Of a stretch of 51,569 bases of DNA, positions 1 through 51,569 are shown one piece after another. The notes below the pieces were generated by a model, which was not told the origin of the DNA, did no database searches, and saw only the letters and a program-made list of their open reading frames with translations. Numbering within the stretch: the first letter of the stretch is position 1; every line of letters starts with the position of its first letter. The DNA is from a bacterium (GTDB lineage: Bacteria > Electryoneota > Tariuqbacteria > Tariuqbacterales > JADHWD01), in contig JADHWD010000001.1 of assembly GCA_016783645.1 (NCBI GenBank), positions 1-51,569 of the forward strand, written 5' to 3'. The position numbers and the translations under genes were made by a program.

Positions 1-27
1 GTTAAGAGTTAAGAGTTAAGAGTTAAT
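1..27. repeat. Heptamer tandem repeat (GTTAAGA)n, truncated by window edge
   Basis: gttaaga x3 + gttaa read directly; the unit is the reverse complement of the AACTCTT array at 47244-47320. Confidence 0.9.
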
Positions 28-43
28 TGAATAAATTCAATGT

Positions 44-70
44 TTTCATCCCTTTTATCCCTTTCATCCC
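44..70. repeat. 9-nt-period direct repeat TTTYATCCC x3 followed by TGTAAA
   Basis: tttcatccc ttttatccc tttcatccc tgtaaa; sister array at 179-205. Confidence 0.8.
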
Positions 71-178
71 TGTAAATTTTAATAAGGGGAAATATCACTG
101 TAAGAGATGGACTCTTATACTTAATGCGTAAGATACTAAATCTGAAAATTTAGACTATAATATTTTAAAAATATAAGA

Positions 179-205
179 TTTATCCTGTTTATCCTGTTCA
201 TCTTG
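179..205. repeat. 9-nt-period direct repeat TTYATCYTG x3 followed by TAAAA, ~35 nt upstream of the first gene
   Basis: tttatcctg tttatcctg ttcatcttg taaaa; same TTYATCC core as 44-70. Confidence 0.8.
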
Positions 206-238
206 TAAAATTCTTGAATTAATAAGGATAGGAGAGTT

Positions 239-1327
239 ATGATTAAAGAAAAGCATTTTATTTCTTACCGGGTCAATTTTTACCTTCGACATTATATAAG
301 AAAAATTCTGCGGTTCCTTTTAAACATCATATATATAAAAATCCGCTTCAATAAGAGATTTCACTGCAAGTGTATCTTTGAAGGGTATGATATTATGATT
401 TTATGCGATGGCTCCGTTTTCTGCGTTTGTGGTGATTTTGGTATGGAAAAACCGCTGGGAAATATTTACCGGAATTCTATCACCGAGATTTGGAAGGGGA
501 CAGAATTTGAAAGACTGCGCGCTGCTTTTCGTAAGAATAAGCTGCCACTCGACTATTGTTCCCATTGCATTGGAGCGGCTTTGATACCTAAAAATGCCCC
601 GCTTCCCCAGACCGCCGATTTCCCGGAAGTAGTTCATCTGGAAACCACAGTGCAATGTAATCTTGAATGTTCTTTTTGTCATCGAGATGTGATTGAATCG
701 CAACGCGGTAGTAAAATCCTGCCACCAAAAATTGTTTTCCAGTTAATCGATGAAATAATCGCTCACCGATGCTCTAAATTCCTGCTCTTAGTCGGTTACG
801 GCGAACCTTTCCTGGATAAAAACAGCTACGAATACTGCAAATATTTGAAACAACATTTCCCCGAGATTATAATCGGCTCTTCCAGCAACGCTATACCCTT
901 CTCACACTATGAAAACGCACGAAAGTTGGTAGAAAGCGGAATTGATGCCTTAGTTCTTTCCATCGATGGTGTCGATGATAAGACCTATCTTCGATACCAG
1001 GTGGGAGGCGATTTGGAAAAAGCGCTGCAGGGTATGAAAAACATCATTCAGGCTCGCAGGGAAACCGGAAGCTTCGCTCCAAATATTATCTGGCAATACT
1101 TGCTCTTCAACTGGAGTGATAAACAGCCTATGATAGATAAAGCAATAGCATTAGCAAAGGAATACCAAGTGGATATACTACATTTTCTACCTACCTTTTC
1201 CCCCATCAGCGGTATATCCTGGAAATACATATTCAAACCTTACTGGGGTATGATTTACAGATTTTGCGGTCCCGAAAGAGAATATAATCCGCATAATCGT
1301 GCCCTGATTGTCGAAATGAAGCAATAA
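239..1327 (+). CDS. Radical SAM protein with an N-terminal SPASM/twitch-like Cys-rich motif
   Basis: 362-aa ORF with AGGAGAG just upstream of the ATG. CX3CX2C cluster motif 'CNLECSFC' at ~aa 140. N-terminal 'DGSVFCVCGD..PLGNIYRNSITEIW..CSHC' resembles the auxiliary-cluster SPASM signature. Confidence 0.75.
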   Translation: MIKEKHFISYRVNFYLRHYIRKILRFLLNIIYIKIRFNKRFHCKCIFEGYDIMILCDGSVFCVCGDFGMEKPLGNIYRNSITEIWKGTEFERLRAAFRKNKLPLDYCSHCIGAALIPKNAPLPQTADFPEVVHLETTVQCNLECSFCHRDVIESQRGSKILPPKIVFQLIDEIIAHRCSKFLLLVGYGEPFLDKNSYEYCKYLKQHFPEIIIGSSSNAIPFSHYENARKLVESGIDALVLSIDGVDDKTYLRYQVGGDLEKALQGMKNIIQARRETGSFAPNIIWQYLLFNWSDKQPMIDKAIALAKEYQVDILHFLPTFSPISGISWKYIFKPYWGMIYRFCGPEREYNPHNRALIVEMKQ

Positions 1328-1344
1328 GAATAAAAAGCATTCGG

Positions 1345-1376
1345 CTTGCAACTTGTAACTTGTAACTTGCAACTTT
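1345..1376. repeat. Heptamer tandem repeat CTTGYAA x4.5, 18 nt after the stop codon
   Basis: cttgcaa cttgtaa cttgtaa cttgcaa cttt read directly. Confidence 0.85.
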
Positions 1377-1385
1377 ATAGATAAA

Positions 1386-2804
1386 ATGCGAATATTTTTA
1401 ACGAGACCCGATTCCGACATACCCGCCGCACCGCCGCCTTTGGGAGCGATGTGTTTAGCGGCTTATATCCGCCAGTTCCGTGATGATGAGATAAAGATAT
1501 ATGACGCCCGCGCCCGTATGGCTTCCCCCGAAGAAGCGGCGGAGGAAGCGAAGAATTTCGACCCCGATGTGGTGGGTATTTCCTCTTTCAGCATGGAGCG
1601 TGATGTCAGTTTCGCTTTAGCGAAGGCGGTGAAAAAGGTGAAGCCTTCCGTTAAAGTGTTCATCGGAGGACCCTTTCCATCTTCGGACCCGGAAGGCGCT
1701 TTATCGGAAGCGGCGATTGACGCCGCCTTCATCGCCGAAGGCGAGCAATCCTTTTTACATGCGCTCAACAGCTTGGAGAGCTCCGGCGAAATCGAACCTG
1801 CAGACGGCATCGCTTTACGGAAAAACGGCGGAGTCATCGTTAAAGGCAAACCCGGATTAATCGAAGATCTGGATTCACTGCCGGTTCCGGCCTGGGATTT
1901 GGCGGGACTTGACTATTATTTCCATAAACCTAAAAAACGCCCCATGATGAACCGCCTGCCGCGGCACCGCCACGGAGCTTCAGTGTTCACCACCAGGGGC
2001 TGTCCCTACGGCTGCTCCTATTGCCATAACATCTTCGGTAAGATAACCCGCAAGCGCAGTCCGGAAAAAGTTATCGAAGAACTCAGGATTCTTTATCATG
2101 ATTATGGCGTGCGGGAATTGGAATTCCTCGATGATATCTTCAATGTGGATATGAAGCGGGCGGGAAGAATATTCGACTTGATGGAAACCGAAAGATTGAA
2201 ATTCAATATCACTTTCCCTAACGGTCTGCGGGCGGAATTGATGAATGATGAACTGCTGGATAAATTCAGACGCAACGGCGTATATTGGATCACTTTCGCT
2301 ATCGAATCCGGTTCGCCCCGCATACAGAAAGAGATCAAGAAGAATGTCAATCTTCCTAAAGCCAAGGCTAACATCGAATTAGCGGCGAAGAAGGGGATAA
2401 ATGTCAACGGTTTCTTCATGATGGGTTTCCTCAATGAGACCGATGAAGACATCATGCAGACCATCGAATTCGCCGCTTCGACGAGGCTGATAATCGCTTC
2501 ATTTTTCATCCTGACTCCTTTCCCCAATACGGAGATATATGACCAGGCGGCCGCCGCCGGGCACAATATGCTGGCTAATTACAGCGATTATCATGACCTG
2601 TCGGTCAATCTCAGTAAAGTATCAAATGAGAGACTCTGGCAATTGAAGAGGCTCGCCTATAAGAAATTTTATCTGAATTTCAAGCGGGTATGGTATATCC
2701 TAAAAGCCAACCCTTTCAAGATAGGACTATTCGACGGTATCTGGATGTTGATCAAGATGGTGGTGTGGGGAAAAGAGATATTGAAGCGGAAGCAGGTGAA
2801 TTAA
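1386..2804 (+). CDS. Class B (B12-binding-domain) radical SAM protein, subfamily A, paralogue 1
   Basis: 472 aa. N-terminal Rossmann-type pattern (MRIFLTRP..PPLG..DVVGISSF..FIGGP), cluster motif 'CPYGCSYC' and 'AIESGSP' motif. Collinear with the ORFs at 3320, 5482, 6915 and 8795. Confidence 0.9.
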   Translation: MRIFLTRPDSDIPAAPPPLGAMCLAAYIRQFRDDEIKIYDARARMASPEEAAEEAKNFDPDVVGISSFSMERDVSFALAKAVKKVKPSVKVFIGGPFPSSDPEGALSEAAIDAAFIAEGEQSFLHALNSLESSGEIEPADGIALRKNGGVIVKGKPGLIEDLDSLPVPAWDLAGLDYYFHKPKKRPMMNRLPRHRHGASVFTTRGCPYGCSYCHNIFGKITRKRSPEKVIEELRILYHDYGVRELEFLDDIFNVDMKRAGRIFDLMETERLKFNITFPNGLRAELMNDELLDKFRRNGVYWITFAIESGSPRIQKEIKKNVNLPKAKANIELAAKKGINVNGFFMMGFLNETDEDIMQTIEFAASTRLIIASFFILTPFPNTEIYDQAAAAGHNMLANYSDYHDLSVNLSKVSNERLWQLKRLAYKKFYLNFKRVWYILKANPFKIGLFDGIWMLIKMVVWGKEILKRKQVN

Positions 2805-2809
2805 AACCC

Positions 2810-2873
2810 AGTTTGCAAGTTGACAGGTTGGCAAGTTTACAAGTAACAAGTGGCAAGTAACAAGTGGCAAGTA
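2810..2873. repeat. Degenerate 7-8-nt tandem repeat (GTNNRCAA)n, 6 nt after the stop codon
   Basis: gtttgcaa gttgacag gttggcaa gtttacaa gtaacaa gtggcaa gtaacaa gtggcaa gtag. Confidence 0.85.
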
Positions 2874-3319
2874 GCGTGGCGGTTAAACATGGTCAGCAAG
2901 AAAATATAATCGGCGATAATTTTTGAAAAAGAAATTCTTGAAACGGATTTTGTAGACATCTTAGGGCTGACCATGCCACCCAGTTATGTATGACATGGGT
3001 GGCACAGCCAGCCCTTATAATGAGATAACAAGATGTAATAATTTCATAGCTGTAAATATGGTATTACCATTTATCATACCGGCTGGCTGTGCGAGAGAAG
3101 AAGAAATTAAAAGTGCCTTTTAACCGTGATTAGCAAAAATTATCCCGTCAGGTTACTCTTCATTTGAAACCCGACGGAAACGGAATGACGATATGGTGAA
3201 GCGTTTATTTGATTTAAGATAAAAAAATTTATAACTTTAAAATTTGGGTATCTTGCTCGTATGATTCATTTTATAACAGTTTTGGAAGGTATCATGAATC
3301 CGTAGGGTGAGGAATTTAT

Positions 3320-4720
3320 ATGAAAATACTGTTGATACGCCCTCATTCCGATGTCCCCGCAGCGCCACCGCCCATAGGTCTGATGTACCTTACAGGATAC
3401 CTCCGTACTAAAAATCAGCATGAAATAGAGATATATGACGGCCGGGTTAAGGAAACCGGCGCCGGCTTTACCGCCGATGTGATAAAATCCGCTCGTCCTG
3501 ATATAGTAGGAATCACCGCTTTTTCCATGGAAGCTGATCAGGCGCATCAAATCGCCCGCATATCCAAACATGAAGCGCCGTCCGCCGCGGTGATTATCGG
3601 CGGACCCTATCCCTCCTCCGACCCGGAAGGAACATTATCCGACCCCGCGGTGGACTTCGCGGTAAAAGGTGAAGGCGAAATCGTATTGGCTCAGTTATTG
3701 GAAACGCTGGAGAACGGATGGAAGGTTGACGATGTCGGCGGTTTGGCTTTCAGGAGAAACGGCGGATTGGTAGATACTGGTCCCTGTGAAACAGCGGCTA
3801 ACCTGGATGATATTCCGTTCCCAGCCTGGGATATGATTGATTTGGAGGAGTATTTCCGCCCCAGCGCCTCTAAAAGGCGGTTGACTAATCCCATACAAAT
3901 GAAAAGGCGGGGGATTCCGGTGGTATCCACCCGGGGATGCCCTTATGGCTGCACCTACTGCCATAACATCTTCGGACGGAAACTGCGCAAACGGTCGCCG
4001 GAAAATGTTATCGCCGAACTTAAATGGCTCAAAGAGAAGCTGGCGATTGAGGAAATCGAATACATCGATGATGTTTTCAATTTGGACATCAAACGCGCCA
4101 AGCTGATAATGGATATGATGATAGCGGAGAAGCTGAATCTCAAGTTCTCTTTCCCCAACGGACTGCGAGCCGACCAGATGGATGAGGAACTAATCGATAA
4201 GATGAAAGCCGCCGGATGCTACCGCATCAATTACGCCATAGAATCCGGTTCTGACCGGATTCAGAAGCAGATACATAAGAATCTGAATTTAGAGCGGGCG
4301 ATGGAGATAATTAATTATACGGCGGAGAAGAATATCAGCGTAGGCGGATTTTTCATGCTGGGTTTCCAGGATGAGACCGAGTCGGAGATGCGGCGCACCA
4401 TCGATTTCGCCTTGAAATCCAAATGCCACACCGCTTCTTTTTTCATCTTAACTCCATTCCCCGGCACCGAGATGTACCGGGAAGCGGCTGCTGCGGGATA
4501 TGATATGGAGGGGATATATTCCGATTACGGAGCGGTGTCCGCTAATATATCGCAGGTGTCCTCCGAACAAATATTGAAGATGCGTAAAGACGCTTTCCGG
4601 CGGTTTTATTTCGATCCTATAAGGATGTGCTCGATCTTCCGCACTACGCCGAATAAGATGGCGCTTTTACGGAATGTGATTAGGACAGCGAAATTGTCAT
4701 TTCTGGGGAAGGAATATTAA
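3320..4720 (+). CDS. Class B radical SAM protein, subfamily A, paralogue 2
   Basis: 466 aa; 'MKILLIRPHSDVPAAPPPIG', 'CPYGCTYC', 'AIESGSD'; GAGG upstream of the ATG. Confidence 0.9.
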   Translation: MKILLIRPHSDVPAAPPPIGLMYLTGYLRTKNQHEIEIYDGRVKETGAGFTADVIKSARPDIVGITAFSMEADQAHQIARISKHEAPSAAVIIGGPYPSSDPEGTLSDPAVDFAVKGEGEIVLAQLLETLENGWKVDDVGGLAFRRNGGLVDTGPCETAANLDDIPFPAWDMIDLEEYFRPSASKRRLTNPIQMKRRGIPVVSTRGCPYGCTYCHNIFGRKLRKRSPENVIAELKWLKEKLAIEEIEYIDDVFNLDIKRAKLIMDMMIAEKLNLKFSFPNGLRADQMDEELIDKMKAAGCYRINYAIESGSDRIQKQIHKNLNLERAMEIINYTAEKNISVGGFFMLGFQDETESEMRRTIDFALKSKCHTASFFILTPFPGTEMYREAAAAGYDMEGIYSDYGAVSANISQVSSEQILKMRKDAFRRFYFDPIRMCSIFRTTPNKMALLRNVIRTAKLSFLGKEY

Positions 4721-4721
4721 G

Positions 4722-5297
4722 ATGGTAAGAAATCGCGAAGATTTTGCCAAGAAGATTCTAGAAATTGACAACGAAAAAATTGTTGATATTATATATGAGA
4801 ACTCAAATAATCTTGTTAATATAGAATTAGAGAGACATCGCCGAATAGTTGATAAAGGAAGAGATTATCTTGGAATGACTTTGATCATTTTAGGAATAAT
4901 AGTTGGAATCGGAAATATTGTATTTAGTAAATATTCTATAGGATCTTTGTCTAATCTGAGTCTGATTCCAATTTTGGTTTTTTTATTTTACATTGCTTCA
5001 ATTACTTTATTCGTAGTGTCATTGTTTGCGTATTATAAAATTTCCTTTATACATGAGTATTTATGGACAGATTTTGAAGATACGGTTTTTATTCCAGATG
5101 TTGAAGAAAATGTTACATATTATTATAAATGCTCCCAACTTGTCAATACCTGGTATAGGATTGAATTGTTCAGACAATTGAATGAAAAATTGGTGTTTCG
5201 ACTTAATAAGGCAAGCCTATTATCTTTGGGAGGTATTGTTTCCATAATTATTTCATTGATCTTAGTTCTTTGTGGTTTAATATTTTCAGGAGTATAA
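4722..5297 (+). CDS. Hypothetical membrane protein (about 3 TM helices), low-GC
   Basis: 191 aa. The ATG lies 1 nt after the upstream stop. Hydrophobic stretches are 'LGMTLIILGIIVGIGNIVF', 'LIPILVFLFYIASITLFVVSLFAYY' and 'LLSLGGIVSIIISLILVLCGLIF'. No family recognised. Confidence 0.6.
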   Translation: MVRNREDFAKKILEIDNEKIVDIIYENSNNLVNIELERHRRIVDKGRDYLGMTLIILGIIVGIGNIVFSKYSIGSLSNLSLIPILVFLFYIASITLFVVSLFAYYKISFIHEYLWTDFEDTVFIPDVEENVTYYYKCSQLVNTWYRIELFRQLNEKLVFRLNKASLLSLGGIVSIIISLILVLCGLIFSGV

Positions 5298-5299
5298 TC

Positions 5300-5482
5300 A
5301 TGAATTCATTAAGAAATAGCAATAAAAAAAAATCTACTTTGCACAATGGGGAAAAGAATCAGGATAATACAAATAAGCCTTCCCCCAATGATATAATTTC
5401 TCCAACAGCCGGTCAGTGGATAACAGAAGGCATAAATCCCAATAAAGTTACAAAGAAGGGATCACAGAAAAGTAACAAATAA
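5300..5482 (+). CDS. Small hydrophilic Lys/Asn-rich protein (60 aa), function unknown
   Basis: AGGAG (5288-5292) lies 7 nt upstream of ATG 5300. The stop overlaps the next start (TAATG at 5480-5484). No Cys and no TM segment. The ORF-track start at 5270 overlaps the preceding gene and was not used. Confidence 0.45.
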   Translation: MNSLRNSNKKKSTLHNGEKNQDNTNKPSPNDIISPTAGQWITEGINPNKVTKKGSQKSNK

Positions 5483-6882
5483 TGAAAATCCTCTTCATAC
5501 GGCCTAACAGCGAAGTGCCCTCCTCCGCCCCGCCTATGGGTCTGCTCTATCTCGGAGCTTACCTGCGGGAATACGGCAGACATGAGATTGAAATCTACGA
5601 CGCCCGTAATCTGGGCTCTAACCTGAAACAGATCGGCCAGGCGGTTAAAAAATCTAATCCCGATATCATCGGAATCACCGCCTTCTCCATGGAACAGAAG
5701 GAAGCGCACCAGCTCGCCAAATTATCCAAGGAGATCTATCCCGATAGACCGGTGGTCATCGGAGGCCCCTATGCCACTTCACAGCCCGAAGATGCTATGC
5801 GGGATAACAATATCGACTATGCTGTCATCGGTGAGGGCGAACGCTCCGGCTTGAGGCTGTTCAATATGCTGGAAAACGGAGGAAATCCCGCAGAAGTCAA
5901 TGAAATCGCTTTCCGCAATGATGATAAAGTTGTCCGCACCAATTCCGTGGATTACATCATCGACCTCGATGAGATTCCCTTTCCCGCCTGGGATCTGATA
6001 GATTTCGAAAGTTATTTCGGCAGTGAAGGCGGTAAGCGTAAGACCTTCAACCAGCATCAGATGAAAGAACGGGTTTGGCAGTTGATAACTACCCGCGGCT
6101 GTCCCTATAGATGCCTTTATTGCCATAATCTATTCGGTAAGATGATTCGCAAGCGTTCAGTGGAAAATGTCATAGAAGAACTGAAAATTTTAAAAAATAA
6201 GTATAATGTCGAAGAGATAGAGATCATCGATGATATTTTCAATCTTGACCTCGTCCGCGCTAAGGAGATTCTCCGCAGTATAATCGCCGAAAAACTCGAT
6301 CTCAAGTTCTGCTTCCCCAACGGGCTCAGATCTGACCGTTTCGATGAAGAACTACTCGACTTAATGAAAGAAGCGGGTGCCTACCGATTAGTTTTCGCCA
6401 TTGAATCGGGTTCTCCCCGCATACAAAAACTAATCAGGAAAAATGTCAAACTCGATATCGCCCAGAAAAATATCGAACTCGCCGCTCGCCGCGGTTTTTC
6501 TATCGGCGGATTTTTTATGATCGGATTTCCCACCGAAACCGAAGAGGAAGTGATGAATACCATCAAATTCGCCCTCGCTTCTAAGATGGTGACCGCCACT
6601 TTCTTCATGGTTACTCCGTTCCCCGGCACCGAACTGCATAAGCTGGCGCTCGATTTAGGCTTCGAACTGCCCGCTGAATATGAACACTATCAAAAAGTAT
6701 CCCTAAATGTATCAAAAGTCCCAACAGTAAAATTGGAGCGGCTCCGCCAATTAGCTTTGCGTAAATTTTATCTCGATCCGCGGCGGATAATTCAATATAT
6801 GAAGACCACTCCCTGGCGGCACCGTTTCTTCCAAAAATTATATATCCTAATAATGGCGACTCTGTTCAAATATGAGAAATAG
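5482..6882 (+). CDS. Class B radical SAM protein, subfamily A, paralogue 3
   Basis: 466 aa; 'MKILFIRPNSEVPSSAPPMG', 'CPYRCLYC', 'AIESGSP'. Confidence 0.9.
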   Translation: MKILFIRPNSEVPSSAPPMGLLYLGAYLREYGRHEIEIYDARNLGSNLKQIGQAVKKSNPDIIGITAFSMEQKEAHQLAKLSKEIYPDRPVVIGGPYATSQPEDAMRDNNIDYAVIGEGERSGLRLFNMLENGGNPAEVNEIAFRNDDKVVRTNSVDYIIDLDEIPFPAWDLIDFESYFGSEGGKRKTFNQHQMKERVWQLITTRGCPYRCLYCHNLFGKMIRKRSVENVIEELKILKNKYNVEEIEIIDDIFNLDLVRAKEILRSIIAEKLDLKFCFPNGLRSDRFDEELLDLMKEAGAYRLVFAIESGSPRIQKLIRKNVKLDIAQKNIELAARRGFSIGGFFMIGFPTETEEEVMNTIKFALASKMVTATFFMVTPFPGTELHKLALDLGFELPAEYEHYQKVSLNVSKVPTVKLERLRQLALRKFYLDPRRIIQYMKTTPWRHRFFQKLYILIMATLFKYEK

Positions 6883-6914
6883 TTATTCACTGTGAATCTC
6901 CTATTCGTTTAATC

Positions 6915-8333
6915 ATGAAGGTGTTATTCCTACGGCCGCATTCGACAGTTCCCGCCTGCACACCGCCGCTTGGAGTGCTGTCCTTGACCAGTTATATTCG
7001 AAAATATGGCGGACACGAAGCCACTATTTTTGATGGCAGAGTGTTAATGATTCCACATGAGCGAATCAAACCCTATATAGAGCATTACAATCCTGACATA
7101 GTCGGTATCACTGCGATGTCAGCGGAGAGGAATCAAGCGCACGAACTCGCAGAATTATCAAAAGAGCTGTTCCCTAAAGTTCCGGTTGTTATCGGAGGAC
7201 CTTATACTACCGCCGAATGGAATAGAGTCTTGGCGGACAAAAACATCGATTACGCAGTGATCGGTGAGGGAGAATCCACACTGTTAAATCTGCTTAAGTT
7301 TCTTGAAGAAGGTAATAATTATCCCGAAATCAAGGGGCTGGCTTTCAGGAAAGACGGGATCCCGCTCTTCTTTGGTTTTCAGGAGTCAATCGCGGATTTG
7401 GATTCCATTCCCATGGTGGCGTGGGACGCCATAGATTTGGAGCTCTATATCCACAATAAGAAGAAGCGGTGCGGGATGAATCAGCATTGCAGTTCGGAGC
7501 GGGTAGCGCCGGTGTTAACCACCAGGGGATGTCCATATCAGTGCTCTTACTGCCATAATATGTTCGGCAAGAAACTGCGCCAGCGTTCGGCGGAACATGT
7601 GATGAATGAACTGATCTATTTGAAGCGCAATTATGATATCAAAGAGATTGATATCATAGATGATATCTTCAACTTTGATAAAGCGCGGGCGATGAAGATT
7701 TGCGGCCTTATAATCGAAGAGAAGCTGAATATCAGATTCACCTTCCCCAACGGACTGCGTACGGATTTGATGGATGAAGAGCTGGTCGATAAACTGATAG
7801 AGGCTGGCGCCCGCCGCTTTGTGTATCCTATAGAATCAGGTTCTCCCGAAGTCCAAAAGCGGGTCAAAAAAAATTTAAACCTGGAAAAAGCGAAAAAAAT
7901 CATCGATTATACCGCCAGTAAGAATGTTTCTGTAGGCTCTTACTTTATATTGGGTTTTATCGATGAGACGGAAGAAGAGATGCGGATGACCATCAATTTC
8001 GCCTTCAAATCGAAGATAGTCACCGCTTCTTTCTTCGTCCTGCAGCCTTTTCCCAACACTAAAATCTATGAGCAAGCGGTTGAAGCGGGTTACATCAAGC
8101 AGGAAAAAGAGCTGCAACAATATTACAGCGCCATTCAAAACATCTCCAAGGTATCAAAAGAGAGGATTGACAAACTGCGGAGATACGCCATGTGCAGATT
8201 CTATTTTAATCCTTGGAGGATGTATCGATTTTTCAGAACGACTCCCGTCAGACACGCGTTTTGGACAAAGGTCAAACTAATCATGTTGTATTTATTCACT
8301 ACCAATCCGGAGGAGAAGGGCGCGTTGTTTTAG
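6915..8333 (+). CDS. Class B radical SAM protein, subfamily A, paralogue 4
   Basis: 472 aa; 'MKVLFLRPHSTVPACTPPLG', 'CPYQCSYC', 'PIESGSP'. Confidence 0.9.
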   Translation: MKVLFLRPHSTVPACTPPLGVLSLTSYIRKYGGHEATIFDGRVLMIPHERIKPYIEHYNPDIVGITAMSAERNQAHELAELSKELFPKVPVVIGGPYTTAEWNRVLADKNIDYAVIGEGESTLLNLLKFLEEGNNYPEIKGLAFRKDGIPLFFGFQESIADLDSIPMVAWDAIDLELYIHNKKKRCGMNQHCSSERVAPVLTTRGCPYQCSYCHNMFGKKLRQRSAEHVMNELIYLKRNYDIKEIDIIDDIFNFDKARAMKICGLIIEEKLNIRFTFPNGLRTDLMDEELVDKLIEAGARRFVYPIESGSPEVQKRVKKNLNLEKAKKIIDYTASKNVSVGSYFILGFIDETEEEMRMTINFAFKSKIVTASFFVLQPFPNTKIYEQAVEAGYIKQEKELQQYYSAIQNISKVSKERIDKLRRYAMCRFYFNPWRMYRFFRTTPVRHAFWTKVKLIMLYLFTTNPEEKGALF

Positions 8334-8368
8334 TCGTTAGTTAAGTAGTTAAGCGGTAAAACAGTAGA

Positions 8369-8434
8369 GTAGGGGCGAAGCATTTTTACTTAACAATATA
8401 AATTTTAATCACTTAAAAAATGCTTCGCCCTTAC
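8369..8434 (+). repeat. Long hairpin element (about 18-bp stem, AT-rich ~28-nt loop), copy 1
   Basis: gtaggggcgaagcattttt ... aaaaatgcttcgcccttac. One G-T position pairs only as a G-U wobble on the + strand. Second copy at 43513-43580. Confidence 0.8.
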
Positions 8435-8542
8435 ATCCCACAAATTTATCGCTAAATTAAGCGCTTAACTTGGAGGCGATCCTTCACTTCGTTCAGGATG
8501 ACATATTGTCTGACATGATGCAAAGTCTAAAGTCCAGACAGG

Positions 8543-8687
8543 CTGTCCGAGAATACCGAAATCCTGTATGATCTGTTTTGATTTGATTCACTGGAAATTA
8601 TGGATATTATGGAAATATAAATATTTAGAATATCCATCATTTCCATTATATCCAGTGAATTTATTCACTTTTTCTATTCTCGGACAG
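8543..8687. mobile_element. MITE-like nested inverted-repeat element (non-coding)
   Basis: 13-nt terminal inverted repeat ctgtccgagaata (8543-8555) / tattctcggacag (8675-8687). Inner 10-nt inverted repeat attcactgga (8586-8595) / tccagtgaat (8651-8660). A solo end copy agtctgtccgag lies at 47123-47134. Confidence 0.45.
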
Positions 8688-8794
8688 ACTGCAGAGTCTG
8701 AAGTCTGAAGTCTAATTTTCATTGATCGATTCACATACATTATCACTGGGGCATCAGCTGCGATTATTTTAAGCAATTTCGGATAGGAGGTATT

Positions 8795-10213
8795 TTGAGA
8801 GTATTGTTTTTAAGGCCGCATTCGTCGATACCATCATCGGCGCCGCCGACAGGATTGTTGTCTTTAACTAGTTACTTGAGGAAATATGGGGACTATGAGA
8901 TAACGATTTTCGACGGCAGGGCTTATATGACTCCGACTGAGCAGGTTAAACCTCTGATAAAACAACATAAACCTGATGTAGTCGGAATCACCGCTTTTTC
9001 TCCGGAACAGCGGGAAGCGCATGAACTGGCGGAACTATCTAAAGAATTATTTCCGGGGATACCGGTGATTATGGGCGGTCCTTACACCACCAGTCAATGG
9101 GCTAAGGTGTTAGCGGATGAAAATGTGGATTATGCAGTGGTCGGCGAAGGCGAATTGACTTTGCTAAAATTGCTGAAAAGCATGGAGGAGGGTGAAAGAT
9201 ATCCCGAAATCAAGGGATTAGCTTTCAAGAAGAACGGTGAACAGATATTCTTCGGTTTCCCGGATTTCATCGAAAATATAGACACTATTCCGATGGTAGC
9301 TTGGGACGCGATAGATCTGGAATATTATTTCCGCAACAAGAAGAAGCGTTCGGGAATGAATCCCCATCCAAAATCCAACCGCACGGTGCCGATTTTCACC
9401 TCCAGGGGATGCCCTTACTTGTGCACTTACTGCCATAATGTATTCGGTAAAAGAATGCGCAAGCGTTCGGTGGAGCATGTGATGGAGGAACTCATCTATC
9501 TCAAGCGAAATCATGACATCAAGGAAATCGACATCATCGATGACATCTTCAATTTAGATAAAGAGCGAGCTAAGATTATATGTGACCGGATAATCGAAGA
9601 GAATCTGAACATTGGCATCGCTTTTCCCAATGGGCTGCGCACCGACTTGATGGATGAAGAGCTGATTGACAAGCTGGTGGAAGCGGGTGCTTTCCGCTTC
9701 ATTTACGCTATCGAATCCGGTTCCCCTAAAATTCAGAGGAGCGCCAGGAAGAATCTCAACTTGGAAAAAGCTAAAAGAATCATCGATTATACTGCCAGGA
9801 AGAATGTATCCGTCGGCGGATTCTTTATGTTTGGGTTCTTGGATGAAACGGAAGAAGACATGAGGATGACCATCGATTTCGCGGTTAAATCGAAGATGGT
9901 GACCGCCTCATTTTTCATCCTGCAGCCGTTCCCTAACACGGAAATATATAACCAAGCGATTGAGAAAGGCTACCCCCTGCCGGTAAAGGCGCAGCAGCAG
10001 TATTACGGCGTGACTTACAACATATCTAAAGTTCCCAAGGACAGAATCGACAAGTTGAGAAACTATGCCGTCAGAAAATTCTATTTCAATCCTATGCGCG
10101 TATATCGATACCTGCGAACAACACCTATCAAATATGCCTTCTGGTTGAAAATGAAAATGATTCTCATGTATCTATTCAAGACTAATCCGGAGGAAGAGGG
10201 AGCACGTTTATAG
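8795..10213 (+). CDS. Class B radical SAM protein, subfamily A, paralogue 5
   Basis: 472 aa. TTG start with AGGAGG upstream. 'MRVLFLRPHSSIPSSAPPTG', 'CPYLCTYC', 'AIESGSP'. About two-thirds identical to paralogue 4 (67/102 N-terminal residues by hand). Confidence 0.9.
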   Translation: MRVLFLRPHSSIPSSAPPTGLLSLTSYLRKYGDYEITIFDGRAYMTPTEQVKPLIKQHKPDVVGITAFSPEQREAHELAELSKELFPGIPVIMGGPYTTSQWAKVLADENVDYAVVGEGELTLLKLLKSMEEGERYPEIKGLAFKKNGEQIFFGFPDFIENIDTIPMVAWDAIDLEYYFRNKKKRSGMNPHPKSNRTVPIFTSRGCPYLCTYCHNVFGKRMRKRSVEHVMEELIYLKRNHDIKEIDIIDDIFNLDKERAKIICDRIIEENLNIGIAFPNGLRTDLMDEELIDKLVEAGAFRFIYAIESGSPKIQRSARKNLNLEKAKRIIDYTARKNVSVGGFFMFGFLDETEEDMRMTIDFAVKSKMVTASFFILQPFPNTEIYNQAIEKGYPLPVKAQQQYYGVTYNISKVPKDRIDKLRNYAVRKFYFNPMRVYRYLRTTPIKYAFWLKMKMILMYLFKTNPEEEGARL

Positions 10214-10247
10214 TTAAGTGGTTAAGTGGTTAAGTAGTTAAGTGGTT
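10213..10247. repeat. Octamer tandem repeat GTTAAGTR x4.4 starting on the last base of the stop codon
   Basis: gttaagtg gttaagtg gttaagta gttaagtg gtt. Confidence 0.9.
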
Positions 10248-10318
10248 TGGCAGGGAATTGACGGGGGGCTGTTTGTATGGGTAAATATAATAATCCCCCA
10301 TTAAAAAAGGGAGAAATC

Positions 10319-10422
10319 TAGCCCCCCTTTTCAAAGGGGGGAATATTTTAGTAGCCCGGTTTCTCCGAAACCGGGAAATTCTGGCAGGTCACACCCGCCT
10401 GCGGCGTGCAAGACCTGCCAGA
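10319..10422. repeat. Hairpin mosaic array 1 (three different palindromic elements)
   Basis: ccccccttt/aaagggggg; gtagcccggtttctccgaaaccggg (10351-10375); ctggcaggtcacacccgcctgcggcgtgcaagacctgccag (10381-10421). The last two recur at 42873-43460. Confidence 0.85.
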
Positions 10423-10434
10423 ACAGGATTTTTT

Positions 10435-10471
10435 AACTTGTTAACTTGTCAACTTGCAGACTTGTAGACTT
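10435..10471. repeat. Octamer tandem repeat RACTTGYN x4.6
   Basis: aacttgtt aacttgtc aacttgca gacttgta gactt. Confidence 0.85.
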
Positions 10472-10501
10472 ATTGTCAAGGTATATATCATGGAGATTAA
10501 G

Positions 10502-10690
10502 ATGAGACAATATAGATATACAGTAATAATTGAGCCGGCGGAGGAGGGCGGATATGTTGTGCATGTCCCAGCTTTGAACGGAATAGTTACTCAAGGTGAC
10601 ACTGTTGCAGAAGCCGAGGCGATGGCAGTTGATCTTATTAAGGGATATATTGAGACTCTTCAGAAAAAAGGTTTGCCTGTCCCTGAATAG
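10502..10690 (+). CDS. hicB: HicB-family (UPF0150) antitoxin, orphan (no hicA neighbour)
   Basis: 62 aa from ATG 10502, with GGAG 6 nt upstream. An alternative ATG lies at 10490, and the ORF-track start 10454 runs into the repeat array. 'YRYTVIIEPAEEGGYVVHVPALNGIVTQGDTVAEAEAMAVDLIKGYIE' fits the HicB pattern. Confidence 0.7.
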   Translation: MRQYRYTVIIEPAEEGGYVVHVPALNGIVTQGDTVAEAEAMAVDLIKGYIETLQKKGLPVPE

Positions 10691-10866
10691 ACAATTTTCA
10701 GGGTCGTTTATCATAAATAGTCCAACCATAAAATGTCATTCCCGCAAGTACATTGCTGGGCGGACGCGTCGGGAATCGATTCCGGACAAGCCGGAATGAC
10801 GAAAATGGGGCGTTGCTTTTTGACGAAGCAAAATATCACTTTCACACTTTCACACGTATTTAAATT

Positions 10867-12303
10867 TTGACCAGATTCGCTTTCATTCAGAACTTATGGA
10901 CGGAAAATCTGGGAATCATGTACTTGTCCGGGACACTGAAATCCCAGGGACATGAATCCCGGATTTTCATCGATGTCAAAGGCGCTGACGCTATGCGGCA
11001 GGTATTGGAATATCAGCCGCAGGCAGTTGGAGTGTCCTGCACTACCGGACTGCATCACTGGGGATTACAATTTCTGCGTAAAATTAAGGCGTCGCGCCCG
11101 GAGATAATCACTATCATGGGCGGACCTCATCCCACTTTCTGCCCGGAAGTCATCAGAGCTGAAAGCATCGATTTCGCAGTGCAGGGCGAAGCGGAAAATG
11201 TAGTCACAGATATTGCAGAAGCAGTAGAGGCGGGCGAAGATATCAGATATTTGGAGAATATAGTTCATCTTGACGGGGATGAAATAACCATCAATCCTTT
11301 ACGGAATTTGATCGAAGAGCTGGATTCTATTCCCTACCCGGATAGATCGCATTATGATAGATATGCTATCACCAAGCGGGAGGGTTCCAAAAATTTCATC
11401 TGCGGGCGCGGCTGCCCTTACCGCTGCTCCTTCTGCTGTAACTACCGCCTGCATGATATGTACCATGATAAAGGAAGATATGTCCGCTACCGTTCCCATG
11501 AAAATATCCTCGATGAAATCGAGGAAGTTAAAGACCGCTACGGGATCAAGTTCGTGGGTTTCTCCGACGACACTTTGATATTCAACAAGAAGTGGCTGTT
11601 ACCCTTTTTAGAAAAATACAAAGAACGAATCGGTTTGCCTTTCTTATCGACTGTGCGGGCAAATCTGATCAACGAGGAGGTGGTGCGGGGATTGAAGGAA
11701 GCGGGATGTATCTCCTGCGTATTCGGAGTGGAATCGGGCGATGAAAGAATCCGCAACGAAGTGTTGATCAAAGGGGTGTCCGATGATGAAATCCGCCGGA
11801 CAGCATCGCTGTTTAAAAAGTACAAGATAAGATTCGGCACTTATAATATGCTGGGTCTGCCGGGCGAAACTATCGTAGACGCCTGGAAGACGGTAAAGTT
11901 AAACGCGGAAATCAGACCCGATTTCCCCTGGTGCAGTGTGATTCAGCCCTACCCGGGCACCAAGATACATGAGGATATGCAGAAGACTTTAGGCAAGCAT
12001 ATCGACGCCGATGAAATCGGCGCTTCCTATTTCACCGCTTCCGTGGTGGATAATCCCCATATCAAACAGCTGGAAAACCTGCAGAAGTGGTTTCATCTGG
12101 CGGTCAGAGTTCCATTATTACAGCCTTTGATTCGCTTATTTATCAAATTACCGTCCAATCCTCTTTACACTCTGGTGTTTCAGGCTTGCTACGGCTGGCA
12201 GTTGCTGCGCAGGTCGAGGTTGAATTTACTACAGATGTTCAAATACTGGTGGACTCAGCAGGGGATGTTTAAGCGAAGCGGGAGAAAAAGGCGGAAAAAG
12301 TGA
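10867..12303 (+). CDS. Class B radical SAM protein, subfamily B, paralogue 1
   Basis: 478 aa, TTG start. 'GVSCTTG..IMGGPHPTF', cluster motif 'CPYRCSFC', 'GVESGDE'. Collinear with the ORF at 19416. Polybasic C-terminus 'RSGRKRRKK'. Confidence 0.85.
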   Translation: MTRFAFIQNLWTENLGIMYLSGTLKSQGHESRIFIDVKGADAMRQVLEYQPQAVGVSCTTGLHHWGLQFLRKIKASRPEIITIMGGPHPTFCPEVIRAESIDFAVQGEAENVVTDIAEAVEAGEDIRYLENIVHLDGDEITINPLRNLIEELDSIPYPDRSHYDRYAITKREGSKNFICGRGCPYRCSFCCNYRLHDMYHDKGRYVRYRSHENILDEIEEVKDRYGIKFVGFSDDTLIFNKKWLLPFLEKYKERIGLPFLSTVRANLINEEVVRGLKEAGCISCVFGVESGDERIRNEVLIKGVSDDEIRRTASLFKKYKIRFGTYNMLGLPGETIVDAWKTVKLNAEIRPDFPWCSVIQPYPGTKIHEDMQKTLGKHIDADEIGASYFTASVVDNPHIKQLENLQKWFHLAVRVPLLQPLIRLFIKLPSNPLYTLVFQACYGWQLLRRSRLNLLQMFKYWWTQQGMFKRSGRKRRKK

Positions 12304-12370
12304 AAGCGCCGGTGGAAGTGAAAAGATGAATTTGATTGAGATTTACTATAATATTCTGAGAGGATAGAAT

Positions 12371-13588
12371 ATGGCTGAAATCGTTTATAAAGAAAGAAAT
12401 CCTTTCACGCCGGATGAGCCGGTTTCAAAGGAAAATTTTGTTGGAAGAGAGAAAGAAATAGAGATGATCCTCCGTTCAGCGCATCAAGTATCAATGGGCG
12501 TTAGACAGAGTTTTTTTATAGTCGGAGATTATGGAATAGGCAAAAGCTCACTTGCGTCTTATATAAAATACGCTGTTCATACTCAATTCAATTTAGCCGC
12601 TTATCACATATATCTTTCTGATATCAACAGTCTTGAAGACATGTCTTTTAATATTGTAACCGGATTGATTAAACAATCAAAAGAACTGAATGTTATCGAT
12701 AAAGTGAAAAAATTTCTGGGAGAGTACATTAAAGAGATTCATCTTTTTAATGTTGATATTAATACTGAAGCATTAAAAAGAGATGCTTTTAATTTATCCA
12801 GTAGTTTCGCTTCGATGCTGCAGGATACTTATGCATATTTACAGGATGACTTTAAAGGGATTGCTTTAATTCTCGATGACTTGAATGGTATCAGTGATAA
12901 TCCCAGATTCGCACCTTTGATAAAAAGCACCGTGGATAGTATAGCCACAAGTTCTAGACCTTTACCTTTATTATTAATATTTTGCGGTGTAGAAAAGAGG
13001 CGGTTGGATATGATTTCTCATCATCCATCTATCGCCAGAATTTTTAGTGTTATCGATGTGAAACCGCTATCGGATAATGAAACAGCTAAATTCTTCCGGG
13101 ATTCATTTGATAAAATCGGCTTTAAGATTGAGAAGGAAGCTTTAGATACTATAGTCTATTATTCTTCCGGATTGCCAAGACTTATGCATGAAATCGGAAA
13201 CAGCGTTTTTTGGGTCACTGAAAAAAAATATATCGATTCAATAACCGCCATGAGAGGTATTCGCGGTGCGGTTGATGAAATTGGCCGCAAGTATTTCGGT
13301 CCCTTACAGAAAATTCTCACTTCGAAAGATTACAGATCAATACTTCGCTCTCTTCTGACTTTAATGGGAAAAAAATCCAAGGAAAACTTAGTTTTTGACA
13401 AGAAAGAAATCATAGAAAAACTATCTGATGCGGAAGCGAAAAAGTTCAATAACTTCTTACAAAGAATGAAAAACATTAATGCTATTCATCCCGGAGACAT
13501 TAGGGGAGAATGGTTTTTTTCTGACTATTTGACCTTTTGGTATTTCTACTTCGAGACGGAAAAATTGCTTAAGATTAATAAATCATAA
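12371..13588 (+). CDS. AAA_16/archaeal-ATPase-type (STAND-like) NTPase with probable C-terminal winged-helix region, low-GC
   Basis: 405 aa; 'FVGREKEI', Walker A 'GDYGIGKSS', Walker B 'ALILDDL'. The stop overlaps the next start (TAATG at 13586-13590). Confidence 0.7.
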   Translation: MAEIVYKERNPFTPDEPVSKENFVGREKEIEMILRSAHQVSMGVRQSFFIVGDYGIGKSSLASYIKYAVHTQFNLAAYHIYLSDINSLEDMSFNIVTGLIKQSKELNVIDKVKKFLGEYIKEIHLFNVDINTEALKRDAFNLSSSFASMLQDTYAYLQDDFKGIALILDDLNGISDNPRFAPLIKSTVDSIATSSRPLPLLLIFCGVEKRRLDMISHHPSIARIFSVIDVKPLSDNETAKFFRDSFDKIGFKIEKEALDTIVYYSSGLPRLMHEIGNSVFWVTEKKYIDSITAMRGIRGAVDEIGRKYFGPLQKILTSKDYRSILRSLLTLMGKKSKENLVFDKKEIIEKLSDAEAKKFNNFLQRMKNINAIHPGDIRGEWFFSDYLTFWYFYFETEKLLKINKS

Positions 13589-15006
13589 TGAAAATCCACC
13601 TGATAAATCCCCCTTCTCCCGGCGATTACCCTTTCACCCGCGAAGGGCGCTGCATGCAGAAAGAAGGCGTTTGGACCACTGTATGGCCGCCGATATCCCT
13701 CGCCACTATTGGTGCAGTTTTGCGGGAACACGGCTTCGATGTCAAGATCAACGACTGCCCTTCCGAGCGGATACGGATTGGCGGATTGAAGGAAATCCTG
13801 CGGGATTACCGGCCGGATTTATTGATAATCAATACCGCAACTCCTTCAATCCTGCATGATTTAACCATCCCTCACATCGCTAAAGAAACGCTGCCGGGAA
13901 TCAAAACCGCTGTTTTCGGCATCCATGTGGGGACACTCCCGGAAGACAGCTTTGAAACCGCCGGCGGGGATTTGGACTACATCATCCATAACGAGCCGGA
14001 ATTCACCGCTTTGGAACTGGCGGAAAAACTTGAAAACGGCATCGATTTCGGCGGTATATCAGGTTTATCCCACCGGCGCAACGGATATGTATCATCCAAT
14101 CCTGCCAGACAATATTACCGCGAACTGGACGAACTGCCTTTCCCCGCTTGGAATTTATTGAATTTGAATAATTACCGCCTGCCCTTCTCCGGGCGTAAAT
14201 TTGTGATGGTGATGACCAGCCGGGGATGCCCCTTCGACTGCACTTTCTGCGTGGCGCAAAGCTACTACGGCAAGAAAGTCCGCAAGCGGTCGGCTAAGCG
14301 GATTGTGGATGAACTGGAATGGAATATCAAAAACTTCAAAATCAAGGATTTCTTCTTCTGGTCGGAATCTTTCACCATCGTCAAGAAAAACATACATGAA
14401 TTGTGCGATGAGATATTAAGACGGGATTTGAATATCCGATGGGTGTGTAATAGCCGGGCGGATAATGTGGATTTGGATTTATTGCAGAAGATGCGGAAAG
14501 CGGGCTGCTGGATGATTTCTTACGGTGTAGAATCAGGCGATCAGAAGATACTCGATTTGTGTTTGAAACGAATCACGGTGGAACAGGTGCGGGAAGCGGT
14601 CACATTAACCCGGAAAGCAGGAATTGATATCGCCGGACATTTTGTGTTAGGACTGCCAGGCGATAATGAAGAGACCCTGCGTAGGACTTCCGCGTTTTCC
14701 AAAGAATTAGATTTGGATTACGCCCAGTTTTATTGCGCCGCGCCCTGGCCCGGGTCCCGGCTTTATGATACGGCGAAGAAAGAAGGATGGTTAAGCAATG
14801 AAGATTGGTCGCAATTCGAACAGTCCACTTCAATATTGAACTATCCCGATATCTCCGCTGAACGGATAATGCAGCTGCGCGACCGCATGACCAAGTCGTT
14901 CTATTTTCGGCCTAAAATCGTGTGGCGGACATTGAAGAAGGTGAAAAATTTCCGGGAATTTGTCAATTTCACCAGGATGATTCGAGGATTTTTAGACTGG
15001 ATTTAA
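13588..15006 (+). CDS. Class B radical SAM protein, subfamily C, paralogue 1
   Basis: 472 aa; 'MKIHLINPPSP..W.PPISLATIG', cluster motif 'CPFDCTFC', 'GVESGDQ'. Collinear with the ORF at 26236. Confidence 0.9.
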   Translation: MKIHLINPPSPGDYPFTREGRCMQKEGVWTTVWPPISLATIGAVLREHGFDVKINDCPSERIRIGGLKEILRDYRPDLLIINTATPSILHDLTIPHIAKETLPGIKTAVFGIHVGTLPEDSFETAGGDLDYIIHNEPEFTALELAEKLENGIDFGGISGLSHRRNGYVSSNPARQYYRELDELPFPAWNLLNLNNYRLPFSGRKFVMVMTSRGCPFDCTFCVAQSYYGKKVRKRSAKRIVDELEWNIKNFKIKDFFFWSESFTIVKKNIHELCDEILRRDLNIRWVCNSRADNVDLDLLQKMRKAGCWMISYGVESGDQKILDLCLKRITVEQVREAVTLTRKAGIDIAGHFVLGLPGDNEETLRRTSAFSKELDLDYAQFYCAAPWPGSRLYDTAKKEGWLSNEDWSQFEQSTSILNYPDISAERIMQLRDRMTKSFYFRPKIVWRTLKKVKNFREFVNFTRMIRGFLDWI

Positions 15007-15022
15007 TCTGAAATAGCAGTAG

Positions 15023-15049
15023 GGTGGGTTCTTAACCCACCTTTCCTTT
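15023..15049 (+). terminator. Putative intrinsic terminator (also a member of a repeated hairpin family)
   Basis: ggtgggtt ctt aacccacc followed by tttccttt, 17 nt after the stop at 15006. Related copy ggtggattaagaacccacc near 43280. Confidence 0.5.
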
Positions 15050-15094
15050 CCCGCCGTGTATCAAGTGAAGCGTAACCCGGCGGTTTGAAATATT

Positions 15095-15395
15095 CCCCGG
15101 TTTCGGATAAACCGGGCTACTGCATGAAGGGCAGACGCAAGGTCTGCCCCTACAAATAAATTTACTATATTGTAGGGGCGACCCTTGCGGTCGCCCTTCC
15201 CTGAAGGGGAAAACATGAATAGTCCGCTGTACAGTGGATTTAGGAGAACAGACTTTAGTCTGTTCAAAGGTGTCGGATTAAAGTCCGACCTCCTATACAA
15301 GGAAAATGATGAATTCTCTGATAGACTGCAAAGACATAAGCCTCTATTTTCATGCTTCTAGGTGCGCCGCAGGCGCATGAGGGTTTAATCCATAA
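15095..15395. repeat. Hairpin mosaic array 2 (about 8 palindromic elements)
   Basis: Includes ccccggtttcggataaaccgggctac (15095-15120), gggcagacgcaaggtctgcccctac (15129-15153) and gtaggggcgacccttgcggtcgccc (15172-15196). Also gaacagactttagtctgttc, gtcggattaaagtccgac and tgcgccgcaggcgcatgagggttt. Confidence 0.85.
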
Positions 15396-15428
15396 ACTAT
15401 CAATTAAGTATTACAAAATCTGTCGGAT

Positions 15429-16604
15429 ATGAGTTTAGACCTAATCCGGTTTATAGATAAATATTTAGGGACTCCGTTAAGGCTGTTTCTATATTATTAC
15501 CAGAAACTGCGGGATATTTTCCCGCAAAAGGAGAGCCGGGAGCCATACAAGAGGATACTGCTGGTAAAATTCTGGGGGATCGGCAACATCGTCCGATTGT
15601 CTCCCACATTAAAGGCGATCAGAGCGAGATTTCCGGAAGCTAAGATAACTTTCATCACTCTCAACCGCAACCGCGGTATTTACGAGGATTGCGGATTATA
15701 CGATGAGGCGCTGTATCTGAAACTCGATTCCATCCGCGCTTTTTTATGGGATATCATCAAGAAATTTTTCATCCTGAGGGCGAAAAAATTCGACTTAGTT
15801 ATCGATCTTGAACCTTTGGCGAATTTCGCTGAAATTGTGACCTTCTATGTCGGCGTCGGCGCCCGGGTGGGTTTCAATATGACGGGAAGGAGAAGCCTGT
15901 TCACGATAAAAGCGCCTTTCCGGGAAGATGAACATATTTCAAAATCATTCTTCAGGATATTATCGCCCTTTGGGGTCATAATATCCGATGAATTATTGCC
16001 GCTGCCCATACCTTTGGAGGATAAAGACCGGCAATATACTGAAAGACTACTATCTGACGAAAGCATAGATGCTAAAAGTTTGATAGTGGGAATGAATGTT
16101 AATGCGTCCAATGTGGCTGACGCCCGCCGCTGGCCGCCGGAGAAATTCGCCCAATTGGCTGATCGTATCGCGGAAGAATTGAAAGCTCAATTAATCTATA
16201 TCGGGGCGCCGGACGAAAGAGAACGGGTGCAGAATGTGATCGATAACACCTCCAACGGCGGGGTGAATATCGCCGGCAGAACTAGTCTGAAACAGACGAT
16301 AGCCGCGATGGAGATGATGAATATTTTCATCACCAACGATTCCGGACCTATGCATTTAGCGATGGCGATGGGCATTCCCACCGTGGCGATTTTCGGTCCC
16401 GAATCACCTGTGCGCTACGGACCCATCAGCGATAAGCATATTGCGATATTCAAAAATTACGACTGCAGCCCCTGTATATTCTTCGTGCAGGCGAAGAAGA
16501 TCAAGTGCAGGCAGGATGCGAAATGCATCCGGGATATAACTGTGGACGAAGTGTTTGAAGGGGTAAAAACGCTGTATCAAAGGTGGCTGAAGGAAAAATC
16601 ATAG
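15429..16604 (+). CDS. Glycosyltransferase family 9 (heptosyltransferase-like)
   Basis: 391 aa; N-terminal 'ILLVKFWGIGNIVRLSPTLKAIRARFPEAKITFIT' and C-terminal 'ITNDSGPMHLAMAMGIPTVAIFGP' are typical GT9 signatures. Confidence 0.8.
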   Translation: MSLDLIRFIDKYLGTPLRLFLYYYQKLRDIFPQKESREPYKRILLVKFWGIGNIVRLSPTLKAIRARFPEAKITFITLNRNRGIYEDCGLYDEALYLKLDSIRAFLWDIIKKFFILRAKKFDLVIDLEPLANFAEIVTFYVGVGARVGFNMTGRRSLFTIKAPFREDEHISKSFFRILSPFGVIISDELLPLPIPLEDKDRQYTERLLSDESIDAKSLIVGMNVNASNVADARRWPPEKFAQLADRIAEELKAQLIYIGAPDERERVQNVIDNTSNGGVNIAGRTSLKQTIAAMEMMNIFITNDSGPMHLAMAMGIPTVAIFGPESPVRYGPISDKHIAIFKNYDCSPCIFFVQAKKIKCRQDAKCIRDITVDEVFEGVKTLYQRWLKEKS

Positions 16605-17413
16605 TATCGGTCTCCCGCCGGAGCGATATCCCCGCATTTTTTGGGGAATGGTTCATCGAAAAGGTCAAACAAGGTTTTGTTGAAGTGCCCAATCCCTTCA
16701 ATAACTCCACCTACAGAGCGCCTTTATCGCTTGCAGAAACCGCCGCCTTCGTTTTCTGGTCGAAAAACTTCATCCCTTTCAGAGAGAAATTGACAATATT
16801 AGAGAAGATAGGATATCAAAAATTCCTCTTCAACTATACCATCACCGGTCTGCCGGAAATTTTTGAACCCCATGTTCCCCCCGCCGAAAAATCTATGGAG
16901 GACTTCATTGAACTCGCCAAAATTTACGGACGAGAAGTCATGTTCTGGAGGTTCGATCCCATCATCATTTCAGATATAACCGGATTTGATTATCATCTAT
17001 TAAGGTTTGGTGAATTGGCGGACAAATTGGCGGCTTACGCCGGACGCTGTATTTTCAGTTTCGCTTTCTTTTACCATAAAGTGAAACGCTCTTTGGAAAA
17101 ATTGAAAAATGATACAGGCGTCAGCGTCATCGACCCGGATGTCAATTTAAAAAGGGAATTAACTGAAGCGCTGAGTGAAAAAGCGGCGGAATTCGGTATA
17201 AAACTGCACGCCTGTTGCTGTGATTATCTGCTGGATATCCCAGGCATAGAAAAATCACGATGCGTGGACGGAGAATTGATAAGCGAGATGTACGGCGGAG
17301 AATATCGCTTTAAGGAAAAACCTTCCCGCCCCGGCTGCGGATGCTATGAATCCGTCGACATCGGTCAGTATGGAACTTGCCAGGGCGGATGTGGGTATTG
17401 TTACGCCGGGTGA
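16583..17413 (+). CDS. DUF1848-family protein (Cys-rich, Fe-S/radical-SAM-like)
   Basis: 276 aa. 'IIVSVSRRSDIPAFFGEWF' N-terminus and C-terminal 'PGCGCYESVDIGQYGTCQGGCGYCYAG' match my recollection of DUF1848. The start overlaps the GT9 gene by 22 nt. Confidence 0.7.
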   Translation: MAEGKIIVSVSRRSDIPAFFGEWFIEKVKQGFVEVPNPFNNSTYRAPLSLAETAAFVFWSKNFIPFREKLTILEKIGYQKFLFNYTITGLPEIFEPHVPPAEKSMEDFIELAKIYGREVMFWRFDPIIISDITGFDYHLLRFGELADKLAAYAGRCIFSFAFFYHKVKRSLEKLKNDTGVSVIDPDVNLKRELTEALSEKAAEFGIKLHACCCDYLLDIPGIEKSRCVDGELISEMYGGEYRFKEKPSRPGCGCYESVDIGQYGTCQGGCGYCYAG

Positions 17414-17416
17414 TTG

Positions 17417-17626
17417 GGTTAAGTGGTGAAGTGGTGAAGCGGTGAAGTGGTTAAGTGGTGAAGCGGTGAAGTGGTGAAGTGGTGAAGCGGTGAAGTGGTG
17501 AAGTGGTGAAGCGGTGAAGTGGTGAAGCGGTGAAGTGGTGAAGCGGTGAAGTGGTGAAGTGGTGAAGCGGTGAAGTGGTGAAGTGGTGAAGCGGTGAAGT
17601 GGTGAAGTGGTGAAGCGGTGAAGTGG
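17417..17626. repeat. 26-unit octamer microsatellite GGTGAAGY with 24-nt (T,T,C) super-period
   Basis: Parsed unit by unit. There are 24 ggtgaag[t/c] units and 2 ggttaagt units. It starts 4 nt after the TGA at 17411-17413 and ends 77 nt before ATG 17703. Confidence 0.95.
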
Positions 17627-17702
17627 GATTGATGGTAATTGCGCCATAAGATTGGAGAGAACGGATTTCGCAACGGAATATTTGTACTAAAAAAGGCTTT
17701 TT

Positions 17703-18431
17703 ATGAAGAAATTATCAGATCGAGAGATAGAAGATATTTACAATTTTGTAAAGTCATTCCACGAAAAATTTCTTGAAAAATCAGGAGTAATACTACCAAG
17801 CTTAAGGAAATCTGGTAAATTCACAAAGTCAGCATTGACGCTTGTTTTTCTTGCTAAAGATTATCCTAAAACCAGAATAGTATCGAAAAAGGAAATTACG
17901 GAATTCATTCGTAAATATTATCCTGACACAAATGATGTCCAAGATGCAAGACATCTGGGAATGCAGAAGGGATGGTATATCGCCTCCGGAACTCGAGGAA
18001 ATGGTATAGATGATTTGGGTTACGGTGAATATAAATTAGTGTCATTAGAGGAACCTCATCCGAATTTCAAACTTCATCGCAAAGAAATAGTCGGAGAACT
18101 CAATTGGGATGAGATTAAATCAAAATATGATTTTCGCTGCGCCTCTTGCGGTTCCAAAGAAGGTGAACCTAATTTTCGCTATCCCGGCACTACCACAAAA
18201 TTGACTCAGGGTCATATGGATCCTAATAAACCTTTGACTAAGGATAATACCATCCCGCAATGTGAAAAATGCAACCGCCCGGATAGAAATTACTGGATAT
18301 ATGATAGAAAGGGAAGAGTTATAAAAGTGGCCGATCCTTCCGCAGTCGCTAAGTCTGATGAAAGTGTTAAGTGGAAGATATATAAGATGCTATATAATGA
18401 TTATAGAGGTAAAAATCCCAATGATGAATGA
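17703..18431 (+). CDS. Putative type II restriction endonuclease, HNH (beta-beta-alpha-Me) type
   Basis: 242 aa, low-GC. 'CASCGS ... QGHMDPNKPLTKDNTIPQCEKCN' gives CxxC...H...N...CxxC. It is directly coupled to a DNA methyltransferase gene. Confidence 0.6.
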   Translation: MKKLSDREIEDIYNFVKSFHEKFLEKSGVILPSLRKSGKFTKSALTLVFLAKDYPKTRIVSKKEITEFIRKYYPDTNDVQDARHLGMQKGWYIASGTRGNGIDDLGYGEYKLVSLEEPHPNFKLHRKEIVGELNWDEIKSKYDFRCASCGSKEGEPNFRYPGTTTKLTQGHMDPNKPLTKDNTIPQCEKCNRPDRNYWIYDRKGRVIKVADPSAVAKSDESVKWKIYKMLYNDYRGKNPNDE

Positions 18432-19407
18432 TTATCTTAATCGGGTAATTTGCGGCGATGCGCTGGAGATACTTCCTAAATTTGATCCAAAATCCATCGA
18501 CATCGTACTAACTGATCCGCCTTATTTCTTGGATAAAATGGATAACAATTGGGACCACGAGAAAGTATCGAGTAATAAATATCAACATGCGGTGAAATCT
18601 TTGCCGCCGGGGATGAAATTTGACCGGGAACAGGGCAAACGGTTTTACAAATGGTTTCATAAAGTATCTTTAGAAGTGCATCGTGTCCTGAAACCCGGCG
18701 GATTTTTCTTCTCCTTTTCCAGTCCCAGATTATATCATCGCATGGCTTGCGCAGTCGATGACGCAGGCTTGTTAATAAAAGACTGCTTCATCTGGCTTTA
18801 TACACAAAATCAGGTGAAAGCGATGTCGATTAATCATTTCATCGACAAGATGGATGCAAGCGATGAATTAAAGAATGAACTAAAAGAGCGATTCGCCGGC
18901 TGGAAAACTCCGCAAATAAAATCTTGTTTTGAACCTATATTAATGGCGCAGAAACAGCCGGACGGCACTTTTTTAAATAATATGCGAAAACATAAAATCG
19001 GACTCTTGAATACAAATATCAAGATCGGGAAAAACATGTATCCCGCCAATGTCATGATGATTGACAATATAGATGAAGCGATAGATAAATATTTTCTTAT
19101 CGGCAAACCGGATAAATCCGAGAAAAAGGGATTTAATCACCATCGAACCGTCAAACCCTTGAAAATCTGTCAATATATTATTGAATTGTGCGCTTTTTCT
19201 CCGGAGGCGATTGTCTTAGATCCGTTTGCAGGAAGCGGAACAACGCTGGTAGCAGCAAAGAATTTAAATAAAAATTTCATCGGTATTGACATCAATCAAG
19301 AATATGTCAATCTCGCAGAAAAGAGATTAGGGATGTTGACAGATAACGAAAAAACACTATCAAACCGCCAAGATATTAATACAGTTTTACCGATATTCAA
19401 TCGATAG
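18421..19407 (+). CDS. DNA amino-methyltransferase (N6-adenine or N4-cytosine), beta class
   Basis: Motif IV 'TDPPYF' precedes motif I 'LDPFAGSGTT'. Start placed at ATG 18421, which overlaps the REase stop in ATGATGAATGA. The ORF-track start at 18358 lies inside the REase gene. Confidence 0.85.
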   Translation: MMNDYLNRVICGDALEILPKFDPKSIDIVLTDPPYFLDKMDNNWDHEKVSSNKYQHAVKSLPPGMKFDREQGKRFYKWFHKVSLEVHRVLKPGGFFFSFSSPRLYHRMACAVDDAGLLIKDCFIWLYTQNQVKAMSINHFIDKMDASDELKNELKERFAGWKTPQIKSCFEPILMAQKQPDGTFLNNMRKHKIGLLNTNIKIGKNMYPANVMMIDNIDEAIDKYFLIGKPDKSEKKGFNHHRTVKPLKICQYIIELCAFSPEAIVLDPFAGSGTTLVAAKNLNKNFIGIDINQEYVNLAEKRLGMLTDNEKTLSNRQDINTVLPIFNR

Positions 19408-19415
19408 ACTAATAG

Positions 19416-20828
19416 ATGGCCCGTTTACTTTTTTTACAGGAAGTCGCCTTCGAGTATGTCGGTGTGATGTGCCTTTCGGCTTATATTAAAAGCCGGGGGC
19501 ATCAATGTGATATATTAATCGAAAGTGAAGAAGGCAAAGATTTTTGGGCGAAGGTGAAAGATTATAAACCTGACGCAGCGGCGTTCTCGGCCATGACCGG
19601 TTCTCATGTGCACTACCTGCAGATGGCGGCTCAAGTCAAAGAGAAGCTCGATGTCCCGATTATATTTGGCGGACCGCACGCCACTTTCTTCCCGGAAATG
19701 ATAGAATCTCCGGTGATTGACGCAGTATGCCGCGGCGAAGGCGAAGAAGCGGTTGTCGATTTCCTCAACGCTGTCGAAAACGGCGGGGATTTTTCCGCTA
19801 TACCCAACCTTTGGACTAAACAGAATGGTGTGATAATCAGAAACGATGTCCGATGCGGCGAAAACCAGCTCGATAACTATCCTCCCGCCGACAGAAGCAT
19901 CTATTATAAATACAAATACCTGCGGAATTATCCCACTAAACCTTTCATCACCGGGCGCGGCTGTCCCTACCTTTGCACTTTCTGCTTCAACCGCGATTTC
20001 AATCAGATGTACCGGGGTAAAATGAAGATACTCCGCCGGATTTCACCCCAGAATGTCATCGCCGAAATAACCGGCTGTAAAGCGAAATATCCTTTGAAGA
20101 AAATTTTTTTTAACGATGATATTTTCATAATGCAGAAAGACTGGCTGGAGGAGTTTGCCCCGTTATATAGAAAGGAAATCGGAATACCCTACGCCTGCAA
20201 TGTGCGGGCGAATTTAGTCGATGAAGACCGGGTGAAATTATTGAAAGAATCGGGATGTTACTTAGTGATGTGGGGCATTGAATCGGGCGATGAAAAACGC
20301 CGGCGGGAAATTTTAGGCAAGAATATCTCCGATGAGCAGATTCGCAAAGCGGCGGCGCTGTTCCGCCAGTACGGCATCAAGATGAAAAGCTTCAATATCA
20401 TGGGCAGCCCGGGCGAAACTTTGGAAGAAGCGGTTAAAACTATCAAACTCAACGCCGAAGTCAAAATCGATTATCCCTGGTGCAGTATCCTCCAGCCTTA
20501 TCCCCGCACCAAAATCGCCGAAATCGCTGAGGAACAAGGCGTCCTCAAGAAAGATTATTCCTTAGATGATATGCACAAATCCTTCTTCGCCAACAGCGTA
20601 TTGAATCAGGGAGAAATGATACGGATTGAACGCCTGCAGAAATTGTTCTATTTAGGAGTGAAACTGCCCGGGCTGATTCCCTTGTTCACCTGGATGACCA
20701 AATATCCGTTAGGACTGCTGTTCAAACTGCTGTTCGGAACTTCGTTCCTTTACCGCTTCGCCCGGGAAGTGGATATACCGCTGTATAAGGCGGTGCTGTT
20801 CGCCCTGAGGCATAGGAAGAGTTATTGA
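19416..20828 (+). CDS. Class B radical SAM protein, subfamily B, paralogue 2
   Basis: 470 aa; 'FSAMTG..IFGGPHATF', cluster motif 'CPYLCTFC', 'GIESGDE'. Confidence 0.85.
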   Translation: MARLLFLQEVAFEYVGVMCLSAYIKSRGHQCDILIESEEGKDFWAKVKDYKPDAAAFSAMTGSHVHYLQMAAQVKEKLDVPIIFGGPHATFFPEMIESPVIDAVCRGEGEEAVVDFLNAVENGGDFSAIPNLWTKQNGVIIRNDVRCGENQLDNYPPADRSIYYKYKYLRNYPTKPFITGRGCPYLCTFCFNRDFNQMYRGKMKILRRISPQNVIAEITGCKAKYPLKKIFFNDDIFIMQKDWLEEFAPLYRKEIGIPYACNVRANLVDEDRVKLLKESGCYLVMWGIESGDEKRRREILGKNISDEQIRKAAALFRQYGIKMKSFNIMGSPGETLEEAVKTIKLNAEVKIDYPWCSILQPYPRTKIAEIAEEQGVLKKDYSLDDMHKSFFANSVLNQGEMIRIERLQKLFYLGVKLPGLIPLFTWMTKYPLGLLFKLLFGTSFLYRFAREVDIPLYKAVLFALRHRKSY

Positions 20829-20865
20829 GATATGTGATATTAGATATTTGATATGTGATATTTTT
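20829..20865. repeat. Heptamer tandem repeat GATATKW x5, starting on the base after the stop codon
   Basis: gatatgt gatatta gatattt gatatgt gatattt; the same unit follows the unrelated gene ending at 47038. Confidence 0.9.
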
Positions 20866-20993
20866 GTTCTGCAGAGTCCCCGCAGTCTGCAGCATCTTAA
20901 CCGTTCCGGCAGGTCCTGCACGCTTAAGGCGGGTGTGACCTGCCGGTATCCCCCGGTTTTTTTGTGGTGTCGACTCTCCGCAGTTGACACCAT
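20866..20993. repeat. Hairpin mosaic array 3
   Basis: ccggcaggtc...gacctgccgg (20906-20946) is the inverted counterpart of 10381-10421. gtggtgtcgac tctccgca gttgacaccat (20964-20993) is the inverted counterpart of 42959-42988. Confidence 0.85.
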
Positions 20994-21088
20994 TTCATAA
21001 AATAACAATATGTTAAGATGTAATAATCATTGCTTCATTAAAAGTTAACACAGAATACAGGTATTAATTTCGATGAAAGGAGAACAAT

Positions 21089-21262
21089 ATGCAGGGAATT
21101 CAATATTTAGTCGATGAAAGCGGCAAAAGAACCGCAGTACAAATTGATTTGAAGGAATGGGGAGAATATTGGGAGGACATCTATGACATTCTTGTTTATT
21201 ATTCCAGAAAAGACGAGCCGGAAATATCATGGGATGAAGTTAAAAAGAAAATGGAAACCTAA
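21089..21262 (+). CDS. Small antitoxin-like protein (57 aa), orphan paralogue of 22225..22413; absent from the supplied ORF track
   Basis: Hand translation gives MQGIQYLVDESGKRTAVQIDLKEWGEYWEDIYDILVYYSRKDEPEISWDEVKKKMET. GGAG upstream of the ATG. Collinear with MQGVKYLIDENGKKTAVQIDLKVWGEIWEDFYD... Confidence 0.65.
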   Translation: MQGIQYLVDESGKRTAVQIDLKEWGEYWEDIYDILVYYSRKDEPEISWDEVKKKMET

Positions 21263-21282
21263 TAAAATACAGGATAACTATA

Positions 21283-21504
21283 ATGTTCAAATTCACCGCC
21301 TATATTGAACGCGACCCGGAAACCAGGTACTATGTCGGGATCGTCCCCGGCATCCCCGGCGCGCATACACAAGCAGAATCATTAGATGAGCTGCAGGAAA
21401 ACCTCAAAGAGGTAGTGGAGTTATGCCTCGAAGAGATGGATGTTGAGGATAGAAACACACTGCCGGAATTCATAGGCATCCAACAAATGGAAGTTGCATT
21501 ATGA
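21283..21504 (+). CDS. hicB: HicB-family antitoxin
   Basis: 73 aa; 'FTAYIERDPETRYYVGIVPGIPGAHTQAESLDELQENLKEVVELCLEE'; ATGA overlap with the downstream hicA. Confidence 0.8.
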   Translation: MFKFTAYIERDPETRYYVGIVPGIPGAHTQAESLDELQENLKEVVELCLEEMDVEDRNTLPEFIGIQQMEVAL

Positions 21505-21725
21505 CCAAACTTCCGGTTATTTCCGCTGATAAAATGGAAAAAGTGATTCTTTCTTTAGGATTCAAAAAGATCCGGCAGAAGGGAAGCCACATCTTCTACC
21601 ATCATCATGATGGGAGAACTACTACTATTCCGCATCATAAAGGCAAAGTTCTGTCTCGCCCGCTTATCCGCGAAATCCTTCGCGAGATTGAGATTAGCAT
21701 AGATAGCTTTATCAAATTACTTTAA
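21501..21725 (+). CDS. hicA: HicA-family mRNA interferase toxin
   Basis: 74 aa; 'GFKKIRQKGSHIFYHHHDGRTTTIPHHKGKVL' HicA signature. Confidence 0.8.
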   Translation: MTKLPVISADKMEKVILSLGFKKIRQKGSHIFYHHHDGRTTTIPHHKGKVLSRPLIREILREIEISIDSFIKLL

Positions 21726-21735
21726 TTTTGAGGCT

Positions 21736-21797
21736 CTATTTGTCCCTTTTTCACCATCCAAAACTATAAAACTGTTGATCACCATCGTCGACACCAA
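21736..21797 (+). repeat. Decayed duplicate of the GT2 gene 5' end (left copy of a ~62-nt direct repeat)
   Basis: ctatttgtccctttttcaccatcc..aaaactgttgatcaccatcgtcgacacca aligns with 22688-22750 ctatattgtcccttttcctccatcc..aaaactgtcgataaccatcgtcaacacca. The left copy has in-frame stops. Confidence 0.75.
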
Positions 21798-21991
21798 TGA
21801 AAGTTAGAGATATTATTAAACTTCTCAAATCGGATGGCTGGTATCTTGTCGCTTTCAAAGGAAGCCATCGGCAATATAAACATCCTTATAAAAAAGGGAG
21901 AGTCACGATTGCCGGTAAATTAAACTATGATTTGCCAATTGGAACATTAAACAGCATTTATAAACAAGCTAAGATTGATAAGGAGAAATAA
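21797..21991 (+). CDS. hicA: HicA-family toxin
   Basis: 64 aa; 'DGWYLVAFKGSHRQYKHPYKKGRVTIAGK'. Confidence 0.8.
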   Translation: MKVRDIIKLLKSDGWYLVAFKGSHRQYKHPYKKGRVTIAGKLNYDLPIGTLNSIYKQAKIDKEK

Positions 21992-21993
21992 TA

Positions 21994-22203
21994 ATGCACA
22001 GATATTTAGTTATCATAGAGAAAGCGGATAATAATTATGCCGCTTATGTGCCCGACCTGCCCGGCTGCGCCGCTGCCGGCAAGACTGTTGAAGAAACCGA
22101 AAAATTCATCCGCAAAGCTGTCCAACTGCATATCAAGGGAATGAAGGAAGATAATTTGCCAATTCCCGAAGCTTCAACTGTAGCGGAATATATTGTTGTT
22201 TAA
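21994..22203 (+). CDS. hicB: HicB-family antitoxin
   Basis: 69 aa; 'YLVIIEKADNNYAAYVPDLPGCAAAGKTVEETEKFIRKAVQLHIKG'. Confidence 0.8.
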   Translation: MHRYLVIIEKADNNYAAYVPDLPGCAAAGKTVEETEKFIRKAVQLHIKGMKEDNLPIPEASTVAEYIVV

Positions 22204-22224
22204 AACTTATCAAGGAGACGCAAA

Positions 22225-22413
22225 ATGCAAGGCGTTAAATATTTAATCGATGAAAACGGAAAAAAAACCGCCGTTCAAATCGACCTGAAAGTTTGGGGCG
22301 AAATTTGGGAAGATTTTTACGATGTTATGATAGCCCTTTCCAGAAAAGATGAACCGGACCTTCCCTGGGAAGAAGTGAAAAAAGAAATTGAAGCGGATAG
22401 TGGAAAAGTATAG
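22225..22413 (+). CDS. Small antitoxin partner of the downstream RelE/ParE toxin
   Basis: 62 aa; overlaps the toxin gene; paralogue at 21089. Confidence 0.6.
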   Translation: MQGVKYLIDENGKKTAVQIDLKVWGEIWEDFYDVMIALSRKDEPDLPWEEVKKEIEADSGKV

Positions 22414-22675
22414 ACTATTCATAAAGCCTTCGGCAAGGAAGGAATTATTAGGTCTGCAGAAAGATGTTAAAACAAGAGCCCAGCTTATCATTGATACTCT
22501 GTCAGAACAGCCTCGTCCACGAGGATATAAGAAATTATTTGGATATACTAACCTTTATAGAATCAGAATAGGTAGTTATCGGATAATTTACGAGATTGAG
22601 GACTCCGTGAAGACAGTAAGAATTTTGGCTGTTAAACATAGGAAAGATGTATATAAATCCATCTATTTTCAGTAA
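22388..22675 (+). CDS. RelE/ParE-family toxin
   Basis: 'YRLFIKPSARKEL...PRPRGYKKL.G..NLYRIRIGSYRIIYEIEDSVKTVRILAVKHRKDVY'. The start is uncertain (ATG 22388 or GTG 22400). Confidence 0.8.
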   Translation: MKRIVEKYRLFIKPSARKELLGLQKDVKTRAQLIIDTLSEQPRPRGYKKLFGYTNLYRIRIGSYRIIYEIEDSVKTVRILAVKHRKDVYKSIYFQ

Positions 22676-22692
22676 AATATAGGAAAACTATA

Positions 22693-23670
22693 TTGTCCCT
22701 TTTCCTCCATCCCCAATCGAAAAAACTGTCGATAACCATCGTCAACACCAGCGAGAAGCATTTCACCATCCCCTGCATTCAGTCAGTGTATGACGAGACT
22801 AAAGATACCGATTTTGAGATAATCGTCACCGACAACAATTCCAAAGACGGTTCGGTCGAAGCTATCCGGGAAAAATTCCCGGAGGTGATTATCATCGAAA
22901 ACAAGAAGAACGCGGGTTTCACCGAAGCCAATAATCAGTCGATAGTTATCGCCCGGGGCGAATATATCTTCTGCCTCAATCCTGACTGCAAAGTGTTGAA
23001 CGGCGCTGTCGACAAGATGGTGAAATACCTGGACGAACATCCAAAAGCGGGGATACTGGGTTCCAAACTGCTGAACGGTGATATGACACTTCAGCCTTCC
23101 GCCCGCAATTTCCTGTTCACTAGAAATCTGCTGGCTCAACATATGATACCTTGGAAGATACTACCCCATAGGTGGGCGGGAAGATTAGTGCTGGAATACT
23201 GGGATCATGATGAGCCCCGGGTGGTGGATTGGATCATCGGGGCATCATTGATGATCCGGCGGAAATGCTTAGAAGATATCGGTCTGAAGGACCAGCGCTA
23301 TTTCATCTTCCACGAAGACAATGACTGGTGCTGGCAGGCTCACACCAAAGGCTGGCAGACCCATTTTTTACCTCAAGCGGAAATCATCCACTACGGTTCT
23401 CAGACGGTTAAAAGCATCTGGGGGAACAAACTGACGCTGGAAGTGTACAAGGCTCAGCATACTTTCATCCGCAAGAACCGGGGCGAAACAGCATTATTAA
23501 GACACCGGATTTTAATATCCTGCCTGATTTTAATCAGGATGTTATTCACTAATATCCTGCGGCTTCTGGGCAAAGTGGATAAGGAGAAATACAGGATATC
23601 GATGGATTTTCACAACGAAGCGTTGAAGATACAGATGAATCCGCCGGGAGAGGCGGCGAGGTTAGAATAA
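22693..23670 (+). CDS. Glycosyltransferase family 2
   Basis: 325 aa, TTG start; 'LSITIVNTSEK...FEIIVTDNNSKDGSVEAI...NAGFTEANN' GT2 N-terminal fold and 'HEDNDWC'. Confidence 0.8.
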   Translation: MSLFLHPQSKKLSITIVNTSEKHFTIPCIQSVYDETKDTDFEIIVTDNNSKDGSVEAIREKFPEVIIIENKKNAGFTEANNQSIVIARGEYIFCLNPDCKVLNGAVDKMVKYLDEHPKAGILGSKLLNGDMTLQPSARNFLFTRNLLAQHMIPWKILPHRWAGRLVLEYWDHDEPRVVDWIIGASLMIRRKCLEDIGLKDQRYFIFHEDNDWCWQAHTKGWQTHFLPQAEIIHYGSQTVKSIWGNKLTLEVYKAQHTFIRKNRGETALLRHRILISCLILIRMLFTNILRLLGKVDKEKYRISMDFHNEALKIQMNPPGEAARLE

Positions 23671-23696
23671 TCAATTATTTCCAAAGGTAAATTGTT

Positions 23697-23897
23697 ATGG
23701 ATTTATTAATAGAAGAGAAAGAATTTGTCAGAATTTCCCGTAGTCTATGGGAATGGGCTCGGAATCGGCCGGAATACCATGATTTAATTGAAGATTTGGA
23801 AGATTTGGAACATATCGCACAGGCTCGCGCTGATAAAGAAGATTCAATATCACTGGAAGATTATCATAGTCAGCGAATTGGAAAAGAAAAAATATAA
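23697..23897 (+). CDS. Small acidic antitoxin partner of the downstream RelE/ParE toxin
   Basis: 66 aa; overlaps the toxin ORF; no family recognised. Confidence 0.55.
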   Translation: MDLLIEEKEFVRISRSLWEWARNRPEYHDLIEDLEDLEHIAQARADKEDSISLEDYHSQRIGKEKI

Positions 23898-24147
23898 TGT
23901 CATTATTAATCCTGCAGCCAGGCGCGATTTGGATAAACTGCGATTCGAGGACTATAAAAGAATTTACACCGCGATGAAAAATCTTGAAGATATCCCTCGT
24001 CCGCCCGGATGCATAAAATTGGCTGGAGGAGTGAACGAGTTTCGCATCATAATCGGAAAGTTCAGGGTATTGTATGATGTATCGGACAAGAGCGAATCTG
24101 TAACAATTTATCGAATTTTGCCTCGTGATAAAGCATATAAAAGATAA
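23878..24147 (+). CDS. RelE/ParE-family toxin
   Basis: 'YNVIINPAARRDLDKL...IPRPPGCIKLAGGVNEFRIIIGKFRVLYDVSDKSESVTIYRILPRDKAY'. Start placed at in-frame TTG 23878. The ORF-track start 23788 lies deep in the antitoxin gene. Confidence 0.75.
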   Translation: MEKKKYNVIINPAARRDLDKLRFEDYKRIYTAMKNLEDIPRPPGCIKLAGGVNEFRIIIGKFRVLYDVSDKSESVTIYRILPRDKAYKR

Positions 24148-25219
24148 AGTACTCATTTTTAGAAATCAAGGCATCGGCGACCTTATCTTGATTACACCGG
24201 CGATCAGAGCAATCCGGCATCTGCACCCGGAAGCGCATATATCCGTCTTCACCGGTGATTGGTCGAAAAGTTCAGTGGAAGGTAATCCTCACATATATGA
24301 GATTATCTCCTATCCCGACCCTTGGATTCAGAATAAAAAGCTTTTCAGGATATTGCAGTTGACAGCGAAACTTCGGCGGAAAAGATTCGACCGGGTCTAT
24401 ATCTTCCATTCTCATGATATTTTACAATTGCTCACGCTGTTATCCGGGATACCGGAAAGGTACGGATTTTCATTCGAAGGGACAGGCCGCTTCATTCAGC
24501 ATAAAACTCAATGGGAGCCCAATTCACAGCGTTATATCGCCGATAACTACCTGGATATTCCCCGTCTGGCGGGATATAACGGCGATGATCTTTCTTTGGA
24601 ATACTATTTGTCCCAGGAAAATGAAGCGGAAGCGGAAGGGATAATCAGCGGTAACGATATTGATAAGGATAATTTCGTAGTCATAGCTCCCGGCGGCGGC
24701 ATCAATCCCCGCCAGGATGTGTTTGAAAAACGCTGGGGAGCGGATAAATTCGCCCGCCTGGCGGAATTATTGCATGAAGAGTTCGATTGTTCCATCATAC
24801 TTATAGGAGCTAAAGCGGAGAAGGAGATATGCGGTATAGTAAAAAATAAATCTGCCGTTAAAGTTGTAAATCTGTGCGGCGAAACTAACTTTAAAGTCTC
24901 AGCGGCTTTAGTTAAAAAATCGAAAATGCTGATTAGTAACGATTCCGGAATAATGCACACCGCGGTCGCATTTAAGAAGCCCAGCGCGGCAGTCTTTGGG
25001 CCTTCCAATCCCTATTCCCTGCTGCCGCAGAACAATATCAACCGCTGGGTGTCATCAGGTATTGACTGCAGCCCCTGCTATTGTAACAGTATCTTTAAAG
25101 GCTGTGATAGAAATCTCGCCTGTATGAAAGAATTATCCGCGGAAAAAGTATTTGAAACTGTTAAGGAATTATGGATTGAACAATATTCCCAAATACAGCG
25201 TAGTCATACCGTCTTATAA
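24125..25219 (+). CDS. Glycosyltransferase family 9 (heptosyltransferase-like)
   Basis: 364 aa, GTG start overlapping the RelE 3' end; 'VLIFRNQGIGDLILITPAIRAIRHLHPEAHISVFT' and 'ISNDSGIMHTAVAFKKPSAAVFGP'. Confidence 0.8.
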   Translation: MIKHIKDKVLIFRNQGIGDLILITPAIRAIRHLHPEAHISVFTGDWSKSSVEGNPHIYEIISYPDPWIQNKKLFRILQLTAKLRRKRFDRVYIFHSHDILQLLTLLSGIPERYGFSFEGTGRFIQHKTQWEPNSQRYIADNYLDIPRLAGYNGDDLSLEYYLSQENEAEAEGIISGNDIDKDNFVVIAPGGGINPRQDVFEKRWGADKFARLAELLHEEFDCSIILIGAKAEKEICGIVKNKSAVKVVNLCGETNFKVSAALVKKSKMLISNDSGIMHTAVAFKKPSAAVFGPSNPYSLLPQNNINRWVSSGIDCSPCYCNSIFKGCDRNLACMKELSAEKVFETVKELWIEQYSQIQRSHTVL

Positions 25220-26147
25220 CAACGCCAAAATCCTTCCTGAAATCCTTGACGCTTTGTTGAAGCAGGAGGGTTCGGAGGAAGCTGAAGTGATTGTGGTAGA
25301 TGACGGATCAAAGGACAATACCGAAGAAATCGTCAAAGATTATCCGGTCAGATATTTCAAGAAGCCTAACGGCGGGCCCGCCTCGGCGAGGAATGTGGGT
25401 ATAAAGGAATCGAAGGGGGATATTGTCCTATTCATCGACAGCGATTGTGTCCCTCAGCCGGGATGGCTTAAAGCGATGACTCAGCCTTTTGAAAACGATA
25501 AAATCGACGGTGTGAAAGGAATCTATATCACCCGGCAGAAGAGCATAACCGCGCGTTTCATTCAACTGGAATTTGAAGAAAGATACCAGAAACTGTCTAA
25601 GTTGGAATATATCGATTTCATCGATTCCTATAGCGCCGCTTTCCGAAAGGAGAAATTGATAGAAGTTGGCGGCTTCGATGAGAGCTTCCCCAAAGCGGAC
25701 AATGAGGATGTGGATTTATCCTATAAACTGGCGGGCATCGGCTGTAAAATGGTGTTTCAGCCTTCGGCTGTGGTGCAGCACACACATCCTGATGATTTAA
25801 TTATGTATATTAAGGTGAAATATTCCCGCGCCTTCTGGCGTTCAGCGGTTTATATAAAACATCCGCGCAAGGCGTTGAAAGATTCCTATACCCCGCAAAG
25901 TCTGAAATTACAGATGCTTTCGACAGCGGGGATTTGGATAGGAATATTCTTCGCGGCCGTATTCAACTGGAACTGGTGGTTATTCGCATGTTTGTCCCTT
26001 TATATCTTTTCTCTATTACCTTTTATTATAAGGGTTTACGGGAAAGATGACCGGGCTGAAAGTCTGGCGCCGTTCATGCTTTTCATCAGGTCCAACTGCT
26101 TCCTGCTGGGAACTCTATTAGGTTCGATATATCATCGGCTAAAATAA
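25152..26147 (+). CDS. Glycosyltransferase family 2 with C-terminal TM helices
   Basis: 'YSVVIPSYNNAKILPEILDALLKQ..VIVVDDGSKDNT..GGPASARNVGI..VLFIDSDC', then hydrophobic 'GIWIGIFFAAVFNWNWWLFACLSLYIFSLLPFII'. TTG start (25152 or 25176) overlaps the GT9 gene. Confidence 0.8.
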   Translation: MKLLRNYGLNNIPKYSVVIPSYNNAKILPEILDALLKQEGSEEAEVIVVDDGSKDNTEEIVKDYPVRYFKKPNGGPASARNVGIKESKGDIVLFIDSDCVPQPGWLKAMTQPFENDKIDGVKGIYITRQKSITARFIQLEFEERYQKLSKLEYIDFIDSYSAAFRKEKLIEVGGFDESFPKADNEDVDLSYKLAGIGCKMVFQPSAVVQHTHPDDLIMYIKVKYSRAFWRSAVYIKHPRKALKDSYTPQSLKLQMLSTAGIWIGIFFAAVFNWNWWLFACLSLYIFSLLPFIIRVYGKDDRAESLAPFMLFIRSNCFLLGTLLGSIYHRLK

Positions 26148-26235
26148 AATTTCTCTGATTGATTCCAATATTGGATTTGTTCATAATATTTTGCTATATT
26201 AATAAATTGCATAATTATTAAACCACGATAGAACT

Positions 26236-27699
26236 ATGATACCGGATCGATTAAATGTATTAATGCTCAACGCCCCCTTCTTAAAACGCTATTCCAGGGG
26301 GCAGCGCAATCCTGGGGTGACCCGTTCAGACACTATGTATTATCCTTACTGGATGTCTTATGCGACCGGCGCGGTTGAGCAGACGGGAGTGAACTGCAAG
26401 TTTTTCGACTGCCCCGGTGAAGGATGGGATTATGGCGATGTGGAACAGAAACTGGAAGACTTTCCGCCGCATCTGATCATCCTGGACACCACTACACCCA
26501 GTTTCTATAATGACATTGAAGTGCTGGACAAGTTGAAAGCTAAATATCCCAAGGCTGTATTCGGGATGGCGGGGACTCATGTGACAGCGCTGCCGGAAGA
26601 ACCCTTCGGTTTGACAAAAAATATCGATTTCGTGGCGAGAGGAGAATATGATTATACACTCCGTGATGTTGTTTTAGGATTGGAGAATGGTTATAAACCC
26701 GGGGAAATTCAAGGATTGACCTGGCGTAAAGGCGGTGAGATAGTTCATAATCCCGATAGACCCTTCATCAAGAACCTTGATGATCTTAAATGGGTCTCGA
26801 AAGTCTATAAGAATCACCTTAATATCCGGAATTATTTCAATCCCGACTGCCTCTATCCCAATATCACGCTTCTCACCGGACGAGGCTGCCCTTACAAATG
26901 CAGTTTCTGTCTGTTCACCCATACCATTTCAGGGTTCAAAACCCGTTTCCGTTCCGTTGAAGATGTTCTGGATGAACTCGAATATATCCAGAATGATTTC
27001 GCTGACGCCAAAGCTTATTTCTTCGAAGATGATATATTCACCATCAATGAGAAACGCTGTAGGGAATTATGCGAAGGGATGATAAAGCGGGGAATCCGGC
27101 GGAAATGGAACGCTAACTCCCGCGCCGATATCTCTTTTGAAACCCTGAAAATAATGAAGAAAGCCGGCTGCAGAGCCCTGTGCGTGGGATTTGAAACCGG
27201 TAACCAAGAGATAATCGACGCTTACGGCAAACGATTGACGGTGGAAGATTATTACCGATTTTCCAAGAATGCCCGTAAAGCCGGTATCACATTCCATGGA
27301 TGCTTCATCGTCGGCGGTCCCGGGGAGAACCGGAAAACCATGCAGAAGACCCTCAAGATGGCGATGGACCTCAGACCAGACACCGCGCAGTTCTATCCGT
27401 TAATGGTCTACCCCGGCACCCCGGAATATGACCGGATGCTAAAAACCGGTATGCTGGTGACCACCGATTACACCAAATGGCTGACCGATACCGGCTTGCA
27501 TAACTGCATCATCCGCACCGAAGACCAGGAACCTGAAGAGCTGATAAAATTCTGCGACTATGCCCGCCGCCGGTTCTATCTAAGACCGAGTTACCTTTGG
27601 TATAAAGCTCGCAGAGCGGTCGTCGATCCGCAGGAACGCAAAAGGACTATAAAAGCTTTTAGAGTATTCGCCAGATATCTCTACAAACCCTCAATCTGA
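26236..27699 (+). CDS. Class B radical SAM protein, subfamily C, paralogue 2
   Basis: 487 aa; 'LNVLMLNAPF..YYPYWMSYATG', cluster motif 'CPYKCSFC', 'GFETGNQ'. Confidence 0.9.
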   Translation: MIPDRLNVLMLNAPFLKRYSRGQRNPGVTRSDTMYYPYWMSYATGAVEQTGVNCKFFDCPGEGWDYGDVEQKLEDFPPHLIILDTTTPSFYNDIEVLDKLKAKYPKAVFGMAGTHVTALPEEPFGLTKNIDFVARGEYDYTLRDVVLGLENGYKPGEIQGLTWRKGGEIVHNPDRPFIKNLDDLKWVSKVYKNHLNIRNYFNPDCLYPNITLLTGRGCPYKCSFCLFTHTISGFKTRFRSVEDVLDELEYIQNDFADAKAYFFEDDIFTINEKRCRELCEGMIKRGIRRKWNANSRADISFETLKIMKKAGCRALCVGFETGNQEIIDAYGKRLTVEDYYRFSKNARKAGITFHGCFIVGGPGENRKTMQKTLKMAMDLRPDTAQFYPLMVYPGTPEYDRMLKTGMLVTTDYTKWLTDTGLHNCIIRTEDQEPEELIKFCDYARRRFYLRPSYLWYKARRAVVDPQERKRTIKAFRVFARYLYKPSI

Positions 27700-27708
27700 A
27701 TTTACATC

Positions 27709-28368
27709 ATGGTAAAATATCTAGGCTGTACTGTTCTAATCACCGCTTCAATCATGATCCTGTCATTAACCGCGGCGGATTGCATAGCGCAAGAATATGT
27801 GATTAAGCCCAATGACCAGATAAAATCATCGGTGTTTGACAATCCTGATATCAGTGTGAACGCGGCGGTACCGCCGGACGGGATCATATCCTTTCCCCTG
27901 GTAGGCGAATTGATGGTGCTGGGTAAAACCGCCCGTCAACTGGAAGTCATGTTAGCCGATAAACTCTCTTATTATATTAAAAATCCAAAAGTTTCAGTTC
28001 AGATTTCCGCTTATAATCCTTTGAAGATATATTTAATAGGGGCTTTCCGCAATCCCGGTTCTTATAATTACAAACCGGAAAACCGTTTCGTCGATTATCT
28101 TAGTGAAGCCGGCGGATTTGACCCGCTGAAAGCTGATATAAAGAAATGCCGTATCTATTCAGCAGGCAGCATACTCCGAATGGATATTGACCTGAAAGAA
28201 CTCTTCAAGGCGGATAGTCTGAATATCGGATATGAACTGAAGCCCTTCGATACCATTTATCTGCCTGAAAAATCCGGTTTCTCCTTCGCCGAGTGGCGGG
28301 ATGTAGCCGATGCGATTAACATCATTCTCGGTGTTTTCACGCTGTACCTGATAATACAAAGAAATTAA
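27709..28368 (+). CDS. Polysaccharide export protein (Wza-like Poly_export domain), short form
   Basis: 219 aa; signal-like N-terminus; 'YVIKPNDQIKSSVFDNPDISVNAAVPPDGIISFPLVGELMVLGKTARQLEVMLADKL..NPKVSVQI'. Confidence 0.75.
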   Translation: MVKYLGCTVLITASIMILSLTAADCIAQEYVIKPNDQIKSSVFDNPDISVNAAVPPDGIISFPLVGELMVLGKTARQLEVMLADKLSYYIKNPKVSVQISAYNPLKIYLIGAFRNPGSYNYKPENRFVDYLSEAGGFDPLKADIKKCRIYSAGSILRMDIDLKELFKADSLNIGYELKPFDTIYLPEKSGFSFAEWRDVADAINIILGVFTLYLIIQRN

Positions 28369-28572
28369 TTTACGGAGGTGGGGGGATTTGTTATAATTCC
28401 ACCGATAAAACGCCATTTTCTGTTATCATGATGAATTTTTAACTTGACCTTGTTATTATTCTTTAGTATATTGCTTTCAAGGAAATTCTTTACGCCGCTT
28501 CAGCGGCGCTGTCAGGCATAGAGAATAGGATCTATAGGTTTTAAGCTTTAAACTGCAAACTTTGGACTCAAG

Positions 28573-28806
28573 ATAAACCCTCATGCCTCTGTTGCGGCAC
28601 AACTTAGAATGAAAATAGTCTCAAGGGCGACCGCAAGGGTCGCCCCTACAACATAATTGGATATTTACTTGTAGGGACAGAACATTGTTCTGTCCCTACT
28701 GGATTCCCGCCTTCGCGGGAATGACATATACACTCGTTCCCACGCTCCAGCGTGGGAATGCATATTCTTCATTCAACAATCGATATTCCTTGTTCGATAT
28801 TCGCAT
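28573..28806. repeat. Hairpin mosaic array 4 (about 6 elements, shared with array 6)
   Basis: Contains ataaaccctcatgcc..ggcacaacttagaatgaaaatag (28573-28618). gggcgaccgcaagggtcgcccctac (28625-28649) is the exact reverse complement of 15172-15196. Also gtagggacagaacattgttctgtccctac (28671-28699) and ggattcccgccttcgcgggaatgacat (28701-28727). tcgttcccacgctccagcgtgggaatgcata (28734-28764) is identical to 43245-43275. Confidence 0.9.
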
Positions 28807-29097
28807 TTTCTTGACCCTTTACCCTTTTTTAGTCGATTAAGAAAAATTTTTTTATAAATGAGACTTGAATCACAATTTCATTTCCAAATGCTTTTTATAT
28901 TGTAAAATCCAATTGTCTGAATTTATCACAGCTTCACGGAAGGAGGTAGGAAACTGCCGCAATTTGATATTTGATTTTTAACATTTCTTACTAATTGAAC
29001 TTCAAAATCAATACCGCATCCCGTTTCTCTGGCGGCGGTTTGAAACATTTGGAATTATCTTTCCATAATTGAAGCATCTTCAGACAAAGGAAACGAT

Positions 29098-31248
29098 ATG
29101 GAAATCAGAAAACTCTGGGAAATAATCCTTCGGCGTAAATGGATAATAATTCAAGCATTTATCGTCATTTTCGCCATCGTATTGACCGGAACGCTGCTTC
29201 AAACTCCGACATATTACGCCGAATGTAATGTTCTGATCGAACAACAGGGCACTCAGGAAGCTTTGCTTCGTTCCATCGGCTTGGAAGGCGTCTCTGAAAT
29301 GCTCTTCTCTATGAATCTGGGGCAGAAATCCAGCATCGTAGCGGTTGAAATCATGAAACTCATGACTAAACCGATCCTGGATAAAGTAGTTGAAAGGATG
29401 GACTTGAGAAATGAGAAAGGTGAACTTATTCCCGGACCTTCCCTGAAAATCACCAATCCTACTTTTTTCTGGTATCCCCTGTACGGTTTATCCGCCAAAC
29501 CACATCGTCTAGGCAATATGATCATCATTCAGGGTTACTCCCCTGATCCTCAGCAAGCGGTTGATTTCTGCAATACCATCACGCAGATCTATATGTTAAA
29601 CGACATTGAGAAGAAGCATAAAGAAACCGCAGAAGCCGCCAGATTCGCTGAAGAACAAAGCATTAAAGCGAAAGCGGACTGGAATGAAGCCAAGAGAAAG
29701 CTGAAGGAATATCAGGAAGCCGAGGGATTGGTGGATTTTTCTTACGAAAGCATTTTGTTGATTAATACAATATCCGATCTGCGCGCCGACCAGGCGATGC
29801 TGGAATTATCTCTGCATGAAGCCGAAATGTTCGGCGGAGAAATTATCGATCCCTATATGATCGGTGGTTCATCACTTTCCAATGCGGGACAAATCGGCCA
29901 GTTGAAAACATCTTTATCTCAACAGGAATCGCAATTAGAAAGCGAATTGACGAAATACACCGGTAACCACCCTTCAGTAATCGCCCTCAAACAGCAAATT
30001 CAAGATTTAAACCAAAAGCTCATCACCGAAAAAGAGATATTCGAAGAGACAGGCTCTGAAAGATATAAAGTTCTGCAGGAACAGATAAACGAATACCGTA
30101 AAAAACTGGAAGAATTTCCCGAAAAACTCTATATCATGGCTCAATTAACTCTGCAGTCAGAGACTTATCAGAAAATGTACGAAACTCTGCTGGATATGAA
30201 ATACCGGCTTAACATCTCCAAAGCCATGCAGATTTCCAAACTATCCTTGCTGGAACCCTCTTGGAAAGCGAAGGTTTACGCTCCGGATATTGAACTTAAT
30301 ATGATCATCGGAGTTGTTTTGGGATTATTGGTCGGTTTCGGTTTGGCTTTCCTCATCGAATATCTCGATGATACAATCAAAGACGGCGAAACACTACAGG
30401 CTCAATTCAATCTGCCCTTGCTCGGCACTATTCCTCTGATCGGAAAAAAAGACGAGAAAATCATCGACGCCATGCTGGATTCCGGTGGAAGGCACAGGTC
30501 ACAGCATTTCCTCAACGAATCGTTCAATATTTTCAGTTATAATATCAAGCTCAGCAGTATAGATTCTCCTACCCGGCATGTGATGATCACATCTTCATCA
30601 CCGGGCGAAGGTAAAACATCCATCTCCTGCAATCTCGCTATCAATATGGCGCGCAAGGGTAAAAAAGTGGTGCTCATCGATTCCGATTTCCCCCGCCCCA
30701 ATATATATAAAATATTCAACTTATCCAACGATAAGGGTTTAACCGATTTGCTCATGGGTGAAACTACCATTGAAGAAGTAACCCAATCCTGCGGCGTGGA
30801 AAACATGCATGTTATCACCACCGGTCCCAAACCCCCTTCTACCTCCATCCTGTTTGAATCCCAGCAAATGAAGGACTTCATCAAAGAATTGGAACAAAGA
30901 TACGATTTTATAATATTTGACACTCCTCCCATCCTGTCAATCAATGATCCTGTCATACTCGGTTCATATGTAGATAAAACTATTTTAGTGGTAGCGGCGA
31001 ATGAAGTATCCCGTTCAGTAGTGAAGATGGCGATATCCACCATGAAGAAGAGCCACATCAATCTGGTGGGCGCTGTGCTGAATAAATTCCGCGCCGAAGG
31101 CAGCCATTACTATTATTATTACTATTATCATACATCCGATGAAGGCAACGGCTTCAAGAAAATCTGGCGCGACGGATTATCCATCATCGGAATCAATAAA
31201 AGACGCCGGCACCGCCGCCGCACTCCTAAAATACCAACGAATGTCTAA
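29098..31248 (+). CDS. Wzc-like polysaccharide co-polymerase / BY-kinase (tyrosine autokinase)
   Basis: 716 aa. N-terminal TM plus Wzz-like coiled region, and a second TM 'MIIGVVLGLLVGFGLAFLI'. Walker A 'SSSPGEGKTS', then 'FIIFDTPP'. C-terminal Tyr cluster 'HYYYYYYYH'. Confidence 0.85.
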   Translation: MEIRKLWEIILRRKWIIIQAFIVIFAIVLTGTLLQTPTYYAECNVLIEQQGTQEALLRSIGLEGVSEMLFSMNLGQKSSIVAVEIMKLMTKPILDKVVERMDLRNEKGELIPGPSLKITNPTFFWYPLYGLSAKPHRLGNMIIIQGYSPDPQQAVDFCNTITQIYMLNDIEKKHKETAEAARFAEEQSIKAKADWNEAKRKLKEYQEAEGLVDFSYESILLINTISDLRADQAMLELSLHEAEMFGGEIIDPYMIGGSSLSNAGQIGQLKTSLSQQESQLESELTKYTGNHPSVIALKQQIQDLNQKLITEKEIFEETGSERYKVLQEQINEYRKKLEEFPEKLYIMAQLTLQSETYQKMYETLLDMKYRLNISKAMQISKLSLLEPSWKAKVYAPDIELNMIIGVVLGLLVGFGLAFLIEYLDDTIKDGETLQAQFNLPLLGTIPLIGKKDEKIIDAMLDSGGRHRSQHFLNESFNIFSYNIKLSSIDSPTRHVMITSSSPGEGKTSISCNLAINMARKGKKVVLIDSDFPRPNIYKIFNLSNDKGLTDLLMGETTIEEVTQSCGVENMHVITTGPKPPSTSILFESQQMKDFIKELEQRYDFIIFDTPPILSINDPVILGSYVDKTILVVAANEVSRSVVKMAISTMKKSHINLVGAVLNKFRAEGSHYYYYYYYHTSDEGNGFKKIWRDGLSIIGINKRRRHRRRTPKIPTNV

Positions 31249-31259
31249 TATTTACATTA

Positions 31260-31303
31260 TGCGCTAAGTCGACGAATTGGCTTAGCGCAGCTGTTTTGTT
31301 TTG
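31260..31303 (+). terminator. Putative intrinsic terminator after the Wzc-like gene
   Basis: 9-bp stem tgcgctaag / cttagcgca with a 12-nt loop, followed by gctgttttgttttg. Confidence 0.5.
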
Positions 31304-31491
31304 TTAAACTATAATAAACGAAATAAATCAATTGCATTTACTGTAGGGGCGCGGTCTCCGCGCCCTATAATTGTCTGATTATAATCAGGGCGGGGAAACC
31401 CCGCCCCTACAAAATATTCGCAATATTTAAATTCGTTCATTATAAATCCCCTCCGAAAATTCAATACCTCCTCTCAATATAGATTGATGTT

Positions 31492-32979
31492 ATGAAAGTA
31501 AAGAACCTGATTCATGGACTCATCGTTGTCGTTTTTTGTTTCAATTTATTCCTCCCGCTTGTCAGTCAGGCTGCGGAACAATTCGACAATGAACTCCTAT
31601 ATTTCCAGGGCGGAAATGCTGATATCAGGATGAACCTTAACAGTTCTCTCATCAGCGGTCTGGGTTCGTTTGAAACCGCCATGGGTATGGGAATCAACAC
31701 CAATCGATTATCTCCTGCAATGGTGAACACTAACCCGGGCGGATTAGCTTTTATAAAACACGGATGCTTCCTCTTCTCTTCAATGCCCCGCTTGGCTGGT
31801 CCTTTGGACGCTCAGCAGTCATTCAATGATGAAATCGACAGCGCTTTGGAAGATCTTGACCAGAGCGGTGCGATTATTAACTACACTAATCTCACGGATG
31901 AGGCTTCTCAGGAAGTATCCGCTATCGCCGGAGTGGCTTTTGCCTTTCCCCTAAAAGAATTCACTGTGGGTTTCGCTTATAATAACAAATTCGATCTGCA
32001 GAACAGTTTGGAATTGTCGGGTATTGAGATGCAGTTACGCACCATTGAAGAGGATACCACTAATACTCCCATATCCATGTATATCGCTGCCGATGTGAAT
32101 TTTCTTTTAAGTATCCGCGCCTGTGAGACCTCCGTCGCCTTCGCCCGTAATTTCAACCAAAAATTCGGGGTCGGGCTCACACTTCACCGCACTGATATCT
32201 ATCTGGAAACTATAGGCAGAATAAGCCCTGAAGGGATTATCGGAGGTCCTATAAACGAAACTTCCTTCAATGATCCCAGCGCCGGTTATCAGAATGATTT
32301 TTATCAGTCGATTAACGGCGCTTTTTCCGGCGGCGCCTGGGGCGCCAAATTCGGACTCGCTTACCGCCCCTCCGAAAAATTCAGCCTGAATTTCACCGCC
32401 GATCTTCGTTCGGATATCAAACTTGACGGAGACATGGATATAACTTTATATAATTTCCCCGCCCTCAATCTCAATCCTGATGAAGATGAAGAAACCTTCG
32501 ATAAAGATTTGATCAATCTGGCTGAAGCCACTAAAACCGAAAAACTGGACTATTTTCCTACGGATGAAATGACCCTTAAAGTCCCTTCTTCAGTGTCCTT
32601 CGGTATGGCTTATCGGGGAATTTCCTTTACTTTAAGCAGTTATTCCGGCGAATTAGCTTATGAATATGATCTGGGTGAAGGCGCAGACAGCAGTATAACT
32701 ACTTATGGAATGGGGCTTAAACCTAAATTCGGTTTTTTAATGGGATTCAATATCGTCAATACCGTGGGATTGAGTTTCGGAGCCATAGTGGTTGACCAAT
32801 ACCGCATCGGCTATACGGAGATGCTGGGTGAGGAGGTTGAAGAAGTTCAGACCGATATCCCTATCCCTCAAATTAACTTAGGCTTCGGTTTCAATCTTAA
32901 TAAAAGCTGGCGGTTTGACACTCTGCTTTTAGGACTGCCCGAATCCGCATTGAAGATGTCGATGACTTATAATTTTTAA
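31492..32979 (+). CDS. Signal-peptide-bearing outer-membrane beta-barrel protein, family not recognised
   Basis: 495 aa; 'VVVFCFNLFLPLVSQAAEQ' signal; alternating beta-strand-like pattern; C-terminal '...MSMTYNF' aromatic terminus. Confidence 0.6.
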   Translation: MKVKNLIHGLIVVVFCFNLFLPLVSQAAEQFDNELLYFQGGNADIRMNLNSSLISGLGSFETAMGMGINTNRLSPAMVNTNPGGLAFIKHGCFLFSSMPRLAGPLDAQQSFNDEIDSALEDLDQSGAIINYTNLTDEASQEVSAIAGVAFAFPLKEFTVGFAYNNKFDLQNSLELSGIEMQLRTIEEDTTNTPISMYIAADVNFLLSIRACETSVAFARNFNQKFGVGLTLHRTDIYLETIGRISPEGIIGGPINETSFNDPSAGYQNDFYQSINGAFSGGAWGAKFGLAYRPSEKFSLNFTADLRSDIKLDGDMDITLYNFPALNLNPDEDEETFDKDLINLAEATKTEKLDYFPTDEMTLKVPSSVSFGMAYRGISFTLSSYSGELAYEYDLGEGADSSITTYGMGLKPKFGFLMGFNIVNTVGLSFGAIVVDQYRIGYTEMLGEEVEEVQTDIPIPQINLGFGFNLNKSWRFDTLLLGLPESALKMSMTYNF

Positions 32980-33052
32980 TGAAACATGGTATCCTTTAAG
33001 TGTTTTCACATCAAATCACCATCTCCGGTTAATTCATGATTAGGAATGATTG

Positions 33053-36000
33053 ATGAAATATCTATCGAATGTAATCCGCTTATCAATATCCGCCCTCATT
33101 CTGTTATCCATTCTGTCCCTCCCGGCGAAAGCCTGGATTATCGATCAAAGTTTTTATAACAGCATCGAGAACATCAACGCCGGACTTAGTATAATCCAGA
33201 TTCCGATGCAGATGATAGAAGAGTGGGACAGCGTGACCGTCATCTGGTCCACTACCGGAAGTCCCGAACATGGTATTTTATGGTATGATTTGAATCCCGG
33301 TAACGCAGATACCAATAATTATTTTTACCGCCTGGAAGATCCCGCCCATACTAATATGTTCAAGACTATCGGGCAAAATATTAATATCGGTTTGTTGTAC
33401 TGCATGATTTCCACCCCCTCCGGTCTGACTTCTATAGAATTTCCTATGGTCCGCGAAGCGGATGAGCCTGTAACTCTGATAGGTCCTCAATCTCCCAGCG
33501 GCGGCATCGGCGGCGTAACTACCTCTACCCCGTTATTTGAATGGGAGCCCATCCCCAATGTGCCCTATTATCATGTGCTTCTATCAGACCAGGTGTTCGA
33601 GATAGAGGAAGATTCGACCGGAGCGCTGACCACCACCGGAGCTAATATCATCTGGCAAGTGATTACTTCCAGCACCTCCATCGTCTACGGCACTCCCGAC
33701 CCGTCGAACAACTTCAATAATCTTAATTTCCCCCCTTTAGTGGGCAACACACCCGGCAATCCCCGCCCCACATATAATTGGGTCGTCTTGAACAATTACG
33801 GCAATATGCCGGAATTGAGTTCCGATGAAGTCGGGGACTTGATGGCTTTTGAAATCAATGTCGTTCCGCCTTTCGCTTCCCCGGTTCTGCTGGAACCCGT
33901 CTCACCTCCTGATACTCTCACAATCCTCACCGGAAGTATAATCGATTTTGTCTGGACTTCAGTCTCCGCCGCTTCGAACTATCATCTATATCTCACTCGA
34001 AAGGAAGAAACTCCCGGCGCCTCCAGCGCATACATACCTATTTGGTATATCCAAAGCACCATCAATGCGGTGGAATGCCCGGCGGTCAGCATCCTCACCA
34101 ACGGCGAATACCGCTGGAAAATCATCGCCGAAGACAATCAAGGTCAAGGTGTGATGGCTGCACCTGAAGACTTCTATTACTCCGTTGATAACAAATATAT
34201 CTGGGTGCAGGTAAAAAACGCCGACAGCAATCAACCAATCTCCGGCGCCAGAGTGGAATTCCTCCCGATTGAGGGACCCTCTTTGATGTTCACCATGACC
34301 GATGATAACGGGTACGCCTGGAAGTATATGCCCTATGGAACATATATCTTCGAATTTTCCAAAGACGGATTTATAACAACAGAAACTGCAGAATTCATTG
34401 TTGACGAAAATACTCTCGATGGCGAGGGTAATGTGTATGTTTATTACATCGAACCCTTATATTCCACTGTGTTTGGTACCGTAGTCGATGATCGGGACAG
34501 TTTAGTCATCTTCGCTAATGTAACCGCTATCAACACCGCCAGCGGTGTCTCGGAAATATCCCAATCTAATAACTCAGGTTCCTTTTCTATAAATCTATCT
34601 TCAGGTAATTACAGTTTTTTAGCCAGTAAAGACGGATATCTTTCTTCTCAGACTATCATTACCTATCTTCTCCCTGATACCAATCTGAACTTAAACAACA
34701 TCGATACTTTAGAGATGTCCCGCAATCTTTACGATTTATCCGGAGTAGTGTATAATCCGGACAATGAACCAATCTCACTTGCGCATGTAACCTGCGTCAT
34801 GGGAACGGAATTGTATGAATATACGACAGGTTCCAACGGTTCATTCATTTTCGCGGTTGCCAACGGTAATTGGGAACTGAACGCAGAAAAACCCGCTTTC
34901 TGGGTGAGTTCCGATCCTTTGATAATCACAATTCTTAATTCCTCCTCGTTCAATAATAATCTTCAGCTCACCCCCGCCGCTAATATTATATCCGGGCAGG
35001 TTTATCAGGGAGCGGTGTTATCACCCGGGGAAGCGATGGTGCGGGCGATTCCCGGCGCGGGAAATATCGAAGAAGTGCAGGTGAATAATCAGGGCAGCTA
35101 CATCCTCAGTCTGCCCACCGGCACATTTGAAATCAACGCTTACCTTGACGGATACACTTCTCCCACACCTGTGAACTTATCGCTCAGCGCCGGCGAAACT
35201 ATCTCCGGACTCAATTTCACTTTACTGCCCAACCCGTCTTATATCACCGGTAAAATCACCTCTAACGGTATCAATCCTATCCCCGGAGCTATTGTCAGCA
35301 GCGGAAGTGTGAGTGATACTACCGGCACTCAGGGAAATTACACTCTCAATGTACCCTCCGGTCCCCATACCGTCACCGCTTCCAAGACAGGATATATCAC
35401 AACTTCCAGCCAGCAGGTCAATGTCGCTGTCGGCCAAACTCTTTCCAACATAAACATTATCTTGACTCCGAATGCGGCGACAATCAACGGCAGTGTCCAA
35501 TCTGACGGCGACCCGGTCTATTTAGCAGCCGTGACTGCAAAAAAAGATGTTACCGGAACTACTTATACCGTACAGACACAGGAAAATGGTTCCTATTCAT
35601 TCAGTATTCCTTACGGGACCTACAGTGTGTGGGCGGCGAAGAGCGGTTTTTCCAATTCCGACACTTCAACAGTAACCATCAATCCCGGTCAGACTATCAA
35701 CGATGTTAATTTTAATATTATTATAGATTTAGGATATTTAACCGGCAGTACACTTTACAACGGACAGGGTCTGTCTTATACTCAAGTGAATGCTGCCGCC
35801 TTGGATAATCCCAGTATAACTTTCAACACTCAAGCCACTTATTACGGCAATTTCAACCTGCCGGTGACTCCTAATCATCAATACAAAATCACCATCGAAA
35901 AAACGGGATTTGTTTCATATATTGATACGACCGATACTCCGATCGTAGGCAATCAAAGTTATAATTTTGGCGATATAACTATGACTCAGCTGCAGTCGCA

Positions 36001-39000
36001 GTTGAAAGGCAAAGTATATCAAACCGATTCCACTACCATCATTATCGGGGCTGCTGTAACCGCTGTCAAACAGAGCACCGGTGTCCCTTATAGTTCAACC
36101 ACCAACAATCAGGGTTCATATACGCTAAATCTGAACTCCGGTACTTACCATGTAACCGCTTCCAAATCGGGATTTCTGATTTCCGAGCGGGATACCACAA
36201 TCAGCGCAGGTGTAATCATAACCGGATTCAAATTCTATCTTCAGCCTAACTTAGCCAGTTTGCAGGGTTCGGTGAAAAGGAGTTCCACCCAAGCCGCTAT
36301 CGCCAACGCTTTAGTCACCGCCGCCAATGTCAGCACTCAGCAGGGCGCAAGTGCTTATACCAATGAGACCGGTTTTTATCAATTTACTTCTTTAGTGCAG
36401 GGCAGTTATAATATCACAGTCACGCATTCTCAGTATCAGACCGGCAATGCTTCAGGTGTGAACCTGCTGGGCGGCAACACCACCACTCAAAATTTCAGTT
36501 TGATCGGTCTTGATGGCTCTATCGCCGGCAATGTCAGCGATAATTTCGGCGGAACTGTATCCGGCGCTACTATCGAAGCGCAGAAAGCCACCGGTGAAAT
36601 ATTCTTCATCACCACCGGCAGTATAGGTAACTACACATTAGTGAACCTTCCTCCCGGTAATTACAATCTCAGCGCCGCCAAGGAAGGCTATTCTGTCGGC
36701 CAGATCACAGGTTTAGTCTTGACTCCCGCCGGCAGTCTCACCGGGCAGAATTTCAATCTGATCCGCAGTGACGGTATTATCGTAGGCAAGGCGCTTAACC
36801 CTGCAGGACAGGGGCTGGCGAACGCCACGGTAACCGCTAATGACAGCGCCGGTAATGTGGGTTACGCCGCAAGCGCACCTAACGGTCTGTTCACAATAAG
36901 CAATTTATCAACCGCTAATAATTATCATTTATCCGTAAGCCTCGGCGGTTCTTCGCTGGCGCAGGGAATGATCTCAACTTCTCTATGGCAATGGGGAGTC
37001 ACGGATACCGCTTTCTTCTACCTTATTTCTGACTCTCTTTGGATTTCCGGTTATGTAGTCAATCAAGGAAATACGCCTAAAAATAATATAAAGGTTAAAG
37101 CCGTCAGCGGTTCATTATCGAAGTTCGCCTACAGCAATGCTAATGGTTATTATTCTATAGCTGAAATCGCTCCGCAAAAAACTTACAAAGTATTCACTGA
37201 CGCATATAACACCCAGTTGGTCAACGATACCGTGAATGTGGTAGTTACATTCAGCAATCAACCCGCCGATACTTTGATGCTGATTGAGAGTTCCTCCTCC
37301 ATTTCCGGATTAATCATCAATGCCGCCGGCGCCGGTATGGCTAATGTCCAAGTCAAGGCGAAACGGTTGACAGACGGTTTCATCATTTCCGCTATATCCG
37401 ACGGCAGCGGTTCATATACTATCCCCAACTTGTTGGACACCACTTATTATGTTTATCCCACCAAATCCGGTTACACCGCAACAGTTCTAAATGATGATAC
37501 TCTAACAGTCGGCATCAATCAGCACCTGACAGGTATAGATTTTAGACTGAGCCAGATTCTCATCACAATTTCGGGGAATTTAAGCAACGGTTTCAGCGGC
37601 GGGATGCCCAGCGAAAATATCATTCTGTGGGCATCCACCAAACTTGACACTGAAATCACCGATAACAGCGGCAATTACACATTCACCGGTATGCCGCCTT
37701 CGGTTCAGTATCAGCTATCCAGTAATCTGCCGCCTGTGCAATATGACAATGATGATTCCACCTTTGTCGCCGGAACTTCAAATAAAAGCAATATAAACTT
37801 GATTGTATCTCCCCACAATTCAAGCATCTATGGCGTTGTGCGGGAAGCGGAACCGCCTTCCTATTTCCCGATTGGCAATGCCGCGGTTTCGCTGAATCTG
37901 GAAGATCCCATATTCACTAACGCCGCAGGTGAATTCGCATTCAATTACCTCCAGCCGGATGACTATTATTTGACTTTCGATAAACCCGGCTACATTGGCA
38001 GTGATACCACTTTTAATATTAGCATTTCAGATACAATCTCACTGTATATCGGATTGGAGAATCTGATTAATTCCATCAGCGGCACTGTGACTAATAGTGT
38101 GTTAGGCGATACCGTCCGGTTGAACAATGCAATAGTGATTATCAGAAATTTAGAGACCGGTGTCCAGTATAAAGATACGACGGTTTCCGGTATTTATTCA
38201 TTTGTGGATCTTATCGTCAATGACAGATATCTCATCACGGCGGAAAAGAAGGGGTATCAGATTTATACCAGCGATACACTTACATTCCTACAAAACAACA
38301 TCGCCAATTTCGCCCTGACTCCTTTCCAGAACAGCGTCTATGGGACTGTAAGGAATACTTCTTTACAGCCGATAGCCAACGCTGTCGTGTCTATCAGTGA
38401 TTTCGGCGCTTCCATAGAATACGACAATACTAATTCCTTCGGAGATTATTCCTTCCTGCTGTCGCCCGGCAATTACCAGCTTTACGCAGTTACTCCCAGC
38501 GGACTAGATTCTTACCATGAAAATATCTTTTTCAATTCCGGTTTCAGCGCCCGCAAGATGCTCACTGTCAGAAATACTGGTAAACTTGAGGGGAATGTAG
38601 AAACTGTTTACGGTCTTATTCCCCCCGGGCATGCGGTGATAACTTTATACAACAATATCAATTCATATCTATATAGCATCGAATCGGATGATAACGGTTA
38701 TTTCCATTTTGAAGGTTTAAGAGCTAATCCTTACACCATTTCGGCGAGCCTGGCGGGATATGAATTTAAAAACTCACCCCAGGTGTTCACCGCCGCCTTG
38801 GGAGTCACTTCCAACATACAATTTATTGTGTTCTCCACTAATAACGCGGTCACGGGTTCAGTGAAAGAACTGACTTCAAACGCTAATATCGGCGGCGCTT
38901 CCGTGTATCTGTTCAAAACCGAACTGCCGGACACTTCAACTCAAAAAAAGACCACTTCCGCCGCCGGCACTTTCTCATTCCAAAATCTTGACGCCGGACA

Positions 39001-41581
39001 TTATATGCTTTGGGCTGAAAAATCCGGCTATGTTACCATCGACTCCACGGAATTCGATGTCTTTGGAAATTCGACGGTCCAAAAGACTCTCAAACTCCAG
39101 CTTATCACCGGCGCTATCAGCGGCACGACAATCAATACTTTAACTTCCACACCGCTATCGGGAGTCGATGTCAATCTCAAATCGGTTTCCCCGGGTTATG
39201 ACAGCACTCAAGTGACCGGCTCTTCGGGAACATTCATATTCTCACCTCCGGACATCGGTTTCTATATACTCAAAGCGGCGAAATCAGGCTATATAGTTCA
39301 GCCTGACAGCTTCTACCTTGATTTCAAGCTGACCACTTCGATTTCCGGCAAGACTTTTCAATTGACACCGGATATTGACACGGTGAATGTTTCGGGATAT
39401 GTGATTCACGGAAACGATTCACTACAGAATGTTAAAATCTATTTCCAATCCGTCATCACCAGTTTCAAAGACTCCACTCTGACAGACTCAGATGGATTCT
39501 ACAGCAGGAACATCATCGCTCCGGAGGAAATATTAATCCGAGCCGTTTTATCGGGATTCCCCGATCAGGTTTCACCCGCTTATTCGATTGTATCCGGAAG
39601 CATTCAGCATGATTTCCGATTCCCGGCGGGACAGATGATATTCCATGTGACTTCCGATGGAATCACTCCTCTGCCCTATATCGGTTTGAACATAAATAAT
39701 ACATTGAAGGGAATAGATTACGATACCTTGACTAATACGATGGGTATCGCCTCCACCTATAACCGTCTGCCCGGGGATAGTTTAAATCCCGTGCCTTACA
39801 CTGTGTCTATCACCGATAACCGTCCGAATATAGTGCCGCTTCAGCCTTTAACTATACCGCTGGGATATGATGAAATCGATTCAGTTGATATAATTTTGGG
39901 CGTAACTTATGAACCTTTGGAAGTCGTCCCCGCTAAGGCTACCATCTGGGTGCATCTATTCGCCGCTAAAGCGCTGAACCTGCCCGATTCCAGCGTAAAA
40001 ATGCTATATAAGCTCCCGTCGGAATCGGTATATGCCGAAAAGTATATGGAAATATTCGGGGACAGCGCCGCTTATGATATTTACCGCAGTTTCATCCCCC
40101 CGCAGCCATTATCCGGAAATATGTATTATAAATTTCAGATTGAAGGAGACGGACTCACATTCGTCAATCAACCGGATTCCTTCACCGTCACTTCGCAAGG
40201 TGTATTGTCCATTCTGAAACTGGAACCCTCTAATACAAGCGTTCAGCTGGGTTACAGTAAGACCTTCATCTTGGAAGCCTATGATGATGTATATAATCTG
40301 CTTAACGATTCACTCGATAATGTTCAATGGTCACATTGGGATGCTCTTAATCAGGCGGATACGACATCACTTGGTGGATTGACATATTATTACGATGACA
40401 CTTCGGCGGTTGGAATCCCCTTGCCCACAAGAGTCGTTTTCACCTCCGATCCCGATTCAGCGGGAACGGTCAAGATAAAAGCCACCGCCTTTAAGGGTGA
40501 TGTGACATTATCTAAAACCGCCACCCTGTTGACCGAGCGGCGTGTATTAGGAACGATGAGCATCAGCAGCACCGGCAATAAAACCAGCGTCGCCAACACC
40601 GACAGCGTTACCTTCACCATAAACGCGCTCGACACCGCCGGAATCACCATGATACCTCCGCCTTTGGAATGGACATTTGAACCGGAAGGATTGGGAACGC
40701 TCACCGCTTTATCCGAGTATCAAGCCCGCTTCAAACCCTATCCGAGTAAGGTAGGAAGAGTGATGGTTTCGGCAGCTGATACATTATCCGGTATATCAGC
40801 GCAATTCAACACGCAATCGAGTAATGTCAACAATCACGGATTATTCATCACTCAGAAAATATATAACACCACCCAGACCATTATTGATGACGGCGCAGGA
40901 TTTTCATTATCTATTCCCCCGGGTTCAGTCATTCCCGGTCAGAATTTCTCTATAAAACTCAACCGCCCGCCGCTCCCGCAGGTGAAACAGACCCGCCCCT
41001 CCAAGGAGATCAATATGGACTCCTATGCGTTGACAATTGAAGGGGGTTCCTTTGCGGCGGCGATGGATTCGATGGAACTCACTTTACCGATTCCGGAAGA
41101 GACTAAACGTCTGCAGACAGCCATCGGTAAGTGGGATGATGATAGTCTTAGATGGGACGACCTCGGCGGTATTATTTCATCCGACGGCAATTATATCAGC
41201 GCCTCCATCAAAGGATTCAGCGAGTTTGTGGTAATCGGCAATTCCAAGCCGCTTGGTATTGAAAATCTGGAATTCCATCCCAATCCCTTCTCGTCGACAA
41301 AAGGCGATCTGAGTATCGAATTCATCATCAATTCGGATATGGATACCAATCCCGAAGTCACTATGAAGTTATATAACATGCGGGGCGACTTGGTTCGGAC
41401 ACTATTGAATCGTGAATCTAAATCAAAAGGACCTCACAATCGTGATAATGATCCGGTTATATGGGATGGTTTAACTAATGATGAATTGATGGCGAGGAAT
41501 GGAAGATATTTATTGCAGATGATTGTAGAAGATCCTTCCGGCAAGAAGGAATATTTCGACACGGTGGTGTTGATTAAATAA
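33053..41581 (+). CDS. Giant (~2,842 aa) cell-surface protein: tandem carboxypeptidase-regulatory-like (Cna/PEGA-type) beta-sandwich modules plus T9SS/FlgD-Ig-like C-terminal domain
   Basis: Signal peptide 'LILLSILSLPAKAW'. 12 exact K-x-G-[YF] module signatures (e.g. 'ASKDGYLSS', 'ASKTGYITT', 'AAKSGFSNS', 'AEKSGYVTI') plus at least 4 degenerate ones, each preceded by '(D/N)GxY.F..L..GxY'. C-terminus 'FHPNPFSS...LYNMRGDLV...NGRYLLQM'. ATG 33053 preferred over TTG 33050. Confidence 0.85.
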   Translation: MKYLSNVIRLSISALILLSILSLPAKAWIIDQSFYNSIENINAGLSIIQIPMQMIEEWDSVTVIWSTTGSPEHGILWYDLNPGNADTNNYFYRLEDPAHTNMFKTIGQNINIGLLYCMISTPSGLTSIEFPMVREADEPVTLIGPQSPSGGIGGVTTSTPLFEWEPIPNVPYYHVLLSDQVFEIEEDSTGALTTTGANIIWQVITSSTSIVYGTPDPSNNFNNLNFPPLVGNTPGNPRPTYNWVVLNNYGNMPELSSDEVGDLMAFEINVVPPFASPVLLEPVSPPDTLTILTGSIIDFVWTSVSAASNYHLYLTRKEETPGASSAYIPIWYIQSTINAVECPAVSILTNGEYRWKIIAEDNQGQGVMAAPEDFYYSVDNKYIWVQVKNADSNQPISGARVEFLPIEGPSLMFTMTDDNGYAWKYMPYGTYIFEFSKDGFITTETAEFIVDENTLDGEGNVYVYYIEPLYSTVFGTVVDDRDSLVIFANVTAINTASGVSEISQSNNSGSFSINLSSGNYSFLASKDGYLSSQTIITYLLPDTNLNLNNIDTLEMSRNLYDLSGVVYNPDNEPISLAHVTCVMGTELYEYTTGSNGSFIFAVANGNWELNAEKPAFWVSSDPLIITILNSSSFNNNLQLTPAANIISGQVYQGAVLSPGEAMVRAIPGAGNIEEVQVNNQGSYILSLPTGTFEINAYLDGYTSPTPVNLSLSAGETISGLNFTLLPNPSYITGKITSNGINPIPGAIVSSGSVSDTTGTQGNYTLNVPSGPHTVTASKTGYITTSSQQVNVAVGQTLSNINIILTPNAATINGSVQSDGDPVYLAAVTAKKDVTGTTYTVQTQENGSYSFSIPYGTYSVWAAKSGFSNSDTSTVTINPGQTINDVNFNIIIDLGYLTGSTLYNGQGLSYTQVNAAALDNPSITFNTQATYYGNFNLPVTPNHQYKITIEKTGFVSYIDTTDTPIVGNQSYNFGDITMTQLQSQLKGKVYQTDSTTIIIGAAVTAVKQSTGVPYSSTTNNQGSYTLNLNSGTYHVTASKSGFLISERDTTISAGVIITGFKFYLQPNLASLQGSVKRSSTQAAIANALVTAANVSTQQGASAYTNETGFYQFTSLVQGSYNITVTHSQYQTGNASGVNLLGGNTTTQNFSLIGLDGSIAGNVSDNFGGTVSGATIEAQKATGEIFFITTGSIGNYTLVNLPPGNYNLSAAKEGYSVGQITGLVLTPAGSLTGQNFNLIRSDGIIVGKALNPAGQGLANATVTANDSAGNVGYAASAPNGLFTISNLSTANNYHLSVSLGGSSLAQGMISTSLWQWGVTDTAFFYLISDSLWISGYVVNQGNTPKNNIKVKAVSGSLSKFAYSNANGYYSIAEIAPQKTYKVFTDAYNTQLVNDTVNVVVTFSNQPADTLMLIESSSSISGLIINAAGAGMANVQVKAKRLTDGFIISAISDGSGSYTIPNLLDTTYYVYPTKSGYTATVLNDDTLTVGINQHLTGIDFRLSQILITISGNLSNGFSGGMPSENIILWASTKLDTEITDNSGNYTFTGMPPSVQYQLSSNLPPVQYDNDDSTFVAGTSNKSNINLIVSPHNSSIYGVVREAEPPSYFPIGNAAVSLNLEDPIFTNAAGEFAFNYLQPDDYYLTFDKPGYIGSDTTFNISISDTISLYIGLENLINSISGTVTNSVLGDTVRLNNAIVIIRNLETGVQYKDTTVSGIYSFVDLIVNDRYLITAEKKGYQIYTSDTLTFLQNNIANFALTPFQNSVYGTVRNTSLQPIANAVVSISDFGASIEYDNTNSFGDYSFLLSPGNYQLYAVTPSGLDSYHENIFFNSGFSARKMLTVRNTGKLEGNVETVYGLIPPGHAVITLYNNINSYLYSIESDDNGYFHFEGLRANPYTISASLAGYEFKNSPQVFTAALGVTSNIQFIVFSTNNAVTGSVKELTSNANIGGASVYLFKTELPDTSTQKKTTSAAGTFSFQNLDAGHYMLWAEKSGYVTIDSTEFDVFGNSTVQKTLKLQLITGAISGTTINTLTSTPLSGVDVNLKSVSPGYDSTQVTGSSGTFIFSPPDIGFYILKAAKSGYIVQPDSFYLDFKLTTSISGKTFQLTPDIDTVNVSGYVIHGNDSLQNVKIYFQSVITSFKDSTLTDSDGFYSRNIIAPEEILIRAVLSGFPDQVSPAYSIVSGSIQHDFRFPAGQMIFHVTSDGITPLPYIGLNINNTLKGIDYDTLTNTMGIASTYNRLPGDSLNPVPYTVSITDNRPNIVPLQPLTIPLGYDEIDSVDIILGVTYEPLEVVPAKATIWVHLFAAKALNLPDSSVKMLYKLPSESVYAEKYMEIFGDSAAYDIYRSFIPPQPLSGNMYYKFQIEGDGLTFVNQPDSFTVTSQGVLSILKLEPSNTSVQLGYSKTFILEAYDDVYNLLNDSLDNVQWSHWDALNQADTTSLGGLTYYYDDTSAVGIPLPTRVVFTSDPDSAGTVKIKATAFKGDVTLSKTATLLTERRVLGTMSISSTGNKTSVANTDSVTFTINALDTAGITMIPPPLEWTFEPEGLGTLTALSEYQARFKPYPSKVGRVMVSAADTLSGISAQFNTQSSNVNNHGLFITQKIYNTTQTIIDDGAGFSLSIPPGSVIPGQNFSIKLNRPPLPQVKQTRPSKEINMDSYALTIEGGSFAAAMDSMELTLPIPEETKRLQTAIGKWDDDSLRWDDLGGIISSDGNYISASIKGFSEFVVIGNSKPLGIENLEFHPNPFSSTKGDLSIEFIINSDMDTNPEVTMKLYNMRGDLVRTLLNRESKSKGPHNRDNDPVIWDGLTNDELMARNGRYLLQMIVEDPSGKKEYFDTVVLIK

Positions 41582-41602
41582 TTTTGTGAATACTCCAAAA
41601 CC

Positions 41603-41812
41603 GTCATTTCATGTTCCCGACAGGTTTCAAGGGCAAAGCCCGTAACCTGCCGGGGGTATGCCTGCCGCTTTACGCCTCCTGCGGAGGCTTGAAAAACGGC
41701 AGGAACGAAAAGATCGATTATGAGTATGTCGGGGTCAGGGACGACCCCGACTACATGGTGGTGACGTCTACCTTAGTCTCGTAGTCCGGGTCGTCCCTGA
41801 CCCGGACATGTA
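41603..41812. repeat. Hairpin mosaic array 5
   Basis: cccgacaggtt..aacctgccggg (41616-41654), cctgccg..gcctcctgcggaggc..cggcagg, and the inverted pair gtcggggtcagggacgaccccgac (41728-41751) / gtccgggtcgtccctgacccggac (41784-41807). Confidence 0.85.
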
Positions 41813-41937
41813 TAATCCCAAGCTTCAGAAAACTAAACTGTTTGGATTATGAATCGAGTTTTGAATGACGAAAGTTACTGATCTTCAAAGGAATATAATG
41901 TTAACATATTTTAAAATAATCGCACAGCGAGGTTTCC

Positions 41938-42876
41938 ATGAAACCCGAATATCGAATATCGACTTTTATTATTTTATTTATTTTCGTTGCAGCGCCTTGT
42001 TACTCTGAGGGGCTTTCCCATATCCCCGGGGCTTTTGTAGATATAGGCTATGGTGCAAGGCCTATGGGGATGGGCGGCGCTTTCACCGGACTTGCCGACG
42101 ACCATAACGCCGTGATGTGGAATCCGGCGGGGATGTGCCGGGTGCAGGGGAACGGTATATCCTTCATGTGGGCTAAACAGTTCGGATTCGTTCCCTATAA
42201 TTATTTGAGCTATAGCCGGGAATTGGGCAAGGATTACAGGATCGGCGCCGGTGTGATTTTCAGCGGCGATGAAGTACTCAGCGAATCGACAACTTTAGTA
42301 TCTTTCGCATCCCCTTTAACCAGAGCCTGGTATAAACTATCCGATGTGTATTTGGGTTTAAGCGTCAAACTGCGCTGGGCTTCCTTCGGAAACAATTCCG
42401 ACGGAGATGCTGACCGAGTCACCGGCGACGCTTTCGGCTACGGCTTCGACTTTGGCATCATGGTGATTCCCAATGACAAATTTTCCGCCGGATTATTATT
42501 CCGCGATTTAGTGAATGACATCACCTGGAATTCTTCCTCCTCCGGCAAATACTCCGAATCGGTCCCGGAAGAATTGACTATAGGTTTCTCTTATAAACCC
42601 ACTTCAAGGTCGATAGTCGCGTTCGATTTGCGCAAAGCATTGTATAAGGATGTGGAGGACAGGATAATCATCGGCGTCGAACAGCAGTTGTTCGGATTAT
42701 TGAAACTCCGCGCGGGATGGGGCAGAAGTCTCAGCGCCGAATACTCCAACCAGGATATCGCATTAGGCTTAGGATTATATAGGGCTATCGGCAAGCTGGA
42801 TTTCATGTTCGATTTCGCCTATATGCTTAATGATTTGAAAAACACACCCCGGGTGGGAGCGAGTATTAACTGGTAG
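41938..42876 (+). CDS. Outer-membrane beta-barrel protein, PorV/PorQ- or UPF0164-like
   Basis: 312 aa; signal peptide; 'GARPMGMGGAFTGLADDHNAVMWNPAGM' resembles the N-terminal motif of PorV-type barrels (from memory); sits next to T9SS cargo genes. Confidence 0.5.
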   Translation: MKPEYRISTFIILFIFVAAPCYSEGLSHIPGAFVDIGYGARPMGMGGAFTGLADDHNAVMWNPAGMCRVQGNGISFMWAKQFGFVPYNYLSYSRELGKDYRIGAGVIFSGDEVLSESTTLVSFASPLTRAWYKLSDVYLGLSVKLRWASFGNNSDGDADRVTGDAFGYGFDFGIMVIPNDKFSAGLLFRDLVNDITWNSSSSGKYSESVPEELTIGFSYKPTSRSIVAFDLRKALYKDVEDRIIIGVEQQLFGLLKLRAGWGRSLSAEYSNQDIALGLGLYRAIGKLDFMFDFAYMLNDLKNTPRVGASINW

Positions 42877-43580
42877 CCCGGTTTCTCCGAAACCGGGGAA
42901 TTCTTTCCCGTCAGGTTACGGACTTCGTCCTTGAAACCTGACAGTAACAAACTTATATGTGGTGTCGACTGCGGAGAGTCGACACCACAAGGAATGTAAG
43001 GACAGAACAATGTTCTGTCCCTGCTGGATTCCCGCCTGCGCGGGAATGACATATTGGCATCAAGCTCTTCATTATTCCTTGTTCGATATTCCTTGTTCGA
43101 TATTCAGATGGCAGCCCGGTTTCTCCGAAACCGGGGGAAATAAATTTACTACGGATATACAGGATATTCAGGATAAACCCTCATGCGCCGGCGGCGCACA
43201 ACTTAGCATGAAAATAGCGGTTCTGGGCTCTTGGCTCTCCCCTCTCGTTCCCACGCTCCAGCGTGGGAATGCATACAAAGGTGGATTAAGAACCCACCCT
43301 GCACCTCAGCGACTTTTGTAGGGGCGAAAGGTTTTCGCCCTCATTGCGGTTGAAAATTATTGCGAGGGCAAACGCCGTTTGCTCCTACAGGCAGCCCGGT
43401 TTCTCCGAAACTCAGGATGCTGGCAGGTCACACCCGCCTGCGGCGTGCAAGACCTGCCAGAACAAGAAACTAGACCCTAATCCCTAGCCCCCAGTCCCTA
43501 TTTTCAAAGTAAGTAGGGGCGAAGCATTTTTTTATTAACAGTACTATTTTACTAAGGTTACGAAAATGCTTCGCCCTTAC
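42873..43580. repeat. Hairpin mosaic array 6, the largest (at least 12 elements from about 10 families)
   Basis: In order: gtagcccggtttctccgaaaccgggg (42873-42898); cccgtcaggtt..aacctgacag (42907-42944); gtggtgtcgactgcggagagtcgacaccac (42959-42988). Then ggacagaacaatgttctgtcc; ggattcccgcctgcgcgggaatgacat (43026-43052); TTCCTTGTTCGATAT x2; the cccggtttctccgaaaccggg element again (43111-43137). Then ataaaccctcatgcgccggcggcgcac.. (43173-43217); ttcccacgctccagcgtgggaa (43248-43269); ggtggattaagaacccacc; gtaggggcgaaaggttttcgccc. Finally ctggcaggtc..gacctgccag (43420-43460) and the long hairpin 43513-43580. Confidence 0.9.
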
Positions 43581-43682
43581 AATTACGATTTTATAATGTA
43601 GAGGCAGGCCTTCTGTCGACGCTTCGTTCTTGGAGCAGGCAAGGTCTTGGCGGGTTTAAAAAACACCTTACAAATTCTGCAG

Positions 43683-43730
43683 TTACCGTTTACTGTTTAC
43701 TATTCACTGTCAACTGTCAACTGTCAACTA
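43683..43730. repeat. Heptamer tandem repeat (YNACTRT)n x6.9 upstream of the T9SS cargo gene
   Basis: ttaccgt ttactgt ttactat tcactgt caactgt caactgt caacta. Confidence 0.85.
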
Positions 43731-43768
43731 ATTATTATATTTTGCCGATTTTAAACACGGAGATTATC

Positions 43769-46700
43769 ATGACTGCTAAATTAAAAAACAACGGGGCATC
43801 GGCAATTATCCTCACCATTCTGATGCTGTTCGCCATCTTCACCCCTCAGAATGCTGAAGCCACCTGGTTCAATCTGCTTTACGAAGATTTCCATACTCTA
43901 TGGATTACCTGGCCCTGGTACATCGGCGGACATTGGTGGCAGGTTGTTCCACCCGCGGGGATCAGATGGGGTATCCAATGGGAATTCGCCCATACTTCCA
44001 CCGATTATCAGGCGGCATGGTGCTGCGCCTTCAATGGCACTCAGCAATCGGGACTCACTCCGTTCATGGATCAGTATCCCGCCAACTTGAACACCCGCAT
44101 GTTCTGGGGACCTTTCAATCTGGTAGGCGCCGCCGCCGCGCAAGCCACATTCTGGTATTTCAACGACTCCGAACTGTTCAATGATTTCTGCGCTTATGAG
44201 GGTTCACCCAACGGCAATAATTGGTACGAAGGAGGCCGTATATCGGGACCTACGGATTGGAATTGGCACATGGGAGTACTCAATTTGGACTCATTGAACA
44301 ATGGCGCAGTCAGTATGCTCGAAGAGCCTAATGTCTATATGGGATATCGATTTTACGCTAATTCCAATACATATCGCGGCTGGGGCACTTTCATCGATGA
44401 TATAGTGCTGGGTTACGATGACGGACTCTTCGATCTGGCCGCCGGAGTCCCGGTGTTACTCAACGCTGATTCCATTCAGGTGTACTATGTCTATGAAACC
44501 GAGCCTATCAGGATGGCATTCCCCTGGTCTTGCGAAGGCATAGGTGAAACCGGATTATTCAATCTAACCTGCGAGATAGACGGCGAACCCTTCTATTCCA
44601 TCGACTTGACCGCTGTCGGCGGCGAAGATTATATCACAATCGCCGATATGATCTGGTCATCAACGGAATTAGGACCTCATCAGGTCGTATGGACGCTCGA
44701 TACCGGCGATGTAGTCGCGGAAACCTACGAAGACAATAATGTGGGGACGCTGGACTTTGAACTGGTGGAATTCGATTCTCTGCCTTATATAGAAATACTG
44801 CGTCCCACTTTCGGCGATTCCGCGGAAGCCGGATTCTGGGTAGTGTTCAACGCGTATGATGCGGAAGCTAACGCTCAGGTCAATCTGTTCTATGATCAGG
44901 ATACTATCGCTTTTAACGGATTCCTGATTAATTCACAGCCTCTTTGGGAAGATTCCCTCTCTATGCCGGACAGCATCTATTGGAATTTGATGACATTTCC
45001 TCCCAATTCCCAATATTATGTCTATGGTTCTATCTATGATTACGAGCATAGCGTGCTGATGGTCTACAGCGAAGCGCCGGTAACAATATACGACATGCCG
45101 CCTACCTTCGAATTCTTCACTCCGGTTGAAAATGACACTGCGGATGATCAATTCATAATCGAATTCGATGTCTATGACGCCCGTTCCAACGCGACCGTAT
45201 ATTTCTATTATGACCAGGATAACACCGGAAACGATGGAATTCAAATTAATCAAATCCCAGTCTTGGAAAACACTACCACCGGCCAATATACCTGGAATAC
45301 ATCTAACCTGCCGGATAATAGTTCATATTATCTGTACGCCAAGGTTAGTGACGCATATAATCCGCCGGTCTATGTTTACAGCGATTATCCGGTGAACATA
45401 TATCATCCGGTTGACCAGCAGTTCAACCTCAACGATAATTGGAACTTGATTTCTCTGGGTGTAACCCCAACTGTTAACAGTCTTTCCGCATTATTCCCCA
45501 CCGCTATTGCGGCTTATGAATTCACCGGTGGTCCTGGCGGCTCTTATACCATGGCTGAGGAATTATATCCCGGCAAAGGGTATTGGGTCAATGTGCCGGA
45601 TGCGGTCACAATCACCATTTCAGGTACGCCGTTTAATTACTATACAACTGCAGTATCGCCTCCCTGGGAACTCAAGGGCAGTGTACTAAATCCCGCAAAC
45701 GCCATATCAACGCCTGCGGGCGGGATCAATGTGCTATATTGGTTCAACGGCAGCACTTATGAGATGATAACCGCCGGCAGTCTGCTTCAGCCGGATTACG
45801 GCTATTGGATGAATTTCGTCAGTAATGTGACTCAACTGACGGTAGGAACGCCGCCGCTGTCCGGCAAGGAAGATAACATCAGCCGTTTAACCGATAATAC
45901 CGACCAAATATGGGATCTGGATATAACCGTGACCGGTGAAACCGGCAGCGCTCCCAATATTTTCACCGTTAATATCGGCGCCGACAACGCCTGTTCTTAT
46001 ATCCCCGCTCCTCCCCCGCCCCCGGCTTATATGGTATGGGCTGAACTCTACGATGAATACTGGAATGGGCCCTATTATACTATGTATATTTCCGGCAGTG
46101 AAGATGCGTTCACCTGGATGCTTCATATCGATCCTAACGGTAATGTAATGCCACCGGTTTCACGGACCGCGGTGGTGGATTGGGATGCGGCGCAGCTGCC
46201 GCCTACCGGGAATTTCGCCATTGAGGATATGTCAGGCAATGTGATAGTGGCGGATATGCGGAATACATCATCATTTGAAACCAGCGGCACTACTAATCAA
46301 TATTTCTATATCATAGGCACAGATTTAGCTCAGGAAGTGTCGGTTATATTAAATCCGATAAATCCGCCGATTATCATTCCGGCGAACGGCGGTTCGTTCA
46401 ATTTTGAGATCGGAGCGGCGAATAACAGCGCCAGCGCGGTTATGATAGATGTCTGGACTTATGTATATCTGCCGAGCGGAACGCAGTACGGCCCATTATT
46501 GAATGCCGGACCGGTCAATGTCGCCGCTGGAGGGTCTCCCTACCGCCTGCGTTCGCAGGCAGTACCGGCTAACGCGCCTGCGGGAATTTACACTTACAAC
46601 GCCTATATCGGCGACTATCCGGATTCAGTGATAAGCCAAAACTTCTTTGAATTCGAGAAGTTAAGCGTTTCCGACGGCGGGGAGTCAATTCCCGATTGGA

Positions 46701-47038
46701 AAAACTGGGGTGAAAGTTTCGACGGCTTCGGTGAAGAAATTACCGTGGCTGTAATTAAGGAAAATTCACTCTCAAAAGCTTATCCCAATCCCTTCAATCC
46801 TACAACCGCAATCAGATATACGATGAAAGAAGCCGGACTCGTTAAGCTTATAGTCTATGATATCACCGGGCGGGAAATCGCAAAGCTGATTGACGGCTGG
46901 GAATCTGCTGGTGTGTATGAAGTGATATTCGATGGTTCGGAACTGCCCAGCGGCGTGTACTTCTGCCGCATTAATATCAAAGATTCAAACGGCGGGAAGG
47001 AATTCCAGGCGATTGAGAAGATGCTGTTGGTGAAGTAA
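43769..47038 (+). CDS. Secreted T9SS cargo protein (type-A C-terminal sorting domain), function unknown
   Basis: ATG 43769 with GGAG 6 nt upstream; the ORF-track TTG 43742 is less likely. Signal peptide 'AIILTILMLFAIFTPQNAEA'. C-terminus 'YPNPFNPTTAIRYTM...LIVYDITGREIAKL...GVYFCRI'. Confidence 0.85.
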   Translation: MTAKLKNNGASAIILTILMLFAIFTPQNAEATWFNLLYEDFHTLWITWPWYIGGHWWQVVPPAGIRWGIQWEFAHTSTDYQAAWCCAFNGTQQSGLTPFMDQYPANLNTRMFWGPFNLVGAAAAQATFWYFNDSELFNDFCAYEGSPNGNNWYEGGRISGPTDWNWHMGVLNLDSLNNGAVSMLEEPNVYMGYRFYANSNTYRGWGTFIDDIVLGYDDGLFDLAAGVPVLLNADSIQVYYVYETEPIRMAFPWSCEGIGETGLFNLTCEIDGEPFYSIDLTAVGGEDYITIADMIWSSTELGPHQVVWTLDTGDVVAETYEDNNVGTLDFELVEFDSLPYIEILRPTFGDSAEAGFWVVFNAYDAEANAQVNLFYDQDTIAFNGFLINSQPLWEDSLSMPDSIYWNLMTFPPNSQYYVYGSIYDYEHSVLMVYSEAPVTIYDMPPTFEFFTPVENDTADDQFIIEFDVYDARSNATVYFYYDQDNTGNDGIQINQIPVLENTTTGQYTWNTSNLPDNSSYYLYAKVSDAYNPPVYVYSDYPVNIYHPVDQQFNLNDNWNLISLGVTPTVNSLSALFPTAIAAYEFTGGPGGSYTMAEELYPGKGYWVNVPDAVTITISGTPFNYYTTAVSPPWELKGSVLNPANAISTPAGGINVLYWFNGSTYEMITAGSLLQPDYGYWMNFVSNVTQLTVGTPPLSGKEDNISRLTDNTDQIWDLDITVTGETGSAPNIFTVNIGADNACSYIPAPPPPPAYMVWAELYDEYWNGPYYTMYISGSEDAFTWMLHIDPNGNVMPPVSRTAVVDWDAAQLPPTGNFAIEDMSGNVIVADMRNTSSFETSGTTNQYFYIIGTDLAQEVSVILNPINPPIIIPANGGSFNFEIGAANNSASAVMIDVWTYVYLPSGTQYGPLLNAGPVNVAAGGSPYRLRSQAVPANAPAGIYTYNAYIGDYPDSVISQNFFEFEKLSVSDGGESIPDWKNWGESFDGFGEEITVAVIKENSLSKAYPNPFNPTTAIRYTMKEAGLVKLIVYDITGREIAKLIDGWESAGVYEVIFDGSELPSGVYFCRINIKDSNGGKEFQAIEKMLLVK

Positions 47039-47051
47039 GATTCCCGTCAAA

Positions 47052-47097
47052 GATATTTGATATGTGATATGTGATATTTGATATGTGATATTTGATT
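47052..47097. repeat. Heptamer tandem repeat GATATKT x6.5, 14 nt after the stop codon
   Basis: gatattt gatatgt gatatgt gatattt gatatgt gatattt gatt; same unit as 20829-20865. Confidence 0.9.
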
Positions 47098-47243
47098 TTA
47101 GGCTTTTGGCTCCGGGCTTAAAAGTCTGTCCGAGGATGAAGAAAACTACAAAAATTGGTTGGCGCCGGCTCTCTGTAGTTGACACCATGTTATTGTTTTT
47201 TAAAAACATGCTGTTGACCACAGAGGGTCGACAGCACATAAAT

Positions 47244-47326
47244 AACTCTTAACTCTTAACTCTTAACTCTTAACTCTTAACTCTTAACTCTTAACTCTTA
47301 ACTCTTAACTCTTAACTCTTAACTTA
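47244..47326. repeat. Heptamer tandem repeat AACTCTT x11 (+ aactta)
   Basis: Eleven perfect units from 47244 to 47320; reverse complement of the array at 1-27. Confidence 0.95.
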
Positions 47327-47328
47327 TT

Positions 47329-47352
47329 CAGCCCGGGTCGGGCTGTTTCTTT
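47329..47352 (+). terminator. Terminator-like hairpin plus T-tract between the repeat array and the MFS gene
   Basis: cagcccg ggt cgggctg followed by tttcttt. Confidence 0.45.
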
Positions 47353-47371
47353 GTACATCTCAGCGGCGTTA

Positions 47372-48793
47372 ATGAATATAGATAATAACCCTGAATCGGA
47401 AAATCAACGGTATAAATGGCTGGTGATGACGGTGGTGGCTCTAACCACCATCATGTGCACCCTTGACGCCTCCATCGTGAATATCGCCCTTCCGGTAATA
47501 AGGGCGGAATTTCATGTGGGGATAACGATAGTCGAATGGGTGGTGATCAGCTATCTATTAATTATCACTTCTTCCCTGATGATTTTCGGCCGTCTCGCCG
47601 ATATCGCCGGCAGAAAGCTAATATTCATCATCGGGATAGTTATTTTCACTGCGGGATCAATGCTGTGCGCCCTCGCCGGCGATATATATACTCTTATTTT
47701 TTTCCGAGTGTTTCAGGGTATCGGCGCCGCCTGCATCACCGCCAACGGCAGCGCTATCATCACCGAAGTATTCCCCGCTAAGCAGCGCGGTAAAGCATTA
47801 GGAATGGTAGGGACGACCGTAGCGATCGGATTGAGTTCCGGACCCGTATTAGGAGGCATCATCACCGATTATTTCGGCTGGAGATATATCTTCCTATTCA
47901 ATCTTCCTATCGGTGTCGCCGCTTTAATAACGGCGCAGAAAATTCTGCGTAAAAGTGTCCGCAATCAAACCGTCAAATTCGATTTCGCCGGATCCGCATT
48001 ATTAACTTTGATTTTAGGAATATTTCTGCTGGGATGGGCTCAATGGGAACGCTGGGGTGTTAGGACGGCGGGGATACTCAGCGCAGTGTCCATCGTTATG
48101 ATGGTGATATTCGTCAAAGTAGAGAACCGATCGCCTTTCCCGGCGATTGACCTGCGTTTATTCCGCGATAACCGTTTTACTTACGCTAACTTAGCGGCTT
48201 TTTTCAACTTCGCTGCAAGATTCTCGGTGGTGTTCCTGTTTCCCTTCTATCTCATCGATGTCCGAAGTTTTAAAGTATCGACAGCGGGATTGATGATGAC
48301 GCCAGTGCCTCTGCTGATGGCGGTGTTAGCCCTCTTCGCCGGCGCATTATCCGATAAAATCGGCACCCGATATCTCACAGCTTCAGGTATGCTTTTAATC
48401 ACTATCAGTCTGGGAATGCTGGCTTTTGTCGATCCATACACTTCTATCGTCTATATTCTCACTTCTCTGACAATATCAGGAATAGGATGCGGTCTATTCG
48501 GAGCTCCGAATACTTCCACCATAATGGGTTCCGTCCCGCGCAGGCATTTAGGGATCGCCGGAGGAATGATCTCACTTGTGCGTAATCTAGGGATGATAAT
48601 CGGAGTGGCGTGGTCGGGAGCGATGTTCGCGGCGATGAAAGGGCATGGCGCCGAAGGTGTGCACGAGGTGGATAAAATAGTCCCCGCTTTTCAAGCGTGT
48701 ATGAAAATCGCAGTTGTTATAGCTATGCTGGGAGTCATTGCTTCTTTCAAACGGGGAGAGATGATAAGAGATACGGATAATGGATTGTTTTAA
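47372..48793 (+). CDS. MFS transporter, DHA2 (14-TMS EmrB/QacA-like) type
   Basis: 'LDASIVNIALPVI...GRLADIAGRKLIFIIG...FRVFQGIGAA' MFS motifs and many TM segments. ATG 47372 preferred over TTG 47351. Confidence 0.8.
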   Translation: MNIDNNPESENQRYKWLVMTVVALTTIMCTLDASIVNIALPVIRAEFHVGITIVEWVVISYLLIITSSLMIFGRLADIAGRKLIFIIGIVIFTAGSMLCALAGDIYTLIFFRVFQGIGAACITANGSAIITEVFPAKQRGKALGMVGTTVAIGLSSGPVLGGIITDYFGWRYIFLFNLPIGVAALITAQKILRKSVRNQTVKFDFAGSALLTLILGIFLLGWAQWERWGVRTAGILSAVSIVMMVIFVKVENRSPFPAIDLRLFRDNRFTYANLAAFFNFAARFSVVFLFPFYLIDVRSFKVSTAGLMMTPVPLLMAVLALFAGALSDKIGTRYLTASGMLLITISLGMLAFVDPYTSIVYILTSLTISGIGCGLFGAPNTSTIMGSVPRRHLGIAGGMISLVRNLGMIIGVAWSGAMFAAMKGHGAEGVHEVDKIVPAFQACMKIAVVIAMLGVIASFKRGEMIRDTDNGLF

Positions 48794-49719
48794 ACTACAA
48801 TTATCCTGTTTTTACCTTCCTCCTTCGCCTTCAACAACGCATCATCCGCCGCTTTCATCAAATCATTAGGATGTATAATACCCTCCTTGGGGTAAATCGC
48901 CACTCCTACGCTAATGGTGATTTTCAGACCGTCGCTAGTTCGCCGCTTAGTGGCTTCACGAGTGTAATTTTCACTGCCGCAGCGCTTGAACAGCCTGTTG
49001 GCTACGGTCATAGTGCCGCCTTTTTCGGTTTCCGGCAGTAAAATTATGAATTCATCTCCGCCATATCTTGCCGGAATATCGATTTCACGAATCTCTTCTT
49101 TTATAAGCGCTCCGATTTTTTGTATCACATAATCGCCGGCGAGGTGCCCGTGATTATCGTTAATCTCTTTGAAATAATCCACATCCAGCATAACGCAGGA
49201 TAGATTGAGATTGTATCTTTGCGCCCGGGAGAATTCCCGTTCCAATAGTTCGATGAAGTGCCTGCGGTTGAATAAAAGCGATAGACTGTCGGTTATCGCC
49301 ATCTTGCGCAGCTCTTCATTCTTCATCATCAGCATATCTTTGAGCTGGCGCATCTTGGAGTATTTGAGCACCCTTTCCACCCGTAACATCAATTCATTGG
49401 TGTTGAAGGGTTTGAACACACAGTCTTCAGCTCCCAGCTCTAACGCTTTAGCGCCGTAATCATCGCCAAATCCGGTTATCAGCACTACCGGTGTTTCGGG
49501 ATCCAAGTTCTGAATATCTTTCAGCAGTTCCAGTCCGCTTTTCTTCGGCATCTTAATATCGGAAATCACCAAGTCAAATTTATGCTCTTTGAATTTGCGC
49601 AATGCATCTTCACCATCTTCGCTCAAAATAACATCATACTCAATGTTATTCTGAAGGACTTCACCTATCAGCTCTCTGGTTTCGCGAAAATCTTCTACAA
49701 CCAGTATGTTAAAACCCAT
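48790..49719 (-). CDS. Response regulator receiver + GGDEF diguanylate cyclase (PleD-like)
   Basis: 309 aa. REC 'ILVVEDF...DLVISDIKMPKKSG'. 'RYGGDEFIILLPE' active site with an RxxD I-site ('REID') 5 residues upstream. Confidence 0.85.
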   Translation of the reverse strand: MGFNILVVEDFRETRELIGEVLQNNIEYDVILSEDGEDALRKFKEHKFDLVISDIKMPKKSGLELLKDIQNLDPETPVVLITGFGDDYGAKALELGAEDCVFKPFNTNELMLRVERVLKYSKMRQLKDMLMMKNEELRKMAITDSLSLLFNRRHFIELLEREFSRAQRYNLNLSCVMLDVDYFKEINDNHGHLAGDYVIQKIGALIKEEIREIDIPARYGGDEFIILLPETEKGGTMTVANRLFKRCGSENYTREATKRRTSDGLKITISVGVAIYPKEGIIHPNDLMKAADDALLKAKEEGKNRIIVV

Positions 49720-49796
49720 AATAAGATAACCGTCAATTTTGTCACCGGTTAATTCAGCGACGATTCCGGATTTGAAATATTTCTATTATTCTATAG

Positions 49797-51335
49797 TTAT
49801 TTTATCAGCGCCATCTTCTTTGAAATCCGGTAATCTCCGGCTTTCAAAGAATAGATATAGATACCGGAAGTTAAATCTTCTCCGCTGAATATAACTTCAT
49901 GCACTCCCGCATCTAAATATCCGTCGACGAGCGCTGCGATTTCCTCACCCAACAAATTATACACAGTCAAGCGGACTTCACAATTCTGCGGTAACGTTAT
50001 GGAGATGGAGGTTTCCGGGTTAAAAGGATTAGGATAATTCTGCGATAGATTGAATTCTTCCGGAACGGCTGCGAAGGCGTTTGGCTCATCGTCCCATCCG
50101 GAAACTATCCAGTCTGAACCGCCGACTCTGTAATCAGTCCCCGACTTGCTGAAAGCGAAGTTACTGCTGTCCCATACTTCTCCGAGATAGATGCCGACAT
50201 ATCCGTTATATGAATATTCTCCTGCGGGAGCGCCCGGCGGAACATTCTGCGTTAATTGCCGGTTGATGGAATAACCCGGATTGACCGTCAGATTGCGGTT
50301 GATGACGGGACCATAGGTTGATCCATTGGGAAGAGTGATATCTATCCAAGCGTTGAAATTCACCGCGGATGATTCATTATTAGTGATATTCACCGTATAA
50401 TTGAATGAACCTCCGGCGGCCGGGATGATGATGGGAGGATTAATCGGAGTCAGCATGATAGACACATCCGGCGCTCCTCCTTCGATGCCGTCATCCAGCA
50501 GCCATATAACATTCTGCTGACCTAAAGCGGCGTTGTGCCATAAATATTCGCCGTCGAAACATATCCCTTCGGCGTAGTCGGTGGACACCACCGGTGAACC
50601 GAATTGTTCGACAATCGATACGGTTCCGCCGGCAACTGACAGCCGTTTTATCGTCTGTCCGATATTATCTACCATGAAGATATTTGATCCCATCGGAGCC
50701 TGGCTGTCCACTGTCATCCCCATAAACCATCCGACGACCCCGGGGGTGTCGTATGTCTCTAAAACTGCACCGGTTAAATCCAGCTTATATAATTTAGTTT
50801 CATTAGCGTAATTGGCGTTAGCGCCGACCCATATATGATCATTTTCTACCGTCAATCCTCTGCCGGTGTAATATGAACCGAAATTCAGAGGAATTTCACC
50901 GAGTAAATTGCCTTCAAGATCGACTTTATATATGCTGTTTTCATAGCCGGTTGCGCCGTACCATTTCATTATCCATAATTGACTGCCATCCCAGTCACAG
51001 TCCATCACGAAACCCTGAAACGGCAAATTCACTTCTCCCAGAATAGTTCCGTTATCGGGATCGATTTTATACATTTTAGGAGTGAAAACCGCCGGATCTT
51101 GATTTTCCAGCAGTATCAGCATGTCGTCTGCATAACAGCATCCCACCAGCGCATCGCCCTGGCTGACAGCCGGCGATGGTATGGTGCGGATTATATCACC
51201 CAATTCATCGGTGAATTCATGCACCGACCAGCCGCATACGGCGGAGGGTGAAACATTGTTGGAATAATCGAAAGCCTGCGCAGAGTTAATCAATACGAAG
51301 GTCATTGAAGCGATGATGACAATAAGGTATCTCAT
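49797..51335 (-). CDS. Secreted T9SS cargo protein (type-A C-terminal sorting domain), beta-propeller-like N-terminal part
   Basis: 512 aa. Signal peptide 'IVIIASMTFVLINSAQA'. C-terminus 'YPNPFNPETSISITL...LTVYNLLGEEIAAL...GIYIYSL'. Shares a ~105-aa pre-CTD domain with the 43769 protein. Confidence 0.85.
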   Translation of the reverse strand: MRYLIVIIASMTFVLINSAQAFDYSNNVSPSAVCGWSVHEFTDELGDIIRTIPSPAVSQGDALVGCCYADDMLILLENQDPAVFTPKMYKIDPDNGTILGEVNLPFQGFVMDCDWDGSQLWIMKWYGATGYENSIYKVDLEGNLLGEIPLNFGSYYTGRGLTVENDHIWVGANANYANETKLYKLDLTGAVLETYDTPGVVGWFMGMTVDSQAPMGSNIFMVDNIGQTIKRLSVAGGTVSIVEQFGSPVVSTDYAEGICFDGEYLWHNAALGQQNVIWLLDDGIEGGAPDVSIMLTPINPPIIIPAAGGSFNYTVNITNNESSAVNFNAWIDITLPNGSTYGPVINRNLTVNPGYSINRQLTQNVPPGAPAGEYSYNGYVGIYLGEVWDSSNFAFSKSGTDYRVGGSDWIVSGWDDEPNAFAAVPEEFNLSQNYPNPFNPETSISITLPQNCEVRLTVYNLLGEEIAALVDGYLDAGVHEVIFSGEDLTSGIYIYSLKAGDYRISKKMALIK

Positions 51336-51569
51336 GGCGTTCTCCTGCGGGAAGTATTACCTTTATTTTTTGCTAAATTAGTTTAACATAAAATTTTAAT
51401 CAATATTTTCATAAAAGTCAAGTATTGTAAGCTTAAGCTGACAAGAGATATAGTTTTAAATGCCTTAGTAAAATATGCTGGCAAATATTGAAAAATTCAA
51501 AATTTATTATTATAAATTATATATTACTTTGAAAATAGTCAACATTCGACAGTTGATAGTTCATGGTGA

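Follow-up and report, generated by a model that had tools for sequence, protein, structure and literature searches.

Genes of the locus

The window, which is the whole stretch of DNA analysed and comprises an entire contig of 51,569 nucleotides (JADHWD010000001.1), carries nine intact radical SAM (rSAM) genes on the forward strand. They encode A1 (1386..2804, 472 aa), A2 (3320..4720, 466 aa), A3 (5482..6882, 466 aa), A4 (6915..8333, 472 aa), A5 (8795..10213, 472 aa), B1 (10867..12303, 478 aa), C1 (13588..15006, 472 aa), B2 (19416..20828, 470 aa) and C2 (26236..27699, 487 aa). A first-pass annotation of the sequence had described nine class B paralogues of 466–487 aa, and the architecture is borne out by a Pfam profile search, which detected a B12-binding domain (PF02310, 34–74 bits, gathering threshold 32.1) and a Radical_SAM domain (PF04055, 75–94 bits, gathering threshold 29.5) in all nine, as well as the SPASM and DUF1848 domains predicted elsewhere in the string. 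A1–A5, B1 and B2 are assigned from these domains and a tree, in which A1 has its own clade, with orthologues also used for A1, A2, A3, B1 and B2 and an AlphaFold model for A2. C1 was assigned from TIGR03471, orthologues and the tree, and C2 from TIGR03471, homologues and gene neighbourhoods.

Both motifs reported earlier are visible in the alignment: the cluster motif CP(Y/F)xC(S/T/L)(Y/F)C, of the CxxxCxxC type and found in all nine proteins, and an ESGS/ESGD/ETGN motif. The earlier division by N-termini into subfamilies A (five members), B (two) and C (two) agrees with the alignment identities, which are 41–68% within A (68% for A4 and A5), 39% within B and 32% within C, as against 21–28% between subfamilies; the B-type proteins carry additional conserved Cys. 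None of the nine reaches a curated equivalog cut-off in an NCBIfam model search, so the type of reaction is not transferable by homology. The term ‘cobalamin-type’ holds for the architecture only; use of cobalamin is a prediction from sequence, and the A2 model also matches AprD4, representative of enzymes that work without cobalamin. A 2026 review cautions that class B architecture need not mean cobalamin use (PMC12931638).

Pfam matches confirm the remaining glycan genes of the first-pass annotation, two GT9 and two GT2 glycosyltransferases followed by Wza-like and Wzc-like genes, all on the forward strand. GT9a (15429..16604; PF01075, 122 bits) belongs to the heptosyltransferase family; GT9b (24125..25219) is heptosyltransferase-II-like and passes the cut-off of the WaaF-type model TIGR02195 (135.8 bits versus 134.6). 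GT2a (22693..23670) and GT2b (25152..26147, 129 bits) match PF00535. A short Wza-like outer-membrane polysaccharide export protein (27709..28368; Poly_export, PF02563, 73 bits) has a 36% identical homologue downstream of the LCP-89 array. The Wzc-like co-polymerase, or P-loop tyrosine-kinase-type protein (29098..31248; AAA_31, 62 bits), shows Wzz and GNVR matches under the Pfam gathering threshold (E about 1e-4) and has no homologue among the related loci compared. The window itself contains no lipid A/Kdo, heptose-nucleotide, Wzx/Wzy or initiating transferase genes. The cluster is truncated at its 5′ end: the contig starts just upstream of A1, and the 5′ part, which holds PMT_2 and YdjC genes in relatives, is missing.

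Conservation of the array

A neighbourhood comparison gives the shared order A1, A2, A3.., B1, C1, GT9a, B2, (epimerase), GT2a in loci L007, L009/L012, L015/L010, L018, L019, L020, L031 and L032. Six or more lineages share this order (Ca. Electryoneota/Tariuqbacter-like, LCP-89, Zixibacteria and unclassified MAGs), and this conservation of rSAM order with GT9 and GT2 genes across related MAGs supports the original placement of the array within a glycan-assembly locus. Positional orthologues of the array genes are 57–79% identical. Those of A1 (60–61%) come first in the arrays of L007 and L009, those of B1 (L009_12989 and L007_15883) are 57–59% identical, and those of C1 (57–58%) lie directly upstream of a GT9 gene. 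In all array loci, a GT9a orthologue (48–66%) separates C1 from B2; B2 has orthologues of 79% identity in L010 and L011 and of 59% in LCP-89, and GT2a orthologues (57–81%) lie downstream of B2 in L009/L012, L010 and L011.

In a neighbour-joining tree, every orthogroup consists of a window gene and its relatives, and in each case it is the L015/L010 gene that pairs with the window gene. Together with the 57–79% identities, this argues that the duplications predate the split of the lineages and that each copy was individually kept. On this sequence evidence, the array owes its paralogues, all of them retained, to ancient duplications, apart from the A4/A5 pair, for which L015, the closest relative, has a single orthologue; A5 is a lineage-specific duplicate of A4.

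Inserted genes and a separable module

An rSAM with an N-terminal SPASM/twitch-like Cys domain (239..1327, forward strand; Pfam) has its SPASM domain at residues 45–110 (39 bits) and Radical_SAM at 135–274 (63 bits). It has only 11 homologues at E ≤ 1e-10, is missing from the related array loci compared, and its 61% homologue sits amid housekeeping genes with no array. The earlier description of a SPASM-like rSAM thus stands for the domain, but the gene adjoins the array rather than being a conserved member of it. The DUF1848 protein (16583..17413, forward strand; PF08902, 274 bits) ends in a C-terminal CxxxCxxC motif, CQGGCGYC. The order GT9a–DUF1848–B2 recurs in the related loci L015 and L027–L029, and the gene is absent from LCP-89 and Zixibacteria arrays; its presence in the locus is as first reported, but it is in-cluster in the Tariuqbacter-like lineage only and not a general member. 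With these two and the nine array proteins, the earlier count of eleven Fe-S or radical SAM ORFs is correct.

Several non-biosynthetic genes, also on the forward strand, had been overlooked. A membrane protein of 191 aa whose hydropathy profile shows three hydrophobic segments (4722..5297) begins 2 nt past the A2 stop codon, has no Pfam, NCBIfam or PADLOC match and is lineage-specific, being missing from related loci and kept in near-identical contigs. An AAA_16/ATPase_2 (STAND-like) ATPase (12371..13588; Pfam), an accessory insertion, has a 38% homologue at another array position in L015 and is missing from the arrays of LCP-89 and Zixibacteria. A putative type II restriction-modification pair has been inserted at 17703..19407; it comprises a Cys-rich 242-aa ORF (17703–18431), which may be the nuclease, and an N6/N4 DNA methylase (18358–19407; PF01555, 124 bits; PADLOC MTase_II, 159 bits) that is shared, at 71% identity, with Ca. 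Tariuqbacter arcticus locus L011. The seemingly ‘empty’ gaps of the string contain four to five HicAB and RelB/ParE modules: an orphan HicB-like antitoxin ORF between A5 and B1 (10490..10690; PF15919, 36 bits), a block of a RelB-like ORF, HicB/HicA, HicA/HicB and RelB-like/ParE (21089..22675), and a ParE toxin with a small upstream ORF (23697..24147; PF05016, 32 bits for 23788–24147). The cluster is broken up by intergenic palindromes and by the toxin-antitoxin, restriction-modification and ATPase genes, and it probably comprises several transcription units.

GT9b, GT2b and C2 form a separate LPS-core-type module, more widely distributed than the array. In two relatives, this unit lies about 300 kb from the array or on another contig. 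In L021 and L022, orthologues of GT9b (51–57%) adjoin those of C2, with rho and mur genes alongside; a 53% homologue of GT2b adjoins a C2 homologue in Nitrospinota L023, and the position is the same in Nitrospirota L106. C2 has orthologues of 64–79% and homologues of about 50% named from Nitrospirota, Nitrospinota, Omnitrophota, Planctomycetota and Marinimicrobia. In Nitrospinota and Nitrospirota, these stand beside GT9 and GT2 genes and close to Lip_A_acyltrans and Wzy_C (O-antigen-ligase family) genes. The notion of one locus therefore holds for the shared glycan context, but not for a single pathway, the string being a mosaic.

This mosaic character, with the interspersed toxin-antitoxin, restriction-modification and ATPase genes, might suggest that unrelated or defence genes largely account for the clustering here, with the rSAM paralogues either redundant or belonging to an anti-phage island. 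A PADLOC scan of proteins other than the nine class B rSAMs matched the DUF1848 protein to the defence-associated model RTasDUF1848 (DRT-associated, 192 bits) and gave weak pVip (viperin-like) matches for the SPASM rSAM. The rSAM order and GT9a/GT2a are kept, however, in lineages without any of these insertions, and the paralogues, apart from A4/A5, are ancient orthogroups and not recent copies, which makes this explanation highly improbable.

Glycan context in relatives and comparison with known enzymes

Genes flanking the array in relatives comprise three to four ArnT-like PMT_2 (GT-C) genes, a polyprenyl-P-sugar-synthase-like GT2, a class I SAM methyltransferase, an epimerase, a GT2–Bac_transf fusion (phosphoglycosyl transferase), a Wza-like gene and an HpnK/NaxD-like YdjC deacetylase, which scores 228 bits with the HpnK model against a cut-off of 232.6. 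Each C-type rSAM adjoins a GT9. The unit rSAM–GT9–rSAM(–PMT_2, methyltransferase) recurs among B-type relatives at about 40% identity; loci of at least 8 kb from distant B-type relatives hold a GT9 in 15 of 43 cases and a glycan-family gene in 27 of 43, with a MurJ/Wzx-like flippase and an epimerase also nearby. As initially noted for PKS/NRPS, hopanoid and RiPP core genes, no RiPP precursor, PKS/NRPS, hopanoid, phosphonate core or lipid-synthesis genes were found, the gaps being filled by toxin-antitoxin and restriction-modification genes. No description of the array was found in the searchable literature, in line with the initial proposal of an undescribed pathway.

The A2 AlphaFold model (pLDDT 89.5) matches TsrM, AprD4, OxsB, MgmA, CysS and TokK in Foldseek (TMq 0.65–0.74), AprD4 being the best reciprocal match (TM 0.73/0.75). 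AprD4 is also the top PDB sequence match for the A, B and C types, at only about 20% identity, and NCBIfam AprD4 scores do not exceed 127 (cut-off 500). The aminoglycoside and moenomycin C-methylases GenK, GenD1, Fms7 and MoeK5 and the diol dehydratase AprD4 share the class-B architecture and act on sugar carbons; their systems differ in having one to three class B enzymes in actinomycete secondary-metabolite clusters, and aminocyclitol genes are lacking here. Several class B paralogues with distinct steps are known for polytheonamide (PoyB/C/D), bottromycin (BotRMT1-3), pactamycin (PctJ/N/O) and thienamycin (ThnK/L/P), but these clusters have two to three such enzymes for peptide or small-molecule substrates, compared with 7–10 here, and the array has no precursor peptide or scaffold synthase and is partnered by envelope glycosyltransferases and exporters.

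Modification of a peptide or protein, RiPP-like or of a surface protein, and possibly coupled to glycosylation by PMT_2 or GT9 enzymes, families that include protein glycosyltransferases, is improbable. MgmA ranks with the best matches by sequence and by structure, genes for T9SS cargo proteins and for a surface protein of 2843 aa follow downstream, and the rSAMs partially match the ApyD, rSAM_ocin_1 and MCR glutamine methylase models. These partial matches are far under the cut-offs, however, synteny with the array in relatives does not extend to the downstream surface proteins, the small gap ORFs are HicAB and RelB/ParE modules rather than precursors, and neither a leader peptidase nor a RiPP recognition element nor a peptide exporter was found.

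HpnJ, a class-B-type rSAM, acts in the head-group pathway of bacteriohopanepolyols together with the GT2 HpnI and the YdjC deacetylase HpnK, and has been proposed to turn lipid-linked glucosamine into a cyclitol ether by ring contraction. Its model, TIGR03471, is the best curated full-length match of C1 (295 bits) and C2 (380 bits), both well under the cut-off of 578. The ‘poly-C-methylated’ product first offered as an example finds no specific support, these two enzymes being closest to a ring-contracting one. With the GT2 beside C2 and the near-cut-off YdjC protein of relatives, all three HpnI/HpnK/HpnJ enzyme types occur within one lipid-linked-sugar context; the array differs in lacking shc, hpnH and hpnG, in its GT9 partners of LPS-core type and in its 7–10 rSAMs, HpnJ pathways using a single one for the step. 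The Arn (ArnC/ArnD/ArnT), Francisella FlmF2/NaxD/FlmK and Bordetella LgmABC systems offer a further parallel, as their lipid A aminosugar triad is matched beside the array in relatives by the small polyprenyl-P-sugar-synthase-like GT2, the YdjC deacetylase and the PMT_2/ArnT-like GT-C proteins. These systems contain no radical SAM enzymes, however, and the triad is absent from the window contig, while relatives hold three to four GT-C paralogues, not one. Tailoring of lipid-linked sugars has precedents in HpnI/HpnK/HpnJ and calditol synthase (PMC13459092). For rSAM chemistry on sugars, AprD4 is the precedent.

The rSAMs could instead tailor the lipid part (acyl, polyprenyl or triterpenoid) by methylation, cyclisation or cross-linking, the glycosyltransferases adding only a head group. 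Most characterised class B or related rSAMs of lipid pathways act on hydrocarbon parts, examples being HpnP/HpnR, GDGT ring and tetraether synthases and ladderane candidates (PMC13459092). All nine rSAMs partially match the ladderane-lipid and HpnR models, and Lip_A_acyltrans lies close to C2 homologues. On the other hand, fatty-acid, polyketide, prenyltransferase, squalene-hopene cyclase and hpnH/hpnG genes are absent from the window and all syntenic loci examined, hydropathy predicts no transmembrane segment in any rSAM, and both HpnJ and AprD4 act on sugar rings; this explanation is rather unlikely.

Proposed function

The balance of the evidence tilts towards the window carrying one copy of a conserved, undescribed cell-envelope glycoconjugate cluster, the product of which is most likely a lipid-linked, LPS-core-like oligosaccharide or glycolipid. 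In the following scheme, we infer the substrate class, the use of one enzyme per step and every chemical step. At the cytoplasmic face, the GT9 and GT2 enzymes would add sugars to a lipid-linked intermediate. Seven or more orthogroups of ancient divergence (A1–A4, B1, B2 and C1) would tailor this intermediate or its sugar donors by radical chemistry that needs no oxygen, each carrying out a step of its own; known class B relatives catalyse C-methylation, deoxygenation or dehydration, and carbocycle-forming ring contraction. The product would then be flipped, perhaps decorated by ArnT-like GT-C enzymes such as those seen in relatives, and exported or displayed, aided by the Wza/Wzc-like proteins. 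The GT9b–GT2b–C2 unit would have come to lie beside the array in this lineage. Since proteins, too, can be glycosylated by GT9 enzymes, the acceptor could be something other than LPS.

The cluster recurs across several uncultivated bacterial phyla, and if this reading is true, its product would be a heavily radical-tailored cell-surface sugar-lipid. B2 has at least 553 metagenomic relatives.

Domains and Subfamilies of the Radical SAM Enzymes

Nearly all long ORFs between positions 239 and 48,793 of the window lie on the forward strand. The first-pass annotation had described nine of them, 466–487 aa in length, as radical SAM (rSAM) proteins with a B12-binding-like domain, and Pfam searches bore this out: all nine exceed the gathering thresholds of both PF04055 (Radical_SAM, 75–94 bits) and PF02310 (B12-binding, 64–74 bits in the A and B types and 34–41 bits in the C types). 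The motifs named in that annotation, the CP..C(S/T/L)(Y/F)C cluster motif and ESG(S/D)/ETGN, are likewise present in every protein in a MAFFT alignment, where the former aligns as CP(Y/F)xCxxC; it is 100% conserved in relatives. The division into three subfamilies was also upheld. Subfamily A comprises A1–A5 (starts 1386, 3320, 5482, 6915 and 8795; 41–68% identity within the group), subfamily B comprises B1 and B2 (starts 10867 and 19416; 39%) and subfamily C comprises C1 and C2 (starts 13588 and 26236; 32%); identity across the subfamilies is 21–28%. In the A-type proteins, the only conserved cysteines are those of CxxxCxxC. The B type has three further conserved cysteines, C105 (87%), C261 (84%) and C281 (98%; B2 numbering, 85 B-type relatives), which hint at a possible auxiliary metal site.

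All nine rSAMs score below the cut-offs of every NCBIfam equivalog and subfamily model. The best curated models are Sden_1168 P-methylase and BchE for the A type (166–190 bits; cut-offs 575 and 481, respectively) and HpnJ, the hopanoid cyclitol-ether rSAM, for the B type (115–140 bits; cut-off 578). C1 and C2 match the HpnJ model, TIGR03471, over their full length, at 294.8 and 379.7 bits, respectively (cut-off 577.6); the seven other rSAMs score at most 157 bits against it. The best non-HpnJ scores among the nine are 165–219 bits (Sden_1168 or BchE; cut-offs 481–575), and the Sden_1168/PhpK P-methylase, BchE, ladderane-lipid rSAM, ApyD, rSAM_ocin_1, MgmA and AprD4 models all remain far below cut-off. 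Since the nine rSAMs fall under every NCBIfam cut-off, the assignment of reactions by means of curated models was dropped. HpnJ identity for C1 and C2 is not supported, given scores below 577.6 bits and the absence of hopanoid genes nearby: shc, hpnH, hpnG, hpnI and hpnK were found neither in the window nor beside the C2 homologues, and the sole hopanoid-type gene seen is a YdjC/HpnK-like gene in relatives of the array.

The top PDB relatives by sequence are AprD4 (6fd2) and MgmA (9ccb), followed by TsrM, CysS, OxsB and TokK. An AlphaFold model of A2 (pLDDT 89.5) matches TsrM, AprD4, OxsB, MgmA, CysS and TokK with TMq values of 0.65–0.74; the best reciprocal fold match is AprD4 (0.73/0.75), so that a cobalamin-free enzyme is matched equally well as the cobalamin-type ones. 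AprD4, which dehydrates sugar 1,2-diols, does not bind cobalamin, and a 2026 review notes that such proteins fall within 'B12-rSAM' networks (PMC12931638). On these grounds, the nine proteins have a class-B architecture, with putative use of cobalamin. PDB sequence and fold searches were set aside as a guide to chemistry or cobalamin use, as they returned only generic class-B relatives and AprD4. Neither a cobalamin riboswitch nor a cobalamin uptake gene was detected in the window, and other RNA families and tRNAs were not found there either.

Conservation of the Array

Among the candidates scored, 2,694 are homologues of A2 at E ≤ 1e-20; those with names belong to the FCB group, Zixibacteria, LCP-89 and unclassified MAGs, and one contig often bears several paralogues. 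The comparison of gene neighbourhoods in related MAGs, suggested by the first-pass annotation, revealed the same array layout beside glycan genes in six independent lineages. Array loci are found in GCA_026394195.1 (L007), LCP-89 B3_LCP (L009/L012), a JGI Zixibacteria contig (L018), an ENA contig (L019) and GCA_054018255.1 (L020). The closest relative is GCA_964421875.1 (L015/L010), whose B2 is 79% identical, as is the B2 of Ca. Tariuqbacter arcticus, phylum Ca. Electryoneota (L011).

The common order is a composite, and not all of its elements are found in each locus. It begins with two PMT_2 genes, a ~510-aa rSAM, PMT_2, a 242-aa GT2, YdjC, PMT_2 and a 206-aa class I methyltransferase; there follow three to seven A-type rSAMs, B1, C1, GT9, B2, an NAD-dependent epimerase and a ~330-aa GT2. 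A GT2-Bac_transf fusion, a Wza-like protein and two phosphodiesterases come next in LCP-89. Positional orthologues of the window genes are 57–61% identical in LCP-89 and L007 and up to 79% identical in L010. The glycosyltransferases GT9a (start 15429) and GT2a (start 22693) are 48–66% and 57–81% identical, respectively, to the genes of relatives, and both are conserved members of the cluster.

A neighbour-joining tree of 60 rSAM sequences separates orthogroups A1, A2, A3, A4, B1, B2, C1 and C2. It also separates two groups without a member in the window, a further A group and a D group of 510-aa proteins. Wherever the window has a member, it pairs with the one from L015/L010. Because the orthogroups each unite a window gene with genes of relatives, the duplications predate the split of these lineages, each copy having been kept, which argues for distinct, non-redundant roles of the rSAMs. 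The sole recent duplicate pair is A4/A5 (68% identical).

A genome-contig scan with a two-sequence alignment yielded five loci only, its patterns being too narrow. A metagenome scan with a five-sequence B2 alignment found at least 553 B2 relatives, of which 80 loci were retained and annotated by HMMs made from the reference loci. Full arrays (at least five rSAMs within ±10 kb) occur in close relatives only (L028, L031 and L032). An rSAM-GT9-rSAM unit, often accompanied by PMT_2 and a methyltransferase, recurs at about 40% identity in L036, L052, L061, L070, L072, L074, L075 and others. GT9 is present in 15 of the 43 loci of at least 8 kb, and at least one glycan-family gene in 27 of them. A Pfam search of two rSAM-GT9-rSAM loci added PMT_2, an epimerase, a MurJ/Wzx-like flippase and another rSAM.

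The GT9b-GT2b-C2 Module

The glycan genes first listed for the window, two GT9, two GT2, a Wza-like and a Wzc-like gene, were all confirmed. The Wza-like protein (start 27709) is a short Poly_export protein of just 219 aa (73 bits). The Wzc-like protein (start 29098) matches AAA_31 (62 bits); its Wzz and GNVR scores stay under the gathering thresholds, and it has no counterpart among the related loci compared. The reading of all these genes as one glycan locus stands in part: GT9a and GT2a are conserved array members, but the SPASM rSAM upstream is not a member and the GT9b-GT2b-C2 module (GT9b start 24125, GT2b start 25152) is separable.

Orthologues of C2 (64–79%) occur in the same relatives but outside the array. 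In LCP-89 (L022) and GCA_026394195.1 (L021), C2 follows a GT9b orthologue (51–57%) beside rho and mur genes; the C2 site and the array of L021 are located on one contig, ~300 kb apart. In Nitrospinota (L023) and Nitrospirota (L106), homologues about 50% identical to C2 form part of the series Lip_A_acyltrans, (Phosphodiest), GT9, DUF362-ferredoxin, C2-like rSAM, GT2; a gene of the O-antigen-ligase family (Wzy_C) is close by. GT9b reaches 135.8 bits with TIGR02195 (heptosyltransferase II, WaaF type), just above the cut-off of 134.6, and GT9a stays below it at 110.2 bits. The LPS-type neighbourhoods, together with the score of GT9b at the heptosyltransferase II cut-off, indicate that GT9b-GT2b-C2 is probably an LPS-core-type unit of cross-phylum distribution. 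In the Tariuqbacter-like lineage, the module stands directly after the array, and the order B2-GT2a-GT9b-GT2b is repeated in L029.

The DUF362 proteins directly upstream of the C2-like rSAM (L023, 8757–9998; L106, 8716–9966) have ferredoxin-type domains with faint Pfam matches. In the closest relative, too, a DUF362 gene is found in the vicinity of the array (L010, 15606–16508). The DUF362 protein is a candidate for the dedicated reductant of the rSAMs.

Proposed Pathway and Its Significance

We infer, as the most economical reading, that the array is a glycoconjugate pathway. Its product would be a lipid-linked, LPS-core-like oligosaccharide, made by the GT9 and GT2 enzymes and tailored in oxygen-independent steps by at least seven distinct rSAM orthogroups. 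Precedents are of two kinds. Sugar carbons are the targets of AprD4, GenK, GenD1 and MoeK5, whereas HpnI/HpnK/HpnJ and calditol synthase convert lipid-linked hexoses into carbocycles (PMC13459092). Arn, NaxD and Lgm are lipid A aminosugar systems, which the GT2/YdjC/PMT_2 triad of the relatives resembles; the relatives' YdjC is nearly at the HpnK cut-off. The rSAMs might instead tailor lipid chains or modify a peptide or protein, or the locus might be a defence or mosaic island. Each of these explanations is weakened, as the corresponding core genes are absent and the synteny holds in lineages without the mobile insertions.

Within the glycoconjugate reading, a far-reaching version is possible, if rather unlikely. 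A1–A4/B1/C1/B2 with GT9a would make up the whole pathway to one or more hyper-modified sugars (carbocyclic, branched-chain, higher-carbon or multiply C-methylated), part of an LPS-core-like glycolipid in anaerobic phyla of the FCB group; at least seven orthogroups would each catalyse a radical reaction type new for carbohydrates, and GT9b-GT2b-C2 would modify the LPS core without oxygen in several phyla (Nitrospirota, Nitrospinota, Electryoneota and LCP-89).

Clusters of two or three class B rSAMs have been described; to our knowledge, a conserved fixed-order array of 7–10 of them beside envelope glycosyltransferases has not. No description of the array was found in papers on Tariuqbacter/Electryoneota, in recent rSAM reviews or by keyword searches. 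Class B rSAMs carry out chemically difficult reactions, and the family is very large, with few members characterised biochemically or structurally (PMC12931638). A fixed order of 7–10 anciently diverged rSAMs beside envelope glycosyltransferases gives several uncharacterised orthogroups a genetic context and candidate substrates. With substrate and reactions inferred, we take the array to be a glycoconjugate cluster endowed with enzymes for radical tailoring; its potential for new chemistry is real. It suggests that uncultivated anaerobic phyla (Electryoneota, LCP-89 and Zixibacteria and, where the C2 module is concerned, Nitrospirota and Nitrospinota) build outer-membrane or surface glycolipids by oxygen-independent radical tailoring. 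If they do, both the sugar chemistry and the type of LPS-core modification would be new, and anoxic sediments and lakes might gain new lipid or glycan biomarkers.

Other Genes, Inserted Elements and Repeats

The SPASM-like rSAM and the DUF1848 protein noted at first are both present. The former (239–1327) has a SPASM/twitch domain N-terminal to the core and weak matches to viperin models. Its family has 11 homologues at E ≤ 1e-10 among 5.8 billion proteins. As it lacks a counterpart in the related loci and a 61% homologue lies elsewhere, in a housekeeping context unlinked to the array, it was rejected as a cluster member. The DUF1848 protein (16583–17413) has the C-terminus CQGGCGYC. The GT9a-DUF1848-B2 position is held in Tariuqbacter-like L015 and L027–L029, and LCP-89 and Zixibacteria lack it; stable presence of DUF1848 is confined to the Tariuqbacter-like lineage.

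Besides DUF1848, the GT9a-B2 interval contains a Cys-rich 242-aa ORF, which has no family match and no counterpart in the related loci compared, and a type II N6/N4 DNA methylase (PADLOC MTase_II, 159 bits), which shares 71% identity with its positional counterpart in Ca. Tariuqbacter arcticus (L011). The segment 17703–19407, between DUF1848 and B2, is probably an inserted type II restriction-modification pair. An AAA_16/ATPase_2 STAND-like ATPase occupies the B1-C1 interval. DUF1848, the ATPase and the methylase were rejected as core members because the arrays of LCP-89 and Zixibacteria lack them. A 191-aa protein with three TM segments, encoded after A2, also has no counterpart in the related loci compared.

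The early statement that obvious RiPP core genes are lacking proved correct: the small ORFs listed for all gaps include no RiPP precursor peptide, and those with family matches are HicA/HicB and RelB/ParE. RiPP precursors in the large gaps were thus rejected, these being occupied by REP-like palindromes and tandem repeats of 8 nt as well as by HicAB and RelB/ParE modules. Five toxin-antitoxin-type units of the window run in the same direction as the biosynthetic genes: an orphan HicB (10490–10690), HicB/HicA, HicA/HicB and RelB-like/ParE cassettes (21089–22675) and a ParE (23788–24147) with a small upstream ORF (unit 23697–24147). Two RelB-like ORFs have a 55-nt repeat in common (21202–21256 and 22338–22392).

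Shared REP-like palindromes (84–97% complementary pairs) are located in the gaps after A5, C1, B2 and Wza, at 10350–10424, 15092–15121, 15166–15198, 20903–20959 and 28623–28655. Some overlap terminator-like hairpins; they may be transcription-unit boundaries or small mobile repeats. Scans of the window for sigma-70 promoters and terminators gave no more hits than expected from shuffling, and the host probably uses other promoter types.

The window, 51,569 bp long, is a complete metagenomic contig, with near-identical shorter contigs in ENA and Logan assemblies. It contains tandem octamers, GGTGAAGT in 26 copies and GTTAAGTG in ~4 copies, and GTTAAGA (×3.7) at the contig start; the tandem-repeat sites are 17417–17626, 8324–8373, 10205–10262 and 1–26. 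The repeats begin at, or a few bases from, the stop codons of DUF1848, A4 and A5. Repeats of this kind mark the start or break of the contig and of its shorter siblings, so they may cause assembly breaks.

Downstream of the Wzc-like gene, a 2843-aa protein (33050–41581) is encoded in which a CarboxypepD_reg (prealbumin-like) unit is repeated ~18 times. This protein is flanked by a probable 495-aa outer-membrane β-barrel without a family match (31492–32979) and a FadL/UPF0164-like OMP (41938–42876); T9SS-tail proteins are encoded nearby, at 43742–47038 and, on the reverse strand, 49797–51335.

Follow-up and report, generated by a model that had tools for sequence, protein, structure and literature searches.

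The tandem arrays of 7- and 8-nt units that lie against stop codons, or shortly before starts, in the window (the whole stretch of DNA analysed, 51,569 nt) are members of a class of bacterial intergenic heptamer repeat that earlier work had described; what is new is the lineage, the diversity of the units (more than 200 types) and a strand polarity that is independent of G-quadruplex potential. The explanation favoured here, with a probability put at about 60%, is that they are polar intergenic heptamer (7–8-nt) microsatellites, driven by slippage and with a polarity built into a spacer-filling element, and that the class takes in the STRRs of cyanobacteria, the GGGNATC repeats of Xanthomonas and Nostoc and the TAACTGA repeats of Beggiatoa type. 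Knowledge of heptamer repeats in intergenic DNA goes back to 1990, and they serve in strain typing; the MAG from which the window comes is an unusually rich case. A first-pass annotation of the window held that no described class matches; this has to be given up, as the same placement and strand rule is found in Rehm et al. 2015 (PMC4692102) and polar TAACTGA repeats in MacGregor 2015 (PMC4679880).

Arrays of the window

All 11 arrays listed in the first-pass annotation are recovered by TRF at their places, with distances and strand types checked base by base (Table 1), and arrays of 7–8 nt at gene ends are real. The listed placements at stops and starts stand, apart from that of the array at 1345, which had been entered as stop-side: because it is C-type and 10 nt before the next start, it is grouped with the start-side arrays. 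The stop-side arrays at 2811, 8338, 10213, 17417, 20829 and 47052 all have more G than C on the + strand (6/6), and those on the start side at 10433, 10837, 43683 and 47243 all have more C than G (4/4).

Table 1. Tandem arrays of the window, with strand type and position relative to neighbouring genes
Unit and copies	Type	Coordinates	Context	Strand	Evidence
GTTAAGA x3.7	G-type	1..26	contig start	+	TRF, sequence
CTTGCAA/AACTTGY x4.4	C-type	1345..1375	10 nt before ATG 1386, 17 nt after stop 1327	+	TRF
CAAGTNN(N), 7/8-nt array	G-type	2811..2873	6 nt after stop 2804	+	TRF
TAGTTAAG x2 (weak, 2 copies only)	G-type	8338..8353	4 nt after stop 8333	+	TRF
GTTAAGTG x4.4	G-type	10213..10247	first base is last base of stop TAG 10211-10213	+	TRF
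TTAACTTG x3 + ACTTGCAG x2.5	C-type	10433..10471	~18-19 nt before small HicB-like ORF (ATG 10490)	+	TRF
CACTTTCA x2.4	C-type	10837..10855	11 nt before TTG 10867	+	TRF
GGTGAAGY x26, octamer array	G-type	17417..17626	3 nt after stop 17413	+	TRF
GATATKT x5	G-type	20829..20863	0 nt after stop 20828	+	TRF
TTACTGT x4 + ACTGTCA x3.4	C-type	43683..43729	12 nt before TTG 43742	+	TRF
GATATKT x6.4	G-type	47052..47096	13 nt after stop 47038	+	TRF
TAACTCT x11.7	C-type	47243..47324	26 nt before TTG 47351	+	TRF

Genome-wide distribution

The sample is a 2.7-Mb MAG of an uncultured FCB-type marine bacterium, which encodes T9SS sorting domains and Rho and whose RpoB has its nearest named matches in Gemmatimonadota and Cytophagales (55–59%). 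TRF applied to the whole MAG gives 1,374 rows at period 7, 317 at period 8 and 746 at period 9 (1,289 arrays of period 7 after merging, and 304 of period 8), and Markov-3 sequence gives 23, 19 and 29 rows per Mb at these three periods. The period-7 rows, about 500 per Mb, are thus enriched some 22-fold over the approximately 63 expected from the Markov model. Intergenic DNA is only 20% of the genome and holds 89% of the 1,289 merged period-7 arrays. In total about 1,600 arrays occupy 629 of 1,520 spacers (41%) and make up approximately 9% of intergenic DNA; they are depleted in coding DNA, and their sites are after stops or in leaders, beside unrelated genes of all classes.

The arrays cluster at gene ends in a strongly non-random way, as had been claimed, with 15–22% of arrays no more than 5 nt from a stop against 3% under uniform placement or 7–8% under a strict null. 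With uniform placement in the same spacer the comparison is 14.6% against 3.2% for period 7 and 22% against 3.1% for period 8. With the 60 nt upstream of starts barred, which is the strict null, it is 18–20% against 7–8% in co-directional spacers and 12–18% against 2.5% in convergent ones. Two order-level relatives have 466 and 132 period-7 rows per Mb, with the same polarity. The arrays recur in contigs assembled from the runs of four or more studies, which rules out an assembly artefact, though long arrays do break assemblies. Both random placement and an artefact without read support, against which the first-pass annotation had set its claim, are therefore refuted.

The variety of units, which had been taken to argue against a single mobile element, is borne out by the 203 canonical heptamer units in the MAG. 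The AAG or CTT core that many units were said to share is present in 636 of 1,355 (roughly twice chance, by estimate), and an AACT or AGTT core in 250 of 1,355; an excess of G over C on one strand is the more general rule.

A polarity symmetric about genes

The C-poor strand of an array points 5′ to 3′ from gene to spacer, whichever the direction of the gene: the counts are 256:32 at stop edges (p=1.5e-44) and 113:23 at start edges (p=1.8e-15). On the sense strand the ratio of G-type to C-type arrays is 186:17 for those no more than 5 nt from a stop and 12:78 for those 6–20 nt before a start, and the polarity is present in all four spacer types. Within a spacer the order is G then C in 83 cases and C then G in 8. 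Because the rule holds at both edges, start-side arrays consist of the stop-side units turned the other way round, a point that the first-pass annotation had missed; 39 oriented units are common to the two edges, compared with 7 if one set is flipped.

Several other possible sources of this polarity were considered and rejected. The G-C skew is about +0.48 inside arrays and only +0.04 to +0.10 outside them, which rules out amplified local composition. Taking out paralogous flanks alters little (the T9SS ‘VLMK*’ family accounts for only about 12 genes). A gene-calling artefact is discounted, as the longest-ORF rule biases opposite to the start-side orientation seen and all four spacer types agree. 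The supply of stop codons, or the avoidance of start codons, is a far weaker predictor of orientation than G-C skew, and the last 14 nt of gene-side sequence are out of register with the array.

Turnover of units

Arrays gain and lose whole units fast. The octamer array at 17417, with 26 units, has 16 in strain L123 beside an adjoining protein that is 100% identical, its T/C pattern differs there and the DNA past it is unrelated. The array at 20829 is identical in contigs of the same population. When three other proteins of the window were looked up exactly, two matched only contigs of the same population, in which the short arrays are identical, and one was without a record; orthologues of the DUF1848 protein, at only 43–48% identity, are too distant for their spacers to be compared.

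Exact period-7 tandems fall off with copy number in a quasi-geometric manner (830, 145, 59, 23 and onwards in a long tail), the distribution having no peak and no preference for four units, and at periods 5, 6, 9 and 10 there are almost no exact tandems above two copies. Of the candidate mechanisms offered at first pass, that of slippage hot spots is supported by this distribution and by the 26 versus 16 units in the two strains. Replication slippage in a 7- or 8-nt register would both create and alter the arrays. Conservation is slightly higher in units near the gene than in those farther away (p=0.003), which could reflect some constraint beside the gene.

S23p cassettes and a proposed origin of the polarity

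The S23p genes (PF05635/TIGR02436) are small, of the four-helix-bundle, 23S-rRNA-IVS type, and are wedged between neighbouring genes. There are eight loci in the MAG, all on contigs other than that of the window, none of whose arrays flanks such a gene. Seven of the eight are flanked by arrays on both sides, compared with a background of 6.6% (p about 4e-8). The arms are made of complementary arrays, with about 42–64 bp paired in their stems (z down to −10), and have the position and polarity of the other arrays. Of 13 S23p loci looked at in eight further genomes of the phylum, 11 have clearly complementary arms, and the left arm there begins at the upstream stop codon, either on it or next to it. 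By analogy with rRNA intervening sequences, the paired arms would probably provide stems cleavable by RNase III.

A G-first inverted-repeat element reads G…C on both strands whichever way it is inserted, and polarity symmetric about genes follows. The polarity of the arrays is accordingly best read as a trait built into such a spacer-filling element and not as a reply to transcription of the neighbours. Complementarity between paired arrays within one spacer is depleted (0.6% against 4.2% at −25 kcal or below) and between arrays on either side of an ordinary gene is not significant (p=0.11), and for these reasons most arrays are not the arms of intact stems; the arrays at 1345 and 2811, complementary across the rSAM gene (−28.9 kcal), are the one exception in the window. 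Most arrays would then be unpaired ‘solo’ products of the same process.

A rather unlikely alternative is that the majority of solo arrays mark places where an IVS-like S23p cassette once lay, inserted between a stop and the next start; its G-first inverted arms would have been brought along or created on insertion and, after loss of the cargo, would have drifted apart by fast turnover of units. Cassette arms and solo arrays are alike in unit families, period, position and polarity, S23p genes keep their arrays even in array-poor genomes, and an inverted G-first element accounts for the polarity without extra assumptions. Against this, there are about 1,600 arrays and only eight S23p loci with a single remnant found in the MAG, paired solo arrays have no excess of complementarity, and full deletion of the cargo would be needed in hundreds of spacers. 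The correlation of S23p copy number with heptamer density is also weak (Spearman 0.46, p=0.075, n=16), and one genome (G014) has 15 S23p copies with heptamer density at background. The broader proposition, that S23p (Avd-like four-helix-bundle) cassettes and polar arrays are one system in which a process linked to the cassettes makes or maintains the arrays, with solo arrays as its footprints or its products in trans, is doubtful; it is a concrete hypothesis open to experiment. If true, it would supply a common origin for STRRs, the heptamers of Xanthomonas and Nostoc and the TAACTGA repeats, which have lacked one for over 30 years.

Rival proposals: signals in RNA, Rho and G-quadruplexes

An account that treats the arrays as functional signals in the RNA of the neighbouring gene, serving termination, processing, stability or protein binding in 3′-UTRs and binding S1, Csp or CsrA-type proteins in leaders, is improbable. 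It fits the close abutment of stops and the fixed strand, the better conservation of gene-proximal units, and the finding that 34% of the 60-nt stretches past stop-side arrays fold at −15 kcal or below, against 24% of control 3′ regions (p=0.002). A translational regulator was suggested for TAACTGA repeats (MacGregor 2015, PMC4679880). The arrays themselves, however, are unstructured as RNA (about −6 kcal per 60 nt) and do not look like intrinsic terminators with a GC-rich hairpin and a U-tract, a consensus terminator scan giving no excess (25 against 20.5 expected). The first-pass proposal of a role in termination or 3′-end processing is not supported by these results. Unit number varies freely with no favoured value, and a single RNA- or DNA-binding protein for which the arrays would be binding sites, likewise proposed, is unlikely given more than 200 different units. 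Moreover, as the polarity is symmetric about genes, 3′-end RNA and sense leader are opposite in composition, and no part in regulation emerged for the G-rich heptamers of Rehm et al. (PMC4692102). On the preferred explanation, slippage-driven arrays with built-in polarity, solo arrays alone would be neither terminators nor 3′-processing signals.

C-rich, G-poor untranslated RNA loads Rho, and a selective filter linked to Rho might tolerate only the C-poor orientation after a stop, the C-type being confined to sites near the next RBS or to paired stems. The C-type strand is rut-like in composition (about 25% C and 9% G), the genome encodes Rho, and orientation is better predicted by G-C skew than by stop or start triplets. 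This filter is nevertheless very improbable as the explanation, and as a general cause Rho is unlikely: the arrays are mostly about 30 nt, which is shorter than a rut site, and those of C-type in untranslated leaders should load Rho too. To our knowledge cyanobacteria lack Rho, and a control cyanobacterium proved to be without a Rho RNA-binding domain. Nostoc is nonetheless reported to have the same polarity (PMC4692102).

Action through a G-quadruplex on the G-rich strand, which was the framing of Rehm et al., is scarcely credible, and refuted as a general cause: the polarity of the arrays with at least four GGG runs (152 of 1,355) is 23:0 and 22:1, but it is equally good in arrays without any GG or CC (143:20 and 57:12), and four units are not favoured.

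Implications

The published rule of position and strand is general, in that it is independent of G-quadruplex potential, of a single unit sequence and of the direction of the neighbouring gene; accounts that depend on a G-quadruplex or on a single protein are therefore excluded as general ones. Such generality points to something intrinsic to the element that fills the spacer. For annotation, the arrays are not to be taken for new terminators or for CRISPR-like loci.

Comparison with known repeats

The nearest counterparts are the G-rich heptamers of Rehm et al. 2015, GGGAATC in Xanthomonas and GGGGA(C/T)T in Nostoc PCC 7120, which are about 90% intergenic and occur on the coding strand 0–50 bp after stops (overlap with the stop included) and on the non-coding strand 0–50 bp before ORFs, with convergent pairs in spacers and lengths that differ among close relatives (PMC4692102). 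The present arrays are likewise over-represented, intergenic, head-to-tail tandems of 7 nt, and the strand rule at stops and starts is the same. They differ in having more than 200 unit types in place of one, most of them unable to form a G-quadruplex, a polarity that persists without GG, no preference for four units, a much higher density and another host lineage.

Direct repeats of TAACTGA, described by MacGregor 2015 in Beggiatoaceae, cyanobacteria and some Bacteroidetes, are intergenic with an orientation fixed toward start codons, and some overlap the upstream stop; one set in Flexibacter litoralis lies directly after a stop, reversed (PMC4679880). In Ca. Maribeggiatoa one unit is dominant, mostly 1 nt before starts (PMC4679880). 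Fixed orientation upstream of starts is shared, the C-type making up 78 of 90 arrays at 6–20 nt, and so is the AACT or AGTT core in the 250 units counted above. TAACTGA itself as a direct repeat of at least two copies forms no set in the MAG and, in contrast to Ca. Maribeggiatoa, stop-side arrays are equally prominent and the start-side ones leave room for a Shine-Dalgarno sequence.

STRRs, reportedly described by Mazel et al. in 1990, are tandem heptanucleotides of heterocystous cyanobacteria. As with them, many families of tandem heptamers are dispersed in intergenic DNA, though the host here is not a cyanobacterium, as its T9SS domains, Rho and RpoB matches indicate. We know of no polarity rule in the definition of STRRs. 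STRRs are reportedly hypervariable enough to serve in strain fingerprinting (PMC5088731).

The intervening sequences in 23S rRNA of Coxiella and Leptospira carry an S23p ORF between complementary termini, which form a long stem cut by RNase III (PMC4990558). The cassettes of the phylum have the same build, with heptamer arrays as arms, but they sit between protein-coding genes, the arms are tandem repeats, and the arrays of the window flank no S23p gene and are unpaired except for the one pair across the rSAM gene. Finally, the simple sequence repeats of contingency loci, which mediate phase variation, are similarly prone to slippage and variable in unit number; those lie in ORFs or promoter spacers of surface and restriction genes, whereas the arrays here lie after stops and in leaders.

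Arrays of the window

All eleven arrays listed by the first-pass annotation are recovered by TRF, and were then read in context and measured. Six start −1 to 13 nts after stop codons with more G than C on the + strand, the sense strand of the gene upstream in each case; five end 10–26 nts before start codons and have more C than G. The earlier description, that the arrays abut stops, holds for the six but not for the array at 1345, which lies 17 nts after a stop and 10 nts before the next ATG and is of the start-side type. The adjoining genes are, as had been proposed, functionally unrelated (B12-radical-SAM paralogues, DUF1848, a T9SS cargo protein and an MFS transporter). Past the distal ends of arrays a REP-like hairpin without a U-tract recurs, also in L123, a contig of another MAG.

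Repeat arrays and associated features (window positions unless a contig or genome is named)
Position	Feature	Unit or type
44-71	9-nt repeat	TTTCATCCC
179-206	9-nt repeat	TTTATCCTG
1345	start-side array	C>G
2811	stop-side array	G>C
8338	stop-side array	G>C
8592-8654	inverted 9-nt element	TGGAAATTA/ATATCCATC
10213	stop-side array	G>C
10350-10380	hairpin	AGCCCGGTTTCTCCGAAACCGGG type
10433	start-side array	C>G
10837	start-side array	C>G
17417	stop-side array, octamer	G>C
17627-19407	restriction-modification pair	242-aa protein + N6/N4 methylase
20829	stop-side array	G>C
43073-43105	14-nt unit, x2.4	TATTCCTTGTTCGA
43683	start-side array	C>G
47052	stop-side array	G>C
47243	start-side array	C>G
C120:20049 region (source genome)	hairpin	AGCCCGGTTTCTCCGAAACCGGG type
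C10:9136 region (source genome)	hairpin	AGCCCGGTTTCTCCGAAACCGGG type
L123:2050-3220	hairpin + PMP-like gene
L239 (G015 = OY769902.1:895500-900800)	two S23p cassettes
L262 (G016:C43:22228-22710)	S23p cassette	AGTTGCG arms
L263 (G006:C4:158351-158810)	S23p cassette	AGTTGCG arms

Abundance, placement and polarity

The scanned genome, a MAG of 2.73 Mb in 221 contigs that includes the window (45% GC, 78% completeness, 1.6% contamination), has a sharp peak of TRF rows at period 7 (1,374 rows, beside 317 for period 8 and 746 for period 9). For these three periods the expectation from Markov-3 sequence is 23, 19 and 29 rows per Mb. After merging there are 1,289 period-7 and 304 period-8 arrays, together 50.9 kb, and 203 canonical heptamer units. 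Period-7 arrays are 89% intergenic, the intergenic share of the genome being 20%, and arrays are present in 629 of 1,520 spacers. Period 7 stands apart from other periods in an exact-tandem count made without threshold: 830, 145, 59 and 23 tandems have 2, 3, 4 and 5 copies, with a tail above 10, and periods 5, 6, 9 and 10 have nearly none above two copies. The 9-nt repeats are a separate class (717 arrays genome-wide, about 2.7 copies each), often palindromic and without enrichment at gene edges, be they stops or starts; they may represent a MITE or sites for a regulator.

Genes were called by a rough ORF caller of our own, but the positions of stop codons are exact. A stop is no more than 5 nts away for 14.6% of period-7 and 22% of period-8 arrays, versus 3.2% and 3.1% on uniform placement within the same spacer, which bears out the proposed association genome-wide. 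There is no such excess of period-7 or -8 arrays abutting starts. Under a stricter null, with 60 nts upstream of each start closed to placement, the stop excess is 18–20% versus 7–8% in co-directional spacers and 12–18% versus 2.5% in convergent ones. It is focused at −3 to +9 nts relative to the stop.

The strongest regularity is one of strand: at both gene ends the C-poor strand points 5′ to 3′ outward from the adjoining gene. Read on the sense strand of that gene, 186 arrays within 5 nts of a stop are G>C and 17 are C>G; of those 6–20 nts before a start, 12 are G>C and 78 C>G. For stop edges binomial p is 1.5e-44, and for start edges 1.8e-15. The polarity is present in all four spacer types and little altered by removal of paralogous flanks; within a spacer, G-type precedes C-type 83 times and follows it 8 times. 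Stop and start ends have 39 oriented units in common, and 7 after flipping. As predictor of orientation, G–C skew is far ahead of stop triplets (177:47) and of start triplets. Skew is about +0.48 in stop-side arrays; non-repeat spacer DNA agrees with them in sign but reaches only +0.04 to +0.10. A gene-calling artefact is rejected as the source, because the longest-ORF rule biases against the observed start-side orientation. The first-pass annotation overlooked this polarity; what it observed is confirmed, and what it made of it is supported in part only.

Host and distribution

T9SS sorting domains, Rho and the RpoB relatives (closest are 'bacterium' MAGs at 65–73% identity, then Cytophagales and Gemmatimonadota at 55–59%) place the host in an uncultured FCB-type lineage, not among cyanobacteria. 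Period-7 rows per Mb number 504 in this genome, 466 and 132 in two of the same order with equal edge polarity, and 0–70 in most of the same phylum (100, 150 and 207 in three). Unrelated sediment contigs also have such arrays: in L145, L146 and L152, sediment metagenome contigs of a lineage unrelated to the source genome, five different heptamer arrays are densely packed upstream of a distant DUF1848 gene. Genomes rich in arrays are apparently frequent in such metagenomes.

Independent support and change in unit number

Independent data back the arrays: those at 47052 and 47243 recur in sequencing-run contigs of aquatic, marine and estuary metagenomes, which come from four or more studies. Logan contigs break off inside long arrays, as expected where a repeat exceeds the assembler's word. 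Unit number, which the first-pass annotation had proposed comparing, does change. The octamer array of the window has 26 units; its counterpart in another MAG (contigs L123/L130), behind a DUF1848 protein 100% identical to that of the window, has 16 with a different T/C pattern, and the DNA past it is unrelated. [The restriction-modification pair directly past the 26-unit array is replaced in L123 by a hairpin and PMP-like gene, so the array is exactly at a synteny breakpoint.] Short arrays are identical among same-population contigs. Array edges are sharp on the gene side, and mismatches are slightly more frequent in distal units (1.28 versus 0.97 per unit, p = 0.003).

In T9SS cargo genes ending '...VLMK*' (contigs C18, C43, C53, C96, C120, C122, C139, C189 and C215 of the source genome) the C-terminal sorting domain is conserved at the DNA level, as is the 3′ flank of GAATAGT arrays, then GAAAGTGT arrays, then a 9-nt-repeat element. 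Duplication or conversion evidently took in the gene end together with the arrays.

S23p cassettes

S23p genes, for small four-helix-bundle proteins of the 23S rRNA intervening sequence (IVS) type, occupy eight loci in the genome (PF05635/TIGR02436), one copy having weak, sub-threshold likeness to DGR Avd. Seven of the eight have arrays at both ends, a placement shared by 6.6% of genes overall (p about 4e-8), and the arms of these cassettes are reverse complements which fold with 42–64 base pairs between them (z down to −10). Elsewhere in the phylum 13 S23p loci were examined, from eight genomes that include array-poor ones: 11 have clearly complementary arms of 7-, 8- or 9-nt units, one has direct-repeat arms and in one the right arm is unclear. 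The left arm begins on the stop codon upstream or adjacent to it, the right arm ends 10–25 nts before the next start, and G-first order is present at 10 or more of the 13. On both strands, and in either insertion, a G-first inverted element reads G...C, which would account for the gene-symmetric polarity without recourse to neighbouring genes.

The 14-nt unit of the window matches an arm of the cassette on contig C64 of the source genome (…TTCCTTGTTCGATATTC…). In L239 the cassettes are in two consecutive spacers of a riboflavin operon, before RibB-like and RibH-like genes (names read from flanking sequence), and the 9-nt arms of the second are direct, not inverted. L262 and L263 are from two genera of one family and their cassettes adjoin apparently the same gene; arm units can therefore persist over long times.

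Origin of the arrays

The best reading, to which we give a probability of about 0.6, is that the arrays belong to a known class of polar, spacer-filling repeat and are driven by slippage. Their polarity would be an intrinsic property of the element, paired arrays would form IVS-like stems around cargo, and the numerous unpaired ones would by themselves be neither terminators nor processing signals.

That solo arrays are footprints of cassettes is possible, at much lower odds. S23p copy number is weakly related to array density (Spearman 0.46, p = 0.075, n = 16), and the window pair 1345/2811 is one of few complementary exceptions around an ordinary gene. Of some 1,600 arrays, cassettes directly cover about 16, and the genome has one S23p remnant only. 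Complementarity of two arrays within one spacer is absent, even depleted (0.6% versus 4.2% at ≤−25 kcal), and that of arrays either side of an ordinary gene is not significant (p = 0.11).

It is unlikely that the arrays serve as RNA signals of the adjoining gene. The unpaired arrays are unstructured as RNA, and a terminator scan gave no excess. A filter linked to Rho, which the host encodes, is more doubtful still, being weakened by Nostoc following the same rule and by the control cyanobacterium having no Rho domain. G-quadruplex (G4) formation is a most improbable cause; 152 of 1,355 arrays are G4-capable, those without any GG or CC keep the polarity (143:20 and 57:12), and copy-number counts in the whole MAG reveal no four-unit preference.

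Relation to published repeats

An older name for this kind of repeat is STRR, from heterocystous cyanobacteria (Mazel 1990). GGGAATC in Xanthomonas and GGGGA(C/T)T in Nostoc, with identical placement and strand rule, stop-codon overlap and convergent pairs included, were given a G-quadruplex interpretation and no function was found (Rehm et al. 2015, PMC4692102). TAACTGA repeats are polar and lie before starts, in some cases overlapping the stop upstream; in Flexibacter litoralis a set is directly after a stop in reversed orientation (MacGregor 2015, PMC4679880). Since these two studies and the STRRs cover this kind of repeat, the first-pass view that no described class matches was wrong. The phenomenon is already published. 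The class is an old puzzle, on which this genome offers very clean data, and the genome extends it to a new lineage, to extreme density, to over 200 units and to polarity without need for G4. The Xanthomonas and Nostoc heptamers are like the present arrays in placement, strand rule, stop overlap and convergent pairs, but that class was framed by G4, whereas here polarity is kept without it. The S23p cassettes are built like the 23S rRNA intervening sequence, the stem of which is cut by RNase III (PMC4990558), but are located between protein-coding genes.

Follow-up and report, generated by a model that had tools for sequence, protein, structure and literature searches.

Intergenic mosaics of short hairpin repeats, probably mobile and of two known kinds, in the genome of an uncultivated marine bacterium

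The intergenic blocks described here are very probably mosaics of mobile repeats that form hairpins, are non-autonomous and belong to two known superfamilies coexisting in one bacterial genome. The first would be the GTAG-tagged REP/REPIN, whose cognate enzyme would be the RAYT (TnpAREP), an HUH-Y1 tyrosine transposase with one gene per family at another site in the genome, between copies of its REP. The second would be the CGTC/TGTC-tagged NTS/SRM hairpins, with a small single-domain GIY-YIG ssDNA nuclease (Ssn), bracketed by its repeat, as the probable partner. This reading is based on what we observed: copy numbers, restriction to intergenic DNA, bracketing of enzyme genes by repeats, covariation, inverted doublets, unit adjacencies and filled or empty junctions. 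As the units belong to two known kinds (REP-RAYT and NTS/SRM-Ssn), this is not a new system; it is an unusually dense example of known systems, notable for its density and diversity.

Composition of the arrays

The window is a stretch of 51,569 nucleotides at the start of contig JADHWD010000001.1. A first-pass annotation had listed six blocks built of about ten shuffled palindrome families. When repeat stretches are defined as those built of 13-mers present at least six times in the genome, all six blocks coincide with such stretches, but the window holds more of them (8338-8692, 10730-10855 and 31307-31446 in addition), and the number of families is at least 20. The largest array, between 42873 and 43580, reads as follows.

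42873-42900, plus strand: unit A (fam6), GTAG-tagged REP GTAGCCCGGTTTCTCCGAAACCGGGGAA; nhmmer 34 bits
42907-42949, plus strand: unit J, long-stem hairpin CCCGTCAGGTT...AACCTGACAG; fold z -2.55
42960-42989, minus strand: unit G (fam0), TGGTGTCGACT-loop-AGTCGACACCA; fold -14.4 kcal/mol, z -6.6
42993-43028, plus strand: unit D (fam19), GTAG/GTAA-tagged hairpin GGACAGAAC...GTTCTGTCC; nhmmer 40 bits
43024-43051, minus strand: unit E (fam10), TGTCATTCCCGCGCAGGCGGGAATCCAG on the minus strand, NTS/SRM-type, CGTC-tagged; 97 copies
43072-43106, plus strand: unit L, non-hairpin linker repeat with short tandem ATTCCTTGTTCGATA copies; 106-118 copies genome-wide
43111-43136, plus strand: second copy of unit A (fam6), GCAG replacing GTAG; nhmmer 31.5 bits
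43174-43220, minus strand: unit H, linker module CTATTTTCATGCT...GCATGAGGGTTTA on the minus strand; 152-159 copies
43243-43278, plus strand: unit F (fam4), TCTCGTTCCCACGCTCCAGCGTGGGAATGCATAC; 165 copies, fold z -5.3
43277-43300, minus strand: unit I (fam7), the GTAG-tagged hairpin GGTGGGTT...AACCCACC in degenerate form; inverted match to 15021-15044
43317-43389, both strands: fam22 REPIN-type inverted doublet, GTAG tags outward; nhmmer 43317-43343 (plus) and 43363-43389 (minus)
43391-43411, plus strand: third copy of unit A (fam6), truncated, directly 5' of unit B, a recurrent 6->B module
43417-43463, plus strand: unit B, nested hairpin with an outer stem of 10 bp, CTGGCAGGTC...GACCTGCCAG; 94-99 copies
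43505-43580, no strand assigned: unit Q, MITE-like, an AT-rich loop between inverted arms of 18 nt with GTAG tags, GTAGGGGCGAAGCATTTT ... AAAATGCTTCGCCCTTAC

The array starts within a gene, the TAG of the first GTAG being the stop codon of the ORF at 41938-42876. This unit A belongs to a family of 153 copies (fold as ssDNA -9.9 kcal/mol, z -4.2), and unit G to the commonest family of all (275 copies). Predicted folding is also strong for the fam22 doublet (-15 kcal/mol), unit B (-14.8 kcal/mol, z -3.9) and unit Q (-17.1 kcal/mol, z -6.1), and weak for the hairpin of unit H (z -0.69). The arms of unit Q occur 258-270 times in the genome, in which a parent element was not found. ORFs such as 42959-43321 are artefacts of the repeats and call for caution from annotators.

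Several units have further copies in the window: unit J, inverted, at 41612-41654; unit B at 10378-10428 and, inverted, at 20903-20953; unit Q at 8369-8434. Units D and E form a recurrent composite (adjacency 19->10, n=21), with a 60-nt copy at 28670-28729 that is 93% identical. Other arrays of the window are given below; the signs stand for orientation.

41726-41809, no strand assigned: unit K (fam8) as a REPIN doublet, its two GTAG-tagged hairpins inverted and with 26 nt between them; fold -29.9 kcal/mol, z -6.4
28623-28802, mixed: 3-, 19-, 10-, 4+, L+; second NTS/SRM-type unit at 28699-28726
20865-20992, mixed: 18+, B-, 0+
15022-15387, mixed: 7-, 6-, a fam12-like GGGCAGAC hairpin (15129), 3+, 20+, H+
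10351-10421, plus strand: 6+ -> B+ module with a 2-nt gap
31342-31411, no strand assigned: REPIN doublet of fam15 GTAG REPs, absent from the first-pass list

The individual identities reported in the first pass hold wherever they were checked. The 31-mer shared by 28734 and 43245 is identical at both, the 25-mer at 15172-15196 is the exact reverse complement of 28625-28649, and the dRS3 form ATTCCC-N8-GGGAAT is present at 28703 and, within unit E, at 43028. Unit CCCGGTTTCTCCGAAACCGGG does occur five times, but is exact in three copies only (10355, 42877 and 43115); the others are inverted with one mismatch (15096) or truncated (43395).

Genome-wide extent and hairpin statistics

Twelve seeds taken from the window recur genome-wide, 9-225 times each and on 8-126 contigs, so their repetition is not local duplication. 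A de novo scan recovered ∼28 hairpin families with 2,211 copies (nhmmer), and at least nine other repeat families come in addition. Although ORFs of at least 120 aa make up 78% of the genome, they contain only 6.5% of the family copies, the other 93.5% lying outside. Altogether, short repeat blocks account for 10.7% of the assembly and for 44.5% of its non-ORF DNA. Perfect hairpins with a stem of at least 8 bp number 4,931, against 421 in a shuffled genome, and GTAGGGGC is found 638 times (∼53 expected). Single units folded as ssDNA reach z-scores of -4 to -6.6. A search of the window against Rfam matched no family, and none of the mapped arrays shows the CRISPR-like pattern of a constant repeat alternating with unique spacers.

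Roughly half of the families can be classed as REPs by their GTAG tag. GTAG opens the consensus of fam3, 7, 8, 12, 13, 14/16, 15, 19, 22, 23, 26 and Q, and fam6 has GTAG or GCAG there; the tag is missing in fam0, 1, 2, 4, 5, 9, 11 and 18.

Covariation is visible in the stems. The paired double changes noted in the first pass (GGGCGACC/GGTCGCCC and GGGCAGAC/GTCTGCCC) were both found, and we counted 22 inner-stem types that keep their pairing, in 362 cases compared with 33 when partners are shuffled. In the covariation test, 96.9% of cells were paired versus 82.5%, and the score of 0.446 versus 0.162 was reached by none of 500 shuffles; the compensatory changes are thus significant.

RAYT genes and their REP partners

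Neither of the two partner enzymes has a gene in the window, in which the first pass had likewise seen no RAYT, transposase or integrase gene. A profile search of the genome (PF01797, NF047646) detected at least six RAYT genes and one fragment, all elsewhere; three genes score above the NCBIfam equivalog cut-off. Five are bracketed by families of the arrays: the RAYT at C66:5123-5605 by inverted copies of fam0 (unit G), that at C47:3531-3989 by fam8 (unit K), and those on contigs C221, C215 and C83 by fam14 and fam16, by fam12 and fam13, and by fam23, respectively. Units A, I and E have a known partner gene only in relatives. Unit A (fam6) brackets a RAYT in relative G009 (L104), and intact unit I (fam7) does so in G001 and G002 (L095, L096), which are of the same order. 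Several REP-RAYT pairs are common to an order or a phylum.

By motifs alone, without a tree, the RAYT proteins can be assigned to described TnpAREP subclasses. Those on C83, C199 and C215 have NHIH...WQ...YIxxNP and REP units inserted inside the gene, the hallmark of subclass 2.4 (PMC6006769); in C199, which differs here from the described subclasses, the inserted REP composite is present three times, in tandem and in frame. The proteins on C66 (NHIH...YIHNNP) and C47 (EHIH...YIHNNP) and the C148 fragment (YIHKNP) fit subclass 2.6, known mainly from Bacteroidetes, whose flanks are 'atypical' structures that recur elsewhere in the genome (Quentin et al. 2018, PMC6006769).

Other abundant families were left without a partner. 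The search of this MAG, which is 78% complete, gave no partner gene for fam1, fam4 (unit F of the main array), fam9, fam11, B, H and S, which have 70-170 copies each, nor an own partner for fam2 and fam5, which appear linked to fam0 only by sequence resemblance. A scan of the genome for genes bracketed by inverted units of one family brought up the known RAYTs and the GIY-YIG gene, and beyond these only ordinary genes at chance level.

NTS/SRM-type units and the Ssn homologue

At 28699 and 43024, the window has units of the sequence TGTCATTCCCGCG(A/C)AGGCGGGAATCCAG. They fit the published degenerate SRM motif (PMC11893778) and depart from the Neisseria NTS definition at base 1 only. The genome contains 73 matches to the SRM motif compared with 12 in a shuffle, and eight to the strict NTS definition. 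Its sole GIY-YIG (ssn) homologue (C176:8894-9181, PF01541, 51 bits) is flanked by perfect 42-nt inverted copies of the TGTC-tagged unit T. The repeat-ssn-repeat architecture of Neisseria is thus found here, but with unit T in place of the NTS-like family. In relatives, such as at locus L223, a fam10-like unit nearly identical to unit E flanks the ssn homologue, which is not the case in this genome. Among 30 related ssn loci in the phylum, ∼20 have CGTC/TGTC-ATTCC... hairpins on both sides of the gene. We had considered this association as a new find and rejected it, since the link between hairpins and GIY-YIG genes was published in 2025 (Chenal et al. 2025, PMC11893778).

E. coli TnpAREP is known to act on its REP in single-stranded form, both in binding and in cleavage (PMC3479197). 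By analogy with this biochemistry and that of Neisseria SsnA, the target of the enzymes would be the hairpin folded in single-stranded DNA together with its tag, and the cut would fall next to it. Copying or movement of the units would then take place while the DNA is single-stranded, new copies would land beside or within existing units, and BIME-like mosaics would accumulate behind genes over time.

Integrity of the locus

The assembly is a fragmented MAG (2.7 Mb, 221 contigs, 78% complete), and the arrays break short-read contigs, so one could ask whether chimeric joins of short repeats during metagenome assembly or binning produced them. We regard this as extremely improbable. The locus is carried at ∼19-28x in assemblies of two independent studies, with unique flanks identical in both; the families lie between ordinary genes on up to 126 contigs, and the same units adjoin RAYT and ssn genes in related genomes. 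Short-read pieces at the locus cover 42876-42986 and 43273-43447. In Logan contigs built from public reads, which we searched for insertion polymorphism, the ends fall inside the arrays and the flanks alone are confirmed. The nearest metagenome relatives of the ORF at 41938-42876 are at most 60% identical, and spacers are therefore not comparable across orthologous loci. The density of the arrays also accounts for the fragmentation of MAGs in this lineage.

Modular organisation and nested insertions

Inverted doublets at fixed spacing are frequent in some families (50 in fam1, 46 among 100 units of fam8, 25 among 53 units of fam15, 23 in fam0, 15 in fam11 and 10 among 30 units of fam22), while many others occur mostly as singlets. 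The units had been described as shuffled. The arrays are indeed mosaics, with 191 distinct oriented adjacencies, but the order is not free, and composite modules of fixed spacing recur: fam0->fam2 (n=117), fam2->fam5 (n=67), 6->B with its 2-nt gap (n=16), a 64-nt element made of fam14+16 (58 copies) and a supermodule of ∼200 nt, S-0-2-(5|3|13)-H, which repeats in tandem and of which unit H is the end. Junctions that are otherwise fixed carry an extra element in some copies. On other contigs, a J-type relative of ∼117 nt sits in the fam0-fam2 linker and unit Q within the 6->B module. The arrays thus obey a modular grammar with nested insertions.

These recurrent composites and the tandem supermodule are also what would be expected if the arrays were decayed fragments of a few larger MITE- or IS-like elements, and not independent small units. 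The other observations make this very unlikely. Half of the arrays are single units, the main array of the window matches no common supermodule end to end, and the distinct oriented adjacencies number 191. Moreover, single-copy RAYT genes are bracketed by single families. Finally, no repeat block in the genome exceeds 1 kb and no coding IS matching the units was found in the assembly, and the arrays are for this reason not IS fragments. Unit Q resembles a MITE in form, with its 18-nt inverted arms.

Position at gene ends

Of the crude genes, 25% have a repeat block beginning no more than 10 nt past the stop codon, and in 13% the block begins at the stop or before it. Some singlet families are biased relative to gene direction (73:25 for fam6), which could stem from replication direction or from a function in the RNA. 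A search for RNA runs containing the locus gave none. Together with a report that E. coli REPs act in 3'UTRs (bioRxiv 10.64898/2026.03.23.713779), the positions and orientations raise the question of whether the hairpins are gene-end signals selected by the host (terminators, mRNA 3' stabilisers), repeated through selection and not through mobility. We consider this unlikely as the origin of the repeats. Most families are equally frequent in both orientations, divergent (promoter-side) spacers are about as repeat-dense as the others, and copying is suggested both by hundreds of near-identical units and by the position of repeats around nuclease genes. As for classic intrinsic terminators, we rejected them: a flank resembling a U-tract accompanies 1.1% of family hairpins against 7.5% of non-family hairpins, and a terminator scan of the array region showed no excess over shuffles. 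A role at gene ends may nevertheless be compatible with mobility as a secondary use, and the host could possibly employ units in this way, for example for protection of mRNA 3' ends.

Relation to known repeat systems

The BIME/NIME-like reading of the first pass is borne out by the RAYT genes flanked by array families and by the dRS3-like unit that fits NTS/SRM; the likeness to Neisseria NIME is one of the dRS3/NTS form. As in the REP/BIME-RAYT systems of Enterobacteria, Pseudomonas and Stenotrophomonas (PMC2817692, PMC3116915, PMC3479197), the units are GC-rich imperfect palindromes of 20-40 nt with a 5' GTAG, have tens to hundreds of intergenic copies per family, and form REPINs and mosaic clusters with linker motifs, each bracketing family being tied to one RAYT gene. 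However, there are far more families here (∼28 hairpin and at least nine others), hetero-family supermodules are present, and the host is an uncultivated, deep-branching bacterium of the FCB group, with a GyrB that shares no more than 68% identity with those of Ignavibacteria, Bacteroidota and other FCB MAGs. Compared with E. coli, the share of the genome is about ten times higher (∼10.7% versus up to 1%, PMC6006769) and divergent spacers are not depleted. In comparison with E. coli BIMEs, we found fixed-spacing modules, linker repeats (H, S, L, V) and doublets that alternate in orientation, but in many modules the units share one orientation and come from different families.

The first-pass statement that such organisation is uncharacterised in FCB-type lineages holds only in part. 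From Bacteroidetes, TnpAREP subclasses 2.4 and 2.6 have been described (PMC6006769), and CGTC-tagged repeats are on record for Bacteroidetes and Chlorobi (PMC3733652). In this small genome, the units of two separately described systems alternate within shared arrays, which makes it a useful natural case for the coexistence of several hairpin-repeat populations and their choice of insertion site, and for asking whether such repeats are maintained through vertical co-inheritance outside Proteobacteria.

A broader proposal, which we put forward as doubtful, is that two ssDNA-hairpin nuclease systems (RAYT and Ssn), possibly with others, jointly fill nearly half of the intergenic DNA with at least 35 families by nested, hairpin-targeted insertion, which would produce a reproducible grammar of modules. 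The partnerless families would then owe their movement to another enzyme, or to RAYT or Ssn acting in trans, and the host might depend on the units as gene-end structures.

Cyanobacterial SDRs, reportedly described by Elhai and colleagues in 2008, are said to form many tiny nested hairpin families that coexist with STRR heptamer arrays. The genome studied here resembles them, by description only and in a different phylum, in its nested small hairpins and hundreds of heptamer arrays. In total it contains 921 short-period tandem arrays, 533 of which have a period of 7.

Repeat families and their share of the genome

The intergenic hairpin arrays of the window are a real and abundant feature, and they belong to known kinds of repeat, the REPs and REPINs (inverted REP doublets) served by RAYT transposases and the NTS/SRM hairpins served by Ssn nucleases. 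The six spacer blocks described in the first-pass annotation consist of high-copy sequence according to both a repeat finder and a 13-mer map, which revealed further such blocks at 8338-8692, 10730-10855 and 31307-31446. The individual repeats that it had reported were recovered as well: the 31-mer copies at 28734 and 43245 are identical, reverse complementing the 25-mer at 15172-15196 gives exactly 28625-28649, ATTCCC-N8-GGGAAT is found at 28703 and 43028, and both stem variants, GGGCGACC and GGGCAGAC, are present. The five-fold unit CCCGGTTTCTCCGAAACCGGG comprises three exact copies, one inverted copy with one mismatch and one truncated copy. Folded as ssDNA, most units lie well below shuffles (z -4 to -6.6); the linker unit H (z -0.7) is not better than shuffles in the way other units are. 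An Rfam search of the window gave no match.

The units are spread genome-wide and not confined to this contig: 12 window seeds had 9-225 copies each on 8-126 contigs, 11 of them with at least 51 copies. Scanned de novo, the genome has 4,931 perfect hairpins whose stem is at least 8 bp long, versus 421 in a shuffled genome. After overlap removal 2,556 hairpins were left, and clustering, as the first-pass annotation had proposed, assigned ∼1,800 to ∼28 families of 7-217 members, in which the two orientations are about equally frequent. Greedy consensus building yielded nine further families, each of 52-270 copies (B, H, L, Q, R, S, T, U and V). A profile search with the ∼28 hairpin families located 2,211 non-overlapping copies, of which 143 (6.5%) are inside ORFs of at least 120 aa, such ORFs making up 78% of the genome.

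Defined as at least 18 nt of 13-mers occurring at least six times, repeat blocks add up to 292 kb and occupy 10.7% of the assembly, or 44.5% of non-ORF DNA; no block in the whole assembly exceeds 1 kb. The 37 annotated families account for 96 kb and the remainder consists of linkers and minor families. In an equal 400-kb sample of G001, the nearest relative available and a member of the same order, the share of repeated 13-mers was 3-6 times lower, and fam10, fam4, fam18, fam1 and fam0 were also present. What is notable in this genome is the density of the repeats (∼45% of non-ORF DNA), their diversity (35 or more families, six or more RAYT genes) and the interleaving of REP-RAYT and NTS/SRM-Ssn systems in the same mosaics.

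Tandem arrays of short period contribute 27 kb of the 292 kb; genome-wide, TRF finds 921 such arrays, 533 of them heptameric, with a total of ∼30 kb. They often adjoin hairpin units, and resemble cyanobacterial STRR repeats, a resemblance only. In the window, arrays of 7-9 nt period lie at gene ends:

1-28, short-period tandem array
10205-10262, short-period tandem array
17361-17664, short-period tandem array
43690-43729, short-period tandem array
47045-47107, short-period tandem array
47229-47338, short-period tandem array

Covariation of the stems

The paired stem changes noted earlier have statistical support. Using a test anchored on GTAGGGGC alone, the inner 4-bp stem was perfectly complementary in 362 of 638 occurrences, versus 33 in a shuffled-partner control, and the 362 paired stems comprise 22 distinct inner sequences. 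In a set of 45 distinct sequences chosen irrespective of inner-stem pairing, all four free pairs had changes on both sides, and 96.9% of cells were paired versus 82.5% in shuffles. The covariation score was 0.446 (0.162 shuffled), a value reached by none of 500 shuffles, and in slid controls pairing fell to 37-55%. The number of independent events approximates the number of subfamilies, not the copy number.

Organization of the arrays

Inverted doublets of REPIN type at fixed spacing dominate some families (46 doublets per 100 units in fam8, 25 per 53 in fam15), and fam1, fam22 and fam11 are also mostly of this form. Composites of mixed families likewise recur at fixed spacing: S-0-2-(5, 3 or 13)-H, 6->B with a 2-nt gap, 19->10, 4->7->H and 10->Q-Q. 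The units had been described as shuffled; this holds for the 191 distinct oriented adjacencies, in arrays of up to 16 units, but not for these composites. Since the two coexist, unit order is shuffled and yet obeys a grammar.

Some junctions occur both empty and filled. Of 122 linkers at the 0->2 junction, 106 have the canonical form, and a ∼117-nt J-type element lies inside the linker once on contig C200 and twice on C46; a Q element fills the 6->B junction on C211 and C175, and a GTAG REP fills the 2->5 junction on C203, C183 and C112. We read the filled and empty sites as nested insertions, an indirect sign of mobility.

GTAG REPs and RAYT genes

About half of the families start with GTAG. 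As previously stated, no RAYT was detected in the window; other contigs carry six or more RAYT-like genes plus a fragment, and three of these score above the equivalog threshold that NCBIfam sets for REP-associated tyrosine transposases. Several are bracketed by repeat units:

RAYT on C66, inverted fam0 units (window unit G)
RAYT on C47, fam8 (window unit K)
RAYT on C221, two-hairpin element fam14+16
RAYT on C215, fam12 and fam13
RAYT on C83, fam23

C199, C215 and C83 also have their REP within the RAYT ORF, right behind the HxH motif. The C199 ORF (6517-7239; loci L010/L012) carries the composite fam26+fam3 three times as an in-frame tandem of 78-nt period, encoding ESVGAGFTPAH(N/D)RATARVA(S/P)T three times, followed by NNNST in copies 1 and 2, directly after HxH. 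A REP inserted in the gene is the hallmark of TnpAREP subclass 2.4, and subclass 2.6 is known mostly from Bacteroidetes (PMC6006769). By motif, and not by tree, the C199, C215 and C83 proteins fit subclass 2.4, and those of C66 (NHIH...YIHNNP), C47 (EHIH...YIHNNP) and the C148 fragment (YIHKNP) subclass 2.6.

For two window units the own RAYT was not found in this incomplete MAG: unit A (GTAGCCCGGTTTC...) forms REPINs on either side of a RAYT in G009, and unit I (GTAGGGTGGGTTCTTAACCCACC) brackets the RAYTs of G001 and G002, which belong to the same order. Of 41 genomes in the phylum, 38 have RAYT homologues, up to 19 in a single genome. The repeats given for Bacteroidetes and Chlorobi are CGTC only (PMC3733652); GTAG REPs have not previously been catalogued in this lineage.

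CGTC/TGTC hairpins and Ssn nucleases

A scan for genes enclosed by inverted units of one family picked up the RAYTs, which served as positive controls, and a 96-aa GIY-YIG gene (C176:8894-9181) flanked by inverted 42-nt copies of unit T (TGTC-tagged) that match perfectly. Its homologues are present in 34 of 41 related genomes, and in ∼20 of 30 loci examined CGTC/TGTC-ATTCC...GGAATCC hairpins stand on both sides; at locus L223 the hairpin is nearly the same as window unit E. The pairing of such genes with such hairpins has been described before: the nucleases, named Ssn, cut ssDNA site-specifically, and dRS3 of Neisseria is one of their NTS/SRM repeats (PMC11893778). The Ssn-like loci of the relatives carry this pairing into this lineage. 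The Ssn-like genes at L207-L235 (genomes G001-G039) are each flanked by their own CGTC/TGTC-ATTCC hairpin variant; G037 has 11 Ssn-like matches, several fragmentary or with internal stops.

Window units 28699 and 43024 read TGTCATTCCCGCG(A/C)AGGCGGGAATCCAG, which fits the published SRM pattern and differs from the NTS definition in the first base only. The pattern has 73 matches genome-wide versus 12 in a shuffle. The likeness to dRS3 noted in the first-pass annotation is thus correct, and this window family now has a known type of enzyme partner. The mechanism by which the arrays would form rests on the published biochemistry of homologous enzymes.

Gene context

Repeats make up 36-46% of spacer bases, alike in co-directional, convergent and divergent spacers. 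In crude gene calls, co-directional spacers strongly prevail (1,137, versus 127 divergent and 120 convergent), and the mean spacer of ∼300 nt is inflated by repeats. Repeat blocks begin no more than 10 nt from the stop codon in 25% of crude genes and at or before it in 261 of 1,942, so that many genes overlap a repeat at their end or owe that end to it. The main array's first REP unit, for example, contributes the stop codon of ORF 41938-42876, whose TAG lies in the GTAG tag (42873-42876). In some singlet families one of the two orientations relative to gene direction prevails (73:25 in fam6), replication direction not being separable in the fragmented MAG. U-tracts flank 1.1% of family hairpins versus 7.5% of non-family hairpins, and a terminator scan of the array region found no excess. 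A 120-aa ORF with a GTG start (42959-43321) lies entirely within the array and is almost certainly a repeat artefact, not a gene.

Genome, assembly and neighbouring genes

The window is the longest contig (C169) of a 2.73-Mb genome in 221 contigs (45% GC; completeness 77.6%, contamination 1.6%). The presumed FCB-type affiliation was borne out: this is a deep FCB-group lineage, with GyrB at most 68% identical to that of MAGs of Ignavibacteria, Bacteroidota, UBP1, Calditrichota and Gemmatimonadota, and only two of the relatives compared are of the same order. The organism reaches ∼19-28x coverage in marine and aquatic metagenomes of two studies. There the unique flanks of the array locus are identical, and short contigs cover the array in part and break in repeats. 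Several contigs of the MAG begin within arrays (C129:1-481, C144:1-447, C203:1-504 and C3:30-503), which suggests that the repeats caused its fragmentation.

Repeated sequence of another kind is present at window 1386-20828, where paralogues of class-B (B12-binding) radical SAM genes have common nucleotide blocks (direct-repeat families D3-D12); the series sits in a glycan-assembly locus with heptosyltransferase and export genes.
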